From contig OZ241738.1 of the NCBI GenBank assembly GCA_965200925.1, forward strand, positions 491,891 through 555,890: a DNA stretch of 64,000 nucleotides, written 5' to 3'. The DNA is from Alphaproteobacteria bacterium. Lineage in GTDB: Bacteria > Pseudomonadota > Alphaproteobacteria > UBA828. Below, one piece after another: positions 1 to 64,000 of the stretch; positions within the stretch are counted from its first letter, which is position 1; each line of letters starts with the position of its first letter. Below the pieces are notes generated by a model. The model had not been told where the DNA came from. It ran no database searches and saw only the letters and a list, made by a program, of their open reading frames with translations. The position numbers were made by a program, and so were the translations under genes.

Positions 1-2634
1 GGGGCATGGAAGGATACACGCTGCCTCTACCCGATCCTCGATTTCCACGAGGCGGGGCATCGCGCGGTTCTGGTCTATCCCTACGAGGCCAGCGATCCCT
101 GCATCGGCGGTTGCGGACCGGGCATGGTCCAGCTTCTCGCCGAATGCCGCCAGCATGGCCTCGTCTGCCGCAACCTCCATCCCGCCAATCTGCGTGTCGT
201 CGATGGACAGGTCCGGCTGATCGATTACGGCTCGGACCTCCGCCCCCTCCATGACGAGCGCGAATTCACGGCGATGTGCCGGCGCGCCTGGCTGTGTTGC
301 CGGTGGGCCAATCGCCCCGACCTCAAGCGGATCATGCGCCGGGCGCTGGACGATGCCGGCATCCCCGAGCTGGAAGGGTTCGACCGGTTTTACGAAGCGG
401 TCCGGCGGGTGGCGGGGCTGCATGAGACGCCTGAGGACGTCGTGCTCGGGTTGGCCGGGCGGCCCGCGCACGTCCTCGATTACGGGTGCGGAAGCGGCCG
501 ACTGGCCAGCGTCCTGGCCAACCGGGGCGCACGGGTCCTGGGCTACGACCCCGACGGTGCCCATGGAACGCGCTGGGAGGCGCTTTGCGCCGGAGCCGAC
601 AGGCTGCGGTTCACGCGCGACCGGAGCGAGGCGCTGACGGTCGGCCCGTTCGATCTCGTGATCTGCCGCCGCGTTCTGTGCACCGTCGAGGAAGAGGCGG
701 AAATGCGGGCGATCCTCCGCGATTTGCGGGCCGCGGTGGCCGGGCATGGCCGGGTGATCGTAGCCGTCTGCGACCCGCATTTCACCTTCGGAGGCCCGAC
801 CCCGGAGGCCGATCGCGAACTGCCGCCCGGCGCCCGCTACGAGAGCGCGTTCGTATGGCGCAAACGCATTCGCGCGACGGGCCGGACACGCCGCGACGTC
901 CATCGGCCCGAGCGGATGCTGCGGCGCGCGTTCGCCCGCGCGGGCCTCGCGGTGCGCCGCCGCGTGGAGGCGCCGACCATCGACCTGGAGCGCTTCGAGC
1001 CGGCGTCGGACCTTCTGGCGTTCGAACTCCGGCCCCTGGCGCCGCTCGCCGGCGAGGTCGCACTCCTGGTCAAGGCGTGCGCGATGGAGGCGGGAACGAT
1101 CGAAACCCAGGTCCGCCACTTGGTGTCGCAGCTCGAAGGACCGAGGGCGTTCGCCGAGCGGATTCTCGTGATCGATTCCCGCGAGGACGACTTTCTCAGG
1201 CAATACACGCGGGGCGACCTGCGCAGCCTGCGCGAAGCGGCGCGTCGTCTGGCGGAGGCCGGCTGGATCGACCGGATCGTCGAGGGGTCCGGCGACGGCG
1301 AAGCCACCGCGGCGCTGCATCGGGCATGGTTCGGGATTTCGTGCCCGCTGGCGCATGCCGCGACCGGTGCCCAGACGGCTTCGGTGCTGGCGGGGTTCGA
1401 GGCATGCGCGGCGCGCTACGTCCTCCATGTGGATGCGGACGCCATGATCGGTCGTCTGGATCGCAACCATGACTATCTGGCCGAGATGACCGCGGTGCTG
1501 GCCGGTGACCCCGAAGCACTCACCGTATCGTTCAACATCGCCTCCGACCGCAACCGGCCCTACGGCGCCGAAGGAGAGTCCGGCCCGTGGCGCGTGGAAA
1601 CGCGCGCCGTGATGCTCGACCTCTTCCGGCTGCACCGGGCGCGCCCGCTGCCGAACGCGCTCGACGGAGGCCGTTTGGCGCTCCCTTGGCACAGGGCGTT
1701 GGACCAGGCCGTCCGGGGTGGGGCGGGGCGGTCCTGGCGCGGCGGTGACCGCCGGACTTTCTTCGTGCATCCGCCCAACGCACGCAAGCGGGACCGGGAA
1801 GCGTGGTTCGCGACGCTCGACCGTATCGAACGTGGGGCGGTCCCATGCATCCAGAAGGAAAGTGTGAATTGGACGGGAACCGCCGAGGAATGGTCGGAGC
1901 CGCGGCGGCGCGAACCCTTCGTGTTCGTCGTCTCGGGCCGCAACGTGCCGCCGGGCCGGCTGCGCCGCTGCTTCGGCTCGATGATCCGCCAGCGCGGCCC
2001 GCGATGGGGCGCCGTGGTCTTCGACGATGCATCGGAGCCGCGATTCGCCGAGCATTTCGAGATCGCCTGTGCGCGGCTGGGGGCGCACTGCACGGTCGTT
2101 CGCAACCGGGTTCGGCGCGGGCTGCTGGCCAACATGGTCGTCGCCATTCGGACGATATGCGCGAACCCCGACTCGGTAATCGTGACGCTGGATGCGGACG
2201 ACGTCCTGATCGGCGCGCGGGTCTTGGAGCGGCTGGCCGAGGAATACGACCGGGGCGCCGACGCCACTGTGGGTTCAATGCTGCGGACCGACAAGGCCGC
2301 CGACTATCCGGTGTGCTTCGACCGGCCGCGCGAACGGCGAGGCGGCAACGTCTGGCAGCATTTGCGGTCGTTCAGGAAGCGGCTGTTCGACGCCATACCG
2401 GACGAAGCCCTGCGCCTCGACGGCGACTACGTCGACCTCGCCAGCGACTGGGCTTTCATGCTGCCCATCGTGGAGAAGGCCCGTAACCCGGCGTACATCC
2501 GCGAACCGCTCTATCTCTACGAACCTTCGGGGACCGGGAAAGACCCGGCCGGCAGGGCGGCCCGCGAGAAAGTCATCGCGCGCATCGTCGCCAAGGGTCG
2601 CGCAACGGCGGGCAAAGGCCGCGCCGGGCAATGA
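1..2634 (+). CDS. Multidomain glycan-modification protein, 5' end outside the window. Kinase-like N-terminal region, class I SAM-dependent methyltransferase domain, GT2 glycosyltransferase domain.
   Basis: Frame of ORF 124..2634 is open back to position 1 (GAWKDTRCLYPILDFHEAGH... no stop). HPANLRVVDG..IDYGSD resembles a kinase catalytic loop. VLDYGCGSGRLASVLANRGARVLGYDPD is a SAM-MTase motif I. FVFVVSGRNVPP...VVFDDASEP is GT2-like. Confidence 0.6.
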   Translation, partial: GAWKDTRCLYPILDFHEAGHRAVLVYPYEASDPCIGGCGPGMVQLLAECRQHGLVCRNLHPANLRVVDGQVRLIDYGSDLRPLHDEREFTAMCRRAWLCCRWANRPDLKRIMRRALDDAGIPELEGFDRFYEAVRRVAGLHETPEDVVLGLAGRPAHVLDYGCGSGRLASVLANRGARVLGYDPDGAHGTRWEALCAGADRLRFTRDRSEALTVGPFDLVICRRVLCTVEEEAEMRAILRDLRAAVAGHGRVIVAVCDPHFTFGGPTPEADRELPPGARYESAFVWRKRIRATGRTRRDVHRPERMLRRAFARAGLAVRRRVEAPTIDLERFEPASDLLAFELRPLAPLAGEVALLVKACAMEAGTIETQVRHLVSQLEGPRAFAERILVIDSREDDFLRQYTRGDLRSLREAARRLAEAGWIDRIVEGSGDGEATAALHRAWFGISCPLAHAATGAQTASVLAGFEACAARYVLHVDADAMIGRLDRNHDYLAEMTAVLAGDPEALTVSFNIASDRNRPYGAEGESGPWRVETRAVMLDLFRLHRARPLPNALDGGRLALPWHRALDQAVRGGAGRSWRGGDRRTFFVHPPNARKRDREAWFATLDRIERGAVPCIQKESVNWTGTAEEWSEPRRREPFVFVVSGRNVPPGRLRRCFGSMIRQRGPRWGAVVFDDASEPRFAEHFEIACARLGAHCTVVRNRVRRGLLANMVVAIRTICANPDSVIVTLDADDVLIGARVLERLAEEYDRGADATVGSMLRTDKAADYPVCFDRPRERRGGNVWQHLRSFRKRLFDAIPDEALRLDGDYVDLASDWAFMLPIVEKARNPAYIREPLYLYEPSGTGKDPAGRAAREKVIARIVAKGRATAGKGRAGQ

Positions 2635-2909
2635 GGAGACATGTCGTCGCCATCGTTGGTTCGGCCGGCGCGCTTCCGAGAGACCTCCGGCATACCGTTG
2701 AGACGCTCGCATTGGCTCTGTCCAACGCCAACTTCGATCTTGTGACGGGGGGCATGGACGGCGTCATGCGTGCCGTGGCTCGGGGTCACAGCCAGTCGTC
2801 CAGCTCGTCGAATCTCGTCCATATCGAGCCCGAATGGGAGTGCGCATGGGAACAAACCCCAACGGCATACGCCGCACTTGCGGGCGTCGCGCTAGGTGCC
2901 GATCCATAA
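2631..2909 (+). pseudogene. Truncated LOG/TIGR00725-like (SLOG Rossmann) protein fragment
   Basis: VVAIVGSAG...LVTGGMDGVMRAVARG matches the N-terminal ~50 aa of LOG-family proteins. Only 92 aa, and the rest diverges into serine-rich nonsense. Its 3' end overlaps the out-of-frame extension of the GT2 gene on the opposite strand. Confidence 0.3.
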
Positions 2910-3118
2910 GCTCCCCACGGCCGGCAGGCGGCCATACCGTTCGCCCAGATCGGCAAGAAACTGATACGAAAAGGGCCAGCTATAGTCATTCCCCGTTACT
3001 TGGGCGTGCTCCGGCAAGCTCGCGGTGAAATAGGTGTCATCAGAAGTGGAGGCGCCGCCGTGAACCTGGTGGAAGGTCGACTCTCCGAGCAACAACACGT
3101 TGAGGGCGCCGGCTCGGC

Positions 3119-3790
3119 TCACATAGCGACCGAACAGTTCGAGATTGCAGAGCCCCCCCCCCCCGGCCGGAGGAATCCTTCATCATAACCCCCCACGGTA
3201 TTCCAGGTCTCTCTGGACACGCCAAAGGCATTGGTCTCGTTCTGCAGCAGGGGATTGCCCCCATGGTGTGCGCCTGCCCATACGCTGATGGCGTACAGTC
3301 GATCCAAATCGCCCTCCCAATCCACGGAGTCGAGCAAGGCATCCTCCACGGTCTGATCGTAACCTTCCAGCACGGATTGCATCTGTGGCTTGGGGCCGAG
3401 GTGGCGGCTGCCGACGAATGTGAAGGCGTCCGGATGGTGAGTCAGGACATCGAGAGTCCGGCGCACCAAGTGAGAGCTGGCCATGCGGGCGCCGTCGATA
3501 CAGATCAACAGCAAGTCCCCGGTGGCTGAGTCCCGGATCGCGTCGTTGATGGCGCGAGCCGGCGATACTCGGGCATCCTCGGGAGCGATCCGAACGAGAT
3601 GGACGGGACGCGATGACTGGTGGAGGAGATCTCCGAGTTCCAATGCGTCCGGCGAGCCGTTGTCGACGATGATGATCTCGTAATCGACATCCTCGACCGC
3701 TCTTTGCAACGGAGGCAGGAAGGACCGCAGGGTACGCGGTATTTCCCGTTGCATCTTGTAGGCTATGATGACGATCGACAGCTTGAGCAT
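3119..3790 (-). CDS. GT2-family glycosyltransferase (ATG 3790; current frame stops at 3119; a +1 shift at the G12 tract would extend it to 2892)
   Basis: MLKLSIVIIAYK...DYEIIIVDNGS... are GT2 N-terminal motifs, and the start is preceded by a GGAGG SD. The long ORF 3119..4231 upstream of this Met is leader artefact. C-terminal GGGG is encoded by the homopolymer. The out-of-frame ORF 2892..3122 (LCNLELFGRYVSRAGALNVLLLGESTFHQVH...) looks like the normal GT2 C-terminal region. Confidence 0.7.
   Translation of the reverse strand: MLKLSIVIIAYKMQREIPRTLRSFLPPLQRAVEDVDYEIIIVDNGSPDALELGDLLHQSSRPVHLVRIAPEDARVSPARAINDAIRDSATGDLLLICIDGARMASSHLVRRTLDVLTHHPDAFTFVGSRHLGPKPQMQSVLEGYDQTVEDALLDSVDWEGDLDRLYAISVWAGAHHGGNPLLQNETNAFGVSRETWNTVGGYDEGFLRPGGGGSAISNCSVAM
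3153..3164. repeat. Homopolymeric C12/G12 tract inside the GT2 coding sequence
   Basis: Read directly: agcccccccccccc ggccgg at 3151-3170, 12 consecutive C. Confidence 0.9.
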
Positions 3791-3897
3791 GGGAACCTCC
3801 AATGACCCGCTGCCCTTCTCAGGCCGATTAATTGGGGGATTACATACATAGGTTGACAAGAGGATATCAGCTTCGCTGCAGTTCGCTACCCGTATAA

Positions 3898-3964
3898 GCT
3901 GAAGGTCATGGGGTCGGGACCCAACTGCGATAAACTGTCGCCAGGGGTTCAAGCGCCACTGTCG
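3898..3964. repeat. 67-bp perfect direct repeat, left copy (putative attL core of genomic island)
   Basis: gctgaaggtcatggggtcgggacccaactgcgataaactgtcgccaggggttcaagcgccactgtcg is identical to 30213-30279. About 40 bp of weaker similarity lies immediately upstream of both copies, and both are preceded by AT-rich DNA. Confidence 0.75.
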
Positions 3965-4092
3965 ACGCTCGAGAGGCCGGTCTACGATGGCCGAGCGCGG
4001 CGGTATGGCGACGATGCCGGCGGATCGTGCGCGGGCGGAAAGCTGACAAGGCCGTCGAGTCATGTCCGCGCTTCCGCGGCGTTCGCCCCTGC

Positions 4093-5220
4093 TCAATCGA
4101 CGATGAGCCCGTGTTTGGGCAGGAGATCGCGCAGCACATAGATTCGGTGCAGTGCGGCGGCCTGATAGAAGCGCCAGATATGTGTATCCATGGCGATTCC
4201 GTAATCGTCGCCGCCGTCCAGACTTTCCCACTGCGCGTTCCAGTCCTCGCCCTCGTAATCCGGAATCGCCTCGCCGGCTTCACCGAACAGCGTGCCGGCC
4301 CGCGCAGCGTTCTGCCAAGCCTCGACACGTTCGGCTTCGTTGCCCTGGGTCAGCAGAATCTCCCGCACGCGGGGGGCGATGGCTTCGAAGTCCCGGCCGG
4401 CGCCGGTGTCGACGTCGGGCCGCAGACGGGCGAATCGCCGGAACATGTCGTGCAGGGCCCGGCACCCCGCCAGAAAGGTGACCGGGTTGTTGCGCGTGCT
4501 GCGTATCCCGGCGACCGCGTCCGGGCGCTCGTAGTCGTAACTCCAGACCAGATAGGGCCGGTCGGGCAGGGTGGCGACAGAGCCGTGCCCCAGCGCCCCC
4601 GACGCTTCTTCGGCGAGCCAGCCCTGGATGTTGGTGAGCAGGCCGCCATGCGCCCCCCGCTTCTCGAAGAACGAAGCGGCCTTCCGCGTGACATAATCCC
4701 GCATCTCGGACGACAGCTTCGCCGTCGCACCGTCTGCGCCTTCGACCTCCTCGTGAAAGCGGAAACTGCCGTTGTCGACTCTGTTGCCGCGGGAGCTGAC
4801 GCCCGAGAATCCGTAGTGCGAGAACGTGTCGGCATAGACGTGCGCGGCGATGCCCAGCAGGTGCGGCGCGAAGGCGCGATCCGCATACGTCAGATGGTGG
4901 TCGCGCATCTCCCGCGCGATCCCGCTGTCCATGCGGCACTTCAAGCGTTCCGTGTAGGTCTCGCCGACGTTGCCGGGAATGAAATGGAACGGCACCCACA
5001 CCCGGCGCTGGTCGCGGTCGTCGCGGTTGGAGAGGTCGAAGGGATGATGGGCGGTGGCTTCCGTGTCGATGCGCGACCCGTCCCGAAAGGTCACCCGGCT
5101 TCGCGCCGCGTTGTCGTCCACGAACTGGGCAGACATCGCGACGACCCGCGCCGTTTCCCGCTCCAGTCCCGCGGCGCGGGCCATGGCGTAGGCACCGTAA
5201 TAATGCATGTCGATCTGCAT
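4093..5220 (-). CDS. Hypothetical His-rich protein, possibly a metal-dependent hydrolase (Zn-PLC/S1-P1 nuclease-like fold very tentative); first gene inside the island
   Basis: Real start taken at MQIDMHYYGAYAMARAAG (ATG 5220); upstream part of ORF 4093..5382 is leader. Motifs HHPFD and HLLGIAAHVYADTFSH. Diverse amino-acid composition, unlike the overlapping antisense ORF 4027..5808. Confidence 0.45.
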   Translation of the reverse strand: MQIDMHYYGAYAMARAAGLERETARVVAMSAQFVDDNAARSRVTFRDGSRIDTEATAHHPFDLSNRDDRDQRRVWVPFHFIPGNVGETYTERLKCRMDSGIAREMRDHHLTYADRAFAPHLLGIAAHVYADTFSHYGFSGVSSRGNRVDNGSFRFHEEVEGADGATAKLSSEMRDYVTRKAASFFEKRGAHGGLLTNIQGWLAEEASGALGHGSVATLPDRPYLVWSYDYERPDAVAGIRSTRNNPVTFLAGCRALHDMFRRFARLRPDVDTGAGRDFEAIAPRVREILLTQGNEAERVEAWQNAARAGTLFGEAGEAIPDYEGEDWNAQWESLDGGDDYGIAMDTHIWRFYQAAALHRIYVLRDLLPKHGLIVD

Positions 5221-5286
5221 CGCGTTCTCCCGTCGTCGAATGCCCTTCGATATGCGGCGCCGGCGCGGGATTTCAAGGGGTTTCCT

Positions 5287-5312
5287 GTTTGCCGGCAAAC
5301 TTGCCGGCAAAC
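5287..5312. promoter_or_regulatory. Tandem palindromic operator-like site GTTTGCCGGCAAAC-TTGCCGGCAAAC in the divergent region upstream of brxA
   Basis: Perfect 14-bp palindrome followed by a second 10/12-bp copy with 12-bp periodicity. Located between the divergent hypothetical gene start (5220) and brxA start (5481). Confidence 0.4.
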
Positions 5313-5480
5313 ATATGGCCTGTCGTTGACGGAGCACCGGCGCCGTGGTAGCGACCAGCCGCCATGCACGGTCAGGCCGCATGTTCCTTTCGCCTCTCGC
5401 CGGACGCCGAGTCCCGCGCCGGGGCCGAAACGGCCGGCTTCCGCCTTGGGGCCAAAGGCACGCACACCAGCCGCACGATC

Positions 5481-6173
5481 ATGCTGGCGGAGCTGGAGGC
5501 GGTCCTGGCAGCGGCCGGTGCGGACGCCGCGCGGGCCGACTACGCGGCGGCGATCATTGAGACCAACTGTTTGTCGAAGCCTACCGCGGCGACGCGCCGG
5601 CTCTCGTGCCAGCGGCTGCGCGAGCTCCACGGGCTGGACCCGGCGCTGCCGCTGTTCCGCGTGCTCCGGCGCCTCTGGGCCTTCGATCCGGCGGGCCGCC
5701 CGCTTCTGGCCTTGCTGTCGGCGCTCGCTCGGGATCCGCTGCTTGCCGCCACCGTTCCCGCGATCGTGTCCCTGCCGCCCGGCGCCGATTTCCAGCGTGC
5801 GCCGATGAAGGCCGCGCTGCGGAGCGCCGTGGGCGAGCGCCTGAATGAGGCGGTCCTCGACAAGACCTGCCGCAACGCGGCCAGCAGCTGGACGCAATCG
5901 GGGCATCTCGAAGGGCGGACGTTCAAGAAGCGGCGGCGGGTCACGGCCTCCACGGCGGCCGTCGCCTTCGCCCTCTGGCTCGCCGGCGCCGCAGGCTGTC
6001 GCGGCGCTGGCGTCTTCGTCTCGGCGTGGCTGCGGCTGGCCGATTGCGGTCCCTCGCGGGCGCGCCGCCTGGCCCTGGAAGCGAAGCGGCTCGGCCTGAT
6101 CGACCTCCGGATGGCCGGCGATGTCGTCGAGCTCGACACGGCCCGGCTCGACCCCGCCGGAAGAGGGGTGTGA
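5481..6173 (+). CDS. brxA: BREX protein BrxA (DUF1819-like)
   Basis: First gene of a co-directional operon followed by BrxB and BrxC. Size ~230 aa; start ATG 5481 inside ORF 5364..6173. Assignment rests mainly on position and size. Confidence 0.55.
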   Translation: MLAELEAVLAAAGADAARADYAAAIIETNCLSKPTAATRRLSCQRLRELHGLDPALPLFRVLRRLWAFDPAGRPLLALLSALARDPLLAATVPAIVSLPPGADFQRAPMKAALRSAVGERLNEAVLDKTCRNAASSWTQSGHLEGRTFKKRRRVTASTAAVAFALWLAGAAGCRGAGVFVSAWLRLADCGPSRARRLALEAKRLGLIDLRMAGDVVELDTARLDPAGRGV

Positions 6174-6739
6174 CCGTGTCGCGCATCGAGGACCTCGCGG
6201 AAGCCTACGGCCGGCATATTGCGACGCCCTGGCAGCGGACGGTCGCCGGCGCCCAGCGTGTCGTGATGGTCGTCTACGACAAGGAGCAGGAGCGGATGCT
6301 GCGCGCCCGCAGGCTCGCCTTCGAGACCGCGACAAAGCGGGCCGGATACGCTTGGCTGGAGGTCGATCTGGCGCCGGCTTTCGCCGAATGGATGGCCGGC
6401 GACGAATACCGGGAGGCGTATTTCGCGACGCCCGAGGATCTGCGGCTGAAGCTCGACGCCGCGTTCCCGGACCATGTGGCCGGCCGCATCCGCGAGCGGC
6501 TGACTTCGGCGGACGCCACGGAGGCTTCCGTCGTCGCGGTCTTCGGCGCGGGCGCGCTCTTCGGCCTCGCGCGGGTCTCGCGAATCCTCGGCATGGTCGA
6601 GAGCGATATCCGCGGCCACCTCGTCCTTTTCTTCCCGGGTCAGTACGAACGGAACAACTACCGCTTGCTGGACGCGCGCGACGGCTGGAACTATCTCGCC
6701 GTGCCGATCACGCTGCGTGGCGCGGAGGAGCACGGATGA
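6170..6739 (+). CDS. brxB: BREX protein BrxB (DUF1788-like)
   Basis: ~190 aa. GTG 6170 overlaps the brxA stop (GTGA). Immediately precedes BrxC, whose ATG overlaps its stop (ATGA). Confidence 0.6.
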   Translation: MTVSRIEDLAEAYGRHIATPWQRTVAGAQRVVMVVYDKEQERMLRARRLAFETATKRAGYAWLEVDLAPAFAEWMAGDEYREAYFATPEDLRLKLDAAFPDHVAGRIRERLTSADATEASVVAVFGAGALFGLARVSRILGMVESDIRGHLVLFFPGQYERNNYRLLDARDGWNYLAVPITLRGAEEHG

Positions 6740-9700
6740 AGATCAAGGACGTCCTCCAGCGCGATCCTGCGGCGCACCCCCTCGTCAACAAGGGCCAGGC
6801 CCGGATCGCCGACCGCGAGGACGCGCAGGTGATGCGGGAGCTGCACGGCGAGCTCGCGACCTTCGTCTGCGAGGGCCAATATGCGGACGGCATCCAGAGG
6901 ATCGTCCGTTCGTTCCTCGACGATCTGGGCCGGACCAGCCAGCGCGGCGCCTGGGTCAGCGGCTTCTTCGGCAGCGGCAAGTCGCACCTCCTGAAGATGC
7001 TCTGCCACCTGTGGCGCAACACCGAATTCCCCGACGGGGCGACGGCGCGCAGCCTGGTTCCCGCGATCCCCGAAGATCTGGCCGCGCTGCTGCGCGAGCT
7101 CGACGTCGCCGCCCGGCGCGCCGGCGGCCTCATGGCCGCGGCCGGTTCGCTGCCCAGCGGCAGCACCGACCACGTGCGCCTCACCATCCTCGGGCTGCTG
7201 CTGCGCGCCGCCGGCCTGCCGGCGCAGTACCCCCAGGCCCGGTTCTGCCTGTGGCTGCACGCCGAGGGGCGCTTCGACGCCGTGAAATCCGCGGTCGAAG
7301 CGGAGGGCCGGCGCTTCGAGCGGGAGCTCAATGACCTCTATGTGAGCGGCGCGATCGCCCGCGCCGTCCTCGCCTGTGCCCCGTCCTTCGCGGCCGGCGA
7401 AGCCGAGGCCAGGCAAGCGATCAGGGCGCAATTCCCGCCCCAGGCCGCCGACATCGCGACGGCGGAGTTCCTGCGCACGGCCAAGGACGCCCTGGCGCAT
7501 GCTTCCGATAGTGAGGGCCGGGTGCCGTGCACACTCGTCGTGCTCGACGAAGTGCAGCAATATATCGGCGATTCGACCGAGCGTTCCATGCTCGTCACCG
7601 AAGTCGCGGAAGCCGTCGAAAAGCAGCTCGATAGCCACGTGATGATCGTCGGCGCGGGCCAGAGCGCGTTGACCGACGCGCCGCTCCTCCAGAAGCTGAT
7701 GGACCGCTTCACGATCCGCGTCCCGCTCTCCGACGCCGACGTGGAGACGGTCACCCGCAAGGTGCTGCTCCAGAAGAAACCCAGCGCCGTCGCCGCTCTG
7801 CGCGCGCTGCTCGAAAGGCACGGCGGCGAGATCTCGCGGCAACTCCAGGGGACCCGGCTGGGCGAGACCGCTGCGGACCGCGTGGCCCTTGCGGACGACT
7901 ACCCGCTGCTGCCGGTCCGCCGGCGTTTCTGGGACGCCTGCTTCCGCCAGATCGACGCGGCCGGCACCCACAGCCAGTTGCGTTCGCAGCTGCGCATCGT
8001 CCACGACGCCCTGGCCAGACTCTCCGACCGGCCGCTCGGCGCGGTCGTCGCCGGCGACGAACTGTTCGATGCGCTCGCGCCCGAGATGGTCAACACCGGC
8101 GTGCTGCTGCGGGAGATCAACGAACGGATCATCGAGGTCGGCGAGGCCGAAGGCGCGCTCGCGCGCCGCCTCTGCGGGCTGATCTTCCTGATCGGCAGGC
8201 TGGCGCGGGAGGCGGGAGCGGATACCGGCGTCCGGGCGACCGCAGACCACCTCGCCGATCTGGTCATCGACGATCTCGCCGCCGACAACGGCAAGCTCCG
8301 CAGCGCGGTCGAAACGACGCTCGGCAAGCTCGCCGGCAACGGCATCCTGATGCGGGTGGGCGAGGAATACCGCCTTCAGACCCGCCAGGGCGCCGAATGG
8401 GATCGGGAGTTCCGCAATCGGCAGACCCGCCTGAACAACGATTCCGCCGCGATCCAGCTTCGGCGCGACGCGCTTCTCCACGGAGAGATCGACAGGATCG
8501 TCCGCGGTCTGCGCATGGTCCAGGGGGCGGCGAAGGAACCCCGGCGCTTCGCCGTTCACCGGGGGGCGTCCCCGCCGCCCGCCGCCGACGGTTCCACGAT
8601 CCCGGTCTGGGTCCGCGACGGCTGGGCGGCGTCGGAGAAGGCGGCGGTGGAGGCGGCGCGGGCGGCGGGCGCCGCCGACCCGACGATTCACGTCTTCGTG
8701 CCCCGTCGTTCGGCGGACGATCTGCGCCGCCTGATCGTCGAGGCGGCCGCGGCCGAACAGGCGCTCGACGCGCGCGGCAACCCGACCGAGCCCGAAGGCC
8801 AGGAGGCGCGCCGGAGCATGGAGAGCCGTCGCGCCCGCGCCGAGGCCGGGCGCGACGCTCTGGTCCGCGACGTCGCCGCCAACGCCAAGGTCTTCCAGGG
8901 CGGCGGCAACGAGGTCCTTCTCGCGGCGCTGGAAGACCGCCTCCGGGCCGCCGGCGAGGACGCGCTCGCGCGCCTGTTCCCCCGCTTCAGGGAAGCCGAT
9001 GGCGCGGCGTGGCCGTCCGTCATCAAGCGTGCGCGTGACGGCGCCGACCACCCGCTCCAGCCGGTCGGGCACACGGACGCGGTGGAAAAGCACGCGGTCT
9101 GCCGGCAGGCGCTTGCCGAGATCGGCGTCGGCGCGTCCGGGGCCGCGTTGCGCAAGGCGCTGGCCGGCCCGCCCTTCGGTTGGCCGCGCGACGCCGTGGA
9201 CGCGGCGCTGATCGCGCTGCATCGCGCGCGGCATCTGTCCGCGACGCTGAACGGCGCGGCGCTCCCGCCAGGCGGGCTCGACCAGAACCGCATCGCGAAG
9301 GCGGCGTTCCGCGCCGAGCGCGCGGCCCTCTCGGTTCAGGATCGCTTGGTCCTGCGGAAGCTCTTCCAGGCCGCCGATCTTGCCTGCAAGAGTGGCGAGG
9401 AGGAAGCCCGGGCGAATGATTTCCTGGACACGCTTGCCGAACTCGCCCGTTCGGCCGGCGGTGAACCGCCGCTTCCCGTCCCGCCCGGTACGGTCGACGT
9501 CGAGGACGCGCGCCGGCTGGCCGGGAACGAACGGCTGGCGGCCATCCGCGACAAGGCCGACGAATGGGAAGGGAAGATCGCCGAGTGGCGCGCGGCGGCG
9601 AAGTCGATCGCCGCGCGTCTGCCGGCATGGCGCCTGGTCGAGCGGCTGGCGGCGCATGCCGAAGGGATCGAAGAGGCCGGGCCGCAGCGCCGCGAGGTGG

Positions 9701-10191
9701 CGGCGGTGCGCGACGGGCGGCAATTGCTGGCGGGCGCGGATCCGGCCGCCGCCATCCGCAAGGCGCTGGCGGACCTTCTCCGCGCTTCCGTCCGGGCCGG
9801 GTTCGAGGCCCTTGAGGCCGCCTTCGCCGAGGCCATGCGGACTCTCGACGCGAACGAAGCATGGCGAAAAGCCGCGCCCGCCGACCGCGAGGCGATCCTG
9901 AAAGAGGCGGGGCTGGCCGCACCGGCGAAGCCGGAGGTCGCGACCGACGAAGCCCTGGCCGACTGCCTCGACCGGCGCTCCCTTGCGGGCGTCCGCGCCG
10001 AGATCGACGCCGTCCCGGCACGCGCGGCCCGTGCCGTCGAGCGGGCGGCCCGGCTGCTGGAACCGAAGGTCCGCCCGGTCGCCCTGGAGCGGGCCACCTT
10101 GCGCGACGCCGCCGAGGTCGAGGCGTGGGCCGAGCGCCAGAAGAAGGCGCTGCTCGAAGCCGTCGCCGACGGCCCGGTGCTGGTGAATTGA
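6736..10191 (+). CDS. brxC: BREX P-loop ATPase BrxC/PglY (~1150 aa)
   Basis: MKIKDVLQRDP... N-terminus with Walker A GFFGSGKSHLLKMLCHLW. Large size and position between BrxB and PglX. Confidence 0.85.
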   Translation: MKIKDVLQRDPAAHPLVNKGQARIADREDAQVMRELHGELATFVCEGQYADGIQRIVRSFLDDLGRTSQRGAWVSGFFGSGKSHLLKMLCHLWRNTEFPDGATARSLVPAIPEDLAALLRELDVAARRAGGLMAAAGSLPSGSTDHVRLTILGLLLRAAGLPAQYPQARFCLWLHAEGRFDAVKSAVEAEGRRFERELNDLYVSGAIARAVLACAPSFAAGEAEARQAIRAQFPPQAADIATAEFLRTAKDALAHASDSEGRVPCTLVVLDEVQQYIGDSTERSMLVTEVAEAVEKQLDSHVMIVGAGQSALTDAPLLQKLMDRFTIRVPLSDADVETVTRKVLLQKKPSAVAALRALLERHGGEISRQLQGTRLGETAADRVALADDYPLLPVRRRFWDACFRQIDAAGTHSQLRSQLRIVHDALARLSDRPLGAVVAGDELFDALAPEMVNTGVLLREINERIIEVGEAEGALARRLCGLIFLIGRLAREAGADTGVRATADHLADLVIDDLAADNGKLRSAVETTLGKLAGNGILMRVGEEYRLQTRQGAEWDREFRNRQTRLNNDSAAIQLRRDALLHGEIDRIVRGLRMVQGAAKEPRRFAVHRGASPPPAADGSTIPVWVRDGWAASEKAAVEAARAAGAADPTIHVFVPRRSADDLRRLIVEAAAAEQALDARGNPTEPEGQEARRSMESRRARAEAGRDALVRDVAANAKVFQGGGNEVLLAALEDRLRAAGEDALARLFPRFREADGAAWPSVIKRARDGADHPLQPVGHTDAVEKHAVCRQALAEIGVGASGAALRKALAGPPFGWPRDAVDAALIALHRARHLSATLNGAALPPGGLDQNRIAKAAFRAERAALSVQDRLVLRKLFQAADLACKSGEEEARANDFLDTLAELARSAGGEPPLPVPPGTVDVEDARRLAGNERLAAIRDKADEWEGKIAEWRAAAKSIAARLPAWRLVERLAAHAEGIEEAGPQRREVAAVRDGRQLLAGADPAAAIRKALADLLRASVRAGFEALEAAFAEAMRTLDANEAWRKAAPADREAILKEAGLAAPAKPEVATDEALADCLDRRSLAGVRAEIDAVPARAARAVERAARLLEPKVRPVALERATLRDAAEVEAWAERQKKALLEAVADGPVLVN

Positions 10192-10203
10192 GGAGATACC
10201 GCA

Positions 10204-11403
10204 ATGTCCTTCATCCGCCGTATCGGCCTGCGCGGCCTGCTGTCGTTTCCGCCCGACATGGAGCCGTTCGATTTCCAGCCGCTGAACGTGCTGATCGGCC
10301 CCAACGGCTCCGGGAAGACGAACCTGATCGAGGCGCTGGAGCTTCTCCGCGCGACGCCAACGGATTTCGCCGCCGCGATCCGCGATGGCGGCGGCGCGGC
10401 GGAATGGTTGTGGAAAGGCGAGAATCCAGCGAGGGCGGCGACGGTAGACATCGAGACCGGAGACTCGACGCCATCGACCGGCCGGCCGTTGCGCTATCTT
10501 CTCCAATTCACGTCGTCGAATAGCCGGGTCGAGGTGCTCGACGAAGCGATCGAGGAAGTGAAGCCCGACATTGGACATGACGAACCGTATTTCTATTATC
10601 ACTTCCAGCAGGGACGACCGGCCATTAACGTCAAAGAGACAACGGAAGGTGGTTCTGGTGGACATGTGGAAAGGCGCCTCAAGCGAGACGACATTTTGCC
10701 GGATCAGTCTGTCCTGATGCAACGCAAGGAACCGGATCTCTACCCGGAAGTCGCTTGGATCGGGCGCATGTTCGGGCAAATCCAGACGTTCCGCGACTGG
10801 ACCTTCGGGCGTTATGCTCCATTAAGGCAGCCACAACCTGCGGATCTGCCGGAGGATCGACTGCTGCCCGATAATCGCAACTTAGCCTTGCTTCTCAATC
10901 AAGTCGAACACCGTGATCCTCGGCGGTTCAACGAACTCCTTAAGCGATTCTTCCCACGTTTTGAACGGATGTCGACCAGGATCTCCGGCGGCACGGTGCA
11001 ATTCTATCTGCATGAGTCCGGTTTCGAGTCACCGATCCCCCCGACACGGCTGTCGGATGGGACGGTGCGCTTTGTCGCTATCCTCGCGACCCTGCTGGCG
11101 CCGTCGCCGTCGCCGCTCGTATGCATTGAAGAACCGGAGCTCGGGCTGCACCCCGACGCGCTGACGCTGGTTGCCGAGCTTCTGGTAGAGGCATCCGAGC
11201 GTATGCAACTTGTGGTCACCACGCATTCGGATGCACTTGTCTCCGCGTTGACGAACCAACCGGAATCTGTCGTTGTTTGCGAGCGGCCGGGTGCGGGTAC
11301 CGTGCTGGAACGACTCGATCCCGAAAAGTTGGCGCACTGGTTGAACGAGGATTATGGGCTTGGCGACTTGTGGCGTATCGGAAAACTGGGCGCCAATCCA
11401 TGA
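10204..11403 (+). CDS. ABC-type ATPase (AAA_21/AAA_15-like; OLD/AriA/PtuA-like N-terminal ATPase), module 1
   Basis: Walker A LIGPNGSGKTNLIEALELL. Walker B/D-loop LVCIEEPELGLHPDA. H-loop VVTTHS. 399 aa. Confidence 0.75.
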   Translation: MSFIRRIGLRGLLSFPPDMEPFDFQPLNVLIGPNGSGKTNLIEALELLRATPTDFAAAIRDGGGAAEWLWKGENPARAATVDIETGDSTPSTGRPLRYLLQFTSSNSRVEVLDEAIEEVKPDIGHDEPYFYYHFQQGRPAINVKETTEGGSGGHVERRLKRDDILPDQSVLMQRKEPDLYPEVAWIGRMFGQIQTFRDWTFGRYAPLRQPQPADLPEDRLLPDNRNLALLLNQVEHRDPRRFNELLKRFFPRFERMSTRISGGTVQFYLHESGFESPIPPTRLSDGTVRFVAILATLLAPSPSPLVCIEEPELGLHPDALTLVAELLVEASERMQLVVTTHSDALVSALTNQPESVVVCERPGAGTVLERLDPEKLAHWLNEDYGLGDLWRIGKLGANP

Positions 11404-12011
11404 GTTCCGTCGAAATCTATATGGAGGGGGGAGGGGATCATCGAAATGGTAAGGAACGTCTTCGTCTCGGTATGGATGCGTTTCTTAGCGAGATGAAGGG
11501 CATGGCCAGGTCCCGGTCGACCCGCTGGAGACTCGTTCTTTGTGGTGGGCGGAACCAGGCATATCGGGCGTTTGTGGAAGCGTGTCGGAGCGACCGGGAC
11601 AGCATCTTCGTGCTGCTGGTCGATTCGGAAGGTCCCGTAAATTCCTCGCCGCGCGCCCATCTGGCCGCGGACGGGTGGGACCTGGACGGAGTGGACGAAG
11701 ACCGGGTTCATCTGATGGTCCAGACGATGGAAACCTGGATCGTCGCCGACCCCGAGGCCCTTGCCGCCTATTACAGGCAGAGCTTTCGAGCGAACGCTCT
11801 CCCGGCGGCGGACGACCTGGAAACGGTCGCCAAGAACGAGGTCGCCAGTGCCCTGGACCGGGCGACCGAGCAGACGCAGAAAGGCCGCTACCACAAGATC
11901 CACCACGCCGCCGACCTCCTCGCGTGCATCGACCCGGCGAAGGCGCGGGCGCGCTGCCGCCATTGCGAGCGCCTGTTCGCCACCCTCGACGCGGCCGTCG
12001 CGGCGGGGTGA
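11400..12011 (+). CDS. Small TOPRIM-like partner protein (DUF4276-like; alternatively DUF4435/AriB-like), module 1
   Basis: ATG 11400 overlaps the ATPase stop (ATGA). ~203 aa. N-terminal EIYMEGGGD (conserved Glu) and LLVDSEG (acidic motif) are consistent with TOPRIM/OLD-nuclease-like small partners of AAA_21 ATPases. Confidence 0.55.
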   Translation: MSSVEIYMEGGGDHRNGKERLRLGMDAFLSEMKGMARSRSTRWRLVLCGGRNQAYRAFVEACRSDRDSIFVLLVDSEGPVNSSPRAHLAADGWDLDGVDEDRVHLMVQTMETWIVADPEALAAYYRQSFRANALPAADDLETVAKNEVASALDRATEQTQKGRYHKIHHAADLLACIDPAKARARCRHCERLFATLDAAVAAG

Positions 12012-12100
12012 GGCGATGAGCGCGCTTTCGCGGGAATCGCGCCGGGCGCTGGAGAGGGCCGTCCGCAAGGCCCGCGCCGCCGCCGAAGCGGGCGCGGGCA
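11984..12100. repeat. ~117-bp direct duplication, copy A, spanning the DUF4276-1 3' end and the first 28 codons of pglX (near-identical copy B at 14003-14119)
   Basis: gcggccgtcgcggcggggtgaggcgatgagcgcgctttcgcgggaatcgcgccgggcgctggagagggccgtccgcaaggcccgcgccgccgccga is identical in both copies, then 2 mismatches and divergence after gggcaag. Confidence 0.85.
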
Positions 12101-12132
12101 AGATGAAGTTGGGGGGAGGGGAGGAGAGATGA
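12016..12132 (+). pseudogene. pglX 5' stub (MSALSRESRRALERAVRKARAAAEAGAGK + 9 unrelated codons); insertion scar
   Basis: Translation is identical to the first 28 residues of full-length PglX at 14025. Terminates after KLGGGEER; its stop overlaps the ATPase-2 start (ATGA). Confidence 0.7.
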
Positions 12133-13355
12133 ACATGACCGACGAACAGCTTGCTGGCGTTCCGCGGATCGAGCGTTTGAAGGTGCGGAATTTTCGGGTG
12201 TTGAAAGACGTCGATATAAGGGATTTGACGCCTTTGACGGTGCTGCTTGGACCGAACGGGAGCGGCAAAACCACCTTGTTCGACGTGTTCGCGTTCCTCT
12301 CCGAATCCTTCGAGGACGGCCTGAGGCGCGCCTGGGATCGACGCGGGCGGGCCAGAGAGCTCAAGACCCGTGGCGCCAAAGGCCCGGTCATCGTCGAACT
12401 CAAATACCGCGAGCGACCGGGCACACCGCTTATCACCTATCACCTGGAGGTGGACGAGCATGATGGCGCGCCCAGTGTCGTCCGTGAATGGCTATGGTGG
12501 AAACGGCACAGCTATGGACGCCCGTTTCGTTTTCTCGAATACCGAAATGGCGGAGGCACAGCGATCAGCGGCGAACAACCCGATGTCGAGGAGGATAGAA
12601 TCCCAATTCCTCTCAAGTCTCCCGACCTGCTGGCGGTCAACACGCTTGGGCAGCTCCGGGAGCATCCGCGCGTGGCCGCGCTGCGCGACTTCATTATGAA
12701 CTGGCACGTATCCTACCTTTCCGTGGATGACGCGCGCGGGCATCCGGAAGCGGGCCCCGAGAAGTGGTTGACCAGGACCGGCGATAATCTCGCCAACGTG
12801 ATTCAGTATCTGAAGGAGAATCATCCGAAGCGGTTGAAGAGGATATTCAAATTATTGGGGCGGCGGGTGCCGCATGTCGAGAAGGTTCGCGCTGAAACCA
12901 TGCCGGACGGGCGACTGCTTCTGCAAATCAAGGACGCGCCGTTCGATCATCCGGTTCAGGCGCGCTTCGCTTCCCATGGAACGCTCAAGATGCTGGCCTA
13001 TCTGGTGTTGCTGCATGACCGGAATCCGTCGCCGTTCATCGGTATCGAGGAACCGGAGAATTTCCTGCATCCGAGGCTACTTCCCGAATTGGCGGAAGAA
13101 TGCCGCGCGGCCAGCGCGCGCACGCAACTGCTCGTCACGACGCACTCCCCGTTTTTTCTGAACGCGCTTCGCCCCGAGGAAGTCCGCGTTTTGTGGCGCG
13201 ACGAAACCGGCCACGCGCAGGTCGAGCAGACCTCTGGTCTCGAGGGAGTGGCGGAGTTCATGGATAACGGGGCGCTGCTCGGGCAGCTGTGGGCAGAAGG
13301 GCAGTTCGGCGTCGGCGATCCACTGGTCCGTCGCGGCGGAGGACGCCGCCGATGA
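12129..13355 (+). CDS. ABC-type ATPase (AAA_21-like), module 2, diverged paralogue of the 10204 gene
   Basis: RIERLKVRNFRVLKDVDI...LTVLLGPNGSGKTTLFDVFAFL (Walker A). FIGIEEPENFLHP (Walker B). LVTTHSPFF (H-loop). 408 aa. Confidence 0.75.
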   Translation: MNMTDEQLAGVPRIERLKVRNFRVLKDVDIRDLTPLTVLLGPNGSGKTTLFDVFAFLSESFEDGLRRAWDRRGRARELKTRGAKGPVIVELKYRERPGTPLITYHLEVDEHDGAPSVVREWLWWKRHSYGRPFRFLEYRNGGGTAISGEQPDVEEDRIPIPLKSPDLLAVNTLGQLREHPRVAALRDFIMNWHVSYLSVDDARGHPEAGPEKWLTRTGDNLANVIQYLKENHPKRLKRIFKLLGRRVPHVEKVRAETMPDGRLLLQIKDAPFDHPVQARFASHGTLKMLAYLVLLHDRNPSPFIGIEEPENFLHPRLLPELAEECRAASARTQLLVTTHSPFFLNALRPEEVRVLWRDETGHAQVEQTSGLEGVAEFMDNGALLGQLWAEGQFGVGDPLVRRGGGRRR

Positions 13356-13969
13356 CGTCGGCGCGCCATTTTATATTTCTTGTCGAGGAACCATCCATGG
13401 AGGCGTTTCTCCAGGCGCTCGTTCCACGTATTCTTCCCGATTGCGAGTGCGACATTCGACTGTTTCAGGGGAAACGGGATACGATGAAAAATCTACCGAA
13501 CCGTCTTCGCGCTTATAGCCGCTGGCTGCCCGAAAATTGGCGTATCGTCGTGATGGTCGATCGCGACAACGACGATTGCCGGCTGCTCAAGGCGCAGCTG
13601 GAAAAGGCAGCTGCCGAGTCGCGGCTACGCACGCGCGCGCAATCCGGCGGCGCTTGTTGGCAGGTCGTCAACCGCATCGTGATCGAAGAACTGGAGGCTT
13701 GGTATTTCGGAGACTGGGACGCCGTTCGGCGCGCCTACCCAAAGGTTCCCGATACGATTCCGGGGAAAGCTAAATACCGGAACCCGGACGAGATACACGG
13801 CGGAACGTGGGAAGCATTCGAGCGTGTCCTTCAGAAGCACGGGTATTTCAAGGGTGGGCTACGCAAGATCGAGGCCGCGTGCGCCATCGCCCCGCACGTC
13901 GATCCAGGGCGCAACCGGTCGCCGAGTTTCGCGGCGTTTCGCGATGCACTCGTCGAGGCGGCTGCCTGA
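13352..13969 (+). CDS. Small TOPRIM-like partner protein (DUF4276-like), module 2
   Basis: ATG 13352 overlaps the ATPase-2 stop. ~205 aa. FIFLVEEPSMEAF (conserved Glu) and VMVDRDNDD (DxD) are typical of TOPRIM. Confidence 0.55.
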   Translation: MTSARHFIFLVEEPSMEAFLQALVPRILPDCECDIRLFQGKRDTMKNLPNRLRAYSRWLPENWRIVVMVDRDNDDCRLLKAQLEKAAAESRLRTRAQSGGACWQVVNRIVIEELEAWYFGDWDAVRRAYPKVPDTIPGKAKYRNPDEIHGGTWEAFERVLQKHGYFKGGLRKIEAACAIAPHVDPGRNRSPSFAAFRDALVEAAA

Positions 13970-14002
13970 CGATGGCGATTGGGAAGAAATGCTGGCGGCG
14001 CG

Positions 14003-14119
14003 GCCGTCGCGGCGGGGTGAGGCGATGAGCGCGCTTTCGCGGGAATCGCGCCGGGCGCTGGAGAGGGCCGTCCGCAAGGCCCGCGCCGCCGCCGAGGCGG
14101 GTGCGGGCAAGGCGCTGGA
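14003..14119. repeat. ~117-bp direct duplication, copy B (covers the start of functional pglX)
   Basis: See copy A at 11984-12100. Confidence 0.85.
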
Positions 14120-17100
14120 AAGCCTCGCGGTCGGCCGCCGCGAACCTTGGGAGTCGATGACGCCGGACGGCCGCGCGCTGCGCAACCGGCTGCGCGCCCA
14201 CGGGCGGCATCTCGGCGACCGGCGCGACCCCCGGAGCGGCACACAGGCGAGCGGCCGGCTGATGCGGGAATGCGCCTACGAGCACTGGCACCGGATGCTG
14301 TTCGCCCGCTTCCTCGCCGAGGCCGGCCTGCTGATCGAGCCGGAAACCGGCGTCGCCGTCACCCTCGCCGAGGCGAAGGAGCTCGCCCGCGCCACCGGCG
14401 ACCGACCACTGGCCACCGGCGACCGACCACTGGCCACCGGCGACCGACCACTGGCCACCGGCGACCGACCACTGGCCACCGGCGACCGACCACTGGCCAC
14501 CGGCGACCGACCACTGGCCACCGGCGACCGACCACTGGCCACCGGCGACCGATCACTGGCCACCGGCGACCGACCACACGACTGGCTGGCGCTGGCCGGC
14601 GCCTGGGCCGGGCGGATGCTGCCGCAGATCTTCCGCGCCGGCGACCCGGTTCTCGACGTCGCCTTGCCGCCGGAAACGCGGGCCGACCTCGAAGCGCTGC
14701 TGGAGGGGCTGCCGCGCGCGACCTTCCTCGCCGACGACAGCCTCGGCTGGGTCTACCAATTCTGGCAGGCGGACAGGAAGGAGGCGGTCAACCGCTCCGG
14801 CGTCAAGATCGGCGCCGACGAGCTCCCGGCCGTCACCCAGCTCTTCACCGAGGATTACATGGTCCTGTTCCTGCTCCACAACACGCTGGGCGCGTGGTGG
14901 GCGGGCAAGGTGCTGGCGGCGCGCCCCGGCCTCGCGCAATCGGCCGGAAGCGAGGAGGAACTGCGCGAAGCCTGCAAGGTCGGCGCCGTGGAGTGGCGCT
15001 ATCTGCGCTTCGTCCGCGCGGAGGGGGAAGATGGCGCACCCGGCCCGTGGCGCCCGGCGGCGGGCGCGTATCCCGGCTGGCCGCGCGCGGCGAAGGACGT
15101 GACGCTGTGCGACCCGTGCATGGGTTCGGGGCATTTCCTGGTCTTCGCCCTGCCGATCCTCGCCGCGTTGCGCATGGCGGAGGAGGGGCTTTCGCGGGAG
15201 GCGGCGACGGACGCCGTGTTGCGCGACAACCTCTTCGGCCTGGAGATCGACCCGCGCTGCACGCAGATCGCCGCCTTCACCCTCGCCTTCGCCGCGTGGC
15301 GCATGGCGGGATACCGCTCGCTGCCGGCGCTGAACCTCGCCTGTTCCGGCCGCGCCGTCGGCGCGTCGAAGGCGGAATGGCGGCGGCTGGCGGAGAGGGC
15401 CGCCGCGGCCGCCGACCCGGCCGCCGCCCGCGACCCGCTCGGCGCGGAGGAGACCTTGCGCGCGGCCGGCGTCGAAGAGCGCGTGAAGAACGGGCTCGAG
15501 GCGCTGCACGAATTGTTCGCCCAGGCGCCGGCGCTCGGCAGCCTGATCGACCCGCGCCGGGTGAGCGGCGACATCCTGACCGCGGATTTCGAGGCGCTGG
15601 AGTCGTTGCTGGGCGTGGTTCTCAAGGCGGCGGAGAACGACAGTGAGACCGCGGAGATGGCCGTCGCCGCGCAGGGCATGGCGAAGGCGGCGGAACTCCT
15701 GGGGCGGCGCTTCACGCTGGTGGTGACGAACGTGCCCTTCCTCGGGCGCGGCAAGCAGGACAGGGTGTTGCAGGACCATCTGGCGGTGCATTTCGACGAC
15801 GCGAAGCGCGATCTCGCCACCGCCATGCTTCGCCGCCTGCTGGGCTTCGCGGATACGGGCGGGGTGGTCGCCGCCGTTACGTCGCAGAATTGGCTGTTCC
15901 TGAAGTCCTACGCGAAGCTGCGCAAGCGCGTGTTGCGGGAAACGACATTGAACGTCGTCGCCGCGCTCGGGCCACGCGCGTTCGAGACCATCAGCGGCGA
16001 GGTCGTGAATACCGCCCTGGTAACACTCACCGCCACCTCGCCGCCAAGCGATGCGGCCTTTGCTAGCCTGGACACCAACGACGGTGCGGATGCGGCCGCG
16101 AAAGCGCGGGCGCTGTCGCAGGGGGAGCTATCGCTGCCGGCGCAGGCGGCGCAGAACGCGAATCCGGTTTCTAACCCTGATCTTGTTATTGGATATGAAA
16201 GCAAAGAAGGAACTCAAACCCTTGATAGCGTAAGTTATTGCTATCAGGGCTTGGCGACCAGCGATAATTCCCAATTTGTTATCAACTTTTGGGAACTTGC
16301 AAGGATTTCTGGTGGCTGGGAACCATTCCAAATGACATCCGATGGGACATCAACCTTGAGCGGATGCTCTTGGATAATCCATTGGGAGAACGGCGAAGGT
16401 CGTTATGCACGACATGCGAAGGCTCTAAAAAAGGCAGGAAGGCTTGGAGGATGGAAATCAGGCCATGAGGCTTGGGGGAAGGTTGGCGTCGCAGTCAACA
16501 GAATGAAAGATCTTCCATGTTCTCCATATTTCGGTACAATGTTCGATTGTAATGTTGCTGTTATTATACCTGACGATCCTGAAGATTTCTCGTGGATTTG
16601 GGCACAGGTTCGGACTTCTGAGTATTCAAAAGAGGTTCGTCGACTGAACCGGAATGTTAGTGTGGCCAATCTGACGTTGATCAGGGTGCCGATTGATGAA
16701 AAAATTCGTAGAGCCGATTCATTTCCTAACTTGAGCGCAGCGCAGTGCCCCAACCCGACGCAATGGCTGTTCGACGGACACCCCGCCCGCGCGGACGCAC
16801 CGCTGCAGGTCGCCGCCGCCCGCCTGTGCGGCTATCGCTGGCCACGCCAGACCGGCTCCAGCTTCATGGATTGCCCAACCGTCGGCCCCGACGGGCTCGA
16901 GCGCCACGCGGACGCCGACGGCATCGTCTGCCTCGCCGCCATCGCCGGCGAGGCCCCGGCGCACGAACGGCTGGCCGCGCTGCTCACCGACGCCTTCGGC
17001 CCCGATTGGTCGGCGGCCCGGTTCGCCGGCCTGCTCGCCGAGGCGGGCTTCGCCGGCAAGAGCCTCGACGACTGGCTCCGCGACGGCTTCTTCGCCCAGC

Positions 17101-17735
17101 ACTGCAAGCTGTTCCGCCACCGCCCCTTCGTCTGGCACGTCTGGGACGGCCGCCGCGACGGCTTCCACGCGCTGGTCAACTGCCACCGCCTCGCCGCGCC
17201 CGGCGGCGAAGGCCGGCGCACGCTGGAGAAGCTGATCTGGTCCTGTCTCGGCGCCTGGATCGACCGCCAGCGGGCCGAACGGGACGCGGAAACCGAAGGC
17301 GCCGACGCCCGCCTCGCCCACGCCGAACACCTGCGCGCCGAACTCGTCAAGGTCCTCGAAGGCACGCCGCCCTACGACCTCTTCGCCCGCTGGAAGCCGC
17401 TCCACGAACAACCCCTCGGCTGGGAGCCGGACGCGAACGACGGCGTGCGCGTCAACATCCGCCCCTTCATGACCGCCCGCCCCCTCGCCGCCAGGGCAAG
17501 GAACGCTTGCATCCTGCGCACGACGCCCAACATCCACTGGCGCAAGGACCGCGGCAAGGAGCCCCGGCGGGAGAAGGCCGACCACCCCTGGTTCTGGAGC
17601 CGCAACCCGGACGACCCTGCCCACGAAGTCGATTTCCCCGGTGGCGCGGATTTCGACGGCAACCGCTGGAACGATCTGCACTACACTCGCGCCGCCAAAG
17701 AAGCCGCGCGGGCGGCGGAAGGAGAAGGCCGATGA
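14025..17735 (+). CDS. pglX: BREX adenine-specific DNA methyltransferase PglX (~1236 aa)
   Basis: N6-adenine MTase motifs DPCMGSGHFLVFA and VVTNVPFLG. Size and position. ATG 14025 chosen inside ORF 13824..17735. Confidence 0.85.
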   Translation: MSALSRESRRALERAVRKARAAAEAGAGKALESLAVGRREPWESMTPDGRALRNRLRAHGRHLGDRRDPRSGTQASGRLMRECAYEHWHRMLFARFLAEAGLLIEPETGVAVTLAEAKELARATGDRPLATGDRPLATGDRPLATGDRPLATGDRPLATGDRPLATGDRPLATGDRSLATGDRPHDWLALAGAWAGRMLPQIFRAGDPVLDVALPPETRADLEALLEGLPRATFLADDSLGWVYQFWQADRKEAVNRSGVKIGADELPAVTQLFTEDYMVLFLLHNTLGAWWAGKVLAARPGLAQSAGSEEELREACKVGAVEWRYLRFVRAEGEDGAPGPWRPAAGAYPGWPRAAKDVTLCDPCMGSGHFLVFALPILAALRMAEEGLSREAATDAVLRDNLFGLEIDPRCTQIAAFTLAFAAWRMAGYRSLPALNLACSGRAVGASKAEWRRLAERAAAAADPAAARDPLGAEETLRAAGVEERVKNGLEALHELFAQAPALGSLIDPRRVSGDILTADFEALESLLGVVLKAAENDSETAEMAVAAQGMAKAAELLGRRFTLVVTNVPFLGRGKQDRVLQDHLAVHFDDAKRDLATAMLRRLLGFADTGGVVAAVTSQNWLFLKSYAKLRKRVLRETTLNVVAALGPRAFETISGEVVNTALVTLTATSPPSDAAFASLDTNDGADAAAKARALSQGELSLPAQAAQNANPVSNPDLVIGYESKEGTQTLDSVSYCYQGLATSDNSQFVINFWELARISGGWEPFQMTSDGTSTLSGCSWIIHWENGEGRYARHAKALKKAGRLGGWKSGHEAWGKVGVAVNRMKDLPCSPYFGTMFDCNVAVIIPDDPEDFSWIWAQVRTSEYSKEVRRLNRNVSVANLTLIRVPIDEKIRRADSFPNLSAAQCPNPTQWLFDGHPARADAPLQVAAARLCGYRWPRQTGSSFMDCPTVGPDGLERHADADGIVCLAAIAGEAPAHERLAALLTDAFGPDWSAARFAGLLAEAGFAGKSLDDWLRDGFFAQHCKLFRHRPFVWHVWDGRRDGFHALVNCHRLAAPGGEGRRTLEKLIWSCLGAWIDRQRAERDAETEGADARLAHAEHLRAELVKVLEGTPPYDLFARWKPLHEQPLGWEPDANDGVRVNIRPFMTARPLAARARNACILRTTPNIHWRKDRGKEPRREKADHPWFWSRNPDDPAHEVDFPGGADFDGNRWNDLHYTRAAKEAARAAEGEGR
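14391..14577 (+). repeat. In-frame 21-bp tandem repeat (gccaccggcgaccgaccactg, ~8.9 copies) encoding (ATGDRPL)n within pglX
   Basis: Eight perfect or near-perfect copies from 14391 (copy 8 carries a C>T giving P>S) plus a partial ninth. Translation ATGDRPL x7, ATGDRSL, ATGDRPHDW. Confidence 0.9.
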
Positions 17736-20494
17736 CCTTCCAACGACAGGCCACGGAAAAGTGGCGTAACGAAGTCCCCGGCGCGCGCTGGTTCAAGGCC
17801 GACCTGCACGTCCATACCATCGACGACCACGCCGGCCGGGCGAAAATGCCGGACGGCCTGTCGGGCGATCCGGCGGACCCACAGACGCTGGAGGACTACG
17901 CGCGGCGCTTTCTCCGGGCCGTCGTGGAACGCGGCGTGCAGGTCGTCGGGCTGACGCCGCATTCGCCGCGCGCGGGGGACGGCTCGGACACGAGCGCCGT
18001 CTGGCGCATCGTCGAGGAGTGGAACGAAGGAACCGACGACGACGGCATCCCGTTCCGGAAGAAGATATACGCCGTGTTCCCCGGATTCGAACCGTCGCTC
18101 CGGGAGGGAAAAGAAGGCTTGCATCTCCTGTTTCTGTTCGATCCCGAAATCGGCCGCGATCGTTATCTGAGAGTCTTCGATCTTGTTATGGGCGGCGTTT
18201 CGCCTTGGCAAGGCGGAACCTTGCAGATCTCCGGCAAGCGTGCGGACCAAGCTTTCGACGATTTGAAGAATTTCCGGGAGCGTGAACACTCCGTCGGCGA
18301 GGGTTGGAATTCTCTTGTCCTCGCCCCCCATATCGACGCCGACAAGGGTTTGCTCGGCACGCAGAAAGCCCAGGTTCTGCAACTCTTTGATCACGGAGCA
18401 ATCGCCGGTCTGGAACTCGGCGACGACAAGCTGCCGAAAGAAATTTTGCAGAACCGTCTGTGGCTCCGCGATGGAATGGAAACGCATCGTCAGGCGTTCT
18501 TCCACGCCAGCGACGCCTACGGTCCGGGCGACGTCGGCCGTCGCCATACGTGGATCAAGCTCGCGAGTCCGCGCATCGAAGCCCTGCGCCAAGCGTTCGT
18601 CGCCAGCGATTCGCGCGTGCGGATCGGCTTCGAGAAAGGCAGCGATGGCGCGCTCCGGCCGATCGACCATCCGCCCGCCGTTATATCCGGAAACCGCCCT
18701 TGGCTGAGAGAGGTGACGGTACGCGGCGGCGTTTCGTTCTTCGGCGGCCAGGAAGATGGTAAGCCGAGAGGGACCCGCTTCCGGCTGAATCCGGACCTGA
18801 CCTGCATCATCGGCGGCAGCATGACCGGCAAGAGCACCTTGCTCGACGGCCTGCGCTTGCATGTCGGTGCGCCGTTGCCCTCCAACGAGGCGGTCCGCAG
18901 GCAGGTCGAAACCCGGGGCCGGAACGTTTTCGCCGCCGGTTCGCCCGAGGTTGCGCTCGACTGCCCTGGCCAGGACCCCACTGCACCACCGTTGGAACGG
19001 TGGCCCGCCCGGTTCTTCGCCCAGAACGAATTGCAGCGCCTCTCCCAAGAGAGCGCGGCCGCTGAAGACATTCTTGCGCGCCTGATTCCGTCCGAAATAG
19101 AAGGAATCGATGGGCGCGGCGCCGAGTTGAAACGCCTCGACAAGCGCCTCGCCGATCTGGCCAGGCAGCTCGCGAAACTCGATGAAACCGTCGGGGAAGC
19201 GGAGCAGGATTGTCAACGCACCGGCGACGCGAAAGTGGCGCTCGCCGCCTTTTCCGAAGCCGGCGTGGACGATCTCCACCAAGCCAGCCGTGAGCGGCGG
19301 GCCTGGGAATCGACGGCGAGCACCGTTCAGACGGCTCTCCGAGGTCCTGTCAGGGAAATCGTTCGAGCCGCGCGGGAAATCGACTTGCCGCCCGTGGGCG
19401 GGAAGCAGGTGGAGATTCCGTCAGAGAATTCGGTCGATTGGCGAAAGCTGGATCTGGACGGAAGACAACGCCGGATCGTCGAACGCCTGGAAGCCGTGTC
19501 GCAAGAGGCGGAGAAATGGATCGCTGACATTCTCGACGTCTCCTTGAAAATGGGCAAACGCGAGGCCGCCGTTCGTATCGAAGTGGAGCGAGCTCTTGCC
19601 GCCCGCGGATACGACGCCGGGACACTCAAGGAGATTCAGCAACTCACACGCCAAGCATCGCTGTTTCCCAATTACGCGGCGCATCGCGACGATACGCGCC
19701 GCCGACTCGCGGCGGACGAGAAGGCGTTCGGCGACTCGTCGAAGGAGCGCCGTGCTCTCGTCGAAGAGCAGCGACGGGCCTTCGCGCGCGTTGCCCAAGG
19801 CGTGAACCGGGAATTCGGAGGCCGGATCCGTGTGCACCGGATTGACGACGCCGACACCCGGACTCTCGACGATTTCTTGAGAGGGCTACGGCAAAAGGGC
19901 GTGACGCGCTGGTGGAACGACTTCGACCCGACGAAGAAACCCTCGCCCGACAGGCTGGTCGCGTGCCTCGCCGCTGGTTCCCTCGCCGAAGTCGGCATGA
20001 GCGATGCCGTCCAGGAAAGGTTCCGCGAGAGCGTCACCAAGTCGAAGCGGCGTGAGTTGGCCGCGCTGCGGTGCCCGGACCGTTACGTTCTCGAACTGCG
20101 GATGGACGACGGTTCCTACCGCCCTCTGGACGATCTTTCTGGAGGCCAACGAGTCAGCGTTCTTCTCTCCCTTCTTCTGGAAACCGAAGATGCCCGCCCG
20201 CTGGTGATCGACCAACCCGAGGACGAACTCGACAACCGGTTTCTGTCGGAAACGGTCCTCCCGGCACTGAAGAAACTGCGCGGTCGGCGGCAAGTCATCG
20301 TCGCGACGCACAAGGCGGAGATCGTCGTCAATGGAGACCCCGACATGGTGATCCTTCTCGACGCGACGGCCCACCACGGGCGCGTGGCATGCGCCGGCGC
20401 GATCGAGGAACCGGCCGTTCGCGACGCCATCGTGCGCACTGTGGACGGCGGGGAGGAAGCATTCCGTCTTCGACGGCGGAAATACGGATTCTGA
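17732..20494 (+). CDS. PHP-domain phosphoesterase fused to an SbcC/RecF-like ABC ATPase (920 aa); nested accessory gene between pglX and pglZ
   Basis: N-terminal PHP motifs: FKADLHVHTIDDHAG, LTPHSP, APHIDADKG. RecF/SbcC-like N-lobe with Walker A: LTCIIGGSMTGKSTLLDGLRL. Long coiled-coil-like middle region. ABC signature and Walker B/D-loop: LSGGQRVSVLLSLLLE...LVIDQPEDELD. ATG overlaps the pglX stop. Confidence 0.7.
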   Translation: MTFQRQATEKWRNEVPGARWFKADLHVHTIDDHAGRAKMPDGLSGDPADPQTLEDYARRFLRAVVERGVQVVGLTPHSPRAGDGSDTSAVWRIVEEWNEGTDDDGIPFRKKIYAVFPGFEPSLREGKEGLHLLFLFDPEIGRDRYLRVFDLVMGGVSPWQGGTLQISGKRADQAFDDLKNFREREHSVGEGWNSLVLAPHIDADKGLLGTQKAQVLQLFDHGAIAGLELGDDKLPKEILQNRLWLRDGMETHRQAFFHASDAYGPGDVGRRHTWIKLASPRIEALRQAFVASDSRVRIGFEKGSDGALRPIDHPPAVISGNRPWLREVTVRGGVSFFGGQEDGKPRGTRFRLNPDLTCIIGGSMTGKSTLLDGLRLHVGAPLPSNEAVRRQVETRGRNVFAAGSPEVALDCPGQDPTAPPLERWPARFFAQNELQRLSQESAAAEDILARLIPSEIEGIDGRGAELKRLDKRLADLARQLAKLDETVGEAEQDCQRTGDAKVALAAFSEAGVDDLHQASRERRAWESTASTVQTALRGPVREIVRAAREIDLPPVGGKQVEIPSENSVDWRKLDLDGRQRRIVERLEAVSQEAEKWIADILDVSLKMGKREAAVRIEVERALAARGYDAGTLKEIQQLTRQASLFPNYAAHRDDTRRRLAADEKAFGDSSKERRALVEEQRRAFARVAQGVNREFGGRIRVHRIDDADTRTLDDFLRGLRQKGVTRWWNDFDPTKKPSPDRLVACLAAGSLAEVGMSDAVQERFRESVTKSKRRELAALRCPDRYVLELRMDDGSYRPLDDLSGGQRVSVLLSLLLETEDARPLVIDQPEDELDNRFLSETVLPALKKLRGRRQVIVATHKAEIVVNGDPDMVILLDATAHHGRVACAGAIEEPAVRDAIVRTVDGGEEAFRLRRRKYGF

Positions 20495-20503
20495 GGCGCG
20501 GCG

Positions 20504-21706
20504 ATGGAATGGGCGAACGTACTGCGACGCATAGAAGCGGGCGAAGACCGAACCACCGAGTTCAAGCGGGAGCTCGGAAACGACCTGTCCGCCGTCGGCA
20601 AGGCGATTTGCGCGTTCGCGAACGGTGAAGGCGGCTTGATCGTCCTTGGAATCGACGACGCGGGATCCATCATCGGGCTGAACGCAGATCCGCACAAGGT
20701 GCATGAGCGATTGACCGATTTCCTGCAAACCGGATGCAGCGCGCCGGTCGGGGCGCGCTATGGACGGCACGAGGTCGCGAACGGCTGGGTCCACTGGATC
20801 GAGGCGCCCCGCATCCGGGGACCGGAACCGCTTCGCTACCGCGGGCGCACCTACATTCGCCGCGAACGAAGCAGCGTGGAGCCCTCTCCCCACGAGCTTC
20901 AGGAATTGTTCAACGCCTTCGGCTTTGTCTTAACCGAAGAACAGGCGATTCTGGCGGCGAGTGTCGAAGACATCGATATCAAGTCGTTCCGGTCGTTCCT
21001 GCGCAGACGGGGGCTCGAAACGGAGGAAGAGCCGCAACCCTCGATCGAGGACGATCTGCGCAATGCCCGCGTTCTGCGCGACGTCGACGGAACGCTTCGC
21101 CCCACTCTCTACGGGCTGATGGTCTTCGGCCGGGATCCCCAGGCGCATCCGCACACCGGAAGCTTCTGGATCCAATGCACCGCCTATGCGGGCCGCGACC
21201 GGGCGTCGGACGTCATCCTGGTCGGGGAGGGCAAGGGGCACCTCGACGAACAGGTGCGCCGGGCGCTCGGCTGGCTGAAGAGCCTGGGGTGGACCGAATC
21301 CTATCCCGGCATCCTTCGCGAGGATCGCCCGCTGATCCCCGAACCCGCGGTTCGCGAAGCGCTGGTGAACGCCGTCGCCCACCGCGACTACGCGCTCATC
21401 GGCTCGCCCGTGCAGCTCGAAGTGTTCCGCGACCGGGCCGCCGTCACCAGCCCCGGCACGCTCCCCAACCACATGACGGTCGAAAACGTCCGGTTCGGCG
21501 GTCTCCCACGCTCCCGCAACGAGTGGATGGCGAACGCCATGGTCGTGGCGCGCCTGATGGAAAAGCGGGGGCTCGGTTGGCTCAGGATGCGCCGCGAAAT
21601 GCAGGCGTTCAACGGCACCGAACCGGAACTGGTCAACGACGAAGGCGGCAAATTCGTCCGCGTGACCTTCCGCCTGAAGCCGGAACCCGCCGGGGAAAAA
21701 GCGTGA
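20504..21706 (+). CDS. AlbA_2/Schlafen-like divergent-AAA ATP-binding protein with C-terminal HATPase_c_4-like region (putative nucleic-acid-binding)
   Basis: N-terminus ...EDRTTEFKRELGND...AICAFANGEGGLIVLGIDDAGSIIGL is typical of the AlbA_2 (Schlafen group) domain. 400 aa. The PglZ GTG start overlaps its stop. Confidence 0.5.
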   Translation: MEWANVLRRIEAGEDRTTEFKRELGNDLSAVGKAICAFANGEGGLIVLGIDDAGSIIGLNADPHKVHERLTDFLQTGCSAPVGARYGRHEVANGWVHWIEAPRIRGPEPLRYRGRTYIRRERSSVEPSPHELQELFNAFGFVLTEEQAILAASVEDIDIKSFRSFLRRRGLETEEEPQPSIEDDLRNARVLRDVDGTLRPTLYGLMVFGRDPQAHPHTGSFWIQCTAYAGRDRASDVILVGEGKGHLDEQVRRALGWLKSLGWTESYPGILREDRPLIPEPAVREALVNAVAHRDYALIGSPVQLEVFRDRAAVTSPGTLPNHMTVENVRFGGLPRSRNEWMANAMVVARLMEKRGLGWLRMRREMQAFNGTEPELVNDEGGKFVRVTFRLKPEPAGEKA

Positions 21707-24030
21707 CGACCGCCACCCTGATCGACGCGATCCGCGAGTCGATGGCCGCGAGCCTGCACGGGCCGGACGGCGCGGAACCGCCCGCCGCCCTGCTCTGGAC
21801 CGACCCGGACGGCCAGTGGCGGCCGCTGATCCCCGCGCTCATGAAGGCGCTGCCAGAACTCTACGCCCTCGGCGCCTACGCGCCCGCGGAACGGCGCGGA
21901 CCGGTCATCTGGCTCAAATGCGTCGTCGAACGGACCCTGCCCGACGCGGCGCCGGAAGTGGGCGCGACGCCGGTCCTCTACCTGCCCGAGGTGGGGCGCC
22001 AGACGCTGCGGGCCGCCGACGATTGCGACGCCACGCTCCAGCCGCTGGTCGAGCTGCAATATCGCGGCGCCGTCTGGCATCAGCGCAACGGCCGCGACTG
22101 GACGGTCGAGGCGTTCCTCGCTTCCGACGACGCGCTCGGGCTCGACGTGGCGCGCGACGCGGCGACCCGCGCCGCCGCGTTGCGCGCCCTGCCCTTGCTG
22201 GCGGCGGAGCCGGTCGCGACGCTGCGCGGCCGCCGGCTCGAGGCGGAGGATTTCGACCGCCTGTCGATCGGCGATCCGATCCGCGATCTGTTGACCTGGA
22301 TGAGCGACGCCGCGGCGTTCGAGGCGGACTGCGACCCGGACCGCTGGGCGGCGTTTCGCGACGTCTGCGCGCGCGAATTCGCGTTCGACCCGGAGACGGA
22401 CGGCCTCCGCGCCGCCGCGGACACGCTGGCCGCGGGCGGCGGCAAGTGGAACGAGGCTTGGCGGCGTTTCTGCGATGTGCCGCTGCTTTACCCCGGTATT
22501 CCCGCCGTTCTGCGCACGGCGCGGCCCAAGGACCTGTTGCACCCGGTCGAACCGTCCCGCCGGCCGGGCCTGAACGAGGAGCGGGAAGACCGGCTTCGCG
22601 CGGCGCTGGAAGCGGCCGCCGGGCTTCCCCACGCCGACGCCTGCGACAGGGTCGCGGCGCTGGACGACGAACACAGGGAACGCCGCGGCTGGGTGTGGGC
22701 ACAGCTCGGCGAGAGCCCCTGCGCGTTGGCGCTGGAGCCGCTCGGCCGCCTCGCCCGCGCGGCGAAGCGCGAGGCGGAGGCCGCCTCGGCCGAAGCGCTG
22801 GCCGCGGACTACGCCACGCAAGGGTGGCGCTGCGACCGGGCGGCGATCGAGGCGCTGGCCTGCCCCAAACCCGGCGCCGGACACGGTCTCGTCACCAGCG
22901 TCGTGCGGGCGCTGTACGAACCGTGGCTCGACCGCGCGGCGCGGCGCTTCCAGAGCCTGCTTTCCGCCGGGCATCCCGATCCGGGCGCGTTGACGAGCGG
23001 CGTCGACGCCGAACCCGGGGTCTGCATCCTCTTCGCCGACGGGCTGCGCTTCGATCTCGGGGCCATGCTGGGCGAGCGGCTGGAGGCGCGCGGCGTCCGG
23101 GTGCGGCTCGGGCATCGCATGGCGCCGATCCCGACCGTGACCGCCACTGCGAAGCCGCTGGCTTCCCCCGCCCATGCGGCCTGTGCCGGCGCGGCGAGCG
23201 CGGAGGATTTCTGCCCCGCGGTTGCCGGCGCCGGCAAGCCGGCGACCGCCGCGCGGCTTCGCGCCCTCATGGTGCGGCAGGGCATCGCGATTCCGGAGGC
23301 CGGCGAAATACCCATGGCGCTCGACGGCGGCGCCGGCGCCTGGATGGAAACGGGAAAGATCGACACGCTCGGCCATTCCCTGGACGCCGCACTCGCCCGC
23401 CAGATCGACGCGGAGATCGACGCCATCGCCGACCGTGTCGATGCGCTTCTCGCGGCCGGCTGGCGCAAGGTCCGGGTCGTGACCGATCACGGCTGGTTGC
23501 TGCTTGCGGGCGGATTGCCGCGGGTCGATCTGCCGCCGTCGTTGGTCGAAACCAAATGGTCCCGCTGCGCCGCCGTTCGAGGCGAGTCGGAACCCGTCGT
23601 TCCCACCTACCCGTGGCACTGGGACCCGTCGCTGCGGATCGCCTCGCCGCCGGGAATCGGCGCCTTCCGTGCCGGCACGGAATACGCCCACGGCGGCGTC
23701 AGTCCCCAGGAATGCGTCGTGCCCGATTTGCTCGCGGAGCGCGACGCGGCCGTCGCCGCCGCGCGGATAACGAGCGTGGTCTGGCGTGGGATGCGCTGCC
23801 GGATCGCCGTCGAGACCGGCGCGCCGGGGGCGAAAGTCGACCTGCGGCTCAACCGCAGGCAGGCCGAATCCAGCATCGCCGCCGCGGTCCGGGCGCTGAA
23901 CGATGCCGGCGAGGCGAGCCTCGTCGTTCCCGACGACGAGCACGAAGGCGCCGCGGCCCTGGTCGTGGTTCTGGACGAAGCGGGGCGGGTGCTCGACGAC
24001 CGCCCGACCACCGTCGGCGACGGAGGGTGA
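21703..24030 (+). CDS. pglZ: BREX alkaline-phosphatase-superfamily protein PglZ (~775 aa)
   Basis: N-terminus LIDAIRESMAASLHGPDG...LLWTDPDGQW. PglZ-domain motif VVTDHGWLLL. Position before brxL. Start GTG 21703 (alternative ATG 21742). Confidence 0.85.
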   Translation: MTTATLIDAIRESMAASLHGPDGAEPPAALLWTDPDGQWRPLIPALMKALPELYALGAYAPAERRGPVIWLKCVVERTLPDAAPEVGATPVLYLPEVGRQTLRAADDCDATLQPLVELQYRGAVWHQRNGRDWTVEAFLASDDALGLDVARDAATRAAALRALPLLAAEPVATLRGRRLEAEDFDRLSIGDPIRDLLTWMSDAAAFEADCDPDRWAAFRDVCAREFAFDPETDGLRAAADTLAAGGGKWNEAWRRFCDVPLLYPGIPAVLRTARPKDLLHPVEPSRRPGLNEEREDRLRAALEAAAGLPHADACDRVAALDDEHRERRGWVWAQLGESPCALALEPLGRLARAAKREAEAASAEALAADYATQGWRCDRAAIEALACPKPGAGHGLVTSVVRALYEPWLDRAARRFQSLLSAGHPDPGALTSGVDAEPGVCILFADGLRFDLGAMLGERLEARGVRVRLGHRMAPIPTVTATAKPLASPAHAACAGAASAEDFCPAVAGAGKPATAARLRALMVRQGIAIPEAGEIPMALDGGAGAWMETGKIDTLGHSLDAALARQIDAEIDAIADRVDALLAAGWRKVRVVTDHGWLLLAGGLPRVDLPPSLVETKWSRCAAVRGESEPVVPTYPWHWDPSLRIASPPGIGAFRAGTEYAHGGVSPQECVVPDLLAERDAAVAAARITSVVWRGMRCRIAVETGAPGAKVDLRLNRRQAESSIAAAVRALNDAGEASLVVPDDEHEGAAALVVVLDEAGRVLDDRPTTVGDGG

Positions 24031-24032
24031 CG

Positions 24033-26081
24033 ATGGAACTCGACCGTCTGGACGAACTGGCCGCCGCCGCCTTCGATGGCTACCTGGTGCGCAAGGATCT
24101 GGTCCGCAGATACGCGCGCCAGTACCCGGTGCCGACCTACGTCGTCGAATTCCTCCTCGGGCGCTACTGCGCGAGCGTCGACGAGGCGGAGATCGAAGAA
24201 GGGCTGCGCATCGTCGAACGGTTGCTGAAGGACCGGACCGTCCGCACCGGCGACGAGGAGCTGTTCAAGGCGCGGGCGCGGGAGAACGGGTCGATCCGCC
24301 TCATCGATCTGGTCAAGGCGCGGCTGGACGCGCGCAACGATTGCTATGTCGCCGAACTGCCCAGCCTGAATCTGCGCCACGTCCGCATCGACGACGAACT
24401 CGTCGGCGACAACGAGCGCATGCTGACCGACGGCTTCTATGCCGAGGTCACGCTCGGCTACGACGGCGTCATCGCTCAGGAGAAGGATGGGCGGCCTTTC
24501 AAGGCGGAGGCACTGCGGCCGATCCAGATGTCGAAGCCGGATGTGCTCGACGTCTACGCCGGCGCGCGGCGCGGGTTCGCGACCGGCGAGTGGATCGATT
24601 TCCTGCTGCGCTCCGTCGGCCTGGAGCCGGCGGCGTTCGACGAGCGCGCGAAGCGGGTGGCGCTGCTGCGCATGGTCCCGTTCGTGGAGCGGAACTACAA
24701 TCTGGTGGAGCTCGGGCCGCGCGGGACCGGCAAGAGCCATCTCTTCCAGCAGATATCGCCCTACGCGCATCTGGTTTCCGGCGGCAAGGCGACCGTCGCC
24801 AAGATGTTCGTCAACAACGCCAACGGCCAGCGCGGCCTGGTCTGCCGCTACGACGTGGTCTGCTTCGACGAGGTCGCCGGCATCTCCTTCGACCAGAAGG
24901 ACGGCGTCGGCATCATGAAGGGCTACATGGCCTCGGGCCAGTTCAGCCGCGGCAAGGAGAACATCCGTGCCGACGGCAGCTTGGTGATGGTCGGCAACCT
25001 GGATGCCGACATCGAGCAGCAGCAGCGGATCGGCCATCTGTTGCGCCCGCTACCGCCCGAGATGCGGGACGACACCGCGTTCATGGACCGCCTGCATGCG
25101 TTCGCGCCGGGCTGGGACTACCCGAAGCTCGCGCCGGGTGCGCATCTGACCGACCATTTCGGCCTCGTCAGCGATTTCCTCAGCGAGTGCTGGAGCCGGC
25201 TGCGCAGCGGCAACCGCGTCTCTGCGATGCAGAGCCGGGTGCATCTGGGCGGCGCGTTGAGCGGGCGCGACATCGAGGCGGTCAACAAGACCGTCGGCGG
25301 CCTCATCAAGCTGCTGTTCCCGGACCCGGACATGCCGGTCGCCGACGACGATCTCGAATGGACCGTGCGGCTGGCCCTGGAAGCGCGCCGCCGCGTCAAG
25401 GAACAGCAGAAGCGCGTCTTCAAGAGCGAGTTCCGCAACACCCATTTCAGCTACATCCTGGGTACGGAGGGCGTCGAGCGGTTCGTGGCGACGCCGGAGC
25501 TGCACAGCGACGAGGCGATCGACAGCGACCCGTTGCCGCCGGGGCAGGTCTGGGGCGTCGGCGCCGGGTCGGGCGGCGCCGGGGCCGGCCTCTACCGCAT
25601 CGACGTCACCTGCGGTCCGGGCGGCGGCGTGCGCATCCTGAACCAGCCGACTCCGCCCGCGTTCCGAGAGAGCGTGCGGGTGGGCGAACAGAACCTGTAT
25701 GCGCGGGCAAAGCAGCTGGTCGGCGACCGCAACCCGCGCGAGGACGAGTTCACGGTCCAGATGCGTCCCATGGACGCCACCATGTCGGGCGAGGGGCTGG
25801 GGGTGCCGGTGCTGGTCGCCCTCTGCGGGGCCCTGCTCGGCCGCAACACCCGCGGCGGCGCCATCGTCGCCGGGGCGCTCAATCTCGGCGGCTCGATCGA
25901 GCCGGTCCCGAACGCGGCGCGGGTCGCGGAGCTCGCCGTCGACAAGCAGGCCCAGACGCTGCTGATGCCCGTCTCCGCGCGCCGGCAGCTCGACGACTTG
26001 CCCGACGATCTGTGGACCAGGATCAACATCGAGTTCTACAAGGACGGCCCCGACGGCGTATTCAAGGCGCTGATGGAGTGA
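24033..26081 (+). CDS. brxL: BREX Lon-like protease BrxL (~682 aa)
   Basis: MELDRLDELAAAAFDGYLVRKDLVRRYARQYPVPTYVVEFLLGRYC N-terminus. AAA+ Walker A GPRGTGKSHLFQQISPYA. Lon-like C-terminus. Last gene of the operon. Confidence 0.85.
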   Translation: MELDRLDELAAAAFDGYLVRKDLVRRYARQYPVPTYVVEFLLGRYCASVDEAEIEEGLRIVERLLKDRTVRTGDEELFKARARENGSIRLIDLVKARLDARNDCYVAELPSLNLRHVRIDDELVGDNERMLTDGFYAEVTLGYDGVIAQEKDGRPFKAEALRPIQMSKPDVLDVYAGARRGFATGEWIDFLLRSVGLEPAAFDERAKRVALLRMVPFVERNYNLVELGPRGTGKSHLFQQISPYAHLVSGGKATVAKMFVNNANGQRGLVCRYDVVCFDEVAGISFDQKDGVGIMKGYMASGQFSRGKENIRADGSLVMVGNLDADIEQQQRIGHLLRPLPPEMRDDTAFMDRLHAFAPGWDYPKLAPGAHLTDHFGLVSDFLSECWSRLRSGNRVSAMQSRVHLGGALSGRDIEAVNKTVGGLIKLLFPDPDMPVADDDLEWTVRLALEARRRVKEQQKRVFKSEFRNTHFSYILGTEGVERFVATPELHSDEAIDSDPLPPGQVWGVGAGSGGAGAGLYRIDVTCGPGGGVRILNQPTPPAFRESVRVGEQNLYARAKQLVGDRNPREDEFTVQMRPMDATMSGEGLGVPVLVALCGALLGRNTRGGAIVAGALNLGGSIEPVPNAARVAELAVDKQAQTLLMPVSARRQLDDLPDDLWTRINIEFYKDGPDGVFKALME

Positions 26082-26127
26082 GTCGACGCTGATATCGGTG
26101 GCTGCGGATTCGCCCCGAGGGGCGCCT

Positions 26128-26568
26128 CTACGCGGCCCGCGTCGCCACCACCAGCCGCTGTCCGAGGGCGTGAAGCGCCGCCTCGATATGGCCGATGTGC
26201 GACCGGTGGTCGAGGTCGAGCAGGCACCGCACCGTCCCCTCCACGGTCCCCAATCGCTTGGCCAGCGCGGCGTTGCCGAGCCCGCGCTCGCGCATCGCGC
26301 GGTAGAGAGCGATCTCGGCGGCGACCAGTGCGGGCAGCGCGACAAGCGGACGTCCCCTTCCCGGCGACGGCAGCGGAATGTCGCGGCGGGCTTCGATGTA
26401 TCCACCGAGCGCGGCGACGAGGCAGTCCTCCGCCTCCGCCAGCGCCTCCCGCTCCATGGCGCCTTCCGTCAAGGCTTCCGGGACGTCGGGAAACGACGCC
26501 AGCACGGACCCCCCTTCCTCCGCCTCGAGCCTGACGGGATACGCCAACCGCATCGACCGTATCGTCAT
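26128..26568 (-). CDS. hicB: Type II antitoxin HicB family
   Basis: MTIRSMRLAYPVRLEAEEGGSVLASFPDVPEALTEGAMEREALAEAEDCLVAAL matches HicB N-domain consensus. C-terminal DNA-binding tail. SD caggag upstream of ATG 26568. Confidence 0.7.
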   Translation of the reverse strand: MTIRSMRLAYPVRLEAEEGGSVLASFPDVPEALTEGAMEREALAEAEDCLVAALGGYIEARRDIPLPSPGRGRPLVALPALVAAEIALYRAMRERGLGNAALAKRLGTVEGTVRCLLDLDHRSHIGHIEAALHALGQRLVVATRAA

Positions 26569-26620
26569 GGTTTTCTCCTGAGTCCCCGGAGGTCCTCTCG
26601 GGACAGCCCGAGTTGCCGGA

Positions 26621-26797
26621 TCATGGCCGCGAGGAGGCCTTGGCCGATTTCCTTGAAGCGGTCCTTGACCGTGATGAAACGATCCCCATAACGCAGACGG
26701 CCATGACTTCCCTTGCCCGTTCGGGATTCGAAGCGCACCGCGACGCCCGTTCCCGACCGAGCCTTCGGACGCGCCTGACGAACTCGTCACCGGTCAT
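26621..26797 (-). pseudogene. Possible decayed hicA toxin remnant (frameshifted; GSH motif replaced by GSV)
   Basis: MTGDEFVRRVRRLG in one frame. HicA-like ...EGSVGNGRRGALRIPNGQGKSW only in the adjacent frame, fused to the hicB leader. No intact HicA ORF. Confidence 0.25.
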
Positions 26798-26873
26798 GGA
26801 ACGACGTACACACGTGTACGGATAAGGCTCTGCCGGCGCTTCTTGTCGGGACGCTATCCGCTTTATCAAGACG

Positions 26874-27125
26874 CTATCCGCTGATCTCCGCGATTCTGTT
26901 TGCGATGCGGTTAGCGGCGGCCTTGAGGGAATCGTTGGCGAGGTGAGCGTAGCGGGCGGTGGTCTGGACCTGGGTGTGGCCGAGCAGCTTGCCGATCATC
27001 GGCAGGCCCTCGCCGACCAGCAGGCCGCCGCTGGCGAAGCTGTGGCGCAGGTCGTGGAGGCGCACGTCGTCGAGACCGGCCCGCGCCCGGATGCGTCGCC
27101 AGGGATGCGGCGATGGCGAAGTCAC
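26874..27125 (-). pseudogene. Tyrosine recombinase/integrase C-terminal fragment only
   Basis: LHDLRHSFAS...LLGHTQVQTTARYAHL contains the catalytic H-x-x-R ... Y box at the very C-terminus. Only ~70 genuine residues remain. The N-terminal part is replaced by unrelated sequence at ~27075-27125. Confidence 0.7.
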
Positions 27126-28310
27126 CTACACCATCGAACGGTCCGGCACGCTCAACGCTCCGGCCACGCTGCCCTGCGGGCTGGCGTTCATCGGGTCAGG
27201 ACGCCTCCGGGCCACGGCAAGCACGGCCACCGGCAAGCTCCACCCGGCCGACTGCTCGTCGCGCAACACCCGCTACACCCTGGTCGCAACGGATGTGGAC
27301 GGCGACCGCGCAACCCTGGACTTCGTTCTTGCGGTTGGCAGCGAGCTCACCTTCGGCGACGTCACCGGGCCGACCCTGACGGTCCGCATTGGTCATCTCG
27401 TCGAGGTCGAGTTGCCGGGTGCAGAAGGAGGCGACGGGCGGGTGGACTACAGCCTGGGCACCACGCCGGCGCTGCCGGACGGGTTGAGGTTTCTGCGTTC
27501 CCGCCGAGGATCGAACGCCAAGCAGTCCCACACCCTATGGAGCACGCCGACCGGGGCGCATCCGCGCACCACCTATACGCTCACCACCACGGGCCGCGAC
27601 GGCGACGCCGCGACACGGAACTCCACCATCCAGGCGACGACGAACCGCACCCCGTCGTTCGCTGCCTCATCCACCCGTGCCCGGCGCTTCACGGTTGGTC
27701 AGGTGGCTAGCGACCGTTTGCCGGGCGCCACCGGCGGCAATGGGTCGCTCACCTACACGATCGACCCGGCCTTGCCGCACGACCTGTCGCTGAACGGGAC
27801 CACCATCACCGGCGCGGCCACGGAAGCCAGGGCCGAGACCAGCGACACGCTGGCGGCGAGCGATGCAGACGGCGACGCGGCCACGCTAACCTTCCGGCTG
27901 GCGGTGGCGAGCGCGACCGCACCGAAGATCTCCGATGCGGCCGTCACCTCGACACTGTCGCGCGGCGGCGACACCTACGCCATGGGCGATGCGATCACTG
28001 TGCGGATCGACTTCGACCGGCTGGTCGCGGTCGGCGGCTCGCCCCGACTCGGCATCGGCACGGCCACGCGCTACGCCATGCTTTCCACCAGGGCGCCGCC
28101 GGGGCCGGGCCTGCGGTCAGCGAGCTCGGCTACCGGCACCGGGGGCGCGACCGCTTCGGGCGGCGGTGCGATCGCCGGCACGCCGACCGGTGAGCAGGCC
28201 GCGGCCACCTACACGCCGAGGGCGACGGATGCCGACGGCGACGAGACGGCCGACGACGCGGCGACGCACCCCTTCACCATCGAGGCCGCCAGGCGGGCGC
28301 AGGTGCGCTC
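27098..28310 (+). pseudogene. Fragment of a large repetitive surface protein (putative-Ig/cadherin-like He_PIG-type repeats), no start or signal peptide, ends in nonsense
   Basis: Repeats of the form LPxGLxF...tG..tYTLxATDxDGDxATLxF (three recognisable copies). Begins at the junction with the integrase fragment. Decayed repeat 2. Downstream part of ORF 26959..28569 is low-complexity. Confidence 0.4.
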
Positions 28311-28318
28311 GGTGGAGA

Positions 28319-29066
28319 TCAGCCCGATGTGGGCCGAAGGGGGTGCGCCGCTGCGGCTTTGGCCAGAAGAAACCCGACCAGATCCGAGACGTTCACCTCG
28401 GCGCTACGGTCGATGCCCTCGATCCGGGCGTTCAGCTCGCGTACTTCCATGTCGCGGGCCGCGAAACCGGTGCTGCGGAGATTCAAAGCTCCCAGGTTCT
28501 CGCACGCATCGAACGCGATCGTCGCCTCCGCCGGTTCGCTGTGGAAATCGTCCAACAGCTCGAACTTGACGACCGCTGCGCAGGAAGCCTTGCCCGCGAC
28601 CCAACGCCAGGACCGTCCATCCTCGGGGACAAACCCGGTATCGCGGAGCGCTTCCTCGAGGCGGGCCGCATTCACCGCCCCGCATGCGATTTCGAGATCG
28701 ACCTGTGCGTCTACGTTCGGTTGTCCCGGCGTGATGGAACGCGCTTTCGGCGCAAAGCAGTTCCGGGACCAACCCTCCGAGCACCACGAATTCCGGCCGT
28801 TGCCCGTAGTGGTGGACAATACGCGATAGCGCTGCTTCCGCCGCCGCCCGGGAACGGGGAGGCGGTTCGCTGACCACGGACAATCTCTCGGAGATGCTCG
28901 ACGGCTTCCTCGCCGCGCACGCCCACGGCGCGCAGGTCTGCATACACGCGGGGCCATGGGGCGACGCGCAGGCCGGCTTGCGCGGCCACGGATTCGATCC
29001 CGGCGACCGTTGCCCTGGCGACATAGACCTCGCGATCGTAACCGCAGCAAGGTAGGGAGCAAGCAT
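28319..29066 (-). pseudogene. Frameshifted nucleotidyltransferase-fold protein (AbiEii/GSU2403-like family tentative)
   Basis: Upstream part (EFVVLGGLVPELLCAESAFHHAG) lies in ORF 28404..29066. Downstream part (NVDAQVDLEIACGAVNAARLEEAL...) lies in ORF 28319..29149, a different frame. Confidence 0.25.
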
Positions 29067-29222
29067 CGACGCTGCGATGGTGCCCGTGACTGCTCATGCG
29101 ATGCCCGCGGTATCCCACCGACGGCCGATCTCACATAGTCCCGCCGCAAAGTCGCGCCACGTCACGCCGACCGTGATGGCGGTCGCCGGCGTCGTCGCCG
29201 GGATCGGCGAGAAGCACGGGCG

Positions 29223-29420
29223 GTGATCCTGGCCGATACCGGCCCGCTGGTCGCGCTGTTCGATCCTGCTGACGGCAGCCACGGGCGATGCGTCGAAACC
29301 CTCGCAGCGATCGAAGAGCCGACCGCGACGACCGTCCCCGTCCTGACGGAAGCCTTCCCTCTGTTGGGGCCGGCGAGCGTCGGCGCGCAACGGCTCATGG
29401 ATTTCGTCGTCGACGGCGGT
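29223..29420 (+). pseudogene. PIN-domain (VapC-like) toxin N-terminal fragment
   Basis: (V)ILADTGPLVALFDPADGSHGRCVETLAAIEEPTATTVPVLTEAFPLLG is PIN N-terminal consensus. Reading degenerates after ~65 aa into Arg/Pro-rich sequence. No recognisable VapB upstream. Confidence 0.35.
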
Positions 29421-29879
29421 CTGCGAGGTTCTCCATCTCGACGATCCGGGCCTCGACCGCACCGACTTCGCCGTCTACCGCATCAAGCGCGGCACCGGCA
29501 CGCGGCGTTCCGCGTGATCGGGTAGCCTTCATGTGCGGTCGCTTCACGCAGATGGCGCTATCACATCACCAATGCGGACAACATCGAGCCGAACGGACTG
29601 CGTCCGAAGTGCCGTATGACTGATGTCACGGGCTACTCCATCGGCAAGGCGTATGCGCCACCCTTCGGTTGAGACGATGCTCGCGGCAAGAAACCACGCC
29701 GATTGGCGCGCATGTTCGTCGAGCATTTTCCCTGAATAGCCGAAGACGGAGAAGGAGGAAACCAAGCCTATGCGGGCTGGTTTACCGGAATACTGGCCGT
29801 GGCCGAGAAAGGTCGATTACCGGTTTTCTTCGGAGATTACGAGATCGATTTATCGAGCCTTTCGGTGTCACCGTTGTAG

Positions 29880-30210
29880 TCAATAAGTCCTGAGACAATG
29901 GTATAGATACTAAACCCTGCTTCCACATTTTACAAACGATAGTTATTTATTTTTCCGACAGTTACCAATATCCATACAACTATCCAAAGACCAAAAGTAA
30001 GTACGAATAGAAGAAGATGTAATATATGATTCGGCTTTTGGCCTGTTGCCAGCACTCTTTCATTGCAATGGGAGCAAAACCTGCTCGTTTGTTTTTGACT
30101 CATTCGCCTCCACCTCTAAACAATCATAGATATCCTGCAACCTGGTAGGGACACTCGCGCCACGCATGCTCTACTTGGGACGTTGAGGACGCCAGCTTCA
30201 TTGCCTGTAT
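29880..30210. other. AT-rich (~35-40% GC) non-coding block just inside the right island boundary
   Basis: Read directly; no ORFs in the track; strongly contrasts with ~70% GC flanks. Confidence 0.8.
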
Positions 30211-30212
30211 CG

Positions 30213-30279
30213 GCTGAAGGTCATGGGGTCGGGACCCAACTGCGATAAACTGTCGCCAGGGGTTCAAGCGCCACTGTCG
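30213..30279. repeat. 67-bp perfect direct repeat, right copy (putative attR core)
   Basis: Identical to 3898-3964. Confidence 0.75.
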
Positions 30280-30355
30280 GCGCGCGTTGTCCGGGCGGGT
30301 TGCGGCGGGGGGCGGCTTGGGCCACGGTGCGGTGGGCGAAGCGAGGGGGAACGGC

Positions 30356-30931
30356 ATGGCGATTCCGGCGGACGACGGGCTGCTGCGGCGGGAGCGCTCG
30401 GCGCTGGTCGCGATCGACCTTCAGGAGCGGCTCATGCCCGCCATCGCAGACGGCGAGGCGGTGGCGAAGGCGGCCGGGAGCCTGATCGACGCCGCGCGGA
30501 TGCTCGACGTGCCCGTCGTCGCCACCGAGCAATACCCGAAGGGCCTGGGCCCGACCGTCCCCGCCATCGCCGGGCGCCTGCCCGACGACGCGCCGGTCGT
30601 CGTCAAGCTCACCTTCAGCGCGGCGCGCAACCGCGACTTCACGGCGCAGATCGACGCGCTGGCGGCGGAAGGCCGGGACCACCTCGTGATCTGCGGCGTC
30701 GAAAGCCATGTCTGCGTGTTGCAGACGGCCGCCGCTCTTCACGCGCGGGGCAGCGCCGTTCATCTCGCCGTCGACGCCTGCGGCTCGCGCCGGGCCGCGA
30801 GCAAGGACGCCGCGCTGGCGCGCTGCCGCGCCATGGGCATCGCCTGTGTGACCACGGAGATGGTGCTGTTCGAATGGCTGGAGGCGGCCGGAACGGACGA
30901 GTTCAAGGCCGTCTCCGCTCTCGTCAAATGA
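30356..30931 (+). CDS. Isochorismatase-family cysteine hydrolase
   Basis: LVAIDLQERL...VVATEQYPKGLG...VVVKLTFSA...ICGVESHVCVLQTAAALHARG is a typical isochorismatase-like fold signature. Confidence 0.8.
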   Translation: MAIPADDGLLRRERSALVAIDLQERLMPAIADGEAVAKAAGSLIDAARMLDVPVVATEQYPKGLGPTVPAIAGRLPDDAPVVVKLTFSAARNRDFTAQIDALAAEGRDHLVICGVESHVCVLQTAAALHARGSAVHLAVDACGSRRAASKDAALARCRAMGIACVTTEMVLFEWLEAAGTDEFKAVSALVK

Positions 30932-31680
30932 CGCCGCGCGTCTCGCCCTGGCGGCGGGCGCCCGGGCGGCTGCCCGAAGGCCGGCGAATCTACGCCATCG
31001 GCGACGTCCATGGCCGGCTCGACCTCCTGCGCGCGCTGATCGCGGCGATCGATACGGAACAGAAGGATGCCGGCACCGCACGCCCGACGCTGGTCCTCCT
31101 CGGCGACTACGTGGACAGGGGACCGGACTCGCGCGGCGTCGTCGAGACGCTGATCGAAGGCCCCCTGCCGGCCTTTGAGCGCGTCCATCTGCGCGGCAAT
31201 CACGAGGACTCCTTCCTGCGGTTCCTCGACGACATCGCCGTCGGGCCGAGCTGGCTCTATTACGGCGGCGCCGAAACCCTGGCGAGCTACGGCATCGCGG
31301 CCGCGCGCGACGAGGACGACCCGGCGCGGCTCGTGGCGCTGCAAGCGGCCTTCGCGGCGGCGCTGCCGGACTCCCATCGCGCCTTCATGCGCGGGCTCGA
31401 ACCCTGCCAGGCGATCGGCGGGTATCTCTTCGTCCATGCCGGAGTCCGGCCGGGCGTGCCCCTTGCCGGACAATCGCTCGACGACCTGCTTTGGATCCGC
31501 GGCGAGTTCCTGCGGTCTGCCGCGGATCACGGCCATGTCGTCGTGCACGGCCATACGATCGACAGGGAGCCCCAGATTCGCCGCAACCGCATCGGCATTG
31601 ACACCGGCGCCTTCGCGACCGGCGTGCTGACCTGCCTGGTGCTGGAGGCGGACGGATACCGCCTGATCCAGACGGCGTGA
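30928..31680 (+). CDS. Serine/threonine protein phosphatase (calcineurin-like metallophosphoesterase, ApaH/PrpE-like)
   Basis: IYAIGDVHGRLDLL, LVLLGDYVDRGPDS, LRGNHE motifs. Confidence 0.8.
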   Translation: MTPRVSPWRRAPGRLPEGRRIYAIGDVHGRLDLLRALIAAIDTEQKDAGTARPTLVLLGDYVDRGPDSRGVVETLIEGPLPAFERVHLRGNHEDSFLRFLDDIAVGPSWLYYGGAETLASYGIAAARDEDDPARLVALQAAFAAALPDSHRAFMRGLEPCQAIGGYLFVHAGVRPGVPLAGQSLDDLLWIRGEFLRSAADHGHVVVHGHTIDREPQIRRNRIGIDTGAFATGVLTCLVLEADGYRLIQTA

Positions 31681-31683
31681 TCC

Positions 31684-32253
31684 CTATTCCTCCGCGGGGA
31701 GCGCCGCCGGGCGCGCGCTGAGGGAGCGGAGGAAGACGAGGACGTTGGCGCGGTCGGCCCCTTTCGAAAGGCCCTTGAAGACCATCTTCGTGCCGGAGAC
31801 CGTCCCTTTCGGGTCGGCGATGAAGCCGTTCAGGCGCGCGAAATCCCAGACGCCGCCGAATCCCGCCATGGCCTCGGAATAGGCGAAGCCCTCGACGCTC
31901 GCGACCGGCCGGTTCACGACGTCCCAGAGATTGGGGCCGATCTTGTTCTTGCCGCCCTCCGCCACGGTGTGGCAGGCCGCACATTTCTTGAATGCCTTCT
32001 GGCCCTTGGCGGCGTCCCCATGGGCCAGCAGCGTGGCCAGGGGGACGCTTTCCCGGGCGGCTTCCTCCTCCGCTGCCGCGCCGTGGGCGGGCGCGTCCTG
32101 TTCGAGGCCGACCACCCGGTAGTGGACAACCCGCTCGTGCGCGCCGTGTTCGAACTTGCCGTAGGCCGCGAGCGAGATCAGCCACGCCGTCATCGCGACG
32201 AGGCCCGCGAAAAGGACCGCGCCGAAGAGCTTGTTCAACTCGAAGCTGTTCAT
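31684..32253 (-). CDS. Membrane-anchored class I cytochrome c
   Basis: N-terminal TM helix [20 protein letters not shown]. Heme-binding CAACH in [24 protein letters not shown]...M near the C-terminus. Confidence 0.8.
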
Positions 32254-32402
32254 GCCGACCGCTGTTTCGGATGGAACGGGTGCGCCGGGCGCCGACGGCG
32301 CGGGAGACTAGCCAACTCGTTCGATCCTGTCCAACCTCCTCGACAAGGCCCATGCCGCGCCCTATCCGTTCAGGCGCGAACCGCTCAGGGAGGCCCGAGC
32401 GC

Positions 32403-33200
32403 ATGAACGCGCCCGTCGAGACCCGATCGCCCGCGCCGCGCGCCCCGCTGGTGCTGATTCCTGCGCGCATGGCCTCGACGCGGCTCCCCGGCAAGCCGCT
32501 CGCGGACGTGGCCGGGAAGCCGATGATCGTGCGCGTCCTGGAGCGCGCCGAGGCCGCCGCAATCGGCCCCGTGGCGGTCGCCTGCGCCGACCCGGAGATC
32601 GCGGAGGCGGTCGTGCATGCCGGCGGCCGCGCCGTCCCGACCCGCCCGGAGCACGCCTCCGGCTCCGACCGCATCTTCGAGGCGCTGGAGGCGCTGGACC
32701 CGGACGGCCGGCACGACGCGGTCGTCAACCTGCAAGGCGACCTGCCGACCCTCGATTCCGCCCTGCCGCGCCGCGCCCTGGCGCTGCTGGACGACCCCGC
32801 CGTCGCCATCGGGACCCTCGCCGCCGAGAGCGCCGACCCGGCCGAGCGGGACGACCCGAACGTGGTCAAGGCGGTGGTTTCGTGGGCGCCCGGCGGCGCG
32901 CGGGGCCGCGCCCTCTACTTCACCCGCGCGCCCGCGCCCGCCGGCACCGGGCCTCTCTGGCACCATATCGGCCTCTACGCCTGGCGGCGCGCGGCGCTCG
33001 CGCGTTTCGTCCGCCTGCCGCCGAGCCCCCTGGAGTGCCGCGAGGGCCTGGAGCAGCTCCGCGCGCTTGAAGGCGGCATGCGCATCGACGTGGCCCGCGT
33101 TGACACCGTTCCCCTCGGCGTCGACACTCCGGCGCATCTTGAACGGGCGCGGGCGCTGGTCGCCGGCGCCCGCCGCGCTTTCGACCGGGGGTCCGCGTGA
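32403..33200 (+). CDS. kdsB: 3-deoxy-manno-octulosonate cytidylyltransferase (CMP-KDO synthetase)
   Basis: [34 protein letters not shown] and GSDRIFEAL...[11 protein letters not shown] are KdsB hallmarks. Confidence 0.85.
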
Positions 33201-34153
33201 GCGCACAGACCGGCCGCCTCGAACCGCCCGGCGATCCGGCGAACACCATCGCCTTCCAGGGCGCGCGCGGCGCCTACTCCGAGGCCGCCTGTGCGGCGCG
33301 CTACCCGGCGATGGCGGTGCTCCCGTGCAAGACCTTCGGCGACGCCTTCGCCGCGGTCGCCGACGGCCGCGCCGCGCGCGCGATGATCCCGATCGAGAAC
33401 TCGGTGGCGGGCCGCGTCGCCGACATCCACCAGCTGCTGCCTGAGTCCGGCCTCCACATCGTGGCCGAGCATTTCGCGCGCGTCCGCCACAACCTCCTCG
33501 CCTGCCCCGGCGCGACCGTCGAGGGGCTCGCGACCGTCCGCTCGCACATCCACGCCCTCGCCCAGTGCCGCCGGCTGATCGAGCGGCTCGGCCTCGCGCC
33601 GGTCGTCCATGCGGACACCGCCGGTGCGGCCGCCGAAGTGGTGGCGGCGGGGGACCCGGCCCAGGCCGCCATCGCCTCGGTGCTGGCCGCCGAGACCTAC
33701 GGGCTCGCCGTCCTCGAAGCCGACGTCGAGGACGAGCCGCACAACACGACGCGGTTCGTCGTGCTCGCCCGCGCGCCCGTCGATCCCGGCGCCCATGGCG
33801 GGCCGGTGGTCACCTCCTTCATGTTCGAGGTCCGCAACGTGCCGGCAGCGCTCTACAAGTGCCTCGGCGGCTTCGCCACCAACGGCGTCAACATGACCAA
33901 GCTCGAAAGCTACATGGCAGGCGGGATGTTCACCGCGACCGTCTTCTTCGCTGAAGTCGACGGCCATCCCTCCGAGACGGCGCTCGAACGCGCCCTGGAG
34001 GAGCTCCGCTTCTTCTCCCGCCGAGTCCGCATCATGGGCGTCTATCCGGCCCATCCCTACCGCCGCGCGGCGGCGGCGCAGCCGCGCGGGCGGGGTCAGG
34101 GCGGGATGCGGCCCGCCAGCCAGTCCTCGATCAGGCGCCGCGAGATCGAATAG
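33197..34153 (+). CDS. pheA: Prephenate dehydratase
   Basis: [14 protein letters not shown]...[11 protein letters not shown]...TRFVVLAR plus C-terminal ACT-like region. Confidence 0.85.
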
Positions 34154-35046
34154 CGGCCGGGCAGGCGGAATTCGTCGCTGTCGGGGCGGCCGGCGAGGGC
34201 ACCGCGCGTGTACCAATGGGCGTATTCCAGCTCGGTATCGTCCACGGCGATCGCGCGGGTGAGCGCGCGGGCCATGAACCCGACCATGAGCGTGCCGGGG
34301 AAGGGCCAGGGCTGCGAGGAGTGGTAGCGCACGTCGCCCACCCGCACGCCGCTCTCCTCGCGGATCTCGCGGAAGACGCACTCCTCCAGGCTCTCGCCGG
34401 GCTCGAGGAAGCCGGCGAGCGTGGAGTGCATCCCCGCTGGCCAGCGCGACTGACGGCAGAGCAGGCAGGCGTCGCCATCGTGGACCAGCACGATGACCGC
34501 GGAATCGGTCCGGGGGAAGTGCACCGCCCCGCAATCACCGTTGCCGCAGCGCCGCTGGTGCCCGGCCTCGCGCGATTCCGTGGGCGCGCCGCAGGTGCCG
34601 CAATGACGGTGCCGGCTGTGCCAGTAGGTGAGGCCGCGCGCATAGGCGATCAGCGCCGCATCCGCCCCCGGCACGATCTGCACCGAGTCCCGCAGGTCCA
34701 TCATCCGGCCTCCCGGTGCGCGGGCGAGGAGCGCGTCGGCCTCCACGTGGGAGAGATCCACGACGAAGCGCGCCGTGCCTGCGCCGTCGTTTCCCGCCTC
34801 GATTCCGAGCAGGCAGGGCTCGGCGCGCGCGTCCAGCAGCCCGTCCAGGGCCTCGCGGGCGTGCAACGCCGCGCGCGGCTCCGGCTCCATGTGGATGACG
34901 GCATTCTGCCGCCAGATGGCGACGAAGCGGCTCGCGGGATCGTCCAGCCGGGCCGCGAGCCACGCCTCGTCCGCCCGCAAATGGGCGGCCCGGTCGAGCG
35001 GCATCCCGGAGAGAACGTTCCCGCCGATTCGCGCGAGGGAGGCCAT
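34096..35046 (-). CDS. nudC: NAD+ diphosphatase (NUDIX, NudC family)
   Basis: Zinc ribbon CGTCGAPTESREAGHQRRCGNGDCGAVHFPR. Nudix box GFLEPGESLEECVFREIREESGV. Start ATG 35046 chosen (upstream part of ORF is leader). Confidence 0.8.
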   Translation of the reverse strand: MASLARIGGNVLSGMPLDRAAHLRADEAWLAARLDDPASRFVAIWRQNAVIHMEPEPRAALHAREALDGLLDARAEPCLLGIEAGNDGAGTARFVVDLSHVEADALLARAPGGRMMDLRDSVQIVPGADAALIAYARGLTYWHSRHRHCGTCGAPTESREAGHQRRCGNGDCGAVHFPRTDSAVIVLVHDGDACLLCRQSRWPAGMHSTLAGFLEPGESLEECVFREIREESGVRVGDVRYHSSQPWPFPGTLMVGFMARALTRAIAVDDTELEYAHWYTRGALAGRPDSDEFRLPGRYSISRRLIEDWLAGRIPP

Positions 35047-35209
35047 GTCCCGAAGGTCGCACGGCGCGCGCCGGGGCGCAAAGGCGCCCCGCGGAATCGC
35101 GCCCGGCGCGCCTCCCTGGGCGCGCGGGTCTCCAGCCCCGCATTGCACGCGGCGCATGCAGGAATATAGAGTAGGGCATAGGGAAGAAAGACCGGCAGGG
35201 CACGGGACG

Positions 35210-35917
35210 ATGCCAGGGACCGGCGGCGGCGTACCGCAACGCCAGCACAACGAAGACCGGATGCGGCGCGCCGAAAGCTGGCTGGCGAGGGCGGACAGAG
35301 CCGCGAGCGAGAGTGAGAAGACGGGTGCTGGCGCCGATGATACCGGGTTCGCGTGCGAGCGATTCCTGTTTCTCTGGATATCCTTCAACGCCGCCTATGG
35401 ATACGAGATGATGGAGGACGGTACACATGTGGCCTATCTGGAAGAAAAGAAGAAATTTACAAAATTTTTGTATGAAATCGTAAGACGGGACAGGGGAGGG
35501 ACCATCCGGAACATCCTGTGGGAGCAGTACTCTGGTCCTGTGCGTGTCCTTCTGAAAAACAAATATGTTTTCAAGCCATTCTGGGAATCGGTCCGTGGCT
35601 CTCCGAGCGGCGGGGATTGGGAACAACAATTCGAGAAGGAAAAACGACAGTCGAATCGCGCGCTGGAGAACGGTAACGTTGAGCGTGTTCTCGAAATCGT
35701 CTTCTTGCGGCTCTATGTGCTGCGCAACCAGATCTTTCACGGCGGTGCTACCTTCGCCGCGGGCTGGGGAGGGGATCAGATCAGGGACGGCAGCCGCATC
35801 ATGGCCGCCCTCGTGCCGGCGATTCTCGACATCATGCGCGCCGACCTCGCCGCGAACCCGGACACCGACGCCTGGGGAAAAGTCGCCTACCCGCGTATCA
35901 ACGAAAGCAGGGAGTAG
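35210..35917 (+). CDS. HEPN-like protein (Rx4H motif LRNQIFHGG), lower-GC gene
   Basis: C-terminal R-x4-H matches the HEPN RNase motif. Region 35330-35760 is visibly AT-richer than surroundings. No recognisable partner gene. Confidence 0.4.
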   Translation: MPGTGGGVPQRQHNEDRMRRAESWLARADRAASESEKTGAGADDTGFACERFLFLWISFNAAYGYEMMEDGTHVAYLEEKKKFTKFLYEIVRRDRGGTIRNILWEQYSGPVRVLLKNKYVFKPFWESVRGSPSGGDWEQQFEKEKRQSNRALENGNVERVLEIVFLRLYVLRNQIFHGGATFAAGWGGDQIRDGSRIMAALVPAILDIMRADLAANPDTDAWGKVAYPRINESRE

Positions 35918-36189
35918 CGAACGGCGCCCGCGGTTCGAGGGCCGCGCCCTCTTCGAATCGGAACGTCACCCGCCGGCGCCCATCGCCGCCGCCATCCGTG
36001 CGGCCCGTGGCGACCTCGTAACCCGCGCGGACTTCTGGCGCGGCATGTTCGGGCTGGCAGCGTTCATCGTCGCCGTCGCCGCCCTCTCCATCGGCTTGAT
36101 GCAACTCCTGCGGTAAGCTGCCGCCGCGCGCGCCAGGCGCCCGGCCCGCCGCCGCGCCGATGACCGCGCGGGCGGAAGCTGCTAGGATG

Positions 36190-36298
36190 GGCGCGGGAGG
36201 CCGGTGGTGGACGGCTCTCTCGCCAACCCGGTCAGGTCCGGAAGGAAGCAGCCGTAACGAGCCCGAGCCGGGTCGTCCGCCGGTCTCCCGCCGCGCCC
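36190..36298 (+). ncRNA. ffs: Signal recognition particle RNA (4.5S/ffs), small bacterial type
   Basis: Conserved domain IV motif ggtcaggtccggaaggaagcagcc at 36231-36254. Flanking arms ggcgcgggaggccgg / ccggtctcccgccgcgcc can pair. Lies immediately upstream of dnaX. Confidence 0.75.
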
Positions 36299-36321
36299 GC
36301 GAGCCCTGGGGACGAACAGCG

Positions 36322-37986
36322 ATGAGCGAGGACGGCGCCGCCTACCGCGTGCTCGCGCGCAAGCACAGGCCGGCCGACTTCGCCGGGCTCATCGGCCAGG
36401 AGCCGCTCGTGCGCACGCTCGGCAACGCGATCACGACGGACCGCCTGGCCCATGCCTACCTGCTGACCGGCGTGCGCGGCGTCGGCAAGACCTCCACGGC
36501 GCGGATCATCGCCCGCGCGCTCAATTGCGTCGGCCCGGACGGCCAGGGCGGCCCCACGCCGGAGCCGTGCGGGGCCTGCGAACACTGCGTCGCCATCGCC
36601 GGGGACCGCCACGCGGACGTGATCGAGATGGACGCCGCCTCGCGCACCGGCGTCGACGACGTGCGCGAGCTCATCGAGAGCGTGCGCTACCGCCCGGTGT
36701 CCGCGCGCTACAAGGTGTACATCGTCGACGAAGTGCACATGCTCTCGAAGCAGGCGTTCAACGCGCTCCTCAAGACCCTCGAAGAGCCGCCGGCGCACGT
36801 CAAATTCGTGTTCGCGACCACCGAGGCGCGCCGGCTGCCGGTCACCGTCCTGTCGCGCTGCCAGCGTTTCGACCTGCGCCGGGTGGAGATGGAGACGCTC
36901 ACGGCGCATCTCGCGCGAATCGCCGCCGCCGAAGGCGCGGAAGCGGAGCCGGCGGCGCTCGCCCTGATCGCCCGCGCGGCCGACGGCTCGGTGCGGGACG
37001 GCCTTTCCCTGCTCGACCAGGCGATGTCCCACGCCGGGGCGCGGATTTCCGAAGCGGACGTCCAGGCCATGTTGGGGCTGGCCGACCGGACCCGCCTGTT
37101 CGACCTGTTCGACATGCTGATGCGCGGCGCCCTCAAGGACGCGCTGGAGTGCTTCGCGGAACTCCACGACGCCGGCGCGGAACCCTCGGTCCTGTTGCAG
37201 GACATGCTGGAGCTCTGCCACTGGCTGACCCGGCTGAAGCTGGCGCCCGCCGCGGCCGACGACCCGGCGGTCCCGGAGGCTGAGCGCGCGCGCGGCCGCG
37301 TGATGGCCGAGGCGTTGACCGTCCCGGTGCTGACGCTGACCTGGCAGATGCTGCTCAAGGGGCTGGAGGAGACCAACCAGGCCGCGCGCCCCGCCCTGGC
37401 GGCGGAGATGACCCTGGTGCGGATCGCCTATGCCGCCGATCTGCCGAGCCCGGCCGAGGCCCTCCGCGCCCTCGGCCCCGGCGGCGCGCCGGCGTCCGGC
37501 GAGGCCCCCCGCGCCGCACCCCGCGGCAGCGCCGCCGCCGCGCCAGCGCCCGCGGCGGTGCCCGCGGCGGCCGCCCCCGCGCCGCGCAGGCCGTCTCCGG
37601 CGTCGCTCGAGGAGATCGCGGCGCTGGCCGAAACCCACCGGGAGCCGACCTTGGGCGCGTGGCTGAAGACGGAAGTGCGCCCCGTCCGCGTCGCCGCCGG
37701 GACCCTCGAAATCGATTGCGGCCCGGCGCCGAACCGGAAGATGCTGGCCCTGCTCCAGAGCAGGCTCGAGGCCTGGACCGGCGCACGCTGGATGATCGCG
37801 CTGACGGACGCCGGCGGCGGGGCCACCCTCGCGGAGCAGGCACAGGCGGCGGCGGATGCGGCGGACGAAGCGGCGAAAGGCCATCCGCTGGTGCGCGAGA
37901 TCCTCGAGGCATTCCCCGGCGCCCGCGTGCGGGCGGTGCAGCGGGCGTCGGGGAGCGGCGCGGTCGAAGGAGACCCCTCGCCATGA
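36322..37986 (+). CDS. dnaX: DNA polymerase III subunits gamma/tau
   Basis: YRVLARKHRPADFAGLIGQEPLVRTLGNAI...LLTGVRGVGKTSTARIIARALNC and zinc-binding CGACEHC. Confidence 0.9.
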   Translation: MSEDGAAYRVLARKHRPADFAGLIGQEPLVRTLGNAITTDRLAHAYLLTGVRGVGKTSTARIIARALNCVGPDGQGGPTPEPCGACEHCVAIAGDRHADVIEMDAASRTGVDDVRELIESVRYRPVSARYKVYIVDEVHMLSKQAFNALLKTLEEPPAHVKFVFATTEARRLPVTVLSRCQRFDLRRVEMETLTAHLARIAAAEGAEAEPAALALIARAADGSVRDGLSLLDQAMSHAGARISEADVQAMLGLADRTRLFDLFDMLMRGALKDALECFAELHDAGAEPSVLLQDMLELCHWLTRLKLAPAAADDPAVPEAERARGRVMAEALTVPVLTLTWQMLLKGLEETNQAARPALAAEMTLVRIAYAADLPSPAEALRALGPGGAPASGEAPRAAPRGSAAAAPAPAAVPAAAAPAPRRPSPASLEEIAALAETHREPTLGAWLKTEVRPVRVAAGTLEIDCGPAPNRKMLALLQSRLEAWTGARWMIALTDAGGGATLAEQAQAAADAADEAAKGHPLVREILEAFPGARVRAVQRASGSGAVEGDPSP

Positions 37987-38306
37987 AGAACATCGGCCAG
38001 ATGCTGAAGCAGGCCCAGGCCATGCAGTCCCGCATGGCCGAATTGCAGGAGAGCCTGGGCGCGCTCGAGGTCGAAGGCTCCGCCGGCGGCGGCATGGTCC
38101 GGGTGACGCTGACGGGCAAGGGCGAGATGCGCCGGCTCGCGATCGATCCCGCGCTCTTCTCCGGCGGCGAGAAGGAGGTGCTGGAGGATCTGATCGTCGC
38201 CGCCTTCAACGACGGCAAGGCCAAGGTGGAGCGGCTGGTCCAGGAGAAGATGGCGGAGGTCACGGGCGGCCTCAAGCTGCCGCCCGGCCTCGATCTCGGC
38301 TTGTGA
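37983..38306 (+). CDS. ybaB: Nucleoid-associated protein YbaB/EbfC
   Basis: [25 protein letters not shown]...VTLTGKGEM; 107 aa; ATG overlaps the dnaX stop. Confidence 0.9.
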
Positions 38307-38340
38307 CGGCGGGAAGCGCGCGGCCGAAGGTCCGCCTCCG

Positions 38341-38940
38341 GTGACCGCGGGCGCGGCGGTCGAGCGGCTGATCGAATATCTCGGCAGGCTCCCGGGCCTC
38401 GGCCCGAGGTCGGCGCGCCGCGCCGCGCTGCACCTGCTGGAGCGCCGCGAATCGCATCTGGAGCCGCTCCTGGCCGTGCTCGCGGCCGCGGCGGAGAGCG
38501 TCCGCCCCTGCGCCACCTGCGGCAATCTCGATGCCGCCGACCCCTGCGCGATCTGCGCCGATCCGGAACGCGACCGCGCGACCATCTGCGTGGTCGAACA
38601 GGTCGCCGACCTGTGGGCGCTGGAGCGCACGCGGACCTTTCGCGGCGGCTACCACGTGCTGGGGGGGCTGCTCTCGGCCCTGGACGGAATCGGGCCGGAC
38701 GATCTGGCGATCGCCGGGCTGGTCGCGCGCGCCGGCGCGCCGGAGGTCACGGAGATCATCCTCGCGACCGGTGCCACGGTCGACGGGCAGACCACCGCGC
38801 ATTACCTGACCGATCGCCTCGCCGGCAGCGGCGCCGCAGTCTCCCGTCTCGCGCACGGCCTGCCGGTCGGCGGCGAGATCGACTATCTCGACGACGGCAC
38901 GTTGACCGCCGCGCTCAAGGCGCGCCGCCGCATCGCGTGA
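38341..38940 (+). CDS. recR: Recombination protein RecR
   Basis: [24 protein letters not shown] (HhH). C4 zinc finger [16 protein letters not shown]. Toprim region [10 protein letters not shown]. Confidence 0.9.
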
Positions 38941-38946
38941 GCGGCC

Positions 38947-39909
38947 GTGGCTCGCGCGGGCGGAACGACGGCAGGCGCGCCGAAGAGCGCCGGGCGCCTG
39001 GAACGGGTGCTGCGCACGGGCGGCTTCGCCCTCACCGCGGAGACGGGGCCGCCCGATTCCGCCGACCCGGCCGCCGTCCTCGCCCGCGCCGGGTGCCTGG
39101 AGGGCCTGGTCGACGCCGTGAACGTGCTCGACGGCGCCGGCGCGCGGGCGCATCTCTCGCCGCTGGCGACCGCCGCCATCCTGGCGCGGGCCGGCATCGA
39201 GCCGGTGCTCCAGTTCACCATGCGGGACCGCAACCGCCTGGCGCTCCAGGCCGACGCGCTGGGCGCTGCCGCGCTCGGCGTCCACAACCTGCTCTGCCTG
39301 ACGGGGGATCCGCCGGAGGCCGGCGACGAGCCGGCGGCGAAGCCGGTATTCGACCTCACCGCCGGCGCCTTCATGACGCTCGTCCGCGCCATGCGCGACG
39401 AGGCGGTGCTGCCGGGCGGGCGGGCGCTCGAAGCCGCGCCGCGCCTGCTGATCGGCGGTGCGGACGCGCCTCGCGAGCCGCCCGCCGGCGCGGCGCCGTC
39501 CGGCCTGCTGGCGAAAATCGAGGCCGGCGCGGATTTCTTCCAGACCCAGTTCTGCTTCGACCTCGCCATGCTCAGGCGCTACCTCGCGTGGCTCGGGGAT
39601 TTCGGAATCCCCGCCCGCGCGCCCATCCTCGTCGGCATCGGGCCTCTGCGCTCGGCGCGCGCCGCCCGCTGGATGAACGCGAATCTCTACGGTGTGCACG
39701 TCCCCGATTCCGTCGTCCGCCGCCTGGACCGCGCCGGGGATGCGCGGGCCGAAGGGATCCGCATCTGCGTCGAGCTGCTGGAGGAGCTGCGCACGATCGA
39801 GGGAGTCGCCGGTGCGCACCTGATGGCGCCCCACGGCGAACGCGCGATCGCCGAAGCCATCGCCGAATCGGGCCTCCGTCGCGCCCGTTCGCCCGACGGC
39901 ACCGGATGA
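38947..39909 (+). CDS. Methylenetetrahydrofolate reductase-family protein
   Basis: TIM-barrel MTHFR-like motifs LQFTMRDRNR, LCLTGDPP, ADFFQTQFCFD. Confidence 0.65.
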   Translation: MARAGGTTAGAPKSAGRLERVLRTGGFALTAETGPPDSADPAAVLARAGCLEGLVDAVNVLDGAGARAHLSPLATAAILARAGIEPVLQFTMRDRNRLALQADALGAAALGVHNLLCLTGDPPEAGDEPAAKPVFDLTAGAFMTLVRAMRDEAVLPGGRALEAAPRLLIGGADAPREPPAGAAPSGLLAKIEAGADFFQTQFCFDLAMLRRYLAWLGDFGIPARAPILVGIGPLRSARAARWMNANLYGVHVPDSVVRRLDRAGDARAEGIRICVELLEELRTIEGVAGAHLMAPHGERAIAEAIAESGLRRARSPDGTG

Positions 39910-39990
39910 CGGCACCCGGCGGCGTTGCGGGGCAATTCGCTTTCGGCCACGATGCGGGCCAACGAAACGCAACCCGGAGGGGAGGGAGAG

Positions 39991-40443
39991 ATGGCCGTCA
40001 CGCGAGCGAAGGTCGTCGCCAAGGTCGGGGCGGCGGCGGACCGCGTCTGGAACGAGATCGCGCCGTTCAACAACCTGACCGCGATCATGCCGGACGCGAT
40101 CTCGAAGAGCACCCTCGACGACAAGGGCGTGGTGCGGGCGCTCAAGATCAGGGGGCGGCGGGGCACGCTCTACGAGCGCCTGCTGAAATACGACTCGACG
40201 ACGCGCGTGACGCGCTACGAGATCATCGACGACCCGGATGACCTCGTGCCCTTCACCGACTACACCGCCACCATCCGGGTCAAGCCCGCCTCGGTGCGCA
40301 GTTGCACGGTCGAATGGTCCAGCCGCTTCGTGCCGAAATCCGGGCGGACGAAGGCCGAATGCGTCGAGTTCGCCGAAGGCATCTACAACGCCGGCATCGA
40401 GGGAACCAAGCAGGTGCTCGGCCTCCGCAAGGGCGGCGCATAG
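39991..40443 (+). CDS. SRPBCC-family (Bet v1-like/polyketide cyclase-like) protein
   Basis: 150 aa; AADRVWNEIAPFNNLTAIMP...; strong SD ggaggggagggagag. Confidence 0.55.
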   Translation: MAVTRAKVVAKVGAAADRVWNEIAPFNNLTAIMPDAISKSTLDDKGVVRALKIRGRRGTLYERLLKYDSTTRVTRYEIIDDPDDLVPFTDYTATIRVKPASVRSCTVEWSSRFVPKSGRTKAECVEFAEGIYNAGIEGTKQVLGLRKGGA

Positions 40444-40466
40444 CCCGCGTTCTCCGGCCACGCGGC

Positions 40467-41212
40467 TCACGCCTCCGGCGGATAGACGACCGCCTCCAGA
40501 TAGAGGCCGCAGGCGGGCGCCGTCGGCCCGCAGCGGTTGCGGTCGCAGGCGCTGAGCGCGGCGCCCACGTCGGCGAGTGTCCGCCGCCCTTCGCCCACCT
40601 GCGCCAGCGTCCCCGCCATCGCGCGCACCTGGTGCTGGAGGAAGGAGCGCGCCCGGGCGCGGAGCGTGATCTCGGCGCCGTCGCGGGCGACGACGAGGCT
40701 GTCGAGGGTGCGAACCGGCGAGGCCGCCTGGCAACGCGCGGCCCGGAAGGTCGTGAAGTCGTGGGTGCCTTCCAGCAGGCGGGCGGCTTCGGCCATCGCG
40801 CCCTCGTCGAGCCGGCGCGGGAGATGCCAGGCGCGGCCGCGGGCGAGGGCGAGCGGCGCCTTGCGGTCGATGATCCGGTAGCGATAGACCCGCGCCGTCG
40901 CGTCGCGCCGGGCGTCGAAGGCGTCCGCCGCGCGGGCCGCGGCGAGGACGGCCACCGGCGCCGGCCTGAGATGCGCGTTCACCGCGTCGCGCAGCACCTC
41001 GGGGGCGACGGGGCGCGCCAAGTCGAAATGGCAGCACTGGCCCAGGGCATGGACGCCGGAATCGGTGCGCCCGGCCCCGTGCACCCGCGTCCGCGCACCG
41101 CAGAAGCCCGCGACCGCCCGTTCCAGCGCTTCCTGTACCGAGCGGCCGTTCCCCTGGTGCTGCCAGCCGACGAAGCCGCCGCCGTCATATTCGACGATCA
41201 GCCTGTAGCGGG
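40467..41212 (-). CDS. truA: tRNA pseudouridine(38-40) synthase
   Basis: [19 protein letters not shown]...[16 protein letters not shown] (catalytic Asp). Confidence 0.85.
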
Positions 41213-42145
41213 GCACGGCAGGCGCGTTCCCGGCGCGATGGGGCGGCCGCGAAGGAAGGCGTCCGCCTCCAGCGGCGCCTTGCCGGCCCGCTGGAGGCGC
41301 GTCGGGCGGAGCGCCGAGCCCGCGCCGCAGGCGACGGTCGGCGCCGCGTCGAGGACCGTTCCCGGCGGTGCCGGGCCGGCCGCCGGCACCGCTTTCGCCG
41401 CCAGGAGCTTGATGCGTTCGCCGCCATGGGCGAACCAGGCGCCGGGCGCGGGCGCCAGCGCGCGCACCAGGCGCTCGATGCGCGAAGCCGGCGCGCGCCA
41501 GTCGATGGCGGCCTCGCGCTTCTCGATCTTCGCGGCGTAGGTGGCGCCGTCCGCCGGTTGCGGCGTGGCGGGCAGCGCGCCCGCGGCGAGCCCGTCCAGC
41601 GCGGCGCGGAGCAGGCGCGCCGAGAGCGCGGCGAGGGCGTCGTGCAGCGCGCCCGCCGTCGCGGCCGGCCCGATGGGCACCCGCTCCGCCAGCAGGACGG
41701 GGCCGGTGTCGAGGCCCTCGTCCATGCGCATGATGGTGACGCCGGTTTCCGTATCGCCCGCCATGATCGCGCGCTGGATCGGCGCCGCCCCGCGCCAGCG
41801 CGGCAGCAGCGAGGCGTGGGCGTTGACGAAGCCCAGCCGGGGCGCGGCCAGCCACGTCGGCGGCAGGATCAGGCCGTAGGCGACCGTCACCCCGAGATCG
41901 CAGCCGAGCGCGGCCAGCGCGGCCCCCGCGTCCGCACCGTCCAGGTGCCGGGGGGTCTCGACCGGGACGCCGGCGGCTTCGGCGCGCAACGCGACCGGCG
42001 TGGGCCGCGGACGGTGCCCGCGCCCGGCCGCGCGCGCGGGCTGCGTATAGACCCGCGCCACCTCGTGGCGGCTCGCCAGCAGGGCGTCGAGCGTCGGCAC
42101 GGCATAGGCCGGCGTCCCCATGAACGCCAGCCGCAGGCGCGTCAT
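41198..42145 (-). CDS. fmt: Methionyl-tRNA formyltransferase
   Basis: [40 protein letters not shown]...[17 protein letters not shown]. Confidence 0.9.
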
Positions 42146-42153
42146 CGCGGTGC

Positions 42154-42672
42154 TTACGCGCCCGCGGCGGCGCGGCGCGCCTTGGCCATCTTGCGCAGGA
42201 TGAGGCCGCGCCGGGCCAGCGAGAGGCGGTCCACGAACAGCATCCCGTCCAGATGGTCGATCTCGTGTTGCAGGCAGACGGCGAGCATGTCCGCGGCTTG
42301 CAGTTCGCGGGGCGCGCCGGTCTCGTCGAGATAGGCGACCGTCACCGCCGCCGGCCGCTCCACGTCGGCGTAGTGGTCGGGGAAGGAGAGGCAGCCCTCC
42401 GGGCGGCGGAGCCGCTCCTCGGAACGCCAGCGGATCGCGGGGTTGACCAGCTTGAGCGGTGCCGGTGCTGCGCCGGGCGGTTGCACGTCGGCGACGATGC
42501 AGCGCCTGCGCTCGCCGATCTGGATGGCGGCCAAGCCGATCCCCGCGGAGTCGTACATGGTCTCGAGCATGTCGTCGAGCAGCGCGCGGATCGCGTCGTC
42601 GACGACGGCGACCGGCGCGGAGCGTGCTTTCAGCCGCCGGTCGGGCGCGAGAATGATCGGGCGTACGGCCAT
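42154..42672 (-). CDS. def: Peptide deformylase
   Basis: [27 protein letters not shown] motifs. Confidence 0.9.
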
Positions 42673-42736
42673 CGGTTCGGTCGGGGAACGAAGCGTGCTA
42701 GGTATGACGGCCCGTTCGGGAGGTCAAGCGCCGCCG

Positions 42737-43825
42737 ATGGAGCACATGGCCTTGGCGGCCGTCCTCGCCGTCGCGCTCGCCGCGGCCGTCGCCCTGCCGC
42801 TGCGCCGCGGGCGCCGCGAGCGGGCGGAGACGGACGCCGGGATGGCGCGGCTGGCCGACTCCCTCCGCGCCGGCCAGGGCGAGATGGAGAAGCGCCTCCG
42901 CGACGATCAGAACGCCCTCGCCAAGCGCTTGCACGACCAGGAGCTCGCCCTCACCAAGACTCTGGGCGCCGGCCTCGACTCCGCTACCAAGCGCACGCTG
43001 GAGACGATGGCGCGCCTCGAAGGGCGGCTCGCCGTGATCGACAAGGCGCAGGAAAACATCGTGGCGCTTTCCAGCCAGATGGTGAGCCTTCAGGACATCC
43101 TCGCCAACAAGCAGGCGCGCGGTGCCTTCGGCGAAATCCAGCTGGCCGACCTGGTGCGCCAGGTCCTCCCGCCTTCGGCCTACCGCCTCCAGGCGACGCT
43201 TTCCGACGGCCGCCGCGCCGACTGCCTGTTGACGCTCCCGAACCCGCCGGGCGCCATCGCCATCGACGCGAAGTTCCCGCTGGAGAGCTACCACGCGCTG
43301 CGCGAGGCCGGGAGCGACGACGCGCGCAAGGCGGCGGCGCGCACCTTCCGCGCGGCGATACTCACCCATATCCGCCACATCGCGGGGCGCTACGTGATCG
43401 TGGGCGAAACGGCCGACGCCGCGCTCATGTTCCTGCCCTCGGAGGCGGTCTATGCCGAGCTGCACGGGAACTTCCCCGACGCCGTCCAGGAATCGCACCG
43501 GGCGCGGGTCTTCATCGTCTCGCCCACCACCCTGTGGGCGACGCTGAACACCGTCCGCGCCGTCCTCAAGGACGTGGAGATGCGCGAGCAGGCCGGCCTG
43601 ATCCAGCGCCATGTCCGTTCCCTGATGGGCGACGTGGGCCGCCTCGACGACCGCGTCGCCAAGCTCGACCGCCATTTCGGGCAGGCCACGGAGGACATCC
43701 GTCAGATCCAGATCTCGACGCAGAAGGTGACGCGCGGCGCGGAAAAGATCGACTCGCTCGAGCTCGATCAGGACTCGCCGCCGGCGGTGCCGCCCGCCGG
43801 CCCGGACGTGCCGTCCCGCCCGTAA
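42737..43825 (+). CDS. rmuC: DNA recombination protein RmuC
   Basis: N-terminal TM helix. Coiled coil. RGAFGEIQLADLV...PDCLLTLPNPPGAIAIDAKFPLESY is the RmuC signature. Confidence 0.85.
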   Translation: MEHMALAAVLAVALAAAVALPLRRGRRERAETDAGMARLADSLRAGQGEMEKRLRDDQNALAKRLHDQELALTKTLGAGLDSATKRTLETMARLEGRLAVIDKAQENIVALSSQMVSLQDILANKQARGAFGEIQLADLVRQVLPPSAYRLQATLSDGRRADCLLTLPNPPGAIAIDAKFPLESYHALREAGSDDARKAAARTFRAAILTHIRHIAGRYVIVGETADAALMFLPSEAVYAELHGNFPDAVQESHRARVFIVSPTTLWATLNTVRAVLKDVEMREQAGLIQRHVRSLMGDVGRLDDRVAKLDRHFGQATEDIRQIQISTQKVTRGAEKIDSLELDQDSPPAVPPAGPDVPSRP

Positions 43826-43839
43826 CGCGGCCGGACGGA

Positions 43840-44808
43840 TCAACGGTCGGCGCGGGGGCGGATCTCTTCGGCGAAGCCGGTCATGGCGTCGAGGGTTTCC
43901 TCGATGGTGGGGCGGAGGAACTGGAGCACCAGGTGGCGGACGCCCAGGCCGCGCAGGGCCTGGATGTCGCCGGCGATGTCGTCGGCCGCGCCGGAGAGCA
44001 GCATGCGCTCCCCCGTCTCCGCCTTCACGGGCTCTTCGCTCGCACCGTACCAGACGGCCCAGTAGGCGAGGTCGATGGTGGCCGGGTCGCGGCCCTCCTT
44101 CTCCGCCATGGCCCGCAGGTCGTCGAGCGAGGCGGCGAAGCGGCCCAGCGTGTCCAGGGGGAAACGCGGGTTGCAACCGATCGGGAACCAAGCGTCGCCG
44201 TGGCGCACCGCGCGGCGCCTGGCCGGCTTGCTCTCGCCGCCCACCCAGATCGGCGGATGCGGCTTCTGCACCGGCTTCGGATGGAAGAGGATGTCGTCGA
44301 ACGAGGCGAACTCCCCGGCGTAGCGCGGGTCGTCCGCCGTCCACAGCTCCTTGTAGATCGCGAGATACTCGTCGGTGGCGCGGCCGCGGGCCTCGAAGGG
44401 CGGCGCGCCGACGGGCGGGAATTCCTCGGCCATCCAGCCGGCGCCGACGCCGACCACGACGCGCCCGCGCGACAGCAGGTCGATGGTGGAAAGGAGCTTG
44501 GCCGTGAGCACCGGCTGGCGGTAGGGAACCACCATCACCGAGGTGAGCAGACGCGCCTGCCGCGTGATCCCGGCGAGATGGGCCATCAAGGCGATCGGCT
44601 CCAGGCACTCGCCGGCCAGCAGCGTCGGGAAGTTGAGCTTCCCGTCCGGGGAGTAGGGGTAGGGCGAGGCGATGCCCTTGGGCACGATGATGTGGTCCGG
44701 AATCGCGAGCAGGCGGTAGCCGAGCGCCTCGCCGCGTTCGGCGATGGTCGCGATATGCTCGGGCACGGCGAGCGGGCCGCCGTTCGGCACGTTGAAGCCG
44801 TATTCCAT
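43840..44808 (-). CDS. LLM-class (luciferase-like) flavin/F420-dependent oxidoreductase
   Basis: MEYGFNVPNGGPLA...PIWVGGESKPARRRAVRHGDAWFP; SD ggaggacgacg before ATG 44808. Confidence 0.75.
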   Translation of the reverse strand: MEYGFNVPNGGPLAVPEHIATIAERGEALGYRLLAIPDHIIVPKGIASPYPYSPDGKLNFPTLLAGECLEPIALMAHLAGITRQARLLTSVMVVPYRQPVLTAKLLSTIDLLSRGRVVVGVGAGWMAEEFPPVGAPPFEARGRATDEYLAIYKELWTADDPRYAGEFASFDDILFHPKPVQKPHPPIWVGGESKPARRRAVRHGDAWFPIGCNPRFPLDTLGRFAASLDDLRAMAEKEGRDPATIDLAYWAVWYGASEEPVKAETGERMLLSGAADDIAGDIQALRGLGVRHLVLQFLRPTIEETLDAMTGFAEEIRPRADR

Positions 44809-44899
44809 CGTCGTCCTCCCGCGGGGCTGGTGGGCGGCGACGGTTTTACGCGGCGCCCGGCCGTTTCGCAAACGCCGGGGCCGGTCGAAGGAGGGAGCC

Positions 44900-45748
44900 A
44901 TGGAAGGGAAGGTCTGCGTCGTCACCGGCGCCACCGCCGGGATCGGCCGCGTCACGGCGGAGGTGCTGGCCGGCAAGGGCGCGGCAGTCGTCCTCGTCGG
45001 GCGCAACGAACCCAAGGGCGCGGCCGCCCTCGACGCCATCCGGCGGGCGACCGGGAACGGGCGGCTCCGCTTCGAGAAGGCCGATCTTTCCAGCCAAGCC
45101 GAGATCCGGGCGCTGGCGGGGCGGCTCGGCGCGCGGTTCGACGCCATCGACGTCCTCGTCAACAACGCCGGCGCCCTGTTCACCCGCCGGCAGGAGAGCG
45201 CGGACGGCATCGAGATGACCTTCGCGCTGAACCATCTGGGCTACTTCCTGTTGACCGGGCTTCTCCTGGACCGCCTGCGGGCGAGCGCGGCGGCGCGCAT
45301 CGTCAACGTCGCCTCCGGGGCCCATCGCGGGGCGCGAATCGAGCTGGACGACCCGCAAGGGACGCAGCGTTACGGCGGCTGGCGCGCCTACAAGTGGAGC
45401 AAGCTCGCCAACGTCCTGTTCACCTACCGGCTGGCGGCGCTGCTGGCGGGGACGCCGATCACGGCGAATTGCCTCCATCCGGGCTTCGTCGCCAGCCGGT
45501 TCGGGCACGAGAACGGCGGCCTCTTCGCGGCGGTGCTGAAGGTCGCGCAGCGGCTCTTCGCCATCGACGAGGCGGCAGGCGCGCGCACCGGCATCCATCT
45601 CGCGACCGCCCCGGAGGTGGCGGCGGTGACGGGCCGCTATTTCGACCGCTGCCGCGAAGCCGAAAGCGCGCCCGCCTCCCGCGACGAAGCCGCCGCCCGC
45701 CGCCTGTGGGCGCTCAGCGAGTCGCTGACCGGCTGCCGCTATCCGTGA
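44900..45748 (+). CDS. SDR-family oxidoreductase
   Basis: VTGATAGIGRVTAEVLA (TGxxxGxG), NNAG, and YKWSK (YxxxK). Confidence 0.8.
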   Translation: MEGKVCVVTGATAGIGRVTAEVLAGKGAAVVLVGRNEPKGAAALDAIRRATGNGRLRFEKADLSSQAEIRALAGRLGARFDAIDVLVNNAGALFTRRQESADGIEMTFALNHLGYFLLTGLLLDRLRASAAARIVNVASGAHRGARIELDDPQGTQRYGGWRAYKWSKLANVLFTYRLAALLAGTPITANCLHPGFVASRFGHENGGLFAAVLKVAQRLFAIDEAAGARTGIHLATAPEVAAVTGRYFDRCREAESAPASRDEAAARRLWALSESLTGCRYP

Positions 45749-45763
45749 GGCCACCCGCCGGCG

Positions 45764-46708
45764 TCACTCCCCGATCTCGCGCGCGGCCCGTCCGAGATCG
45801 GCGGCCAGGGCCATGAGGCGGCGGTCGCGCCAAGCCTGGCGGGCGCCGAGATCGGCGAGGGGCAGACGGGCGCGGCGCTCCCCGTGCGCCTTGGCGACCG
45901 CGGCCTCCGACAGGGGGCGCGCCGGCTCGCCCTGCTTCACCATTTCGTAGAAGCCTTCGCCCAGGCGGGCGGCGAAATCGGCCAGGCCGCCGGGGGCGTT
46001 CAGGTCGATGGTCTCGAACGGGCCGATGAAGGCCCAGCGGCGGCCGAGCCCGGCCGCGATCACGGTGTCGATGTCGGCGGCCGTGGCGTAGCCGCCTTCG
46101 AGGAGGCGGAAGGCCTCCCAGAGAAGCGCGGCCTGGAGCCGGTTGGCGATAAAGCCGTCGATCTCCCGCGCGAGCATGACGGGCGCCATGCCGACCGCCG
46201 CCATCAGCTCCCGGCAATACGCCACGGCTTGGGCGTTCGTGTGCGGTGCCGGCGCGATCTCCACCAGCGGGATCACGTAGGGCGGGTTGATCGGGTGGGC
46301 GATCAGGGCGCGTTCCCCGATGGCGAGCCCCTCCGTGAAGACCGACGACGGAATCCCTGAGGAGGAGGAGCCGACGACGAGCGCCGGGTCGGCGAGCCCG
46401 TCGATCGCGGCGTAGACCTGCCGCTTCACGTCTGCCCGTTCGAAGACGCTTTCCTGGGCGTAGGCGGCGCCCTCCAGCGCGTCTTCGAGCCCGGAGGCGA
46501 CGCGGATGCGGGCGCGGGTGGCGGCCGGGTCCGCGATCAGGCCGTGGGTTTCGAGCGCCGCGAGATTGATCTCGATGCGCGCGAGCGCCGCTTCGCACTG
46601 GCCTTCGGCGTCGTCATACAGCGCGACCTGCCGGCCGGCGCGGGCGAAGACGATCGCCCAGGCGCTGCCGACCAGCCCGGCGCCCAGGATCGCGATCTTG
46701 TCCGGCAT
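45764..46708 (-). CDS. 3-hydroxyacyl-CoA dehydrogenase family (carnitine/3-hydroxybutyryl-CoA dehydrogenase-like)
   Basis: KIAILGAGLVGSAWAIVFARAG NAD-binding N-terminus and conserved C-terminal domain. Confidence 0.8.
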   Translation of the reverse strand: MPDKIAILGAGLVGSAWAIVFARAGRQVALYDDAEGQCEAALARIEINLAALETHGLIADPAATRARIRVASGLEDALEGAAYAQESVFERADVKRQVYAAIDGLADPALVVGSSSSGIPSSVFTEGLAIGERALIAHPINPPYVIPLVEIAPAPHTNAQAVAYCRELMAAVGMAPVMLAREIDGFIANRLQAALLWEAFRLLEGGYATAADIDTVIAAGLGRRWAFIGPFETIDLNAPGGLADFAARLGEGFYEMVKQGEPARPLSEAAVAKAHGERRARLPLADLGARQAWRDRRLMALAADLGRAAREIGE

Positions 46709-47756
46709 GAGAAACCTCCTCGGGCGGGCGCGGGCCCATTCCGTTGAACGCGGCGAGCGAGCGCTCGACGGCGCTCCGCGAAAGCCCGTCGACGATGAAG
46801 ACGATGTGCGAGCGGCGGTCCGCGCCGGGCCAGGCGGCCAGATGCAGGGGCGGGTGGACCACGTGCTGCACGCCGTTGAGCACGACCGGTGCCGCCGTTC
46901 CCGCGACGTTGAGGACGCCCTTCACGCGCAGCACCCGTTCGCCGTGGGCATGGAGCAGCATGGTGAGCCAGATGCCGAACGCGGTCCAGTCGAGGGCGCC
47001 GTCGAAGCTCAGGGTGAAGGAATGGATGGTCGCGTCGTGGCGGCTCGCATCGTGCCCGTGCGGCCGGTCCACCGCCTTCCGGGCCTCCGCCGCGAGCCAG
47101 CGGCGCACGTCGGCGCCCTTGGTGCGCGGGTCGTAGATATCCGCGCGCAGCACGCGGCGGACGTCGACCTTGCCGTGTTCCGCCGTCAGGATGTCCGCCG
47201 AGCGGTTGAGCCGCTCCAGGCTGGCGCGGAGCCGCGCCAGCGCCGCCGCGTCGACGAGATCGGGTTTCGTCAACACGATCCTGTCGGCCGCCGCCGCCTG
47301 CTTCACCGCTTCCCCGCGCCGCGCGAGCTGCCGCGGGCCGTTTGCGCCGTCGACCGTCGCGACCACGGTAGCGAGCCGGTAATGGTGCTTGAGGACGGGA
47401 TCGGCGCTGAGCGTGGAGAGGATGGGCGCCGGGTCCGCGAGCCCGGTGGTCTCGACGATCAGCCGCCTGTAGGGAGGAATCTCGCCGCGCGCCCGCCTGC
47501 CGTCGAGGGCCAGGATCGAGTCCTTGAGGTCGCCGCGGATGGTGCAGCAGAGGCAGCCGCTCTGGAGCAGCACCGTGCTTTCGTCCATCGCCTCGACCAG
47601 GAAATGATCGAGGCCCACGGTGCCGAACTCGTTGACCAGCACGGCCGCGTCGGCGAGGGAGGGGTGCTTGAGCATGTGGTTCAGCAGCGTCGTCTTGCCG
47701 CTGCCGAGGAACCCGGTGACGACGAAGACCGGGGTCAGCCGCGCATAGGCCGCCAT
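46614..47756 (-). CDS. CobW/G3E-family GTPase (COG0523 zinc-chaperone-like)
   Basis: FVVTGFLGSGKTTLLNHML, ESTVLLQSGCLCCTIRGDL (CxCC), TTGLADP. Start ATG 47756 chosen inside ORF 46614..48200. Tail overlaps the downstream gene. Confidence 0.8.
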   Translation of the reverse strand: MAAYARLTPVFVVTGFLGSGKTTLLNHMLKHPSLADAAVLVNEFGTVGLDHFLVEAMDESTVLLQSGCLCCTIRGDLKDSILALDGRRARGEIPPYRRLIVETTGLADPAPILSTLSADPVLKHHYRLATVVATVDGANGPRQLARRGEAVKQAAAADRIVLTKPDLVDAAALARLRASLERLNRSADILTAEHGKVDVRRVLRADIYDPRTKGADVRRWLAAEARKAVDRPHGHDASRHDATIHSFTLSFDGALDWTAFGIWLTMLLHAHGERVLRVKGVLNVAGTAAPVVLNGVQHVVHPPLHLAAWPGADRRSHIVFIVDGLSRSAVERSLAAFNGMGPRPPEEVSHAGQDRDPGRRAGRQRLGDRLRPRRPAGRAV

Positions 47757-48097
47757 TCTCCCCCCGCCCGCCCGGCCTCTTCGAGCGCCGAAACCAGGGC
47801 GGGATTGAGCGGGTCCGCGGCCCGCCCGGTCAGCCGCTCGACCGCCATCCAGAGGCCCGGCAGGTCGGCGGTCACCTCGGTCGCGCCGCCGCTCCTGTTG
47901 TGCACGAGATACCGGGCGCCGGCCCAGTCGTCGGCCGCGCACCCGTAAGCCGCGAGGACGCGGTTCAGCAGCGCGAGCCTGTGCCGACGTTCGAGATGGC
48001 GGGTGCGGCCGCCGGGCGCCGCGTCGCTGCGGCCGGCGTCGGTCCCGGCCTCCGTCCAGTGCGGGCCTTCCGCCAGGGCGCCGCAGAGCGCGCACAT
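47735..48097 (-). CDS. Small hypothetical protein (CxxC N-terminus) upstream of the cobW-like gene
   Basis: ORF only; MCALCGALAEGPHW...; co-directional with and overlapping the cobW-like start. Confidence 0.3.
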   Translation of the reverse strand: MCALCGALAEGPHWTEAGTDAGRSDAAPGGRTRHLERRHRLALLNRVLAAYGCAADDWAGARYLVHNRSGGATEVTADLPGLWMAVERLTGRAADPLNPALVSALEEAGRAGGEWRPMRG

Positions 48098-48102
48098 CGG
48101 GT

Positions 48103-49014
48103 CTATTTCTTCTTCCTGGAGGGCTTCCGGCCCTTGAACGGCCGGCGCCTGATGAAGTCGTCGGCGATCTCGTCGAAGGTCGCCCAGCGGACCCCGTCAT
48201 GGGCGCCGATATGGGCGATGATTCGCTCGAGCATGAGGAGCGTCTGCGGGCGGCCCGAAATGTCGGGGTGGATGGTGAGCGTATAGACCGCGTAATCCAT
48301 CTCGCGGTAGACCCAGTCGAACTGGTCGCGCCACCAGTCCTCGATGTCCCGGGGGTTGGTCCAGCCGCCGGAATTCGGCACCTTCTTCATGAACATCATC
48401 GGCGGCAGGTCGTCGAGATACCAGCTGCCGGGGATCTGCACGATGGGGAAGGTATCGCCCTTCTTCATCGGCTTCATCCAGGTCTTCGCCGGCTTGGAAT
48501 AGTCGATCAGCGTCCATTCCTCGTTGATGCGCATCCAGTACGGTTCGAAGTCGTGGTGCATCTGGCTGTGGTCGTACTTGATGCCGCGCTCCATCAGCAG
48601 GTGCGGGGTGTGGGCGCTCATCTCCCACCACGGCGCGACATAGCCGGTGGGGGCGCGCCCGCCCTGGAGCTTCGTCACCAGCGCCATGGTCTTGTCGAGG
48701 ATGTCCGCCTCCTGCTCGGGCGTCATGGCGATGGGGTTCTCGTGGGTGTAGCCGTGCAGCCCGATCTCGTGCCCGGCAGTCGCCACGGCCTTCATCTCCT
48801 TCGGGAAGGTCTCGATCGAGTGGCCGGGGATGAACCAGCTGGTGCGGATGCCCAGCCGGTCGAACAGCTTGAGCATCCGGGGGGTTCCGACCTCGGCGGC
48901 GAAGACGCCGCGCGAAATGTCGCTGGGCGAATCGCCGCCGGCATAGGAGCCGATCTGCCCCGCCACCGCGTCCACGTCCACCCCGATCCCGACGAAGATC
49001 TCCTTCCTGGCCAT
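48103..49014 (-). CDS. Polysaccharide deacetylase family protein
   Basis: Start ATG 49014 with SD ggagggcggg. Deacetylase motif [21 protein letters not shown]...[12 protein letters not shown]. Confidence 0.8.
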
Positions 49015-49173
49015 CCCGCCCTCCTTTCGGTTCGCTTCGCCCGAGCCTACGGAAGCCGCCGCGCCCTGGCAAGGCGGGTCTTGATGCGCACTTGCATCGG
49101 GGGCTAAAATCTGATAGGAACACACCATGCACAAAGAGACTGCCCGCCAGGGGCGAAGGGACCGCGCACCGGA

Positions 49174-50421
49174 GTGCTCCCGATGAGCGGCGGCCCGAAC
49201 TGGTCCAATCAGACGATCTGGACTGCGGACAACCTCGGCATCATGCGGGGGATGAACGCCGCGTCGGTTGACCTTATCTACCTCGACCCGCCGTTCAACT
49301 CGAAGGCCAATTACGCCGCGCCCATCGGAAGTAAGGCGGCCGGTGCCGCCTTCAAGGATACGTGGGGACTCGACGATGTGAATCTCGCGTGGCATGGCGA
49401 GATCATGCACGAGCATCCGGGGCTCTACGCCTTGCTCCAGGCGACGCGACAGATACACGGTGACTCCATGATGAGCTACCTCATCTACATGGCGATTCGC
49501 GTCATGGAGATGAGGCGGCTGCTCAAGCCGACCGGGAGCATCTACCTCCACTGCGACACCTTTGCCAGCCACTACCTGAAACTGCTGATGGACAGCTTGT
49601 TCGGAAAGCAATGCTTCCGAAACGAAATCGTGTGGCGGATCGGTTGGGTGAGCGGATTCAAGACGCAAAAACGGGGATGGATCAGAAACCACGATACCAT
49701 CCTGTATTACGTGGCCTCCCCGGGCGCCGCTAAACGGTTCAACAAGGAATACATCCCATATGCGTCCGATTATGTGCGGCGCGACGGAAAGAAGCCGACC
49801 GGCAAAGGCATTCCGTTAGAGGACACATGGAATTGCTCCGATGCCGACCGGCTGGACTCCCTGATGATCAAGAGCTTCGCTCAGAAGACTGGCTATCCGA
49901 CCGAAAAGCCGCTCGACTTGGTTCGGCGCATTATCCGGGCCAGCAGCAATGAGGGCGATATGGTGCTTGACCCCTTCTGCGGATGTGCCACGGCGTGTAT
50001 CGCGGCGGAGATCGAACAGCGCCGATGGGCAGGGATCGACATCTCACCGAAGGCGGCAGATCTCGTAAAAGACCGGATGGATAAGGAACTTGGCTTGTTC
50101 TACAAGGGCGCGCACCGTACCGACATCCCGAAGCGCACCGATCTTGGAAAGGTCATCCGCTACAACGATGCGAAGAACAAACGATACCTATACGGCGAGC
50201 AAGGCGGTTACTGTAACGGATGCGAACACCATTTCGAGATGCGTAACCTTGCGGTAGACCACATCATCCCGCGATCGAAGGGCGGAACGGACCATATCAG
50301 TAACCTGCAACTCCTGTGCGGGGCCTGCAACTCTCTCAAAGGCGACCGGCCCCACGAATACCTGCTTGCATGCCTGACTGACAAGGGATGGATAAGGCGG
50401 AAGAAGGCCGCTCGAAACTGA
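49174..50421 (+). CDS. Beta-class DNA (N6-adenine/N4-cytosine) methyltransferase fused to a C-terminal HNH endonuclease domain; lower-GC, no adjacent R gene
   Basis: Motif [15 protein letters not shown] precedes motif [18 protein letters not shown] (beta-class order). HNH: [45 protein letters not shown]. Confidence 0.75.
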
Positions 50422-50674
50422 ACGAGGTGCTTGACATGTGGGGGGATCTGGTATGTGGGTCTCCGAAACCCGCCTGCGCGCGAGGCATGAAACAAAAGAC
50501 AGGCGACAAGCCACCTGCCGTTGCTCTCGGCGCGTCATCCGCCATCTCTGGACGATCCTGCCGGTGGTTGAGGACGAGTGGGGTTTCCGAGGCGTTCGTG
50601 CATTTCGTACCCGACATCGAGTACGATCCGGAGTGGGCGATCCCAGTATGGCACGATGTCGCGCGGGATGAGAA

Positions 50675-50730
50675 CGCGCTTGCGCCATGCGCCCCGCCGG
50701 CCCTAGGCCTTGGCGCATGGCGCAAGCGCG
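50675..50730. terminator. 19-bp perfect inverted repeat (cgcgcttgcgccatgcgcc / ggcgcatggcgcaagcgcg) between convergent MTase-HNH and tldD; putative bidirectional terminator
   Basis: Read directly; 18-nt loop containing a cctagg palindrome; no T-tract. Confidence 0.4.
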
Positions 50731-50803
50731 TTCGACACCTTGGCTTACGCGCGCAAGCTCAAGGCCGCTGGAGTCGACGAAGCCCAGGCCGACGCGCCGC
50801 CGG

Positions 50804-52237
50804 TCAGGCTTCGGTACCGCCGACGGTGAGAGGGTCCACCAGGAGGGTGGGCAGGCCGACGCCGACGGGGACGCCCTGGCCGTCCTTGCCGCAGGTGCCG
50901 ACGCCCGGGTCGAGGGCGAAGTCGTCGCCGACGGCCGCCACCCTGGTGAGTACGTCCGGGCCGTTGCCGATCAGGCTCGCGCCCTTGAGCGGCGCGGTCG
51001 CCTTGCCGTCCTCGATCAGATACGCCTCGGAGGCCGAGAACACGAACTTGCCCGAGGTGATGTCCACCTGCCCGCCGCCGAAACTCCGCGCGTACACGCC
51101 CCGCTTCACCCGGCGCAGGATGTCCTCCGGCGCGGCGTCGCCGGCCGGCATGAAGGTGTTGGTCATGCGCGGCAGGGGCGCATGGGCAAAGCTCTCGCGC
51201 CGCCCGTTGCCGGTCGGCTCCATGCCCATCAGGCGGGCGTTCAGGCGGTCCTGAAGATAGCCGCGGAGGATGCCGTCCTCGATCAGCACCGTGCGCCCCG
51301 TGGGCGTGCCCTCGTCGTCCACGGTGAGCGAGCCGCGGCGGCGGTCGAGGGTCCCGTCGTCCACCACGGTGACGCCCGGCGCCGCGACTCGCGCGCCGAG
51401 AAGCCCGGAGAAGGCGCTGGTCTTCTTGCGGTTGAAATCGCCCTCCAGGCCGTGGCCCACCGCCTCGTGCAGCAGGATACCCGGCCAGCCGGGGCCCAGC
51501 ACCACCGGCATCTCGCCGGCCGGTGCCGCCACCGATTCGAGATTGACCAGCGCCTGGCGGAGCGCTTCGTCCACCTGCGCCCGCCACCGCTCGGGCGCCA
51601 GGAAATCCGCATAGGCGACGCGCCCGCCCGTCCCGTGGGAGCCCGTCTCCTGACGGGCGCCGTCGCCCACCATGACCGAGACGTCGAGGCGCACGAGGGG
51701 GCGCAGGTCGCAGGCAGAGGCGCCGTCGGCGCGGACGATCTGCACCGCCTGCCAGCTGCCGGAGAGGGAGGCCATCACCTGGCGCACCCGCGGCTCCTTC
51801 GCCCGCGCGTAGGCGTCGATCTCCGCCAGCGCCGCGACCTTGTCTTCGAAGGGCGCGGAATCGAGCGGGTTGTCGCCGGCGTAGAGCGCGCGGTCGGTCC
51901 GCGACGGCCCGTCCGCGTGAAGCCCGCCATGGCCCCGCCGGACGGCACGGACGGTCTCGCAGGCCCGCTTCAGCGCCGCCTCGTCGAGCGCGCCGGCGTG
52001 GGCGTAGGCGCTGGTCTCACCGGCCACGGCGCGCAGGCCGAAGCCCTGGGCGGTGTCGAAGGCGGCGTTCTTGAGGCGGCCGTCGTCGAACGCGAGGCGC
52101 TCGCTCTGGCGGTATTCGAGGAAGAGCTCGCCGTCGTCCGCGCCCTCCAGGGCCTCGCCCACCAGCCGCTCGGTGCGCGCCCGGTCGAGGCCGGTGCGCC
52201 CGAAGAAGAGATCGTCCGTGATCGATTCGCGGTTCAT
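50804..52237 (-). CDS. tldD: Metalloprotease TldD
   Basis: MNRESITDDLFFGRTGLDRARTERLVGEALEGADDGELFLEYRQSE... conserved throughout; 477 aa. Confidence 0.9.
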   Translation of the reverse strand: MNRESITDDLFFGRTGLDRARTERLVGEALEGADDGELFLEYRQSERLAFDDGRLKNAAFDTAQGFGLRAVAGETSAYAHAGALDEAALKRACETVRAVRRGHGGLHADGPSRTDRALYAGDNPLDSAPFEDKVAALAEIDAYARAKEPRVRQVMASLSGSWQAVQIVRADGASACDLRPLVRLDVSVMVGDGARQETGSHGTGGRVAYADFLAPERWRAQVDEALRQALVNLESVAAPAGEMPVVLGPGWPGILLHEAVGHGLEGDFNRKKTSAFSGLLGARVAAPGVTVVDDGTLDRRRGSLTVDDEGTPTGRTVLIEDGILRGYLQDRLNARLMGMEPTGNGRRESFAHAPLPRMTNTFMPAGDAAPEDILRRVKRGVYARSFGGGQVDITSGKFVFSASEAYLIEDGKATAPLKGASLIGNGPDVLTRVAAVGDDFALDPGVGTCGKDGQGVPVGVGLPTLLVDPLTVGGTEA

Positions 52238-52459
52238 CCTGGCCTCCCGCCGCCGGCGCGCCGGGCCGCGCCCGGCGGAAATCCGCGCCCCGACCGCCCG
52301 CCGTCAATGCAGGGCTTCAAAAACGACGGGGCGCGTGTTAGGACCCTGCCCGGTCCCGCATGCGCCATGCCGCGCAGCGCCGGGTGTGCGGGCGCGCCCC
52401 GGTCCGGGCATGGGCGCGACCTGTCAGGTGGCTTTCGCCGAGCGAGTGGAGGAGCCGGA

Positions 52460-53323
52460 GTGAGGTATCTCGCGAAACTGGGCGCGCGGATGACCGCCGC
52501 CGCCGGCTTGGCTGTCGCCGGACCGGCGGCGGCACAGGCGCCCACCCCCTGGGAGATCGATTTCCAGACCGCGCTCTCGCCCTCCATGGAGCGGATCGTC
52601 GATTTCAATTTCATGGTCACGATCATCATCGTGGTGATCACGGCCTTCGTGTTCGGCCTCATGGCATGGATCGTGATCCGCTACAACGCCAAGCGGAACC
52701 CGGTGCCGACGCGCACCACCCACAATACCCTCCTTGAAGTGGCCTGGACCATCGTGCCGGTGATCATCCTCCTGGTCATCGCCGTCCCCTCGTTCCGGCT
52801 GCTCTATTTCACCGACAGCGTCGAGGACGCCGACATGACCCTCAAGGCGGTTGGCCACCAGTGGTACTGGTCCTACGAATATCCCGACCACGGCGATTTC
52901 ACCTTCGACGCAGTGATGCTGGAGGAGGACGAGCTCGAGGAAGGGCAGCTCAGGCTGCTGGCGACCGACACCCCCGTCGTCCTGCCGGTCGGCGCCACGA
53001 TCAGGCTGCTCACCACCGCCGACGACGTGATCCACTCCTGGGCGGTGCCGGCGCTCGGCGTCAAGCTCGATTCGGTGCCCGGCCGGGTTAACGAGACCTG
53101 GTTCCGGATCAACCGGGAGGGCACCTATTACGGACAATGCTCCGAGCTCTGCGGGACGCTGCACGGCTTCATGCCGATCATGATCGAGGCGGTCCCGCAG
53201 GAAGCCTTCGACGCCTGGGTGGAGGAGGCGCGGGAGGAATACGCATCCACCGGCGCGCGCCCCGACCGCGTCGCGGCCCTCGCCGTCGGCGCGCCGGGGG
53301 AAGACGCGCCGGCGGCGCGCTGA
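52460..53323 (+). CDS. coxB: Cytochrome c oxidase subunit II
   Basis: GTG 52460 after SD ggaggagccggag. Two TM helices. CuA site HSWAVPALGVKLDSVPGRVNETWF...GQCSELCGTLHGFM. Confidence 0.9.
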   Translation: MRYLAKLGARMTAAAGLAVAGPAAAQAPTPWEIDFQTALSPSMERIVDFNFMVTIIIVVITAFVFGLMAWIVIRYNAKRNPVPTRTTHNTLLEVAWTIVPVIILLVIAVPSFRLLYFTDSVEDADMTLKAVGHQWYWSYEYPDHGDFTFDAVMLEEDELEEGQLRLLATDTPVVLPVGATIRLLTTADDVIHSWAVPALGVKLDSVPGRVNETWFRINREGTYYGQCSELCGTLHGFMPIMIEAVPQEAFDAWVEEAREEYASTGARPDRVAALAVGAPGEDAPAAR

Positions 53324-53338
53324 GGGAGGAGAGAGGCC

Positions 53339-54937
53339 ATGGCGCACGAGGCCCACGCCCACGCCACGCACGACCACATGCCGCGGGGCATCACGCGGTG
53401 GCTCTACTCCACCAACCACAAAGACATCGGCACGATGTACATCGCGTACGCGGTGGTGTTCGGCATCGTCGGCGCCGTGCTCTCCATCTTCATGCGGATC
53501 GAGCTCGCCGAACCGGGGATGCAGATCTTCGTCGATCCGCACACCTTCAACGTCTTCGTCACCGGCCACGGGCTGATCATGGTGTTCTTCATGATCATGC
53601 CGGCGTTCATCGGCGGCTTCGGCAACTGGTTCGTGCCGCTGATGATCGGGGCGCCCGACATGGCCTTCCCGCGCATGAACAACATCAGCTTCTGGCTGCT
53701 GGTGCCCTCGGGCGCGCTGCTGGTGACGTCGATGTTCGTGGATGGCGGCCCCGGGCCGGGGGTGGGCGCGGGCTGGACGGTGTACGCGCCGCTCTCGACC
53801 TCGGGCCACGTCGGGCCGGCGATGGACCTCGGCATCTTCGCGCTCCATCTCGCCGGCGCCTCCTCGATCCTGGGCGCCATCAACTTCATCACCACCATCC
53901 TCAACATGCGCGCGCCGGGCATGACGATGCACAAGCTGCCGCTGTTCGTCTGGTCGGTGCTGGTGACGGCGTTCCTGCTGCTGCTGTCGCTGCCCGTGCT
54001 CGCCGGCGCGATCACCATGCTGCTCACCGACCGCAATTTCGGCACCGCCTTCTTCGACGCGGCCGGCGGCGGCGATCCGATCCTCTACCAGCACCTGTTC
54101 TGGTTCTTCGGGCACCCGGAGGTCTACATCCTGATCCTCCCGGCCTTCGGGATCGTGAGCCACATCGTCTCGACCTTCTCCCGGAAGCCGGTCTTCGGCT
54201 ATCTGGGCATGGCCTACGCGATGGTCTCCATCGGCTTCATCGGCTTCGTCGTCTGGGCGCACCACATGTTCACGGTCGGCATGGACGTGGACACCCGCGC
54301 CTATTTCGTTGGCGCGACGATGGTCATCGCGGTGCCGACCGGCATCAAGATCTTCAGCTGGATCGCCACCATGTGGGGCGGCTCCATCGAGTTCAAGACG
54401 CCGATGCTCTGGGCCTTCGGCTTCATCTTCCTGTTCACCGTGGGCGGGGTGACGGGCGTGGTGCTGGCCAATGCCGGGCTGGATAGCGCGCTGCATGACA
54501 CCTACTACGTGGTCGCGCACTTCCACTACGTGCTGTCGCTCGGCGCGGTGTTCATCATCTTCGGCGCCTTCTACTACTGGATCGGCAAGATGTGCGGCCG
54601 GCAATATCCGGAGGCGCTCGGCAAGCTCCACTTCTGGATCACCTTCGTCGGCGTGAACCTCACCTTCTTCCCGATGCACTTCTCCGGCGTCTCGGGGATG
54701 CCGCGCCGCATCCCGGACTACCCGGACGCCTTCGCCGGGTGGAACATGATCTCGTCCATCGGCTCCTACATCTCGGCGGCGGGCCTGGTGCTGTTCCTCT
54801 ACATCCTGGTCTACACGCTGTTCTTCGGCCGGCGCTGCGCCGACAATCCGTGGGGCGAGGGCGCGCGCACCCTCGAATGGACGGTCCCGTCGCCCGCGCC
54901 ATTCCACACCCACGAAGAACTCCCCCGGGTCCGCTAG
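53339..54937 (+). CDS. ctaD: Cytochrome c oxidase subunit I
   Basis: [15 protein letters not shown]...[24 protein letters not shown]...[16 protein letters not shown]; 532 aa. Confidence 0.95.
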
Positions 54938-54956
54938 GCGGGGGCGGAGGGGCGCC

Positions 54957-55877
54957 ATGACCGAGCCCGCGGCCGCCGGGGCGGCCTCCGCCGGGAGCGC
55001 CGGCCCCGTCGCGCTGGGCGACGCCCTGGCTCTGCTCAAGCCGCGGGTGATGTCGCTGGTCGTGTTCACGGGAGCGGTGGGCCTCGTCGTCGCGCCGGGC
55101 GGCATCCACCCCCTGATCGCGCTGGTCGCCGTGCTCTGCATCGCGGCCGGTGCCGGCGGCGCGGCGGCCATCAACATGTGGTACGACAGGGATATCGACG
55201 CCGCGATGGCGCGGACCCGCCACCGGCCCGTCCCGGCCGGGCGGGTGGAGCCCGGCGCCGCCTTGGGCCTCGGCATCGTCCTGTCGGCGGGGGCGACGGC
55301 GCTGATGGGAATCGCCGTCAACTGGCTGGCGGCCGGCCTGCTCGCCTTCACGGTCTTCTTCTATGTCGTGGTCTATACGATGTGGCTGAAGCGGCGCACG
55401 CCGCAGAACATCGTGATCGGCGGCGCCGCCGGCGCCTTCCCGCCGATGATCGGCTGGGCCGCGGCGACCGGCGAGGTCGGCCCCGCTGCGGCGGCGCTCT
55501 TCGCCATCGTCTTCCTGTGGACGCCGCCGCATTTCTGGGCGCTGGCGCTGGTCCGCGCCGACGACTACGCCCGTGCCGGCGTGCCGATGCTGCCGGTGAC
55601 GGCCGGTGCCCGCGCCACCCGCCGCCAGATCGCGGCCTACGCGCTGCTCCTGCTACCGGCGGGCTTGGCGCCTTGCGCGCTGGGCGCGGCGGGCGCGGTG
55701 TACGGGGCAGGCGCCCTCGTCCTGGGCCTTCTGCTGGCGGCGGGCGCGTTCCGGGTGTTGACGGACCGAGGCAAGGCGGCCGCCCGCCGGCTGTTCGGCT
55801 TCTCGATCCTCTACCTGTTCGCCCTGTTCGCGCTCCTGGTCGTGGACAGCGCGTGGCCGGTTCCGGTCTGGCCATGA
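54957..55877 (+). CDS. ctaB: Protoheme IX farnesyltransferase (heme O synthase)
   Basis: [21 protein letters not shown]...[25 protein letters not shown]... Confidence 0.9.
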
Positions 55878-56005
55878 GGGATGAAGCGAGGGGCCGCGAG
55901 GCCGGGCGGCGGCGGCGCGTGCGGAATCTCGCCGTCGGCGGCGCGCTGCTGGCGCTCGCGATCCTCTTCTACCTGATCACCATCGTCAGGATGGGAGGCG
56001 CGTGA
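55874..56005 (+). CDS. Small membrane protein of the cox cluster (CoxF-like position)
   Basis: 43-aa ORF with a single hydrophobic helix [20 protein letters not shown]; ATG overlaps the ctaB stop; sits between ctaB and ctaG. Confidence 0.35.
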
Positions 56006-56006
56006 G

Positions 56007-56594
56007 ATGGCGCGGGCGGGCAGGCGCCGGGTGGCGACCGCGCTCGTCCTGGGCGGGGTGGTCTTGGGCATGGCCGGCCTCGCCTTCGCCGCCGTCCCTC
56101 TCTACCGGCTCTTCTGCCAGGTGACCGGGTTCGGCGGCACCGTCCAGGTGGCGGAAGCGGCGCCGGCCGAGATCGGCGAGCGCATCGTCACGGTGCGCTT
56201 CAACGCCGACACCGCGCGCGACCTGCCCTGGCGCTTCGTTCCGGAGCGGCGCGCGATGGCCGTGCGCGTCGGCGAAGTGAACTTGGCGTTCTACAGCGCC
56301 GAGAACCTGTCCGACCGGGCCTCGGTTGGCAGTTCGACCTTCAACGTCACGCCGGTGAAGGCGGGGGTCTATTTCAACAAGATCGAATGCTTCTGCTTCG
56401 AGGAGCAGGCGCTCGCGCCGGGCGAGCGGGTGCGGTTCCCGGTGTCGTTCTTCGTCGATCCCGACATCGTCGAGGACCGGCGGCTCGACGATGTGAACAC
56501 GATCACCCTTTCCTATACGTTCTTCGGACGGGGCGGCGGTGCGGCCGAGGCCGCCCTGTCCGACGAGGGAGCGAGAGCGAGCGATGGCGGATAG
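56007..56594 (+). CDS. ctaG: Cytochrome c oxidase assembly protein CtaG/Cox11
   Basis: NADTARDLPWRFVPE...FNVTPVKAGVYFNKIECFCFEEQALAPGE (CFCF copper motif). Confidence 0.85.
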   Translation: MARAGRRRVATALVLGGVVLGMAGLAFAAVPLYRLFCQVTGFGGTVQVAEAAPAEIGERIVTVRFNADTARDLPWRFVPERRAMAVRVGEVNLAFYSAENLSDRASVGSSTFNVTPVKAGVYFNKIECFCFEEQALAPGERVRFPVSFFVDPDIVEDRRLDDVNTITLSYTFFGRGGGAAEAALSDEGARASDGG

Positions 56595-57390
56595 CGCGCA
56601 CGGTGCGGCGAACCACGATTTCCACATGGTGCGGCCGAGCCCGTGGCCGGTCATCGGCGCCCTCGGCGGCGGCGGGCTGGGCCTGGGCGGCGTCGTCGTC
56701 TTCATGCATTCCGGGCAGCTCTGGCTGATGACGATCGGCGGCCTCGTCGTCCTCCTGACCATGTATTTCTGGTGGCGCGACGTGATCCGCGAGGGGCTGG
56801 TCGAAGGCGAGCACACCCAGGTGGTGCAGCGCGGCCTGCGCTTCGGCATGATCCTCTTCATCGCCTCGGAGGTCATGTTCTTCGCGGCGTTCTTCTGGGC
56901 GTTCTTCAACGCCTCGATCATGCCGACGGACGCCATCGGCAACGTCTGGCCGCCGCCCGGAGTCGAGGTCATCCCGGCTTGGCGGCTGCCCTTCATCAAC
57001 ACGCTGCTGCTGCTCACCTCGGGCGCGACGGTGACCTGGGCCCACCACGCGCTCCGCCACGGCAACCACCGGCACACGATCTACGGGCTGGCGCTGACCG
57101 TCATGCTCGGCGTCGCCTTCATCGGCGTCCAGGGCTACGAATACGCCCATGCGGCGTTCGGCTTCCGCGAGGGGATCTACCCCTCCACCTTCTTCATGGC
57201 GACGGGGTTCCACGGCTTCCACGTGACGGTCGGCGCGATCTTCCTCGCGGTCTGCCTCTACCGGGCGTTGAAGCGCCAGTTCAAGCCGGATCAGCACATC
57301 GGCTTCGAGGCGGCCGCGTGGTACTGGCATTTCGTCGACGTGGTCTGGCTGTTCCTCTTCATCTGGGTCTATTGGTGGGGCGAGGGCTGA
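56584..57390 (+). CDS. coxC: Cytochrome c oxidase subunit III
   Basis: HDFHMVRPSPWP...ASEVMFFAAFFWAFF...GFHGFHVTVG... Confidence 0.9.
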   Translation: MADSAHGAANHDFHMVRPSPWPVIGALGGGGLGLGGVVVFMHSGQLWLMTIGGLVVLLTMYFWWRDVIREGLVEGEHTQVVQRGLRFGMILFIASEVMFFAAFFWAFFNASIMPTDAIGNVWPPPGVEVIPAWRLPFINTLLLLTSGATVTWAHHALRHGNHRHTIYGLALTVMLGVAFIGVQGYEYAHAAFGFREGIYPSTFFMATGFHGFHVTVGAIFLAVCLYRALKRQFKPDQHIGFEAAAWYWHFVDVVWLFLFIWVYWWGEG

Positions 57391-57400
57391 TCGCGAGGCC

Positions 57401-57727
57401 ATGGGGGAGAGCTACCATCCACCGGTCTCGGTCCTGAAGGCGGGTTTCCTCTCCCGCTGCCCCCGCTGCGGGCGCGGCAGGCTCTTCGCCGGCTACCTGC
57501 GCGTCGCCGAACGGTGTGAGGCCTGCGCCTTCGAATTGCGGCGGCACGACAGCGGCGACGGGCCGGCGGTCTTCGTCATGTTCCTCGTCGGCGGAGTCGT
57601 CGTCGCCCTCGCGCTCTGGCTCGAACTCGCCTTTGAACCGCCCTATTGGCTCCACGTGGCGTTGTGGGCGCCCCTGATCGTCGTCGGCAGCCTCGTCCTG
57701 CTGTGCGGCCCGCCAAGGCCATCCTGA
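57401..57727 (+). CDS. DUF983 family protein (cox-cluster associated)
   Basis: CPRCGRGRLFAGYLRVAERCEAC zinc-ribbon-like region followed by 2 TM helices; 108 aa. Confidence 0.75.
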   Translation: MGESYHPPVSVLKAGFLSRCPRCGRGRLFAGYLRVAERCEACAFELRRHDSGDGPAVFVMFLVGGVVVALALWLELAFEPPYWLHVALWAPLIVVGSLVLLCGPPRPS

Positions 57728-58486
57728 TTGCCCTCCAGTACCGACACAAAGCCGCCGGCTTCGGCGCGGAGTGACCGCGCCCGCCGGCGCGCCACCCTGT
57801 TCGCGATCCCCGGCGTGCTGATCCTGCTCGCGCTCGGCTCCTGGCAGGTCCACCGCCTGATGTGGAAGACCGAGCTCAACGAGGAGCGCCGCGCCCGCCA
57901 CCAGGCGGAGGCGGTGCTGCTCCCGGCGGTGCTCGAAGAGCCGGCTTCCTTCGCCTTCCGCCGCGTCTGGCTGGAGGGGCGCTTTCGCCACGAGGCGGAG
58001 ATGTTTCTCGCCGCACGCACCCACGACCGCCGGGTCGGCTACCACGTGATCACGCCGTTCGAACGGGAAGGCGGCGCGCCCGTCCTGGTGAATCGCGGCT
58101 GGGTGCCGCTCGACAACAAGATGCCGGAAACGCGGCGGGCGGGGCAGATCGAGGGGCGCATCCGCTTCGAAGGCGTCGTGGTGCCCGGCGGGCGCGCCGG
58201 CTGGTTCACGCCGGACAACGCGCCCGAGGAAAACCTCTGGTTCTGGGCGGACACGGAATCGCTGGCGGCGAAGGCGGGCATCCCCGCGCCCGGGTTTCTG
58301 GTCGAGGCCGGCCCTGCGCCCAACCCCGGCGGCCTCCCCATCGGCGGGCAGACGAAGGTCGAACTGCGCAGCGAGCATCTGCAATACATCGTCATCTGGT
58401 ACGCCCTCGCGGTGGCCCTCGCGGTCATCTACCTCCTCTACATGCGCCGCGGCCGCCGCGACGATTCCGGAGAGGCCGGAGCGTGA
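57728..58486 (+). CDS. SURF1 cytochrome oxidase biogenesis protein
   Basis: LALGSWQVHRLMWKTELNEE...HDRRVGYHVITPFEREGGAPVLVNRGWVP. Confidence 0.85.
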   Translation: MPSSTDTKPPASARSDRARRRATLFAIPGVLILLALGSWQVHRLMWKTELNEERRARHQAEAVLLPAVLEEPASFAFRRVWLEGRFRHEAEMFLAARTHDRRVGYHVITPFEREGGAPVLVNRGWVPLDNKMPETRRAGQIEGRIRFEGVVVPGGRAGWFTPDNAPEENLWFWADTESLAAKAGIPAPGFLVEAGPAPNPGGLPIGGQTKVELRSEHLQYIVIWYALAVALAVIYLLYMRRGRRDDSGEAGA

Positions 58487-59970
58487 GCGCCTACGGCGCG
58501 CTGGAGGCCCGGTTCGCGCGCCTCGGCAACCTGGCCGGCGCGGCCGCGATCCTGCATTGGGACTGGGCCGTGACGATGCCGCCCGGCGGCGCCCAGGTGC
58601 GCGCGGCCCAGCTCGCCGAGCTCGAGCTGCTCCGCCACGAAGCGTTGACCGACTCCCGCCTGGGCGACCTGCTGGACGAAGCGGCGGCGGAGGAGGGCGT
58701 CCTCGACCCGTGGCGCCGGGCCAATCTCGCCGCCATGCGCAGGCGGCGGCGCCTCGCGGCAGCCCTGCCCGCCGATCTGGTCAAGGCGTTGAGCGAGGCC
58801 GCTTCGCGCTGCGAAATGGTCTGGCGTGCGGCACGCCCGGCGAACGACTACGCGGGGTTCGCGGCGGCCTTCGCGCCGCTGCTCGGGCTGGTCCGCGACA
58901 AGGCGGCGGCGCTCGCCGACGCCCTGGATTGCGCCCCCTACGACGCGCTGGTCGATCACTATGACGCCGGGATGCGCTGCGCGATCATCGATCCGTTGTT
59001 CGCCGATCTCGCGTGCTTCCTGCCGGATTTCCTCGGCTGCGTCCGCGAGCGCCAGGCGCGCGCGGTGCCGCCGGCCCCGCCTCTCCGCGCGCCCGAGCCG
59101 GCGCAGAAGGCGCTGGCCCGGCGCCTGATGGCGGCGCTCGGTTTCGATTTCGACCACGGGCGCCTCGACGCCAGCTTCCATCCCTTCTGCGGCGGCGTGA
59201 GCGGGGACATCCGGGTCACTGCGCGCTACGACGAGGCGGACATCCTGTCCGGTCTGATGGCGGTCCTGCACGAGACGGGCCACGCCCTCTACGAGGCGGG
59301 CCTGCCGGCGGAATGGCGGCTCCAGCCCGTGGGCGAGGCCGCCGGCATGGCGCTCCACGAGAGCCAGTCGCTGCTGGTCGAGATGCAGGCCTGCCGCAGC
59401 CTGTCGTTCATGCGCTTCCTGGCGCCGCTTCTGCGTGATCTTCCTGGCGGCGACGGCGGCGCGGCGACGGCGGAGGCGCTTTACCGCCGGGCGGTCCACG
59501 TCGAGCCGGGCTTCATCCGGGTGGAGGCCGACGAGGTGACCTACCCGGCGCACGTCATGCTCCGCTACCGGCTGGAGAAGGCCTTGGTCGCGAGCGATCT
59601 CGCCGTGGGCGATCTCCCCGGCGCCTGGGCCGACGCGCTCGACTCCCTGCTCGGCTTGCGCCCGCCCGATCACGCCCGCGGCTGCCTGCAAGACATCCAC
59701 TGGGCGGCCGGCGAGTTCGGCTACTTCCCGAGCTACACCCTGGGCGCGCTGATGGCGGCGCAGTTCTTCGCCGCCGCCGCCCGCGCCGTGCCCGATCTCT
59801 GGCCGGCGCTCGGGCGCGGCGATTTTGCCCCCCTTCTCGGCTGGTTGCGGGCCAACGTCCACCGCTTCGCCTCCCGCCACCCCGCCGCCGGGATCGTCGA
59901 ACGGGCGACCGGCGCTCCCCTCGCCACGACGGCCTTCAAGACCCACCTGCACCGCCGCTACCTCGCCTGA
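58483..59970 (+). CDS. Carboxypeptidase Taq (M32) metallopeptidase
   Basis: HETGHALYE (HExxH), DIRVTARYDE, GCLQDIHWAAGEFGYFPSYTLG. Confidence 0.85.
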   Translation: MSAYGALEARFARLGNLAGAAAILHWDWAVTMPPGGAQVRAAQLAELELLRHEALTDSRLGDLLDEAAAEEGVLDPWRRANLAAMRRRRRLAAALPADLVKALSEAASRCEMVWRAARPANDYAGFAAAFAPLLGLVRDKAAALADALDCAPYDALVDHYDAGMRCAIIDPLFADLACFLPDFLGCVRERQARAVPPAPPLRAPEPAQKALARRLMAALGFDFDHGRLDASFHPFCGGVSGDIRVTARYDEADILSGLMAVLHETGHALYEAGLPAEWRLQPVGEAAGMALHESQSLLVEMQACRSLSFMRFLAPLLRDLPGGDGGAATAEALYRRAVHVEPGFIRVEADEVTYPAHVMLRYRLEKALVASDLAVGDLPGAWADALDSLLGLRPPDHARGCLQDIHWAAGEFGYFPSYTLGALMAAQFFAAAARAVPDLWPALGRGDFAPLLGWLRANVHRFASRHPAAGIVERATGAPLATTAFKTHLHRRYLA

Positions 59971-60024
59971 TTTCGGGTTCGCGGGCTGGAGGCCGTGCAT
60001 CCGAAATCACGAACAGGGGAGCGG

Positions 60025-63000
60025 TTACGCCGCCAGGGTGTGTTCGATGATTCGGCGGAGGCAGGTGGGATCGTGCAGGAAGTAGACTCCGCGCTTCTCC
60101 CATTCGCGCTGCGGGCGCGACTCGTCGCCGATGTTCTGGGGTGCCGTGACGGAGAGGACGTAGGCATGCAGGCGGAGCGCCGGGTCGGCTTCCCGCACCC
60201 GCGCCTCGGTCTCCTTGATCTCGGCGTGCAGCCGCACCTTGCGCCGTTCCTTCGGGCCGTAGCGGCCCAAGCCCTTCGGGTCGAGGAAGACGACGTGCTG
60301 ATCCGCCTCGTCCTTCAACCAGACGATGAAATCCGGGTAGTAGGCGAAGTCGTCGAAGAACGACAAGCCCCGGCCCCGCGTCATGTTGCGGATCAGGTAG
60401 AGTTCCCGCCCCCGCAGGCAGGGGGCGTCCGTCTTCGCCAGCCCGGCCAGCGCCTCGACGACCTTGCGCTCGCTGTCGTCCAGGGGGACGGGCTGGACGG
60501 AGATTTCGCCCTTCCCGGCGGCGGCGTAGAGGAGCGGCCTGTAGGCGTGGGTGTCGGCCATGACGGCGCCGACGTTCATCAGACGACAGACGCTGCCGTC
60601 GCGCAGGAGGGCCGCGAATCCACGGACATCCTCGACCAGCGTTTTCTTCGCCGCGTCCACGGAGAGCCGGTATTCCCGGATGTTGTTGGGGTCGGCCTCG
60701 CCCAGCGTCGTCACGTCGATGTTGGCGTGCTCCCACCGCCGGCGGCGCTTGCGCCAGAACCGGTCGGCGTACTCGGCGATCAGGTCGACGGCCAGCGCCT
60801 CCAATGCGCGCAGGTCCTCGACGCGCCTGACAGCCAGCCGCTCCGGCGGCGCGCGGAGGGTGTACCACCCGTCGTCGTCCAGCAGCCGGTCCACCGTCTC
60901 GCGCTCGATGGCCAGATTGTTCCAGCCCATCCGCCGCTTGCGCGCCAGCAGCCTGTCGTGGATGCGCGCCCGGTCGAAGAAGGCGACGTGGCGGCGGTCG
61001 AGCCTGACCTGCGCCTTCCCCGTTCCAGGCGCGGCGTCGGGAGCGCCGGCCTGGGCGGTTTGCAGCCGCGAGTACAGATCCATTTCCACGACCGGCGGTG
61101 CGTCCGGCTCAGGGGGCGGCAGGGTGGGGCGGTCGTCCGAGCGGTCGTAGGCCGTGCCCTCTTCGAGGCGCAGGATTTTCAGGTCCTTCCTGGCGAAGTT
61201 CCAGGTGACGGGCAGGGTGATGGTTTCCCGCTCCGCGCCGATGCCCTCTTCCCGCAACAACTCGCGGAAGGTCTGCATGTAGGCGGCGCGCAGACCGAAG
61301 ATGCGGAGAGTCTCCAGTTCCGCCAGAAGGCCGCCGTCGGCGGGCGGTTCGGCGCCGCTCTCGCGGTGGCGCTTCAGGCTCATGTTCCAGCCCTTCAGCC
61401 GCACGCCGCGGCCGAACATCTGGACGATCTCGGGCCCCTCGCCGACGCCGACATGCATCAGCCCCATGGTGCTCACCCGCCAGGAATTCCAGCCGGCGAT
61501 GAAGCGCCGCGCGCCGACGACGAGGTTCACGGTCGACTCCGCCCGGTCCACGTTGGCGAAGAGCCGCTCGGCGAAGCCGGCTTCCCGCTCGACCGCGAGA
61601 TCGGGGTTGGCCGCCTCGACGAGCAGCCGGTGGAGCGCCGCCGAGTCGCCCACATTGACCACGCCGAACGGCGGGTTATCCGCGCTGCGCAGATGCAGTT
61701 CGCCTTCGCCGGCGGTGAGATAGACGACATGCAGCCGCCCCTTCCCGTGGAACAAGGTTTGGCAGACGTCGTCATAGATCGTGCCGGCCCCTTCGCCTTC
61801 CAGCCCGCCGAAGCGGCCGGTGAAGTAGTCGCGGCCGGAATCGTCGGTCAGCCCTGCTTCCCCGGTGAGCAGGCGGGCGATCATCGGGCGCACCGCCTCG
61901 CCATGGGCCAGCACCCAGGCGAGGAAGTCGAGGATGCGGAGGACGTCCGACCGGGTTTCCCTGTCCGCACGAGAGTTGCCGGTGACCGTCTTGCCCAGGA
62001 AGACCCAGAGCGGCCTGGCTACGTTGAAGGCCTGCCATCCGGCGTGCCCGTCGCGCCAGATGCGGCACTGCCGGTAGAAGCTCAGGAGGCAGCCGAGCAG
62101 GTACATGCGGCTGTTCGCGTCCTCCGCCCCGCCCGGCAGGTTGGAGATGGCGTAGTCCTTGCCGTAGCCGTCCGCATGGAAGGCGCGGTAGGGGTAGTCG
62201 AACAGCAGGCATTTGCCGTAGGCGTCGCGCAGGCTCTCGTCTTTCGCGGTGATCTGGTTGAAGGTCGCCGAATATTCGAAGGTGAAGCCGCCGCGGGAGA
62301 GCGCCGCGCGCCGTTCGCGCCAAGCCTTGCCCGAGGCGCCCAGATGGCCTTCGTCCACCAGCACCAGGTTGTCGCCGCCGAAATCGCTCACGGCGACGCG
62401 CTTGATTCCCTTCCTCTCCGCCAGCTTGTTGATGTCGACGATTTCGATGGGCGCCAGCAGGTCGGCGCCGGCCGCGCTGGAGAAGAGGCGCGCGTGCAGG
62501 CCGCTTTCGTCCAATTCGCGTTCGTGCTGCGCCGACAGCTGTTCGTTCGGCGTCACCAGTACGACGTTGACGGGTCGCTTGCCGGCGCGCGCCCGGTAAT
62601 GGCGATATTGCAGGATGTGGGCGTGCATCAGCAGCGTCTTGCCGGAGCCGGTGGCGCTCTGGAAGGCCAGGGTGCGCAGGTCGTCCGTCTCGTAGCCCGG
62701 CATCCACCGGGTGAGGGGGTCGTGGAGCCGGGCGCGGTTCAGGTCCGCCCGCAGCGTCTCCGGGTCGTCGAACCAGCGGCGCAGGTAGTGTTCGGTGAAC
62801 AGCAGGGCGAGCCATTGGTGGGGTTTCCAGGTTCGCCCGTGTTCGCCGGTCATGCGCAGGCGGCGGCTGTGCGCGGCGATGTTGGCGTCGTATTCGACCA
62901 TGTGCTCCCGTGCGACCGTGGCCCGTTGCGGGTCCAGGTAGAGCGCCCGCGCGTATTCGCTTTCGCCGCCGGGCCCGATGTCGGCGGGGATGCCGCGCAG

Positions 63001-63117
63001 CCGGTCGAGCATTTCGTTCATGCCCTTGTGGTAGCCGAATTCGCGGCAGGCGAAGCGATGCAGGACGAGGCGGTTGCCGAGGGGAGCGGCCTTCGGCTTG
63101 CGGGTGCGCGGCGGCAT
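60025..63117 (-). CDS. SF2 helicase fused to a C-terminal PD-(D/E)xK-like nuclease domain (Type III restriction Res-like / helicase-nuclease defence protein), solitary
   Basis: Motif I AFQSATGSGKTLLM. Motif II LVLVDEGHLG. Motif VI QMFGRGVRLKG. C-terminal YYPDFIVWL...VVFLDPKG fits a PD-(D/E)xK signature. 1030 aa. No adjacent Mod-like gene. Confidence 0.6.
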   Translation of the reverse strand: MPPRTRKPKAAPLGNRLVLHRFACREFGYHKGMNEMLDRLRGIPADIGPGGESEYARALYLDPQRATVAREHMVEYDANIAAHSRRLRMTGEHGRTWKPHQWLALLFTEHYLRRWFDDPETLRADLNRARLHDPLTRWMPGYETDDLRTLAFQSATGSGKTLLMHAHILQYRHYRARAGKRPVNVVLVTPNEQLSAQHERELDESGLHARLFSSAAGADLLAPIEIVDINKLAERKGIKRVAVSDFGGDNLVLVDEGHLGASGKAWRERRAALSRGGFTFEYSATFNQITAKDESLRDAYGKCLLFDYPYRAFHADGYGKDYAISNLPGGAEDANSRMYLLGCLLSFYRQCRIWRDGHAGWQAFNVARPLWVFLGKTVTGNSRADRETRSDVLRILDFLAWVLAHGEAVRPMIARLLTGEAGLTDDSGRDYFTGRFGGLEGEGAGTIYDDVCQTLFHGKGRLHVVYLTAGEGELHLRSADNPPFGVVNVGDSAALHRLLVEAANPDLAVEREAGFAERLFANVDRAESTVNLVVGARRFIAGWNSWRVSTMGLMHVGVGEGPEIVQMFGRGVRLKGWNMSLKRHRESGAEPPADGGLLAELETLRIFGLRAAYMQTFRELLREEGIGAERETITLPVTWNFARKDLKILRLEEGTAYDRSDDRPTLPPPEPDAPPVVEMDLYSRLQTAQAGAPDAAPGTGKAQVRLDRRHVAFFDRARIHDRLLARKRRMGWNNLAIERETVDRLLDDDGWYTLRAPPERLAVRRVEDLRALEALAVDLIAEYADRFWRKRRRRWEHANIDVTTLGEADPNNIREYRLSVDAAKKTLVEDVRGFAALLRDGSVCRLMNVGAVMADTHAYRPLLYAAAGKGEISVQPVPLDDSERKVVEALAGLAKTDAPCLRGRELYLIRNMTRGRGLSFFDDFAYYPDFIVWLKDEADQHVVFLDPKGLGRYGPKERRKVRLHAEIKETEARVREADPALRLHAYVLSVTAPQNIGDESRPQREWEKRGVYFLHDPTCLRRIIEHTLAA

Positions 63118-63418
63118 GGTTTTCAGGATACCCTATGGAGGCGGGCCGGAAAGCGCCCGCGCGCCGCCGGGATTGCCTGCGCCGGGTGGACATCGCACGT
63201 TCCTGGAAGCGCGACCAAGCGGAAGGACGGGCCATGGTGAAGCGCTCCGGCTCCCAGGCATCCGGAGAGGGTGCCGGCGCGGTGGCCGTTCGGAGGGAGA
63301 TCGTGGAAGATCACATGTCCGGCCAGCCGGGGTTTCTTCCGGGTATCCCCATGTCGGTTGCCCCGGTGGGAAGGATGCGCGATAGTGCTCCGACGGGGTT
63401 GCCGGAGGCGAGAGGGGC

Positions 63419-63817
63419 ATGGGAGTCATGCACGTCACCGTCACCATCCGCAATCCGGCCGAGCCCGCCCGCGCCTGGGAGGGGCCGTTCCTGGTCGATA
63501 CCGGCGCGATCGATTCCCTTGTGCCGCGGCCGCACCTGGAAGCCGTCGGGCTGAAGCTCAAGGGGCGGCGAGTGTATGAAACCGCCGACGGCCGTGAAGT
63601 CGAAATGGACGTCACGACCGGAGACATCGAGGTCATGAGGGAGATCACGGCGGGGCTCATCATCGTCGGAGACGCCGATGCCGAGCCGCTGCTCGGCGTG
63701 ACGGCCCTGGAGTCGGTGGGAATCGAAGTCGATCCGCAGAATCAGCGGTTGAAGAAATTGCCTGCCGTGCGGCTCAAAGGGGTTGCGTGCCGTTTCGATA
63801 GGCCATCACGTCGATGA
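63419..63817 (+). CDS. Retropepsin-like (clan AA) aspartic protease family protein
   Basis: FLVDTGAIDSLVP is the DTG active-site motif; 132 aa. Confidence 0.55.
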   Translation: MGVMHVTVTIRNPAEPARAWEGPFLVDTGAIDSLVPRPHLEAVGLKLKGRRVYETADGREVEMDVTTGDIEVMREITAGLIIVGDADAEPLLGVTALESVGIEVDPQNQRLKKLPAVRLKGVACRFDRPSRR

Positions 63818-63910
63818 TCATTCGAGAGATATTTCAAGCGCATAGGCTCCGGTAAGGGCTCGTATCCATAACGTTGCGAAAACGTTGGATGGGCAGCGGA
63901 ACGATGTCGA

Positions 63911-64000
63911 TTATCGTTCATCGTTCGAATCCTCGAACATCAGCTCGCGGAATACCGGTTCGATGGTCACGGCGATCCAGCCCTCGCCGGGCTGGCACAA
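63911..64000 (-). CDS. 3' end of an unknown CDS continuing beyond the window
   Basis: Open frame from the window edge: ...LCQPGEGWIAVTIEPVFRELMFEDSNDER, stop at 63911-63913. Confidence 0.2.
   Translation of the reverse strand: MCQPGEGWIAVTIEPVFRELMFEDSNDER

Follow-up and report, generated by a model that had tools for sequence, protein, structure and literature searches.

Length variation of a poly-G tract in a glycosyltransferase gene beside a BREX island: a candidate phase-variable locus in an uncultured alphaproteobacterium

A glycosyltransferase gene of an uncultured high-GC alphaproteobacterium is split by a run of 12 G on its coding strand, and the length of this run differs among near-identical strains. 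The window, that is, the whole 64-kb stretch of DNA analysed here, carries a frameshifted allele. The explanation favoured here, with moderate confidence, is a slippage-driven ON/OFF switch (a phase-variable or contingency locus) of an acquired glycan-modifying glycosyltransferase gene. As a poly-G on/off site, the locus is of a well-known kind: homopolymer switches in glycosyltransferase genes are textbook examples in the host-adapted pathogens Campylobacter, Neisseria, Helicobacter and Haemophilus. To our knowledge, there is hardly any record of them in GC-rich alphaproteobacteria from environmental or symbiotic settings. The gene and its signals occupy the following positions of the window:

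3119..3790, minus strand: 5' part of the glycosyltransferase gene (OFF allele, 223 aa), with ATG at 3790 and stop TGA at 3121-3119
3153..3164, minus strand: poly-G tract (C12 on the plus strand, G12 on the coding strand), the putative slippage site
2892..3152, minus strand: 3' part of the gene in another frame, 86 codons and stop TAG at 2894-2892 (LCNLELFGRY...SLWIGT*)
3796..3800, minus strand: Shine-Dalgarno-like GGAGG, 5 nt upstream of ATG 3790, conserved in the related contig L001

The preliminary description of this DNA had reported a 12-C homopolymer at 3153-3164, a gene truncated by it and a continuation in the other frame to 2892, and direct reading of the sequence bears out all three. 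The truncated product ends ...FLRPGGGGSAISNCSVAM*, its TGA stop lying 31 nt beyond the tract, and the continuation frame reads GGGGLCNLELFGRYVSRAGALNVLLLGESTFHQVHGG...SLWIGT* from 3164. Addition of one G (G13) joins the two parts into a protein of 299 aa, and removal of two G (G10) into one of 298 aa. Products of 298 aa (G10), 249 aa (G11) and 223 aa (G12) all correspond to observed alleles, so that the locus shows the alternation of truncated and full-length forms that characterises an SSR phase-variable locus. The exact 223-aa product is already recorded as a protein on a 3,548,566-bp contig, and the 3' part, starting from GTG 3122, is recorded as a separate 76-aa protein (P0122); in annotation, both entries belong to one frameshifted gene of variable tract length and should be joined. 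What is annotated as a 'split gene' in a finished genome need not be a dead gene or an assembly error, and can be one of the states of a variable locus. A promoter scan at the locus found none, and the only terminator-like hairpin (2874-2860) is weak and no better than expected by chance.

Three elements make up the tract: the third base of a Pro codon (CCG), Gly codons (GGG) and two additional G. It is the sole homopolymer of at least 8 nt in the window, where the longest other run is a single G7 (38661-38667). About 49 runs of at least 7 are expected from the base composition of the window, versus the G12 and one G7 observed, and runs of at least 12 were reached in 3 of 100 dinucleotide-preserving shuffles. 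The G12 run within the glycosyltransferase ORF lies above the cut-off that PhasomeIt applies to SSR phase-variable loci, a G/C run of at least 7 within an ORF (PMC6321876). The window holds no further homopolymer of at least 8 and so offers no hint that the tract belongs to a larger group of phase-variable loci.

The continuation had been taken for the C-terminal region of a glycosyltransferase, and both full-length homologues of ~300 aa and the predicted fold agree with this assignment. A search with the joined protein found 670 homologues, the best 120 of which are ~300 aa long and align with 96-100% coverage and 54-78% identity. Hundreds of proteins of ~300 aa match at 65-78% identity with 100% of the length aligned. 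The sequence R-P-G-G-G-L-C-N-L-E is invariant or nearly so in sets of 20 and of 117 sequences. The 5' part of the gene holds the nucleotide-binding half of the GT-A fold, and the 3' part contains the family-invariant residues NLE and GE.TFH..H. In their source records the homologues are named only 'glycosyltransferase family 2/A protein' or 'hypothetical'. An alignment to PF00535 had been proposed as a check of full-length coverage, for which this family proved unsuitable: its match (31.3-32.2 bits against a Pfam gathering score of 23.3) spans only about residues 5-121 and, being confined to the N-terminal ~120 aa, cannot confirm the C-terminus. Among NCBIfam models, no equivalog matched the joined protein at its cut-off, and a sequence profile search of solved structures matched the N-terminus only.

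Structure prediction extends the assignment across the tract. In the AF2 model (pLDDT 91.8, pTM 0.92), the GGG residues cap helix 211-222, which is followed by strand 228-239. Foldseek aligned ~270-290 columns of this model to GT-A enzymes with probability 1.0, including K4CP (E=7e-11), ppGalNAc-T2 and WrtF; taken together, the AF2 and Foldseek results predict that the entire catalytic domain, with the region beyond the tract, adopts a GT-A fold. With K4CP chondroitin polymerase, ppGalNAc-T2 and WrtF (PDB 2z87, 2ffu and 9oml) the enzyme shares this fold over nearly its whole length (TM ~0.55-0.59), and its N-terminal nucleotide-binding half matches PF00535. It differs from them in that identity is only 15-18%, the DxD position reads D-G-A, and no solved structure matches the C-terminal half in sequence. 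More fully, the DxD position reads C-I-D-G-A-R, with a single Asp, and D99 and G100 are invariant. Metal ligands might be supplied by H239 and H242, two invariant residues encoded downstream of the tract. The gene product is thus a predicted soluble GT-A (GT2-like) glycosyltransferase of an uncharacterised family. Among GTDB representative genomes no close relative was found, the best match being 67% identical ('Candidatus Azophilus'). A search of viral contigs returned no relatives, and a DNA pattern scan of JGI metagenomes, using the flanks with a variable gap, gave 0 matches.

The tract is built on the invariant Pro-Gly-Gly-Gly motif, which, when written CCG GGG GGG GGG, gives a run of G10. 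The canonical intact state is therefore G10, and the window stands at +2. Alignment of the family supports G10 as its consensus ON state (R-P-G-G-G-L), and this state is seen in three related contigs (L066, L067 and L068). The earlier proposal that a 13-nt tract restores the gene holds for the reading frame, which G13 does rejoin, but not for the family ON state: G13 adds a fourth Gly to the invariant GGG motif, and the activity of such an allele is uncertain. More generally, because the tract lies inside an invariant motif of the catalytic domain, in-frame alleles of different length are unlikely to be equivalent. In 85 more distantly related members of the family, the motif is written in mixed Gly codons (GGG 16%), with G runs of 2-8, mostly of 3 or fewer. 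The gene itself, outside the tract, uses GGC 14 times versus GGG 5 times. The long G run is probably a derived state in this lineage, and the case shows that such a tract can arise from the codons of an invariant Pro-Gly-Gly-Gly motif. No frameshift at the PGGG site was found in 17 truncated members of other clades, which have N-terminal truncations or other lesions. Since other clades also hold truncated members, length heterogeneity of protein clusters is a weaker control than hoped.

Tract length was compared in 14 alleles, the window included, of which 13 are on contigs 98-99.7% identical and one is at 92.7%. In each contig, the DNA between GATGAAGGATTC and TGCAATCTCGAACTG was compared, with the following states (sequence, length of the segment, reading frame):

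Window: CC-G12, 23 nt, OFF
L066, L067, L068: CC-G10, 21 nt, ON
L069: CC-G7, 18 nt, in frame
L001: CTCC-G11, 18 nt, in frame
L070: C-G14, 24 nt, in frame
L071, L072, L156: C-G12, 22 nt, OFF
L157, L158: CC-G11, 22 nt, OFF
L073: C-G15, 25 nt, OFF
L002: G11, 22 nt, OFF

The related contigs thus carry runs of 7, 10, 11, 12, 14 or 15 G, and further protein variants of the same 90% clusters imply G8 and G9. Six of the 14 alleles are in frame and eight are out of frame. Eight tract states occur among the 13 contigs that are at least 98% identical, a count that includes SPIRE and Logan contigs, which may share some source samples; this is the variation between close strains expected of an SSR phase-variable locus. 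In all 13 pairwise alignments (~50 kb, 97.7-99.6% identity to the window), the gene region has no indel other than the tract, and four tract states (those of the window, L073, L156 and L157/L158) lie on haplotypes at most 3 SNPs per 1,146 nt apart. Runs of 7 to 15 G at the same spot in near-identical strains point to a real slippage-prone site, in support of the phase-variation candidate put forward in the preliminary description. For PhasomeIt, too, variability between homologues is a sign of phase variation (PMC6321876). Public metagenome assemblies are enough to recover polymorphism of this kind, and no cultures are needed.

Sequencing error had been named as the alternative to phase variation. 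Applied to the window, this explanation would give the organism a G10 or G13 tract and an intact gene, the 12 being an error of the consensus. Runs of 12 are the most error-prone sites on every platform, and the window comes from a 3.55-Mb contig, which is probably a long-read assembly. All four contigs with long-read-assembler-like names are OFF, as against six of nine short-read contigs in frame, so that some OFF calls could be homopolymer miscounts; this enrichment is weak (P=0.04), and the contigs are not independent. Two contigs show other signs of error: in L071 a neighbouring gene is split by a G4>G3 indel, and L073 has a split gene call. Short-read assemblies are out of frame too, however (L072, L156 and L158), and the same haplotype has the same length across assembly types: three contig pairs with zero SNPs over 1.17 kb (L067/L068, L071/L072 and L157/L158) share one tract state within each pair, and two of the three appear to come from different assembly types. 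Across more than 5 kb, moreover, comparison of the window with near-identical short-read scaffolds (L158) shows no further indel, and L074 and L075 match it at 100% identity across 1.5 kb. To hide an in-frame state, the error would have to be of -1 or +2; an undercount of G13 is conceivable, but CC-G13 occurs in no relative. Miscounting is accordingly refuted for the polymorphism as a whole, and it is an improbable account of the window, whose own 12 could nevertheless be off by one.

Real polymorphism does not by itself make a switch. The tract could be a non-adaptive mutational hotspot in a dispensable gene, in which codon drift within a Gly-rich motif made the G run and slippage repeatedly inactivates the product; the population would be losing the gene or coping without it, and the locus would be decaying. 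The canonical RPGGGL is present in only 3 of the 14 DNA-verified alleles; eight are frameshifted and three are in frame with an altered invariant motif. Alleles that are in frame with G7, with G14 or without Pro no longer match the invariant GGG or P and may be inactive. So small a share of canonical alleles also fits relaxed selection, and the in-frame share of 6/14 is near one third, the value expected without selection. In the sister cluster at 92% identity, each of the three members has a frameshift, and the gene is foreign and mobile, since L002 shares with the window this gene alone. Neutral drift of three glycine codons can, according to the PhasomeIt paper, yield such tracts (PMC6321876).

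The state of the two halves argues against decay. The 618-nt upstream and 261-nt downstream ORFs are open in all 14 alleles, bar one stop in L073, a contig of 2x coverage, which leaves 13 of 14 alleles without a second lesion. Between the window and L002, dN/dS is 0.26 upstream (P=3e-5) and 0.30 downstream (binomial P=0.004). By these ratios both gene halves are under purifying selection, and the downstream frame is so between clades whose sampled members are all or mostly OFF. In-frame lengths separated by multiples of three (18, 21 and 24 nt) occur on different haplotypes. Furthermore, one synonymous GGG>GGC change, which the codon usage of the gene favours, would stabilise the tract, yet 0 of 14 alleles have it. 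Decay is therefore a serious but rather unlikely explanation.

A phase-variable switch, the preferred reading, would have arisen and would operate as follows. In this lineage, all codons of the invariant PGGG motif are now written CCG GGG GGG GGG, which places G10 in the middle of the catalytic domain. Slipped-strand mispairing during replication would then add or remove G far faster than ordinary sites mutate, leaving closely related cells with in-frame alleles (the canonical G10 and variants) or frameshifted ones. The window's G12 (+2) ends the protein at 223 aa, with loss of ~30% of the fold and of invariant residues, which probably turns the enzyme OFF. A further slip to G10 or G13 within a clone would turn the gene ON again. 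The target of the enzyme would most plausibly be a surface polysaccharide, and the benefit could be, for example, a change of phage receptor.

Long homopolymers can also cause transcriptional slippage, and both gene halves are conserved and intact. G12 might accordingly be a programmed expression device, on which RNA polymerase or the ribosome slips to yield the full-length enzyme. Known productive slippage sites, however, are mostly A/T runs. Related strains carry many lengths, including the in-frame G10, which is unexpected for a fixed signal, and distant family members have no run. Thus, the locus lacks the fixed, conserved slippery sequence of programmed frameshifting or transcriptional slippage, and recoding is a very improbable explanation.

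Among known switches, wlaN and cgtA of the Campylobacter jejuni LOS locus are poly-G phase-variable glycosyltransferase genes, and lgtA, lgtC, lgtD and lgtG of Neisseria and futA and futB of Helicobacter pylori are homopolymer switches. The Neisseria and H. pylori genes share with the present one a poly-G or poly-C run in a glycosyltransferase ORF (acting on LOS or LPS there), where slipped-strand mispairing would lead to stochastic glycan variants. They belong, however, to mucosal, host-adapted pathogens under immune selection, and their switching is experimentally verified, whereas the present gene comes from environmental or symbiotic metagenomes, with phage as the most plausible pressure. 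The C. jejuni genes resemble it in an intragenic G run of 7-15, with a mode near 9-10, in lengths that differ between close strains, in a tract that can come from consecutive Gly codons, and in the apparent frameshift ON/OFF control of a glycan-modifying glycosyltransferase (phasome, PMC6321876). In contrast to the ~70% GC uncultured alphaproteobacterium, Campylobacter is a 30% GC pathogen that lacks mismatch repair, and it has dozens of such loci per genome instead of a single one in 64 kb. Unlike its tracts, the one described here lies in an invariant catalytic motif, in which in-frame variants are probably not interchangeable.

A closer parallel in base composition is pglX of the Pgl/BREX-like system of S. 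coelicolor, for which G-tract phase variation in a high-GC bacterium is described (Sumby & Smith, 2003, as cited in PMC4365076). The ON/OFF rates of 1e-2 to 1e-4 quoted there show that a GC-rich genome does not keep long G runs from switching efficiently (PMC4365076). By that account, the two cases share a high-GC genome, a G homopolymer within an ORF and a theme of phage defence or phage receptors. They differ in that the S. coelicolor switch is in the defence methyltransferase itself, and here it would be in a glycosyltransferase adjoining a BREX island. The pglX gene of the window has a 21-nt in-frame tandem repeat instead of a G tract of the kind reported for S. coelicolor. The island and the other neighbours of the gene lie as follows:

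1..2634, plus strand: 3' part of a GT2-methyltransferase-GT2 multidomain gene (~1,744 aa whole), with methyltransferase and PF00535 domains, cut by the window start
2631..2909, plus strand: convergent 92-aa ORF, SLOG/LDcluster4-like (PF18306, 31.2 bits)
3882..3971, no strand assigned: 90-nt direct repeat at the island border, left copy (family D4; the copy at 30197-30286 is 91% identical)
3972..30196, no strand assigned: strain-variable insertion of 26.2 kb with type 1 BREX and extra ATPase genes, absent in L001, L066, L157 and L158
5364-6173: BrxA
within 6026-6739: BrxB
within 6121-10191: BrxC
within 13824-17735: PglX
within 20734-24030: PglZ

The glycosyltransferase gene had been placed at an island boundary, and the 26.2-kb insertion does begin 92 nt upstream of its ATG. 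The preliminary description had also called the gene compositionally foreign at ~58% GC; it is indeed well below its flanks, although its GC content is 60.6% rather than ~58%. This contrast with the surrounding 69-71% GC marks the gene as accessory and acquired by horizontal transfer. The 90-nt repeat is present in a single, intergenic copy upstream of the gene in island-free relatives, and both copies match L001 5820-5902. A search at the repeat found no tRNA or Rfam RNA, and the island's right end yielded neither an integrase nor any Pfam domain.

The BREX island is context and not part of the switch. A more specific proposal is that stochastic G10<->G11/G12 switching of a surface-glycan glycosyltransferase beside the island forms a phage-receptor switch that complements intracellular defence, as a true contingency locus of an uncultured, high-GC and Rhodospirillales-like bacterium; this proposal is tentative, and doubtful as it stands. 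If the gene modifies a surface glycan, receptor heterogeneity would occur beside a BREX defence island, with a bearing on natural phage-host dynamics. If the locus is a contingency locus, sets of phase-variable genes in uncultured bacteria could be read from tract polymorphism across metagenome assemblies.

On the other side of the gene, the product of the multidomain GT2-methyltransferase-GT2 gene, the neighbouring gene for glycan synthesis, is 1,741-1,744 aa in L067 and L071. No linkage of this large gene to the glycosyltransferase family was found outside the present clade; distant relatives of the glycosyltransferase lie in clusters of GT2, methyltransferase and sulfotransferase genes. These surroundings give the gene a glycan context, which counts in favour of the proposed switch. 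The convergent 92-aa ORF and the 3' end of the full-length glycosyltransferase gene share 18 nt, and the two adjoin each other in 11 related contigs.

The glycosyltransferase gene is split at a homopolymer that reads, on the minus strand of the window, ...GGATTC CTC CGG CCG GGG GGG GGG GGC TCT....

Reading frames at the tract (window coordinates)
3153-3164, minus strand: poly-G run of 12 G, from direct reading of the sequence
3800-3796, minus strand: GGAGG ahead of the ATG at 3790, from direct reading
3790 (ATG) to 3121-3119 (TGA), minus strand: 5' ORF of the gene, running across the tract, 223 aa
Ending at 2894-2892 (TAG), minus strand: continuation frame, starting one base earlier, 86 further codons past the tract

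Translation of the window shows the third frame at the tract to be closed. The two ORF parts are joined by one additional G (13) or by the removal of two (10), so the arithmetic of the preliminary description, in which a 13-mer brings both parts into one frame, is right. Such a run stands out in this DNA: the only other homopolymer of at least 7 in the window is a G7 at 38661 (~49 expected from base composition) and runs of at least 12 arose in 3 of 100 dinucleotide-preserving shuffles. The gene was also described as compositionally foreign; its GC content is indeed lower than that of its surroundings (60.6% vs. 69-71%), although not as low as the ~58% first given.

The frame 3' of the tract is genuine coding sequence. 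A search with the joined 299-aa protein returned 670 homologues; for the best 120, each of ~300 aa, identity is 54-78% and the alignment spans 96-100% of the query, confirming the suggestion that the continuation resembles a glycosyltransferase C-terminal region. Two alignments, one of 20 sequences and one of 117, place the motif R-P-G-G-G-L-C-N-L-E at the tract site. Its three glycines, N, L, and E never vary, and the same holds for a set of residues farther downstream (G, E, T, F, H, H). PF00535 (Pfam), proposed as a check of full-length coverage, matches residues 5-121 only; none of the NCBIfam equivalogs fits the joined protein, and a PDB sequence search matched the N-terminus, with nothing for the C-terminal part. 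Because all three miss the C-terminus, the PF00535 check is unable to decide the point, which the homologues settle instead. In a confident AlphaFold model from the 117-sequence alignment (pLDDT 91.8, pTM 0.92), GGG caps helix 211-222 at its N-terminal end and a long strand (228-239) comes next. Foldseek aligned 270-290 columns to GT-A enzymes, e.g., K4 chondroitin polymerase, ppGalNAc-T2, and WrtF. Since the model and these matches extend the GT-A fold past the tract, the 223-aa product is predicted to lack ~30% of the fold and, presumably, activity.

The sequence P-G-G-G-L is written CCG GGG GGG GGG CTC, a run of ten G. The canonical state is therefore G10, not G13, and the window allele is G10 plus two. 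A G13 allele would restore the frame, as first claimed, but with a fourth Gly in a motif invariant among 117 relatives, so its activity is uncertain. The homopolymer is a derived feature of the window's clade. In 85 more distant family members, drawn from genomes and metagenomes, the same three glycines are encoded by GGC (107), GGT (65), GGA (43), and GGG (40), and the longest G run at the motif is 2-8, mostly at most 3; the gene's Gly codons outside the tract are GGC 14 times vs. GGG 5 times. The origin of the tract follows a route described for PhasomeIt, in which "three consecutive glycines become 9Gs" (PMC6321876).

The tract varies in length among near-identical strains. The gene's 90%-identity cluster holds 26 proteins of 76, 96, 97, 222, 223, 248, 249, 253, 297, 298, and 299 aa, whose sequences diverge exactly at the tract. 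It was also read from the DNA of 13 related contigs, as the stretch between two fixed anchors, yielding 14 alleles with the window.

Tract states on the coding strand (bounding bases and number of G; stretch between anchors; frame)
Window: CC-G12; 23 nt; OFF
L066, L067, L068: CC-G10; 21 nt; canonical ON
L069: CC-G7; 18 nt; in frame
L001: CTCC-G11, Pro codon gone; 18 nt; in frame
L070: C-G14; 24 nt; in frame
L071, L072, L156: C-G12; 22 nt; OFF
L157, L158: CC-G11; 22 nt; OFF
L073: C-G15; 25 nt; OFF
L002 (gene 92.7% identical): G11; 22 nt; OFF

The 21-nt ON and 22-nt OFF states, one step apart, account for 10 of the 14 alleles, and protein sequences of other cluster members imply G8 and G9. The bases bounding the tract vary as well. 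CC (window 3165-3166) becomes CG, Pro to Arg, among L070-L073 and L156, on at least two haplotype backgrounds, and L001 lacks it entirely. Either alteration (CCG to CGG; Pro codon loss) makes the pure G run longer, and such boundary alterations recur on different haplotypes, reflecting either recurrent boundary erosion or recombination.

A homopolymer sequencing error had been named as the alternative. Pairwise alignments of the contigs with the window, ~50 kb in all at 97.7-99.6% identity, show the tract as the sole indel in each contig's gene region, with just a handful of indels elsewhere. Three contig pairs have zero SNPs over a shared 1.17-kb segment (L067/L068, L071/L072, L157/L158) and equal tract states within each, which makes the lengths reproducible and heritable; in two of the three, one member is a short-read scaffold and the other bears a name suggestive of a long-read assembler, and some of the SPIRE and Logan contigs may share source samples. 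Haplotypes at most 3 SNPs apart (window, L073, L156, and L157/L158) carry four different states, so change at the tract is orders of magnitude faster than at an average site. For two neighbouring housekeeping genes, each 90% cluster has a single protein length (189 aa in one, 318 aa in the other). The 17 truncated members read from other clades of the family all cross RPGGGL in frame, their truncations lying at other places. The four contigs presumed to be long-read are without exception out of frame; among them, one shows a further homopolymer indel, in a gene nearby, and another a split gene call. Sequencing artefact cannot account for the polymorphism as a whole, although the window's exact count of 12 could be off by one. 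The further indel is a G4-to-G3 difference in L071 (~469-801; window ~30559), whose name suggests a long-read assembler, and splits the isochorismatase gene; it is likely a homopolymer error, and such contigs are less reliable at G runs.

Both halves of the gene are open in all 14 alleles, with one extra stop in L073 only (2x coverage). Comparison of the window with L002 gives a dN/dS of 0.26 for the part of the gene upstream of the tract and 0.30 for the downstream part, with a significant synonymous excess in each (P = 3e-5 and P = 0.004, respectively). The downstream ratio and excess show that this frame has been under purifying selection, though sampled members of both clades are mostly OFF, a pattern expected of a switchable gene and not of an old pseudogene. 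A non-adaptive mutational hotspot in a gene undergoing loss stays a serious rival to switching, because only 3 of the 14 alleles are canonical, the in-frame share overall (6/14) is near one third, and in-frame enrichment in short-read contigs is weak (6/9, P = 0.04).

If the gene does switch, slipped-strand mispairing on the G run at replication would add or remove G's. G10 would give the canonical enzyme, G11 and G12 would give truncated, presumably inactive products (249 aa and 223 aa, respectively), and further slips would restore the frame. The data establish the polymorphism, its confinement to the tract, and the intactness of the gene; reversibility, rate, activity loss, substrate, and benefit are presumptive. 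The locus would work like the poly-G/poly-C glycosyltransferase switches of Campylobacter, Neisseria, and Helicobacter, and a high-GC precedent exists in the G-tract switching of pglX in Streptomyces coelicolor, at rates of 1e-2 to 1e-4 (PMC4365076). At the level of sequence the locus qualifies as a candidate contingency locus on four counts: the length of the tract, its place inside an ORF, the toggling of frames, and the variability between strains; the defining behaviour of such a locus would be reversible, high-frequency switching with a phenotype. The proposed phase variation is supported in that sense, with the canonical length corrected from G13 to G10. The host is an unusual one for a known type of switch. 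Its assignment as a high-GC alphaproteobacterium is supported by the neighbouring prephenate dehydratase, whose closest matches are Rhodospirillaceae and Rhodospirillales MAG proteins (77-78%).

The gene lies right at an island boundary, as first reported. The L001 scaffold (98.5% identity) joins window 629-3971 directly to 30204-36002, and the window therefore carries an insertion between direct repeats.

Insertion and cassette boundaries
Window 3972-30196: 26.2-kb insertion, from comparison with L001, beginning 92 nt upstream of the glycosyltransferase ATG
Window 3882-3971 and 30197-30286: 90-nt direct repeats bounding the insertion, 91% identical
L002 5987-6879 (window 3806-2911): glycosyltransferase copy, 92.7% identical, frameshifted at G11

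The insertion, present at least in its left part in L067, L070, L072, and L073 and absent in L001, L066, L157, and L158, encodes a type 1 BREX system (BrxA, BrxB, BrxC, PglX, PglZ) and AriA/HEC-01-like ATPases; searches at its ends revealed neither an integrase nor a tRNA or other known RNA. On its other side, the gene is convergent with a small SLOG-like ORF, followed by a ~1,744-aa GT2-methyltransferase-GT2 gene, a linkage confined to the window's clade. L002 shares the gene alone, the common sequence beginning ~12 nt ahead of the ATG and ending ~19 nt short of the stop; around it in L002 lie phage tail genes, a Glucos_trans_II (GtrII-like) gene, and an rve-family transposase. Because homology ends at the gene borders in this unrelated context, the gene is a mobile cassette. 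Distant relatives sit in GT2, methyltransferase, and sulfotransferase gene clusters, which fits a role in surface or secreted polysaccharide.

Several minor features were recorded. Family proteins P0354, P0355, P0357, P0332, P0383, and P0397, from other clades, are recurrent 207-aa N-terminally truncated gene calls on Mb-size contigs, starting at M(V/I)CIDGAR, a sign that in other lineages the gene's 5' half is recurrently disrupted in a second, different way. Within the insertion, 116-nt direct repeats (11987-12102 and 13996-14111, 97% identical) bracket an AriA/HEC-01A-like ATPase gene (12129-13355) between BrxC and PglX, which suggests that a cassette entered the BREX operon and that the 5' region of pglX was duplicated in the process. 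A 21-nt tandem repeat (14391-14577; 8.9 copies, 98% identity) occupies, in frame, a stretch of the N-terminal region of the PglX ORF (13824-17735), upstream of the start of the PglX profile match (residue 252), and is possibly a length-variable segment of the defence methyltransferase. GC-rich degenerate tandem repeats of 15-29 nt, rich in CCCCGCG, occur at 37497-37581, and the window's single Rfam family to exceed its gathering score is the bacterial small SRP RNA (RF00169, 60.3 bits; 36198-36289, plus strand).

Follow-up and report, generated by a model that had tools for sequence, protein, structure and literature searches.

Results and discussion

Gene content of the locus

The window, a stretch of 64 kb of DNA from an uncultured high-GC alphaproteobacterium, contains an island of 26.3 kb between two direct repeats of 67 bp (Table 1). 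A hypothetical gene, the BREX operon, hicB and a truncated integrase had been predicted between the repeats, and these were recovered as a DUF6765 gene, a complete type 1 BREX system, HicB together with HicA, and an integrase fragment of 83 amino acids, the latter followed by a decayed right-hand module. The six BREX genes brxA, brxB, brxC, pglX, pglZ and brxL lie in one locus and presented six of six full-length PADLOC matches. HicB and HicA matched only weakly to Pfam, while the hicB orthologue in the conspecific contig L001 had a HicB-like_2 match. A close relative of the island was not present in plasmid and phage collections.

Accessory defence genes nested in type 1 BREX loci are known, e.g., BrxU in pEFER as cited in a preprint (bioRxiv 10.1101/2024.01.29.577857). 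Like these, the locus has the complete set brxA-brxB-brxC-pglX-pglZ-brxL, with ABC-ATPase/TOPRIM-like HEC-01 cassettes and other genes nested between the core genes. It differs in a tandem of two different HEC-01 cassettes with the duplicated pglX 5' end at both borders, in the pair of a 925-aa ATPase and a Schlafen gene between pglX and pglZ, in a heptapeptide repeat array in PglX and in the linked DUF6765 gene. The second, HEC-01-like cassette is bracketed by a 116-nt repeat (11987-12102 and 13996-14111, repeat family D2); it was present in the conspecific strain scaffold_54 and absent from scaffold_240. The array in pglX is an in-frame tandem repeat of 21 bp in 8.9 copies at 14391-14577, found by TRF and in the translation. 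The cassette hotspot between the duplicated pglX 5' ends, the PglX repeat array and the linkage of the DUF6765 gene to BREX are each better leads for further work than the repeats at the island ends.

Table 1 Features of the BREX island and its attachment sites; positions refer to the window
Feature	Position	Strand	Evidence
B arm, chromosomal side left of core	3860..3897	+	identical to L003 left of core; partly similar to P arm
attL core, left 67-bp copy	3898..3964	+	exact match; lone copy between the same flanks in empty-site contigs
P' arm, island-specific, right of attL	3965..4012	+	absent from related DUF6765-BREX module in L092/L093
DUF6765 gene, leftmost in island, divergent from brxA	4093..5220	-	
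brxA	5364..6173	+	PADLOC BrxA, E 3.9e-92
brxB	6176..6739	+	PADLOC BrxB, E 8.7e-74
brxC	6736..10191	+	PADLOC BrxC-PglY, full-length match, 1393 bits
HEC-01 cassette 1 (ABC ATPase AAA_21 + DUF4276), embedded	10204..12011	+	Pfam; PADLOC HEC-01A E 6.8e-154, HEC-01B E 4.6e-69
HEC-01-like cassette 2 (AAA_21 + DUF4276), embedded	12129..13969	+	Pfam
pglX (BREX methyltransferase)	14022..17735	+	PADLOC PglX, 1377 bits
925-aa ABC-ATPase-like gene, embedded	17717..20494	+	PADLOC Ppl E 9.8e-32, C-terminal part only; Pfam AAA_21
Schlafen/AlbA_2 + HATPase_c_4 gene, embedded	20504..21706	+	Pfam PF04326, PF13749
pglZ	21703..24030	+	PADLOC PglZ, E 1.7e-271
brxL	24033..26081	+	PADLOC BrxL, E 1.7e-285; Pfam BrxL_N, BrxL_ATPase
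hicB (26128-26571) and hicA (26565-26738)	26128..26738	-	weak Pfam matches HicB_lk_antitox, HicA_toxin
P4-type tyrosine integrase C-terminal remnant, 83 aa	26874..27125	-	PF00589 profile positions 112-169 of 172
Decayed right-hand module, ORFs without family assignment, then AT-rich stretch (29801-30100)	27126..30184	.	no Pfam matches; GC profile
57-aa membrane-like ORF within decayed module	29930..30103	-	
P arm, island side left of attR	30185..30212	+	diverged B-arm homologue; alignments A1, A3, A6
attR core, right 67-bp copy	30213..30279	+	exact match; runs into right flank common to empty-site contigs

To the right of the island lie an isochorismatase gene, a metallophosphatase gene and a kdsB-like CTP_transf_3 gene, to the left glycosyltransferase genes. 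The original prediction had taken both sides as ordinary chromosome. The gene identities agreed on both sides, but the left glycosyltransferase flank is probably itself accessory, as judged from a second related integrase remnant, a low GC content and a gene order that differs in the nearest species. Another feature that offers a better lead than the repeats is the poly-C tract of the adjacent glycosyltransferase gene. Exact database look-ups of the glycosyltransferase, DUF6765 (two alternative starts), BrxB and P0001 proteins of the window gave no entry.

The direct repeats and the target site

Exactly two copies of the 67-mer are present in the window, both on the plus strand and without a mismatch. 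A third copy was not found in the window even with three mismatches allowed, 100 shuffles gave no match, and a sensitive blastn-short comparison of both junctions with the window gave no additional partial copy of more than 15 nt. Without gaps the repeat reaches 90 nt at 91 % identity (3882-3971 versus 30197-30286). The diverged similarity of about 40 bp noticed upstream of each copy was real: once an indel of 10 bp is allowed, the B arm aligns with the P arm to about 3860 and 30185, respectively. The P arm is conserved in scaffold_240, scaffold_54 and L005. The homology of the related DUF6765-BREX module in L092/L093 begins only at position 4013. AT-rich DNA precedes both copies as predicted, the GC content being 0.49 at 3801-3900 and 0.32-0.47 at 29801-30100, compared with about 0.72 in the whole window. 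The description as perfect repeats holds for this strain (67 of 67 positions) and not elsewhere, attL and attR being identical at 66 of 67 positions in scaffold_240 and at 63 of 67 in scaffold_54.

The target site is intergenic, between a divergent glycosyltransferase gene and the isochorismatase operon. No obvious tRNA target had been expected, and ARAGORN indeed detected no tRNA or tmRNA gene in the window and no Rfam family was present at the repeat. In the fetched loci every core copy sits at this single locus. A 26-nt sub-pattern of the core had no match in 185,579 species-representative genomes (GTDB) or in JGI metagenomes, and thus revealed neither an attP nor another host or extra copies. 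Arm-type repeat motifs in the reconstructed attP did not exceed chance. The two nearest species show no conservation of the core, while a motif of the right flank upstream of the isochorismatase gene is conserved and not interrupted by the island. A consensus scan of the empty site for promoters and terminators gave nothing. A surrogate promoter supplied by the P arm was considered and dropped: the conserved blocks are spaced 10 bp differently, and the upstream motif with actual conservation is part of the right flank, which the island does not interrupt.

Empty, occupied and deleted alleles

The comparison covered metagenome contigs of conspecific strains, with scaffold_240 comprising L001 and L091 and scaffold_54 comprising L002 and L175. 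Unoccupied sites in relatives had been proposed as the decisive check, and three contigs (L003, L004 and L006) presented clean empty sites in which the left flank passes through one repeat copy into the right flank. In L003 (ENA ERZ25070167) both flanks are colinear with the window, from the start of the glycosyltransferase gene on the left to the isochorismatase gene on the right, with a single 67-mer (L003:9858-9924) between them, and the isochorismatase protein is identical; L004 and L006 represent two more empty-site alleles. Scaffold_240 and scaffold_54 are occupied by the same island at the orthologous locus with the same junctions, and L005 carries an island remnant with an internal deletion. 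Between strains the island is 97.6-99.5 % and the flanks are 97.6-98.7 % identical; this equal divergence indicates that the insertion and the loss of the integrase are old.

The core is polymorphic: scaffold_54 has A4/GG19-20 in attL and G4/AA19-20 in attR, and the empty allele of L006 has A4/AA19-20. This pattern possibly represents a single reciprocal crossover between positions 5 and 18 of the core. L006 as a recent excisant of scaffold_54 is unsupported, the right flanks differing at 45 sites in 4.8 kb; the matrix of single nucleotide polymorphisms in the right flank is mosaic, and the strains form a mosaic, recombining population.

Integrase remnant and decayed module

An integrase surviving only as a C-terminal fragment had been predicted, and the domain match bears this out. 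The fragment corresponds to the last ~80 residues of a protein of ~400 amino acids, is 60-75 % identical to the C-termini of integrases at prophage ends (e.g., those of 401 aa) and has neither the box I arginine region nor the N-terminal domains. Its nucleotide homology ends at about 27112. The remnant is 3.1 kb away from attR and adjoins no att site. L001 and L002 carry the same remnant, and no occupied strain has a functional integrase. A search of IMG/VR with the fragment retrieved only generic prophage integrases, with no att sequence in common. A related intact element with the same core, an attP junction or a circular form was not found in the genome and metagenome core scans and the relatives compared, and the island has no recognisable excision functions. 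The right-hand module is colinear in L001 and L002 and partly deleted in L005. A PIN-like fragment (29223-29525), a frameshifted nucleotidyltransferase-like gene (28.3-29.1 kb) and Ig-like repeats (27-28.5 kb) read by eye in this region had no Pfam support and are not claimed.

Origin of the insertion

Direct repeats and an empty site establish a discrete insertion bounded by the repeats. The prediction of attL and attR from a site-specific integration is supported, but the observation does not distinguish a recombinase from RecA-dependent homologous recombination across about 110 bp. The 67-mer could instead be a repetitive or regulatory sequence scattered over the genome (REP-like, sRNA or riboswitch) that occurs twice by chance, with no discrete insertion, but this reading is effectively refuted by the empty-site contigs. 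A nested hairpin can form on the plus strand (-25 kcal/mol, z = -1.9), which would suit such an element, but this value is marginal and vanishes with the flanks added; the absence of an Rfam match, the two copies in 64 kb, the lack of the 26-nt sub-pattern in public genome and metagenome collections and the missing conservation in the nearest species speak against it as well. A transposon or IS-bounded element is unlikely: the ends show no more inverted similarity than shuffles, the duplication has 67 bp and the island gave no match to a transposase domain.

Campbell-type integration would need no dedicated integrase, as circular or incoming DNA with about 110 bp of similarity may enter by a single RecA-dependent crossover. 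An identity of 67 bp suffices for RecA-dependent exchange, and single-crossover integration and deletion would give the same repeats and empty sites, the latter as never-occupied alleles or as deletions between the repeats. The persistence of a presence/absence polymorphism among strains that have no functional integrase, the recombining population and the reconstructed attP devoid of arm-site motifs fit this route. We nevertheless consider it improbable, since the island contains a remnant of a phage/P4-type integrase, since integrase att sites typically show a sharp block of identity bordered by diverged homology at one edge, and since the exchange interval in scaffold_54 fits a fixed crossover, though weakly.

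It is likely that the island was integrated by a P4-type tyrosine integrase through recombination of attP with attB and has been immobilised since. We infer a circular form whose attP would have shared about 110 bp with the chromosomal site, 67 bp identical and ~40 bp diverged. The island-encoded integrase would have recombined it with attB, and the reciprocal exchange would have duplicated the shared sequence into attL and attR, with the strand exchange possibly between core positions 5 and 18 if the allele pattern of scaffold_54 is taken as a guide. Afterwards the integrase lost its N-terminal ~80 % and the neighbouring module decayed before the sampled strains diverged, leaving an element that is no longer self-mobile and whose present, absent and internally deleted forms coexist in the population. 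If attP carries a copy of the target, a block of identity should pass into diverged homology at one edge but not at the other, and in its sequence the locus is consistent with this. Against the integrase route stand the missing intact recombinase and arm-type motifs, the position of the remnant 3.1 kb from attR, and the searches that gave no attP junction, circular form or intact relative with this core; the core polymorphisms could also reflect ordinary homologous recombination, given the mosaic right flank.

With islands and prophages of P4-type (DUF4102-class) integrases the element shares terminal direct repeats, a single-copy empty site in conspecifics, an integrase of the same family inside, AT-rich island ends and accessory defence cargo. 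It differs in its intergenic target; integration at tRNA or tmRNA 3' ends is typical of these integrases, but not obligatory. It also has no recognisable excision functions, and its recombinase remnant does not adjoin an att site. As the recombinase is reduced to the C-terminal fragment, the element is at best a decayed former member of this group. In target-restoring integration, as by phage 21 and e14 at icd or with the restoration of tRNA 3' ends, attP carries an extended homologue of the target. The junction at which identity is followed by diverged homology, P arm against B arm, resembles this; unlike there, no gene or RNA is demonstrably restored, the conserved motif upstream of the isochorismatase gene being part of the right flank, which is left intact.

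Tandem accretion at a hotspot would refine the integrase-based integration. The glycosyltransferase cluster would be an older related island, whose right end (old P arm and core) became the attB of the BREX island, and this would account for the resemblance of the B arm to the P arm. We regard this as a tentative and rather doubtful proposal. In its favour, the second integrase remnant lies left of the glycosyltransferase cluster in empty and occupied strains, has 81 % nucleotide identity to that of the island, is fused to VapB/PIN genes and adjoins a gene for a HigA-like protein of 1360 aa. The GC content is 0.60-0.66 at 2-4 kb of the window against about 0.72, and in the two nearest species the isochorismatase gene neighbours GSDH-MR_MLE-RsmB instead of glycosyltransferases. 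The core is not conserved in these species while the right-flank motif is, but at 70 % protein identity an alignment of intergenic DNA is not to be expected anyway. Within the 10 kb readable to the left there is no further core copy, and the arm similarity is short, about 40 bp. Searches aimed at the left boundary of this older island ended short of it: with the GSDH orthologue of L011 the family proved too conserved and the species was not among the best 120 matches, and the N-terminal 584 aa of the HigA-like protein did not retrieve the full-length protein.

Significance

The island is a genuine but ordinary integrated element that is now immobile. The site upstream of the isochorismatase operon is unlikely, though conceivable, as a recurrent landing pad in a multi-layer phage-resistance switch region, where an older island made the attB and the related BREX island was stacked on it. 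The older island would comprise the glycosyltransferase cluster, the second integrase remnant, VapBC and the giant HigA-like gene. Neither island would keep an integrase, yet the 67-bp repeats would still generate presence/absence variation of BREX, to which a phase-variable glycosyltransferase, swappable HEC-01 cassettes and a variable PglX would add further layers. The locus leaves the current understanding unchallenged; its main use is in annotation and in studying the turnover of defence islands at the population level. With its empty, occupied and deleted alleles at an intergenic attachment site instead of a tRNA gene, it is a cleanly delimited case of a complete BREX system that an uncultured alphaproteobacterium gains and loses as a unit within its natural population.

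The direct repeats and the empty site

The two copies of the 67-bp core, in attL and attR, matched without a mismatch. No third copy was detected in the 64-kb window with up to three mismatches allowed (shuffled sequences gave 0 matches), and a sensitive search of the window found no partial copies. Ungapped, the repeat reaches 90 nt at 91 % identity. A diverged similarity runs about 40 bp farther to the left and includes a 10-bp indel (B arm against P arm); rightward of the core, the two copies diverge in a few bases. Both are preceded by AT-rich DNA with a GC content of 0.49 at 3801-3900 and 0.32-0.47 at 29801-30100, at a window mean of about 0.72. Every detail of the repeat in the original prediction was thus confirmed: the exact pair, the diverged upstream stretch, the AT-rich lead-in and the restriction to two copies in the window. 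Its statement that the target is not obviously a tRNA gene also held, as ARAGORN located no tRNA or tmRNA in the window and no Rfam family matched at the repeat. The sole Rfam match in the window was a bacterial small SRP RNA (RF00169, 60 bits) upstream of dnaX-ybaB-recR, which is ordinary and unrelated to the island.

An exact-protein look-up of the isochorismatase retrieved 17 metagenome contigs, which must belong to the same species as the window, judged by the identical protein. The contig L003 (ENA ERZ25070167) is colinear with the window. Its glycosyltransferase gene and the 107-bp left flank shared with the window lead to a single 67-mer (L003:9858-9924), after which come the shared right flank and the isochorismatase gene, with about 98.6 % identity to the window on both sides of the site. 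Two more contigs, L004 and L006, have the empty site in a slightly different allele. The unoccupied attB that the original prediction had proposed to seek in relatives was hence found in three contigs. In two other scaffolds, scaffold_240 (L001 and L091) and scaffold_54 (L002 and L175), the island occupies this site, with the junctions seen in the window. In L005 (ENA ERZ23495605 scaffold_4172; 1-1400), window positions 4440-5518, comprising the DUF6765 gene and the first ~50 codons of brxA, are joined via 118 bp of unrelated sequence to 29873 onward, and 29927-30066 are also absent. This contig is a remnant with an internal deletion that has removed the whole BREX system; DUF6765 and attR are kept. 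Several short contigs terminate in the repeat or just upstream, as a metagenome assembly would be expected to do at a repeat or a polymorphic junction.

The nearest species found were two uncultured Alphaproteobacteria (MAGs; isochorismatase identities of 73 % and 69 %), and the core is not conserved in either. Conserved in all three species is a motif 8-50 bp right of the core, GGGTTGCGGC-N-GGGC-N-TGGGCCACGGTGC (window 30287-30330, L011:5920-5953 and the equivalent in L012), situated ~30-70 bp upstream of the isochorismatase start in intergenic regions that are otherwise unalignable. Its role may be that of a promoter or operator. Since it lies to the right of the core, the likely regulatory region of the isochorismatase operon remains attached after insertion.

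Features of the island and its surroundings, positions in the window
Feature	Coordinates	Strand	Remarks
Glycosyltransferase gene	3119-3790	minus	beside the att site
B arm	3860-3897		chromosomal side, left of attL core
attL core	3898-3964
P' arm	3965-4012		island-specific, right of attL core
DUF6765 gene	4093-5220	minus	leftmost island gene
brxA, brxB, brxC			right of DUF6765 gene; PADLOC full-length
Two different ABC-ATPase + DUF4276 cassettes			between brxC and pglX; PADLOC HEC-01
pglX	14022-17735		right of HEC-01 cassettes; PADLOC full-length
925-aa ATPase gene, then Schlafen/AlbA_2 gene	17717-21706		between pglX and pglZ
pglZ, brxL			right of Schlafen/AlbA_2 gene; PADLOC full-length
hicB, hicA			right of brxL
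Integrase fragment ORF, 83 aa			right of hicB/hicA; Pfam Phage_integrase profile positions 112-169 of 172 only
Right-hand module			~3 kb of ORFs without family assignment, then AT-rich end
P arm	30185-30212		island side, left of attR core
attR core	30213-30279
Isochorismatase gene	30356-30931
SRP RNA	36198-36289

Cargo of the island

PADLOC matched all six type 1 BREX genes over their full length, which makes the system look complete. The brxC-pglX junction (10204-14111) is a hotspot for cassettes. Two different HEC-01 cassettes (ABC ATPase and DUF4276) lie there in the window and in scaffold_54. In scaffold_240 there is a single one, 73 % identical in nucleotide sequence to window copy 1; L092, an 88 %-related locus, has one cassette together with a DUF559 gene. 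A 116-nt repeat of 97 % identity (11987-12102 and 13996-14111), holding the first ~30 codons of pglX, brackets the second cassette of the window; at the same place L092 has a 152-bp repeat in two copies. The N-terminal region of PglX contains an [ATGDRPL]n array, encoded by an in-frame 21-bp tandem repeat in pglX (14391-14577; 8.9 copies, 98 % identity). The repeat is lacking in the pglX of L092, and scaffold_240 has an assembly gap (a run of N) within the same array. Positions 16165-16753 of pglX (GC content 0.57) were unalignable between the window and scaffold_240, the remaining gene being 92-97 % identical; this mismatch may reflect an exchange of the specificity-determining region. The 925-aa ABC-ATPase-like gene (partial PADLOC Ppl match) and the Schlafen/AlbA_2 gene, which also encodes HATPase_c_4, have a GC content of ~0.62-0.64, below that of the BREX core genes.

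In its nested extra genes, the BREX locus corresponds to the 'embedded' defence genes described recently in bioRxiv 10.1101/2024.01.29.577857; HEC-01 gave no protection in the assays of that study. Another organism carries a DUF6765-brxABC-HEC-01-pglX module akin to that of the island (87 % nucleotide identity, window 4013 to 10556) without the core or the 48-bp P' arm, so the cargo and attachment modules have separate histories. Plasmid and phage collections held no close relatives of the island.

The left flank

The original prediction regarded the left flank as ordinary chromosomal genes; the synteny of relatives, a low GC content and a second integrase remnant speak against this. In both nearest species the isochorismatase gene is preceded by a GSDH dehydrogenase, itself preceded by an MR_MLE enzyme and RsmB. 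The present species has a glycosyltransferase/methyltransferase cluster at this position (GC content 0.60-0.66). A second tyrosine-integrase remnant adjoins the cluster ~6.7 kb left of attB (L003:2533-3093, minus strand; L091:18128-18799, plus strand), with 81 % nucleotide identity to the island's own remnant at 26880-27111. It is truncated at both ends and fused in frame to VapB-like antitoxin sequence; a PIN gene and a gene for a 1360-aa HigA-like HTH protein come next. As this remnant occurs in empty and occupied strains alike, the left flank is probably an older accessory region. The likeness of B arm and P arm suggests that the BREX island may have inserted at the right-hand end of an older, related island, a tandem accretion.

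The glycosyltransferase gene beside the att site contains a poly-C tract (poly-G on the coding strand) at 3153-3164. In the window, L003 (L003:9114), L091 and L175 the tract lengths are 12, 11, 9 and 10 and the predicted products 223, 249, 222 and 298 aa, where a homopolymer error is possible in L003, a low-coverage long-read contig. The gene looks like a phase-variable surface glycosyltransferase.

Origin and state of the island

The integrated-island reading of the repeats as attL and attR was supported and is strengthened by the empty-site alleles. Classical integrase-mediated recombination is the best explanation and a likely one: the island's integrase would have recombined its attP with the chromosomal attB, and the recombination module would have decayed afterwards. 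The precise insertion bounded by repeats, the phage-type integrase remnant inside the element and the lack of terminal inverted repeats or a transposase in the island support this model, and the junction architecture, an identity block with diverged homology on one side only, fits an attP bearing a copy of the target. As originally predicted, the integrase survives only as a C-terminal fragment. The 83-aa fragment shares 60-75 % identity with the C-termini of integrases at IMG/VR prophage ends, one of them 401 aa long (L099), and nucleotide homology to prophage integrase genes ends at ~27112; by these matches, about the final fifth of a P4-type tyrosine integrase is left in the island. The searches found no intact recombinase in the island, no attP junction and no intact relative sharing the core, and in the reconstructed attP no arm-type repeats above chance. 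A RecA-dependent single crossover across the ~110 bp of similarity, with no dedicated integrase, would leave an identical footprint, and RecA-dependent deletion between the 67-bp repeats would restore the exact empty site; we consider this route unlikely. That the 67-mer is a dispersed repeat or a structured RNA is effectively excluded: a 26-nt core sub-pattern was unmatched in 185,579 representative genomes and in JGI metagenomes, and besides the lack of an Rfam match the fold z-score was marginal (-1.9), an effect that vanished once flanks were added.

The repeats described as perfect are so in the strain of the window, but over the 67 positions scaffold_240 shows 1 difference between attL and attR, and scaffold_54 shows 4. 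In scaffold_54 the attL core has A at position 4 and GG at 19-20, the attR core G and AA, while the empty allele of L006 and L004 has A and AA. This pattern fits a single reciprocal exchange between core positions 5 and 18. The localisation is suggestive only, because the SNP matrix of the right flank (4.8 kb) is mosaic, as in a recombining population, and L006 is not especially near scaffold_54.

Overall, the island is an ordinary biological object of a known kind, and the side observations are more unusual. It belongs to the well-known integrase/att-type genomic islands with defence-system cargo. Unlike the textbook examples, which use a tRNA gene, it uses an intergenic target, and it is immobilised, which the original prediction had held probable and to which the integrase stump points. 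Compared with the other occupied strains, the window has 97.6-99.5 % identity in the island and 97.6-98.7 % in the flanks, and all occupied strains compared are colinear over the decayed right-hand module, stump included. Since island and flanks have diverged alike and all share the stump, the island was inserted and lost its integrase before the sampled strains diverged, and it has since been inherited with the chromosome.

Follow-up and report, generated by a model that had tools for sequence, protein, structure and literature searches.

Within the 64,000-nt window that was analysed (one strand of Alphaproteobacteria bacterium DNA, GCA_965200925.1 OZ241738.1:491891-555890), there appears to be a complete and intact type 1 BREX phage-defence operon, which holds in addition three two-gene modules of defence type. 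All six type 1 BREX genes (brxA-brxB-brxC-pglX-pglZ-brxL) were found by profile searches to be present and co-directional, and the anatomy given in a preliminary description of this DNA, i.e., non-BREX modules nested at two positions of a complete type 1 BREX, was right. The genes, in positions of the window, are:

5364-6173, plus strand: brxA, 269 aa; PADLOC BrxA PDLC02450 3.9e-92, residues 17-264 aligned
6170-6739, plus strand: brxB, 189 aa; PADLOC BrxB 2.8e-73, Pfam BrxB 32.2 bits (cut-off 26.8)
6736-10191, plus strand: brxC, 1151 aa; PADLOC BrxC 1393 bits over the full length, NCBIfam BREX_BrxC 724 bits (cut-off 400)
10204-11403, plus strand: hec01A-1, OLD-type ABC ATPase, 399 aa; PADLOC HEC-01A PDLC04177 6.8e-154, Pfam AAA_21 3.4e-39
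11400-12011, plus strand: hec01B-1, DUF4276 TOPRIM-like protein, 203 aa; PADLOC HEC-01B PDLC04201 2.5e-69, Pfam DUF4276 2.1e-21
12129-13355, plus strand: hec01A-2, divergent OLD-type ABC ATPase, 408 aa; PADLOC HEC-01A PDLC04182 3.3e-154
13352-13969, plus strand: hec01B-2, DUF4276 TOPRIM nuclease-like protein, 205 aa; PADLOC HEC-01B 5.6e-85
14025-17735, plus strand: pglX, BREX methyltransferase/specificity subunit, 1236 aa; PADLOC PglX PDLC02528 1377 bits, Pfam Eco57I 31.3 bits (cut-off 25.3), NCBIfam BREX-1 PglX (BREX_1_MTaseX) 302 bits, below 500
17732-20494, plus strand: trlF-like gene, 920 aa; N-terminal PHP nuclease-like domain and SMC/Rad50-type ABC ATPase with coiled-coil insert
20504-21706, plus strand: trlG-like gene, 400 aa; Pfam SLFN_AlbA_2 1.9e-19 (residues 14-125), HATPase_c_4 1e-19 (residues 300-389)
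21703-24030, plus strand: pglZ, 775 aa; PADLOC PglZ 1.7e-271, NCBIfam "BREX-1 system phosphatase PglZ type B" 851.7 bits (cut-off 400)
24033-26081, plus strand: brxL, Lon-like protease/ATPase, 682 aa; Pfam BrxL_ATPase 2.2e-125 and BrxL_N 1e-41, PADLOC BrxL 1.7e-285, NCBIfam TIGR02688 441 bits (cut-off 329)

The six BREX identities proposed from the sequence all passed profile searches. The PADLOC family models match every one of them strongly, and with the NCBIfam BREX-1 models BrxC, PglZ type B and BrxL lie above their cut-offs and PglX below. Neither Pfam nor NCBIfam searches gave a match for brxA, and the NCBIfam search gave none for brxB; since Pfam by itself lends no support to BrxA, BrxC and PglZ, the subfamily models are needed. 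The start of brxA is most likely the ATG at 5364, because residue 17 of this longer ORF is where the match to the BrxA profile begins and BrxA of the related locus L082 is also 269 aa, so that the operon start proposed earlier, 5481, probably lies 117 nt downstream of the true one; counted from 5364, the operon measures 20,718 nt. For pglX the start was set at ATG 14025, to which both the alignment with relatives and the duplication scar described below point. Measured against profiles and relatives, each of the twelve genes has its full length, and their ORFs show neither frameshifts nor internal stops. The extra DNA is confined to the brxC-pglX and pglX-pglZ junctions and amounts to 3,833 + 3,967 nt, i.e., 7.8 kb instead of the approximately 6.5 kb first estimated.

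Both pairs at the brxC-pglX junction, initially reported as ATPase/TOPRIM-like, consist of an AAA_21 ATPase and a DUF4276 protein, and both have the HEC-01 gene order, in which the HEC-01A ABC ATPase is directly followed by the HEC-01B DUF4276/TOPRIM gene, each time through an ATGA overlap. For hec01B-2 a TOPRIM/OLD fold is predicted. It was excluded that the pairs are duplicates of each other, since the two ATPases are 27% identical and the two DUF4276 proteins have no BLASTP similarity. Pairs of the HEC-01-2 type are also found free-standing (L167, L168), and HEC-01-1 homologues were seen solely inside other BREX loci. As E. coli with HEC-01 was protected from none of the phages assayed (Payne et al., 2024), a role of HEC-01 in defence is presumed from the genomic context. 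Walker A, Walker B and H-loop motifs, read by eye, are present in all three nested ATPases.

At the pglX-pglZ junction the earlier assignment, a PHP-ABC ATPase followed by an AlbA_2-like ATP-binding protein, was confirmed (the latter as AlbA_2/HATPase_c_4), and the domain calls as a whole, such as the SMC/Rad50 ABC heads or AlbA_2, were borne out. The trlF-like protein, whose gene overlaps pglX by ATGA, scores 338.1 bits with the NCBIfam TrlF model NF045780, 12 bits below the cut-off of 350, with residues 17-919 of 920 aligned; it is 23-25% identical to annotated TrlF proteins, its PHP fold and ABC head are matched, and the PHP histidine/aspartate pattern can be read by eye. The trlG-like gene begins 9 nt after it and overlaps pglZ by GTGA. 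In its translation the stretch E14-DRTT-E19-F-K21 fits the published Schlafen motif E-x4-(E/D)-x-K, and E14-E19-K21 is assumed to be the site that this motif denotes. The two genes follow each other directly in all three close relatives (L081, L082, L083). Among the best 80 of 592 matches of the search for related loci, an AlbA-like match lies just downstream in five of six related BREX loci that have a trlF homologue; the same holds for 23 of 68 distant metagenomic homologues, and in L084 the TrlF-TrlG-like pair stands alone among housekeeping genes. The trlF-like and trlG-like genes are accordingly best described as one unit, and because of this the four modules listed before become three modules of two genes each. 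Temperature restriction of growth, as opposed to defence against phage, is the sole phenotype published for the TRL operon, with TrlG restricting growth in Photorhabdus (Hapeshi et al., 2020); of seven bacterial Schlafen genes assayed in E. coli, only two were protective.

Chaining of all genes by ATGA/GTGA overlaps had been proposed, and it holds at 7 of 12 junctions (e.g., brxA-brxB, where the GTG start of brxB overlaps the brxA stop, and brxB-brxC by ATGA), but not at the remaining five, where gaps of 12 (brxC to hec01A-1), 4, 55, 9 and 2 nt (pglZ to brxL) are found; this count treats a 38-codon pglX-5' remnant ORF as one unit, and when only annotated genes are counted hec01B-1 and hec01A-2 are 117 nt apart. 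Every nested gene in the window lies on the plus strand. The inserted genes have a foreign base composition: their GC3 is 0.67-0.80 (0.70 in hec01A-1, 0.72 in hec01A-2) versus 0.87-0.92 for five of the six core genes, the overall 0.82 of pglX being due to its low-GC block. No plus-strand terminator-like sites were found between genes in a search of the operon, and a single transcript is plausible. Co-transcription of nested genes cannot be assumed, however, since at least two transcripts are made from the characterised Salmonella StySA BREX locus, whose embedded pair is served by promoters of its own (Zaworski et al., 2022).

Comparison with related loci upheld the view that the inserts are not conserved core BREX components. 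Because the closest BREX relatives (L001-L004, L021) are compact 12.7-kb operons that lack the extra genes, the modules are best regarded as variable cargo. L081 keeps the same 12-gene layout, one of the pairs is missing from L082, and in L083 their order differs; in close relatives with intact pairs the trlF-like protein is 81-94% identical. Hot-spot statistics were drawn from the best 80 of 592 matches of one search, with gene boundaries from tblastn: inserts above 600 bp occupy brxC-pglX in 28% (21/76) and pglX-pglZ in 58% (41/71) of these loci, and none was found at the other three BREX junctions (0/66-69). They include AbiU, GmrSD, CBASS cyclase, Dsr1, PsyrT and PDC-M38, and most of their ORFs are also called on the plus strand. 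Within the same 80 matches the insert load of the present locus is at the high end, exceeded in L059 (13.7 kb) and L056 (8.7 kb).

The order of arrival is recorded by a duplication at the brxC-pglX junction:

11987-12102, no strand assigned: 116-nt direct repeat, left copy; last 25 nt of hec01B-1, GGCG and first 87 nt of pglX
12016-12132, plus strand: pglX-5' remnant ORF, 38 codons, MSALSRESRRALERAVRKARAAAEAGAGK..., from direct reading
13996-14111, no strand assigned: 116-nt direct repeat, right copy; includes what is left of the hec01B-1 stop region, immediately before the true pglX start

The two copies, found by repeat search, read and aligned, are 97% identical. Residues 1-29 of the remnant ORF are identical to the PglX N-terminus and its TGA overlaps the hec01A-2 ATG. 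Because this 116-nt duplication of the hec01B-1/pglX junction flanks the second HEC-01 cassette, that cassette was the last to arrive; it inserted after the first 87 nt of pglX, of which a complete copy survived intact, with its original upstream context. The repeat pair is present in L081 and absent from L082 and L083; in L083 a homologous cassette is placed differently, with a remnant of the brxC 3' end behind it. A search for conserved cassette ends found none, which fits illegitimate insertion.

Two further features lie within pglX itself:

14391-14577, plus strand: 21-bp tandem repeat, 8.9 copies, in frame, encoding (ATGDRPL)n; TRF 98% matches, no indels
16167-16752, plus strand: low-GC block, GC 0.45-0.49 in two 300-nt windows spanning 16125-16724

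The 21-bp repeat has 1.9 copies in L081 and is missing from L082, L083, L001 and L002. The low-GC block has no DNA homology to L081, L082 and L083, and its flanks are 79-97% identical; the protein that it encodes is best matched in the distant loci L052 (57%) and L043 (53%), versus 36% in the close relative L082. It is presumed to be a swapped target-recognition region.

It is considered likely that a chromosomal type 1 BREX, which looks functional and belongs to the PglZ type B clade, gained three autonomous two-gene modules horizontally at two embedding hot spots, and that these nested modules act as co-expressed defence layers. BREX would methylate host DNA via PglX, in type 1 systems at N6 of adenine within a non-palindromic motif, and block the replication of unmethylated phage DNA, and the modules, presumably co-expressed with it, would form independent or back-up abortive-infection layers, whose nuclease/tRNase effectors might be released by ATPase sensors. 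In the brxC-pglX modules the OLD-family ABC ATPase is the presumed sensor and the DUF4276 TOPRIM nuclease the presumed effector, and the pglX-pglZ module would pair the TrlF-like PHP-ABC ATPase with a TrlG-like protein, in which a Schlafen-type RNase domain is predicted to be joined to a GHKL/histidine-kinase-like domain. Phage anti-restriction proteins may trigger the nested modules, as the examples of PARIS/Ocr and PrrC/Stp suggest by analogy.

A different view, which is rather unlikely though it deserves attention, takes the nested pairs for selfish passengers, addiction- or toxin-like, which settled in a permissive "genomic sink" and travel with BREX when it is transferred horizontally, without any interplay with it and possibly without a role in defence. 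Payne et al., in whose assays HEC-01 showed no defence, raised both genomic-sink and selfish-linkage ideas, and the growth restriction by TrlG, the foreign composition of the pairs and cassettes without conserved ends are in line with them; yet validated defence genes fill the same slots elsewhere. Two of the three pairs (HEC-01-2 type and TrlF-TrlG-like) do occur free-standing among housekeeping genes, but in the BREX loci the pairs are strictly limited to two junctions, with the nested genes, like most insert ORFs of related loci, all on the plus strand. Translational coupling was kept, even across the scar, and intact pairs with such similar trlF-like proteins were kept in relatives, which also argues against mere passengers.

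It is very improbable that a BREX variant has the extra genes as genuine accessory subunits, for example as regulators or further effectors on which it depends, so that the 12-gene unit would be one system. Tight chaining, with ATGA/GTGA overlaps that reach pglX and pglZ, and the identical layout of L081 would suit such a system, as would the recurrence of OLD-ABC/TOPRIM and Schlafen modules as BREX "back-up effectors" in a recent survey (NAR 2026), but the six-gene operons of the closest relatives, the missing pair of L082 and the altered pair order of L083 speak for dispensable units. Moreover, two of the three pairs exist without BREX nearby, TrlF-TrlG also within a type I RM operon, and the nested pair of Salmonella makes no contribution to BREX modification (Zaworski et al., 2022). 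Slighter still is the chance that the operon is decaying, disrupted by insertion and no longer active in defence, as the 7.8 kb of foreign DNA, the pglX fragment at 12016-12132 and the repeat expansion in pglX might suggest, given that all twelve genes are full-length with no frameshifts or internal stops in their ORFs, the pglX repeat is in frame and the duplication spared pglX and its upstream context.

The likely reading, co-expressed defence layers gained by a functional-looking BREX, can be set beside several known systems. The closest counterpart of the pglX-pglZ module is trlR-trlF-trlG of Photorhabdus laumondii (Hapeshi et al., 2020), where the same gene pair stands in the same order, trlF being a large gene annotated as histidinol phosphatase, whose homologue here is a PHP-ATPase. 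TrlG of Photorhabdus has AlbA_2 at residues 14-128 and HATPase_c_4 at 298-365, i.e., nearly where they lie in the trlG-like protein. Unlike in the TRL operon, there is no trlR regulator gene at the locus, and there is no room for one, because the trlF-like gene overlaps the pglX stop codon. In RefSeq, TrlF and then an "RNA-binding domain protein" lie between pglX and pglZ in Vibrio BREX, and a TrlF-TrlG pair lies within a type I RM operon of Citrobacter on an IncC plasmid. Ppl, a single-gene PHP and ATPase system, shares its domain content with the trlF-like protein, but identity with Ppl was rejected (NF042955 135 bits versus a cut-off of 1000, best stretch 783-914; PADLOC Ppl 1.1e-31, C-terminal only). 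As in the pSlfn-HisKinase class, the trlG-like protein joins a Schlafen nuclease motif (E-x4-E-x-K) to a histidine-kinase-like domain, a fusion that is the commonest pSlfn architecture. In contrast to the single-gene Ppl and pSlfn systems, two proteins form a conserved pair here.

HEC-01 (PADLOC "Hma-embedded candidate 01") is matched by both brxC-pglX pairs at 1e-69 to 1e-154 with A and B models, ATGA overlaps included; it was defined as embedded in Hma systems, whereas here it resides in BREX, and two very different subtypes adjoin. PARIS has a common two-gene plan, an OLD-type ABC ATPase and a separate TOPRIM nuclease, and AriA models match the HEC-01 ATPases at 1e-31 to 1e-36. Identity with PARIS was rejected, since the TOPRIM partner is DUF4276 and not DUF4435, and HEC-01A models fit far better (1e-154 versus 1e-36 for AriA).

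BrxU lies between brxC and pglX in pEFER BREX (Picton et al., 2021), an ATPase and DUF4435 pair (PARIS) lies between pglX and pglZ in Salmonella StySA (Zaworski et al., 2022), and BREX loci with defence genes embedded in them were catalogued at scale (Payne et al., 2024; NAR 2026). The nested-defence arrangement is therefore real but already documented, and its ranking as the most unusual feature of the window gave it too much weight, given that embedding at just these two junctions was published and is common in related loci. Like these BREX systems, the present one has six BREX genes with co-oriented foreign defence genes at brxC-pglX or pglX-pglZ. It differs from them in that both junctions are filled at once, by three modules with six genes and 7.8 kb, in that the cargo is two HEC-01 pairs and a TrlF-TrlG-like pair rather than GmrSD or PARIS, and in that the host is a BREX from the PglZ type B clade, in a high-GC bacterium. 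What may be new are the 116-nt scar as a record of how the second HEC-01 cassette entered, and, within pglX, the variable-copy 21-bp repeat together with the presumably swapped target-recognition block.

Twelve intact, co-directional genes make up the locus, six of them the genes of a type 1 BREX operon (brxA-brxB-brxC-pglX-pglZ-brxL) and the remaining ones lying between brxC and pglX or between pglX and pglZ. The following positions are of importance for the reading of this locus:

5364-26081, + strand: the twelve genes from brxA to brxL
11987-12102 and 13996-14111: two copies of a direct repeat that flank the second nested gene pair
12016-12132: short ORF, a relic of pglX
14025: ATG start codon of pglX
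14391-14577: tandem repeat within pglX
16167-16752: low-GC block (~590 nt) within pglX

All six BREX genes were matched by PADLOC models, i.e., BrxA (3.9e-92), BrxB (2.8e-73), BrxC (1393 bits, full length), PglX (1377 bits), PglZ (1.7e-271) and BrxL (1.7e-285). The NCBIfam models for BrxC (724 bits vs. a curated cut-off of 400), 'BREX-1 phosphatase PglZ type B' (852 vs. 400) and BrxL (TIGR02688; 441 vs. 329) scored above their cut-offs, the BREX-1 PglX model scored below (302 vs. 500), and BrxA and BrxB found no NCBIfam match. Pfam, one of the libraries that the preliminary description had suggested for this check, gave no match for BrxA or PglZ and for BrxC only a sub-threshold DUF6079; used alone it fails these three proteins, and the check would have seemed to fail had PADLOC and NCBIfam not been used as well. 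Profile searches thus bear out the six gene names originally proposed (all six with PADLOC, three above the NCBIfam cut-off). The start of the operon had been placed at 5481, yet the most likely start of brxA is 5364, since the BrxA profile alignment begins at residue 17 of the ORF starting there and BrxA of a relative is 269 aa long too.

The extra genes represent cargo, for which the brxC-pglX and pglX-pglZ junctions are hot spots. Non-BREX modules had been reported at these two positions, and their extent, estimated at ~6.5 kb, was measured as 7.8 kb (3,833 + 3,967 nt). The comparison with related loci covered the best 80 of 592 matches to PglX from one search, with gene boundaries obtained by tblastn and naive ORF calling in high-GC DNA. 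The nearest of these loci belong to Rhodospirillales, Bradyrhizobium, Rhizomicrobium and Bryobacterales genomes (57-59% PglX identity; BrxC identity 64-70%) and include L001-L004 and L021, which are compact six-gene operons of ~12.7 kb without inserts, so that the extra genes are not conserved core components. Among the best 80 of 592, gaps longer than 600 bp interrupt brxC-pglX in 21 of 76 loci and pglX-pglZ in 41 of 71, and not once at brxA-brxB, brxB-brxC or pglZ-brxL (66-69 loci each). The inserts include HEC-01-type ATPases at either junction (11 loci, with a recognisable DUF4276 partner in 8), Schlafen/AlbA_2 proteins (12 loci) and the AbiU/AIPR family (10 loci), as well as GmrSD/HEC-06, a CBASS-type cyclase, Dsr1, PsyrT, PDC-M38A and helicases. 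The insert load of the window is high, but L059 (13.7 kb) and L056 (8.7 kb) carry more. GC3 is 0.67-0.80 in the nested genes and 0.87-0.92 in five of the six core genes; the overall value for pglX is 0.82 because of its low-GC block. A protein family of ~370 aa lies directly after pglX in 7 of the 80 related loci (L005:13531-14646; L007, L017, L026, L032, L041 and L055); as no Pfam, PADLOC or NCBIfam model matched it, this is a recurrent embedded gene that lacks annotation.

The brxC-pglX interval contains two pairs composed of an AAA_21/AAA_15 ATPase and a DUF4276 protein, HEC-01(1) and HEC-01(2), both of which match PADLOC 'HEC-01' (A components hec01A-1 and hec01A-2, 6.8e-154 and 3.3e-154; B components hec01B-1 and hec01B-2, 2.5e-69 and 5.6e-85). 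The ATPases are 27% identical and no similarity between the DUF4276 proteins was detected by BLASTP, which rules out a tandem duplication; judged by these comparisons, the pairs belong to different subfamilies. PARIS was also rejected, since the TOPRIM-type partner is DUF4276 and not DUF4435. The link of DUF4276 to TOPRIM rests on a structure model, and a search of PDB sequences with the DUF4276 profile found nothing. Pairs of the HEC-01(2) type are also found free-standing, and HEC-01 was not protective when assayed in E. coli (Payne et al., 2024).

The 117 nt between hec01B-1 and hec01A-2 are no mere spacer, as they repeat the start of pglX. The HEC-01(2) cassette is flanked by a direct repeat of 116 nt (97% identical), in each copy of which the final 25 nt of hec01B-1, TGA included, are joined by GGCG to the initial 87 nt of pglX. 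In L082 and L083, which together with L081 are close relatives, a D1-type gene joins pglX directly via this junction sequence. This uninterrupted junction and the make-up of the repeat show brxC-HEC-01(1)-pglX to be the ancestral arrangement, to which HEC-01(2) was added later and at different places in different lineages. The 1.9-kb cassette entered 87 nt into pglX, duplicating the junction. The left copy of the repeat forms a pglX-relic ORF of 38 codons, the stop of which overlaps the ATG of hec01A-2 (ATGA), and so the chain of coupled reading frames stays unbroken. L081 (trlF-like protein 94% identical) carries the same 116-nt scar around its HEC-01(2) cassette, and L082 (86%) has one pair only. 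In L083 (81%) brxC is followed first by a HEC-01(2)-type cassette and then by the HEC-01(1)-type pair. Directly behind the cassette, 39 codons of the brxC 3' end survive as a relic (ORF 4557-4676) within a 99-nt repeat (78% identity; 2600-2698 and 4599-4697) that combines the brxC 3' end with the ATPase 5' end and flanks the cassette, which has the appearance of an independent insertion with this type of scar. A 140-nt repeat (74%) of the pglZ 5' end, including an ORF for a 159-aa PglZ-like fragment, flanks a different pglX-pglZ insert in the related locus L007 (14692-14831 and 18948-19087).

These three duplications (116 nt in the window and L081, 99 nt in L083, 140 nt in L007) raise the question of whether the junctions act as a platform for the capture of cassettes by recurrent duplicative insertion; taken jointly with the related proposal that TrlF-TrlG is a two-gene defence system, this is a reading we regard as improbable. 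All three events leave a copy of the BREX gene intact, and in the window start/stop coupling is retained as well. Neither conserved ends nor att-like sites were found around HEC-01(2) cassettes in five contexts, and no tRNA gene that could serve as integration target was found across the whole window. Candidate mechanisms are single-crossover integration of a circle carrying local homology, homology-facilitated illegitimate recombination and template switching. A specific mechanism, if one operates here in place of illegitimate recombination by chance, would account for the stacking of new modules in multi-gene defence operons that nevertheless remain unbroken.

The interval between pglX and pglZ encodes proteins of 920 and 400 aa. 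The best match of the former is NCBIfam 'TrlF family AAA-like ATPase', end to end (338 bits vs. a cut-off of 350), and the remaining part of this PHP-ATPase matches the SMC3 and Rad50 ABC heads; the anti-phage protein Ppl was ruled out as its identity by a weak match confined to the C-terminus (135 bits vs. a cut-off of 1000). The 400-aa protein contains SLFN_AlbA_2 (14-125) and HATPase_c_4 (300-389) domains (Pfam), and its residues 14-21, E-DRTT-E-F-K, are consistent with the E-x4-(E/D)-x-K motif known from Schlafen nucleases; all catalytic motifs were identified solely by eye. The two proteins constitute one module, a TrlF-TrlG-type pair. The pairing is retained in all three close relatives (L081-L083), and an AlbA-like match lies just downstream in five of six related BREX loci with a trlF homologue and in 23 of the 68 distant metagenomic trlF homologues with enough downstream sequence. 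BREX genes adjoin only 2 of 80 metagenomic trlF loci. Pairs of this kind were also observed alone among housekeeping genes (L084:10001-13963), on an IncC plasmid of Citrobacter, where hsdS and hsdR of a type I RM operon enclose the pair (L165:7001-10914), and on a plasmid of Vibrio parahaemolyticus, where pglX and a type A pglZ lie on either side of it (L166:3914-7827).

The 'temperature restriction locus' of Photorhabdus is composed of trlR-trlF-trlG, where the large trlF gene carries a histidinol phosphatase annotation and TrlG contains AlbA_2 at 14-128 and HATPase_c_4 at 298-365. The pair of the window shares the gene order and domain positions of this operon, but lacks trlR. Point mutations in trlG permit growth of Photorhabdus at 36 °C, and temperature restriction is the sole known TRL phenotype. 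No literature was found that links 'TrlF' by name with defence; among bacterial Schlafen genes, two of the seven tested protected E. coli. As a defence system, TrlF-TrlG would combine a PHP/ABC-ATPase sensor with a Schlafen RNase effector, and the temperature restriction of Photorhabdus would then represent autoimmunity.

The pglX gene itself is polymorphic. Its 21-bp tandem repeat comprises 8.9 copies with a mutual identity of 98-100% and is translated as (ATGDRPL)n, which falls in a loop of the N-terminal domain; the copy number varies between strains, with 1.9 copies in L081 and none in L082, L083, L001 and L002. Being in frame, the repeat cannot be an on/off switch. The low-GC block (0.45-0.49 in two 300-nt windows spanning 16125-16724, in a window of 69% GC) has no DNA homology to L081-L083, while the DNA flanking it is 79-97% identical. 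The protein stretch it encodes is 57% and 53% identical to the distant L052 and L043, respectively, and 36% to L082, which fits a swapped target-recognition region and hence a putative change of BREX specificity. Two tandem pglX genes were observed in L038:6441-13453, L071:8043-14740 and L139:260-6981. In L038 and L071 the ends of the copies are 81-91% identical and their middles differ, possibly providing two specificities or a substrate for recombination; for L139 only the tandem arrangement was seen.

A single transcript of the twelve genes is plausible, since their junctions are tight and no terminator was found in the intergenic regions of the + strand. The scan of these regions for terminators and promoters gave nothing useful, which is weak evidence in a genome of 69% GC. 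In the StySA locus of Salmonella, which yields at least two transcripts, the nested pair is served by promoters of its own. As deduced from the literature, BREX would methylate the host DNA and block unmethylated phage, and the nested ABC-ATPase/nuclease pairs would act as independent or back-up layers of abortive infection. By analogy to PARIS/Ocr and PrrC/Stp, anti-restriction proteins may trigger these pairs.

On both sides the locus is bordered as follows:

124-4231 and 30223-37986: ordinary chromosomal genes (glycosyltransferase/methyltransferase, metallophosphoesterase, cytidylyltransferase; dnaX at 36160-37986)
4093-5382, - strand: DUF6765 gene (1.5e-89), divergent from brxA
26128-26790, - strand: HicB-like antitoxin ORF just downstream of brxL

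The Pfam match of the DUF6765 gene begins at residue 54, so its true start is probably near 5220, which would leave ~140 nt of upstream region shared with brxA and without a BrxR/WYL regulator gene. The HicB-like ORF had no Pfam match at the E-value limit used, and its equivalent in L081 was called HicB-like_2; there (L081:18400-19337) the gene is followed by a short integrase fragment, which may mark an island edge.

The composite BREX locus is real and was well described at first reading, but it was given too much weight as an unusual feature, being an ordinary example of a published phenomenon that leaves existing knowledge unchanged. Its value lies in a well-resolved natural series of four relatives, with trlF-like proteins 81-100% identical, that differ in how many HEC-01 cassettes they have and in which order, in the copies of the pglX repeat (0, 2 or 9) and in the target-recognition block. 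The order of events can be read because one insertion still carries its duplication scar. The series bears on the entry of cassettes into defence operons that stay intact, on a possible role of nested ABC-ATPase/nuclease pairs in guarding BREX from anti-restriction proteins and on whether TrlF-TrlG is a defence module. What it may add to the published picture is the strict confinement of inserts to two junctions in this clade, the duplication scars, the recognition of PHP-ATPase/Schlafen genes as a TrlF-TrlG-type pair and the polymorphisms of the pglX repeat and specificity block. Nesting at exactly these two junctions was published previously, which makes the arrangement one of a known kind: BrxU lies between brxC and pglX on pEFER, and in Salmonella an ATPase and DUF4435 pair lies between pglX and pglZ. 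Embedded genes were the basis of a discovery method in which BREX was a frequent host (Payne et al., 2024), and a survey in NAR (2026) described OLD-ABC/TOPRIM modules and Schlafen-histidine-kinase-wHTH modules as back-up effectors that recur in linkage with BREX.
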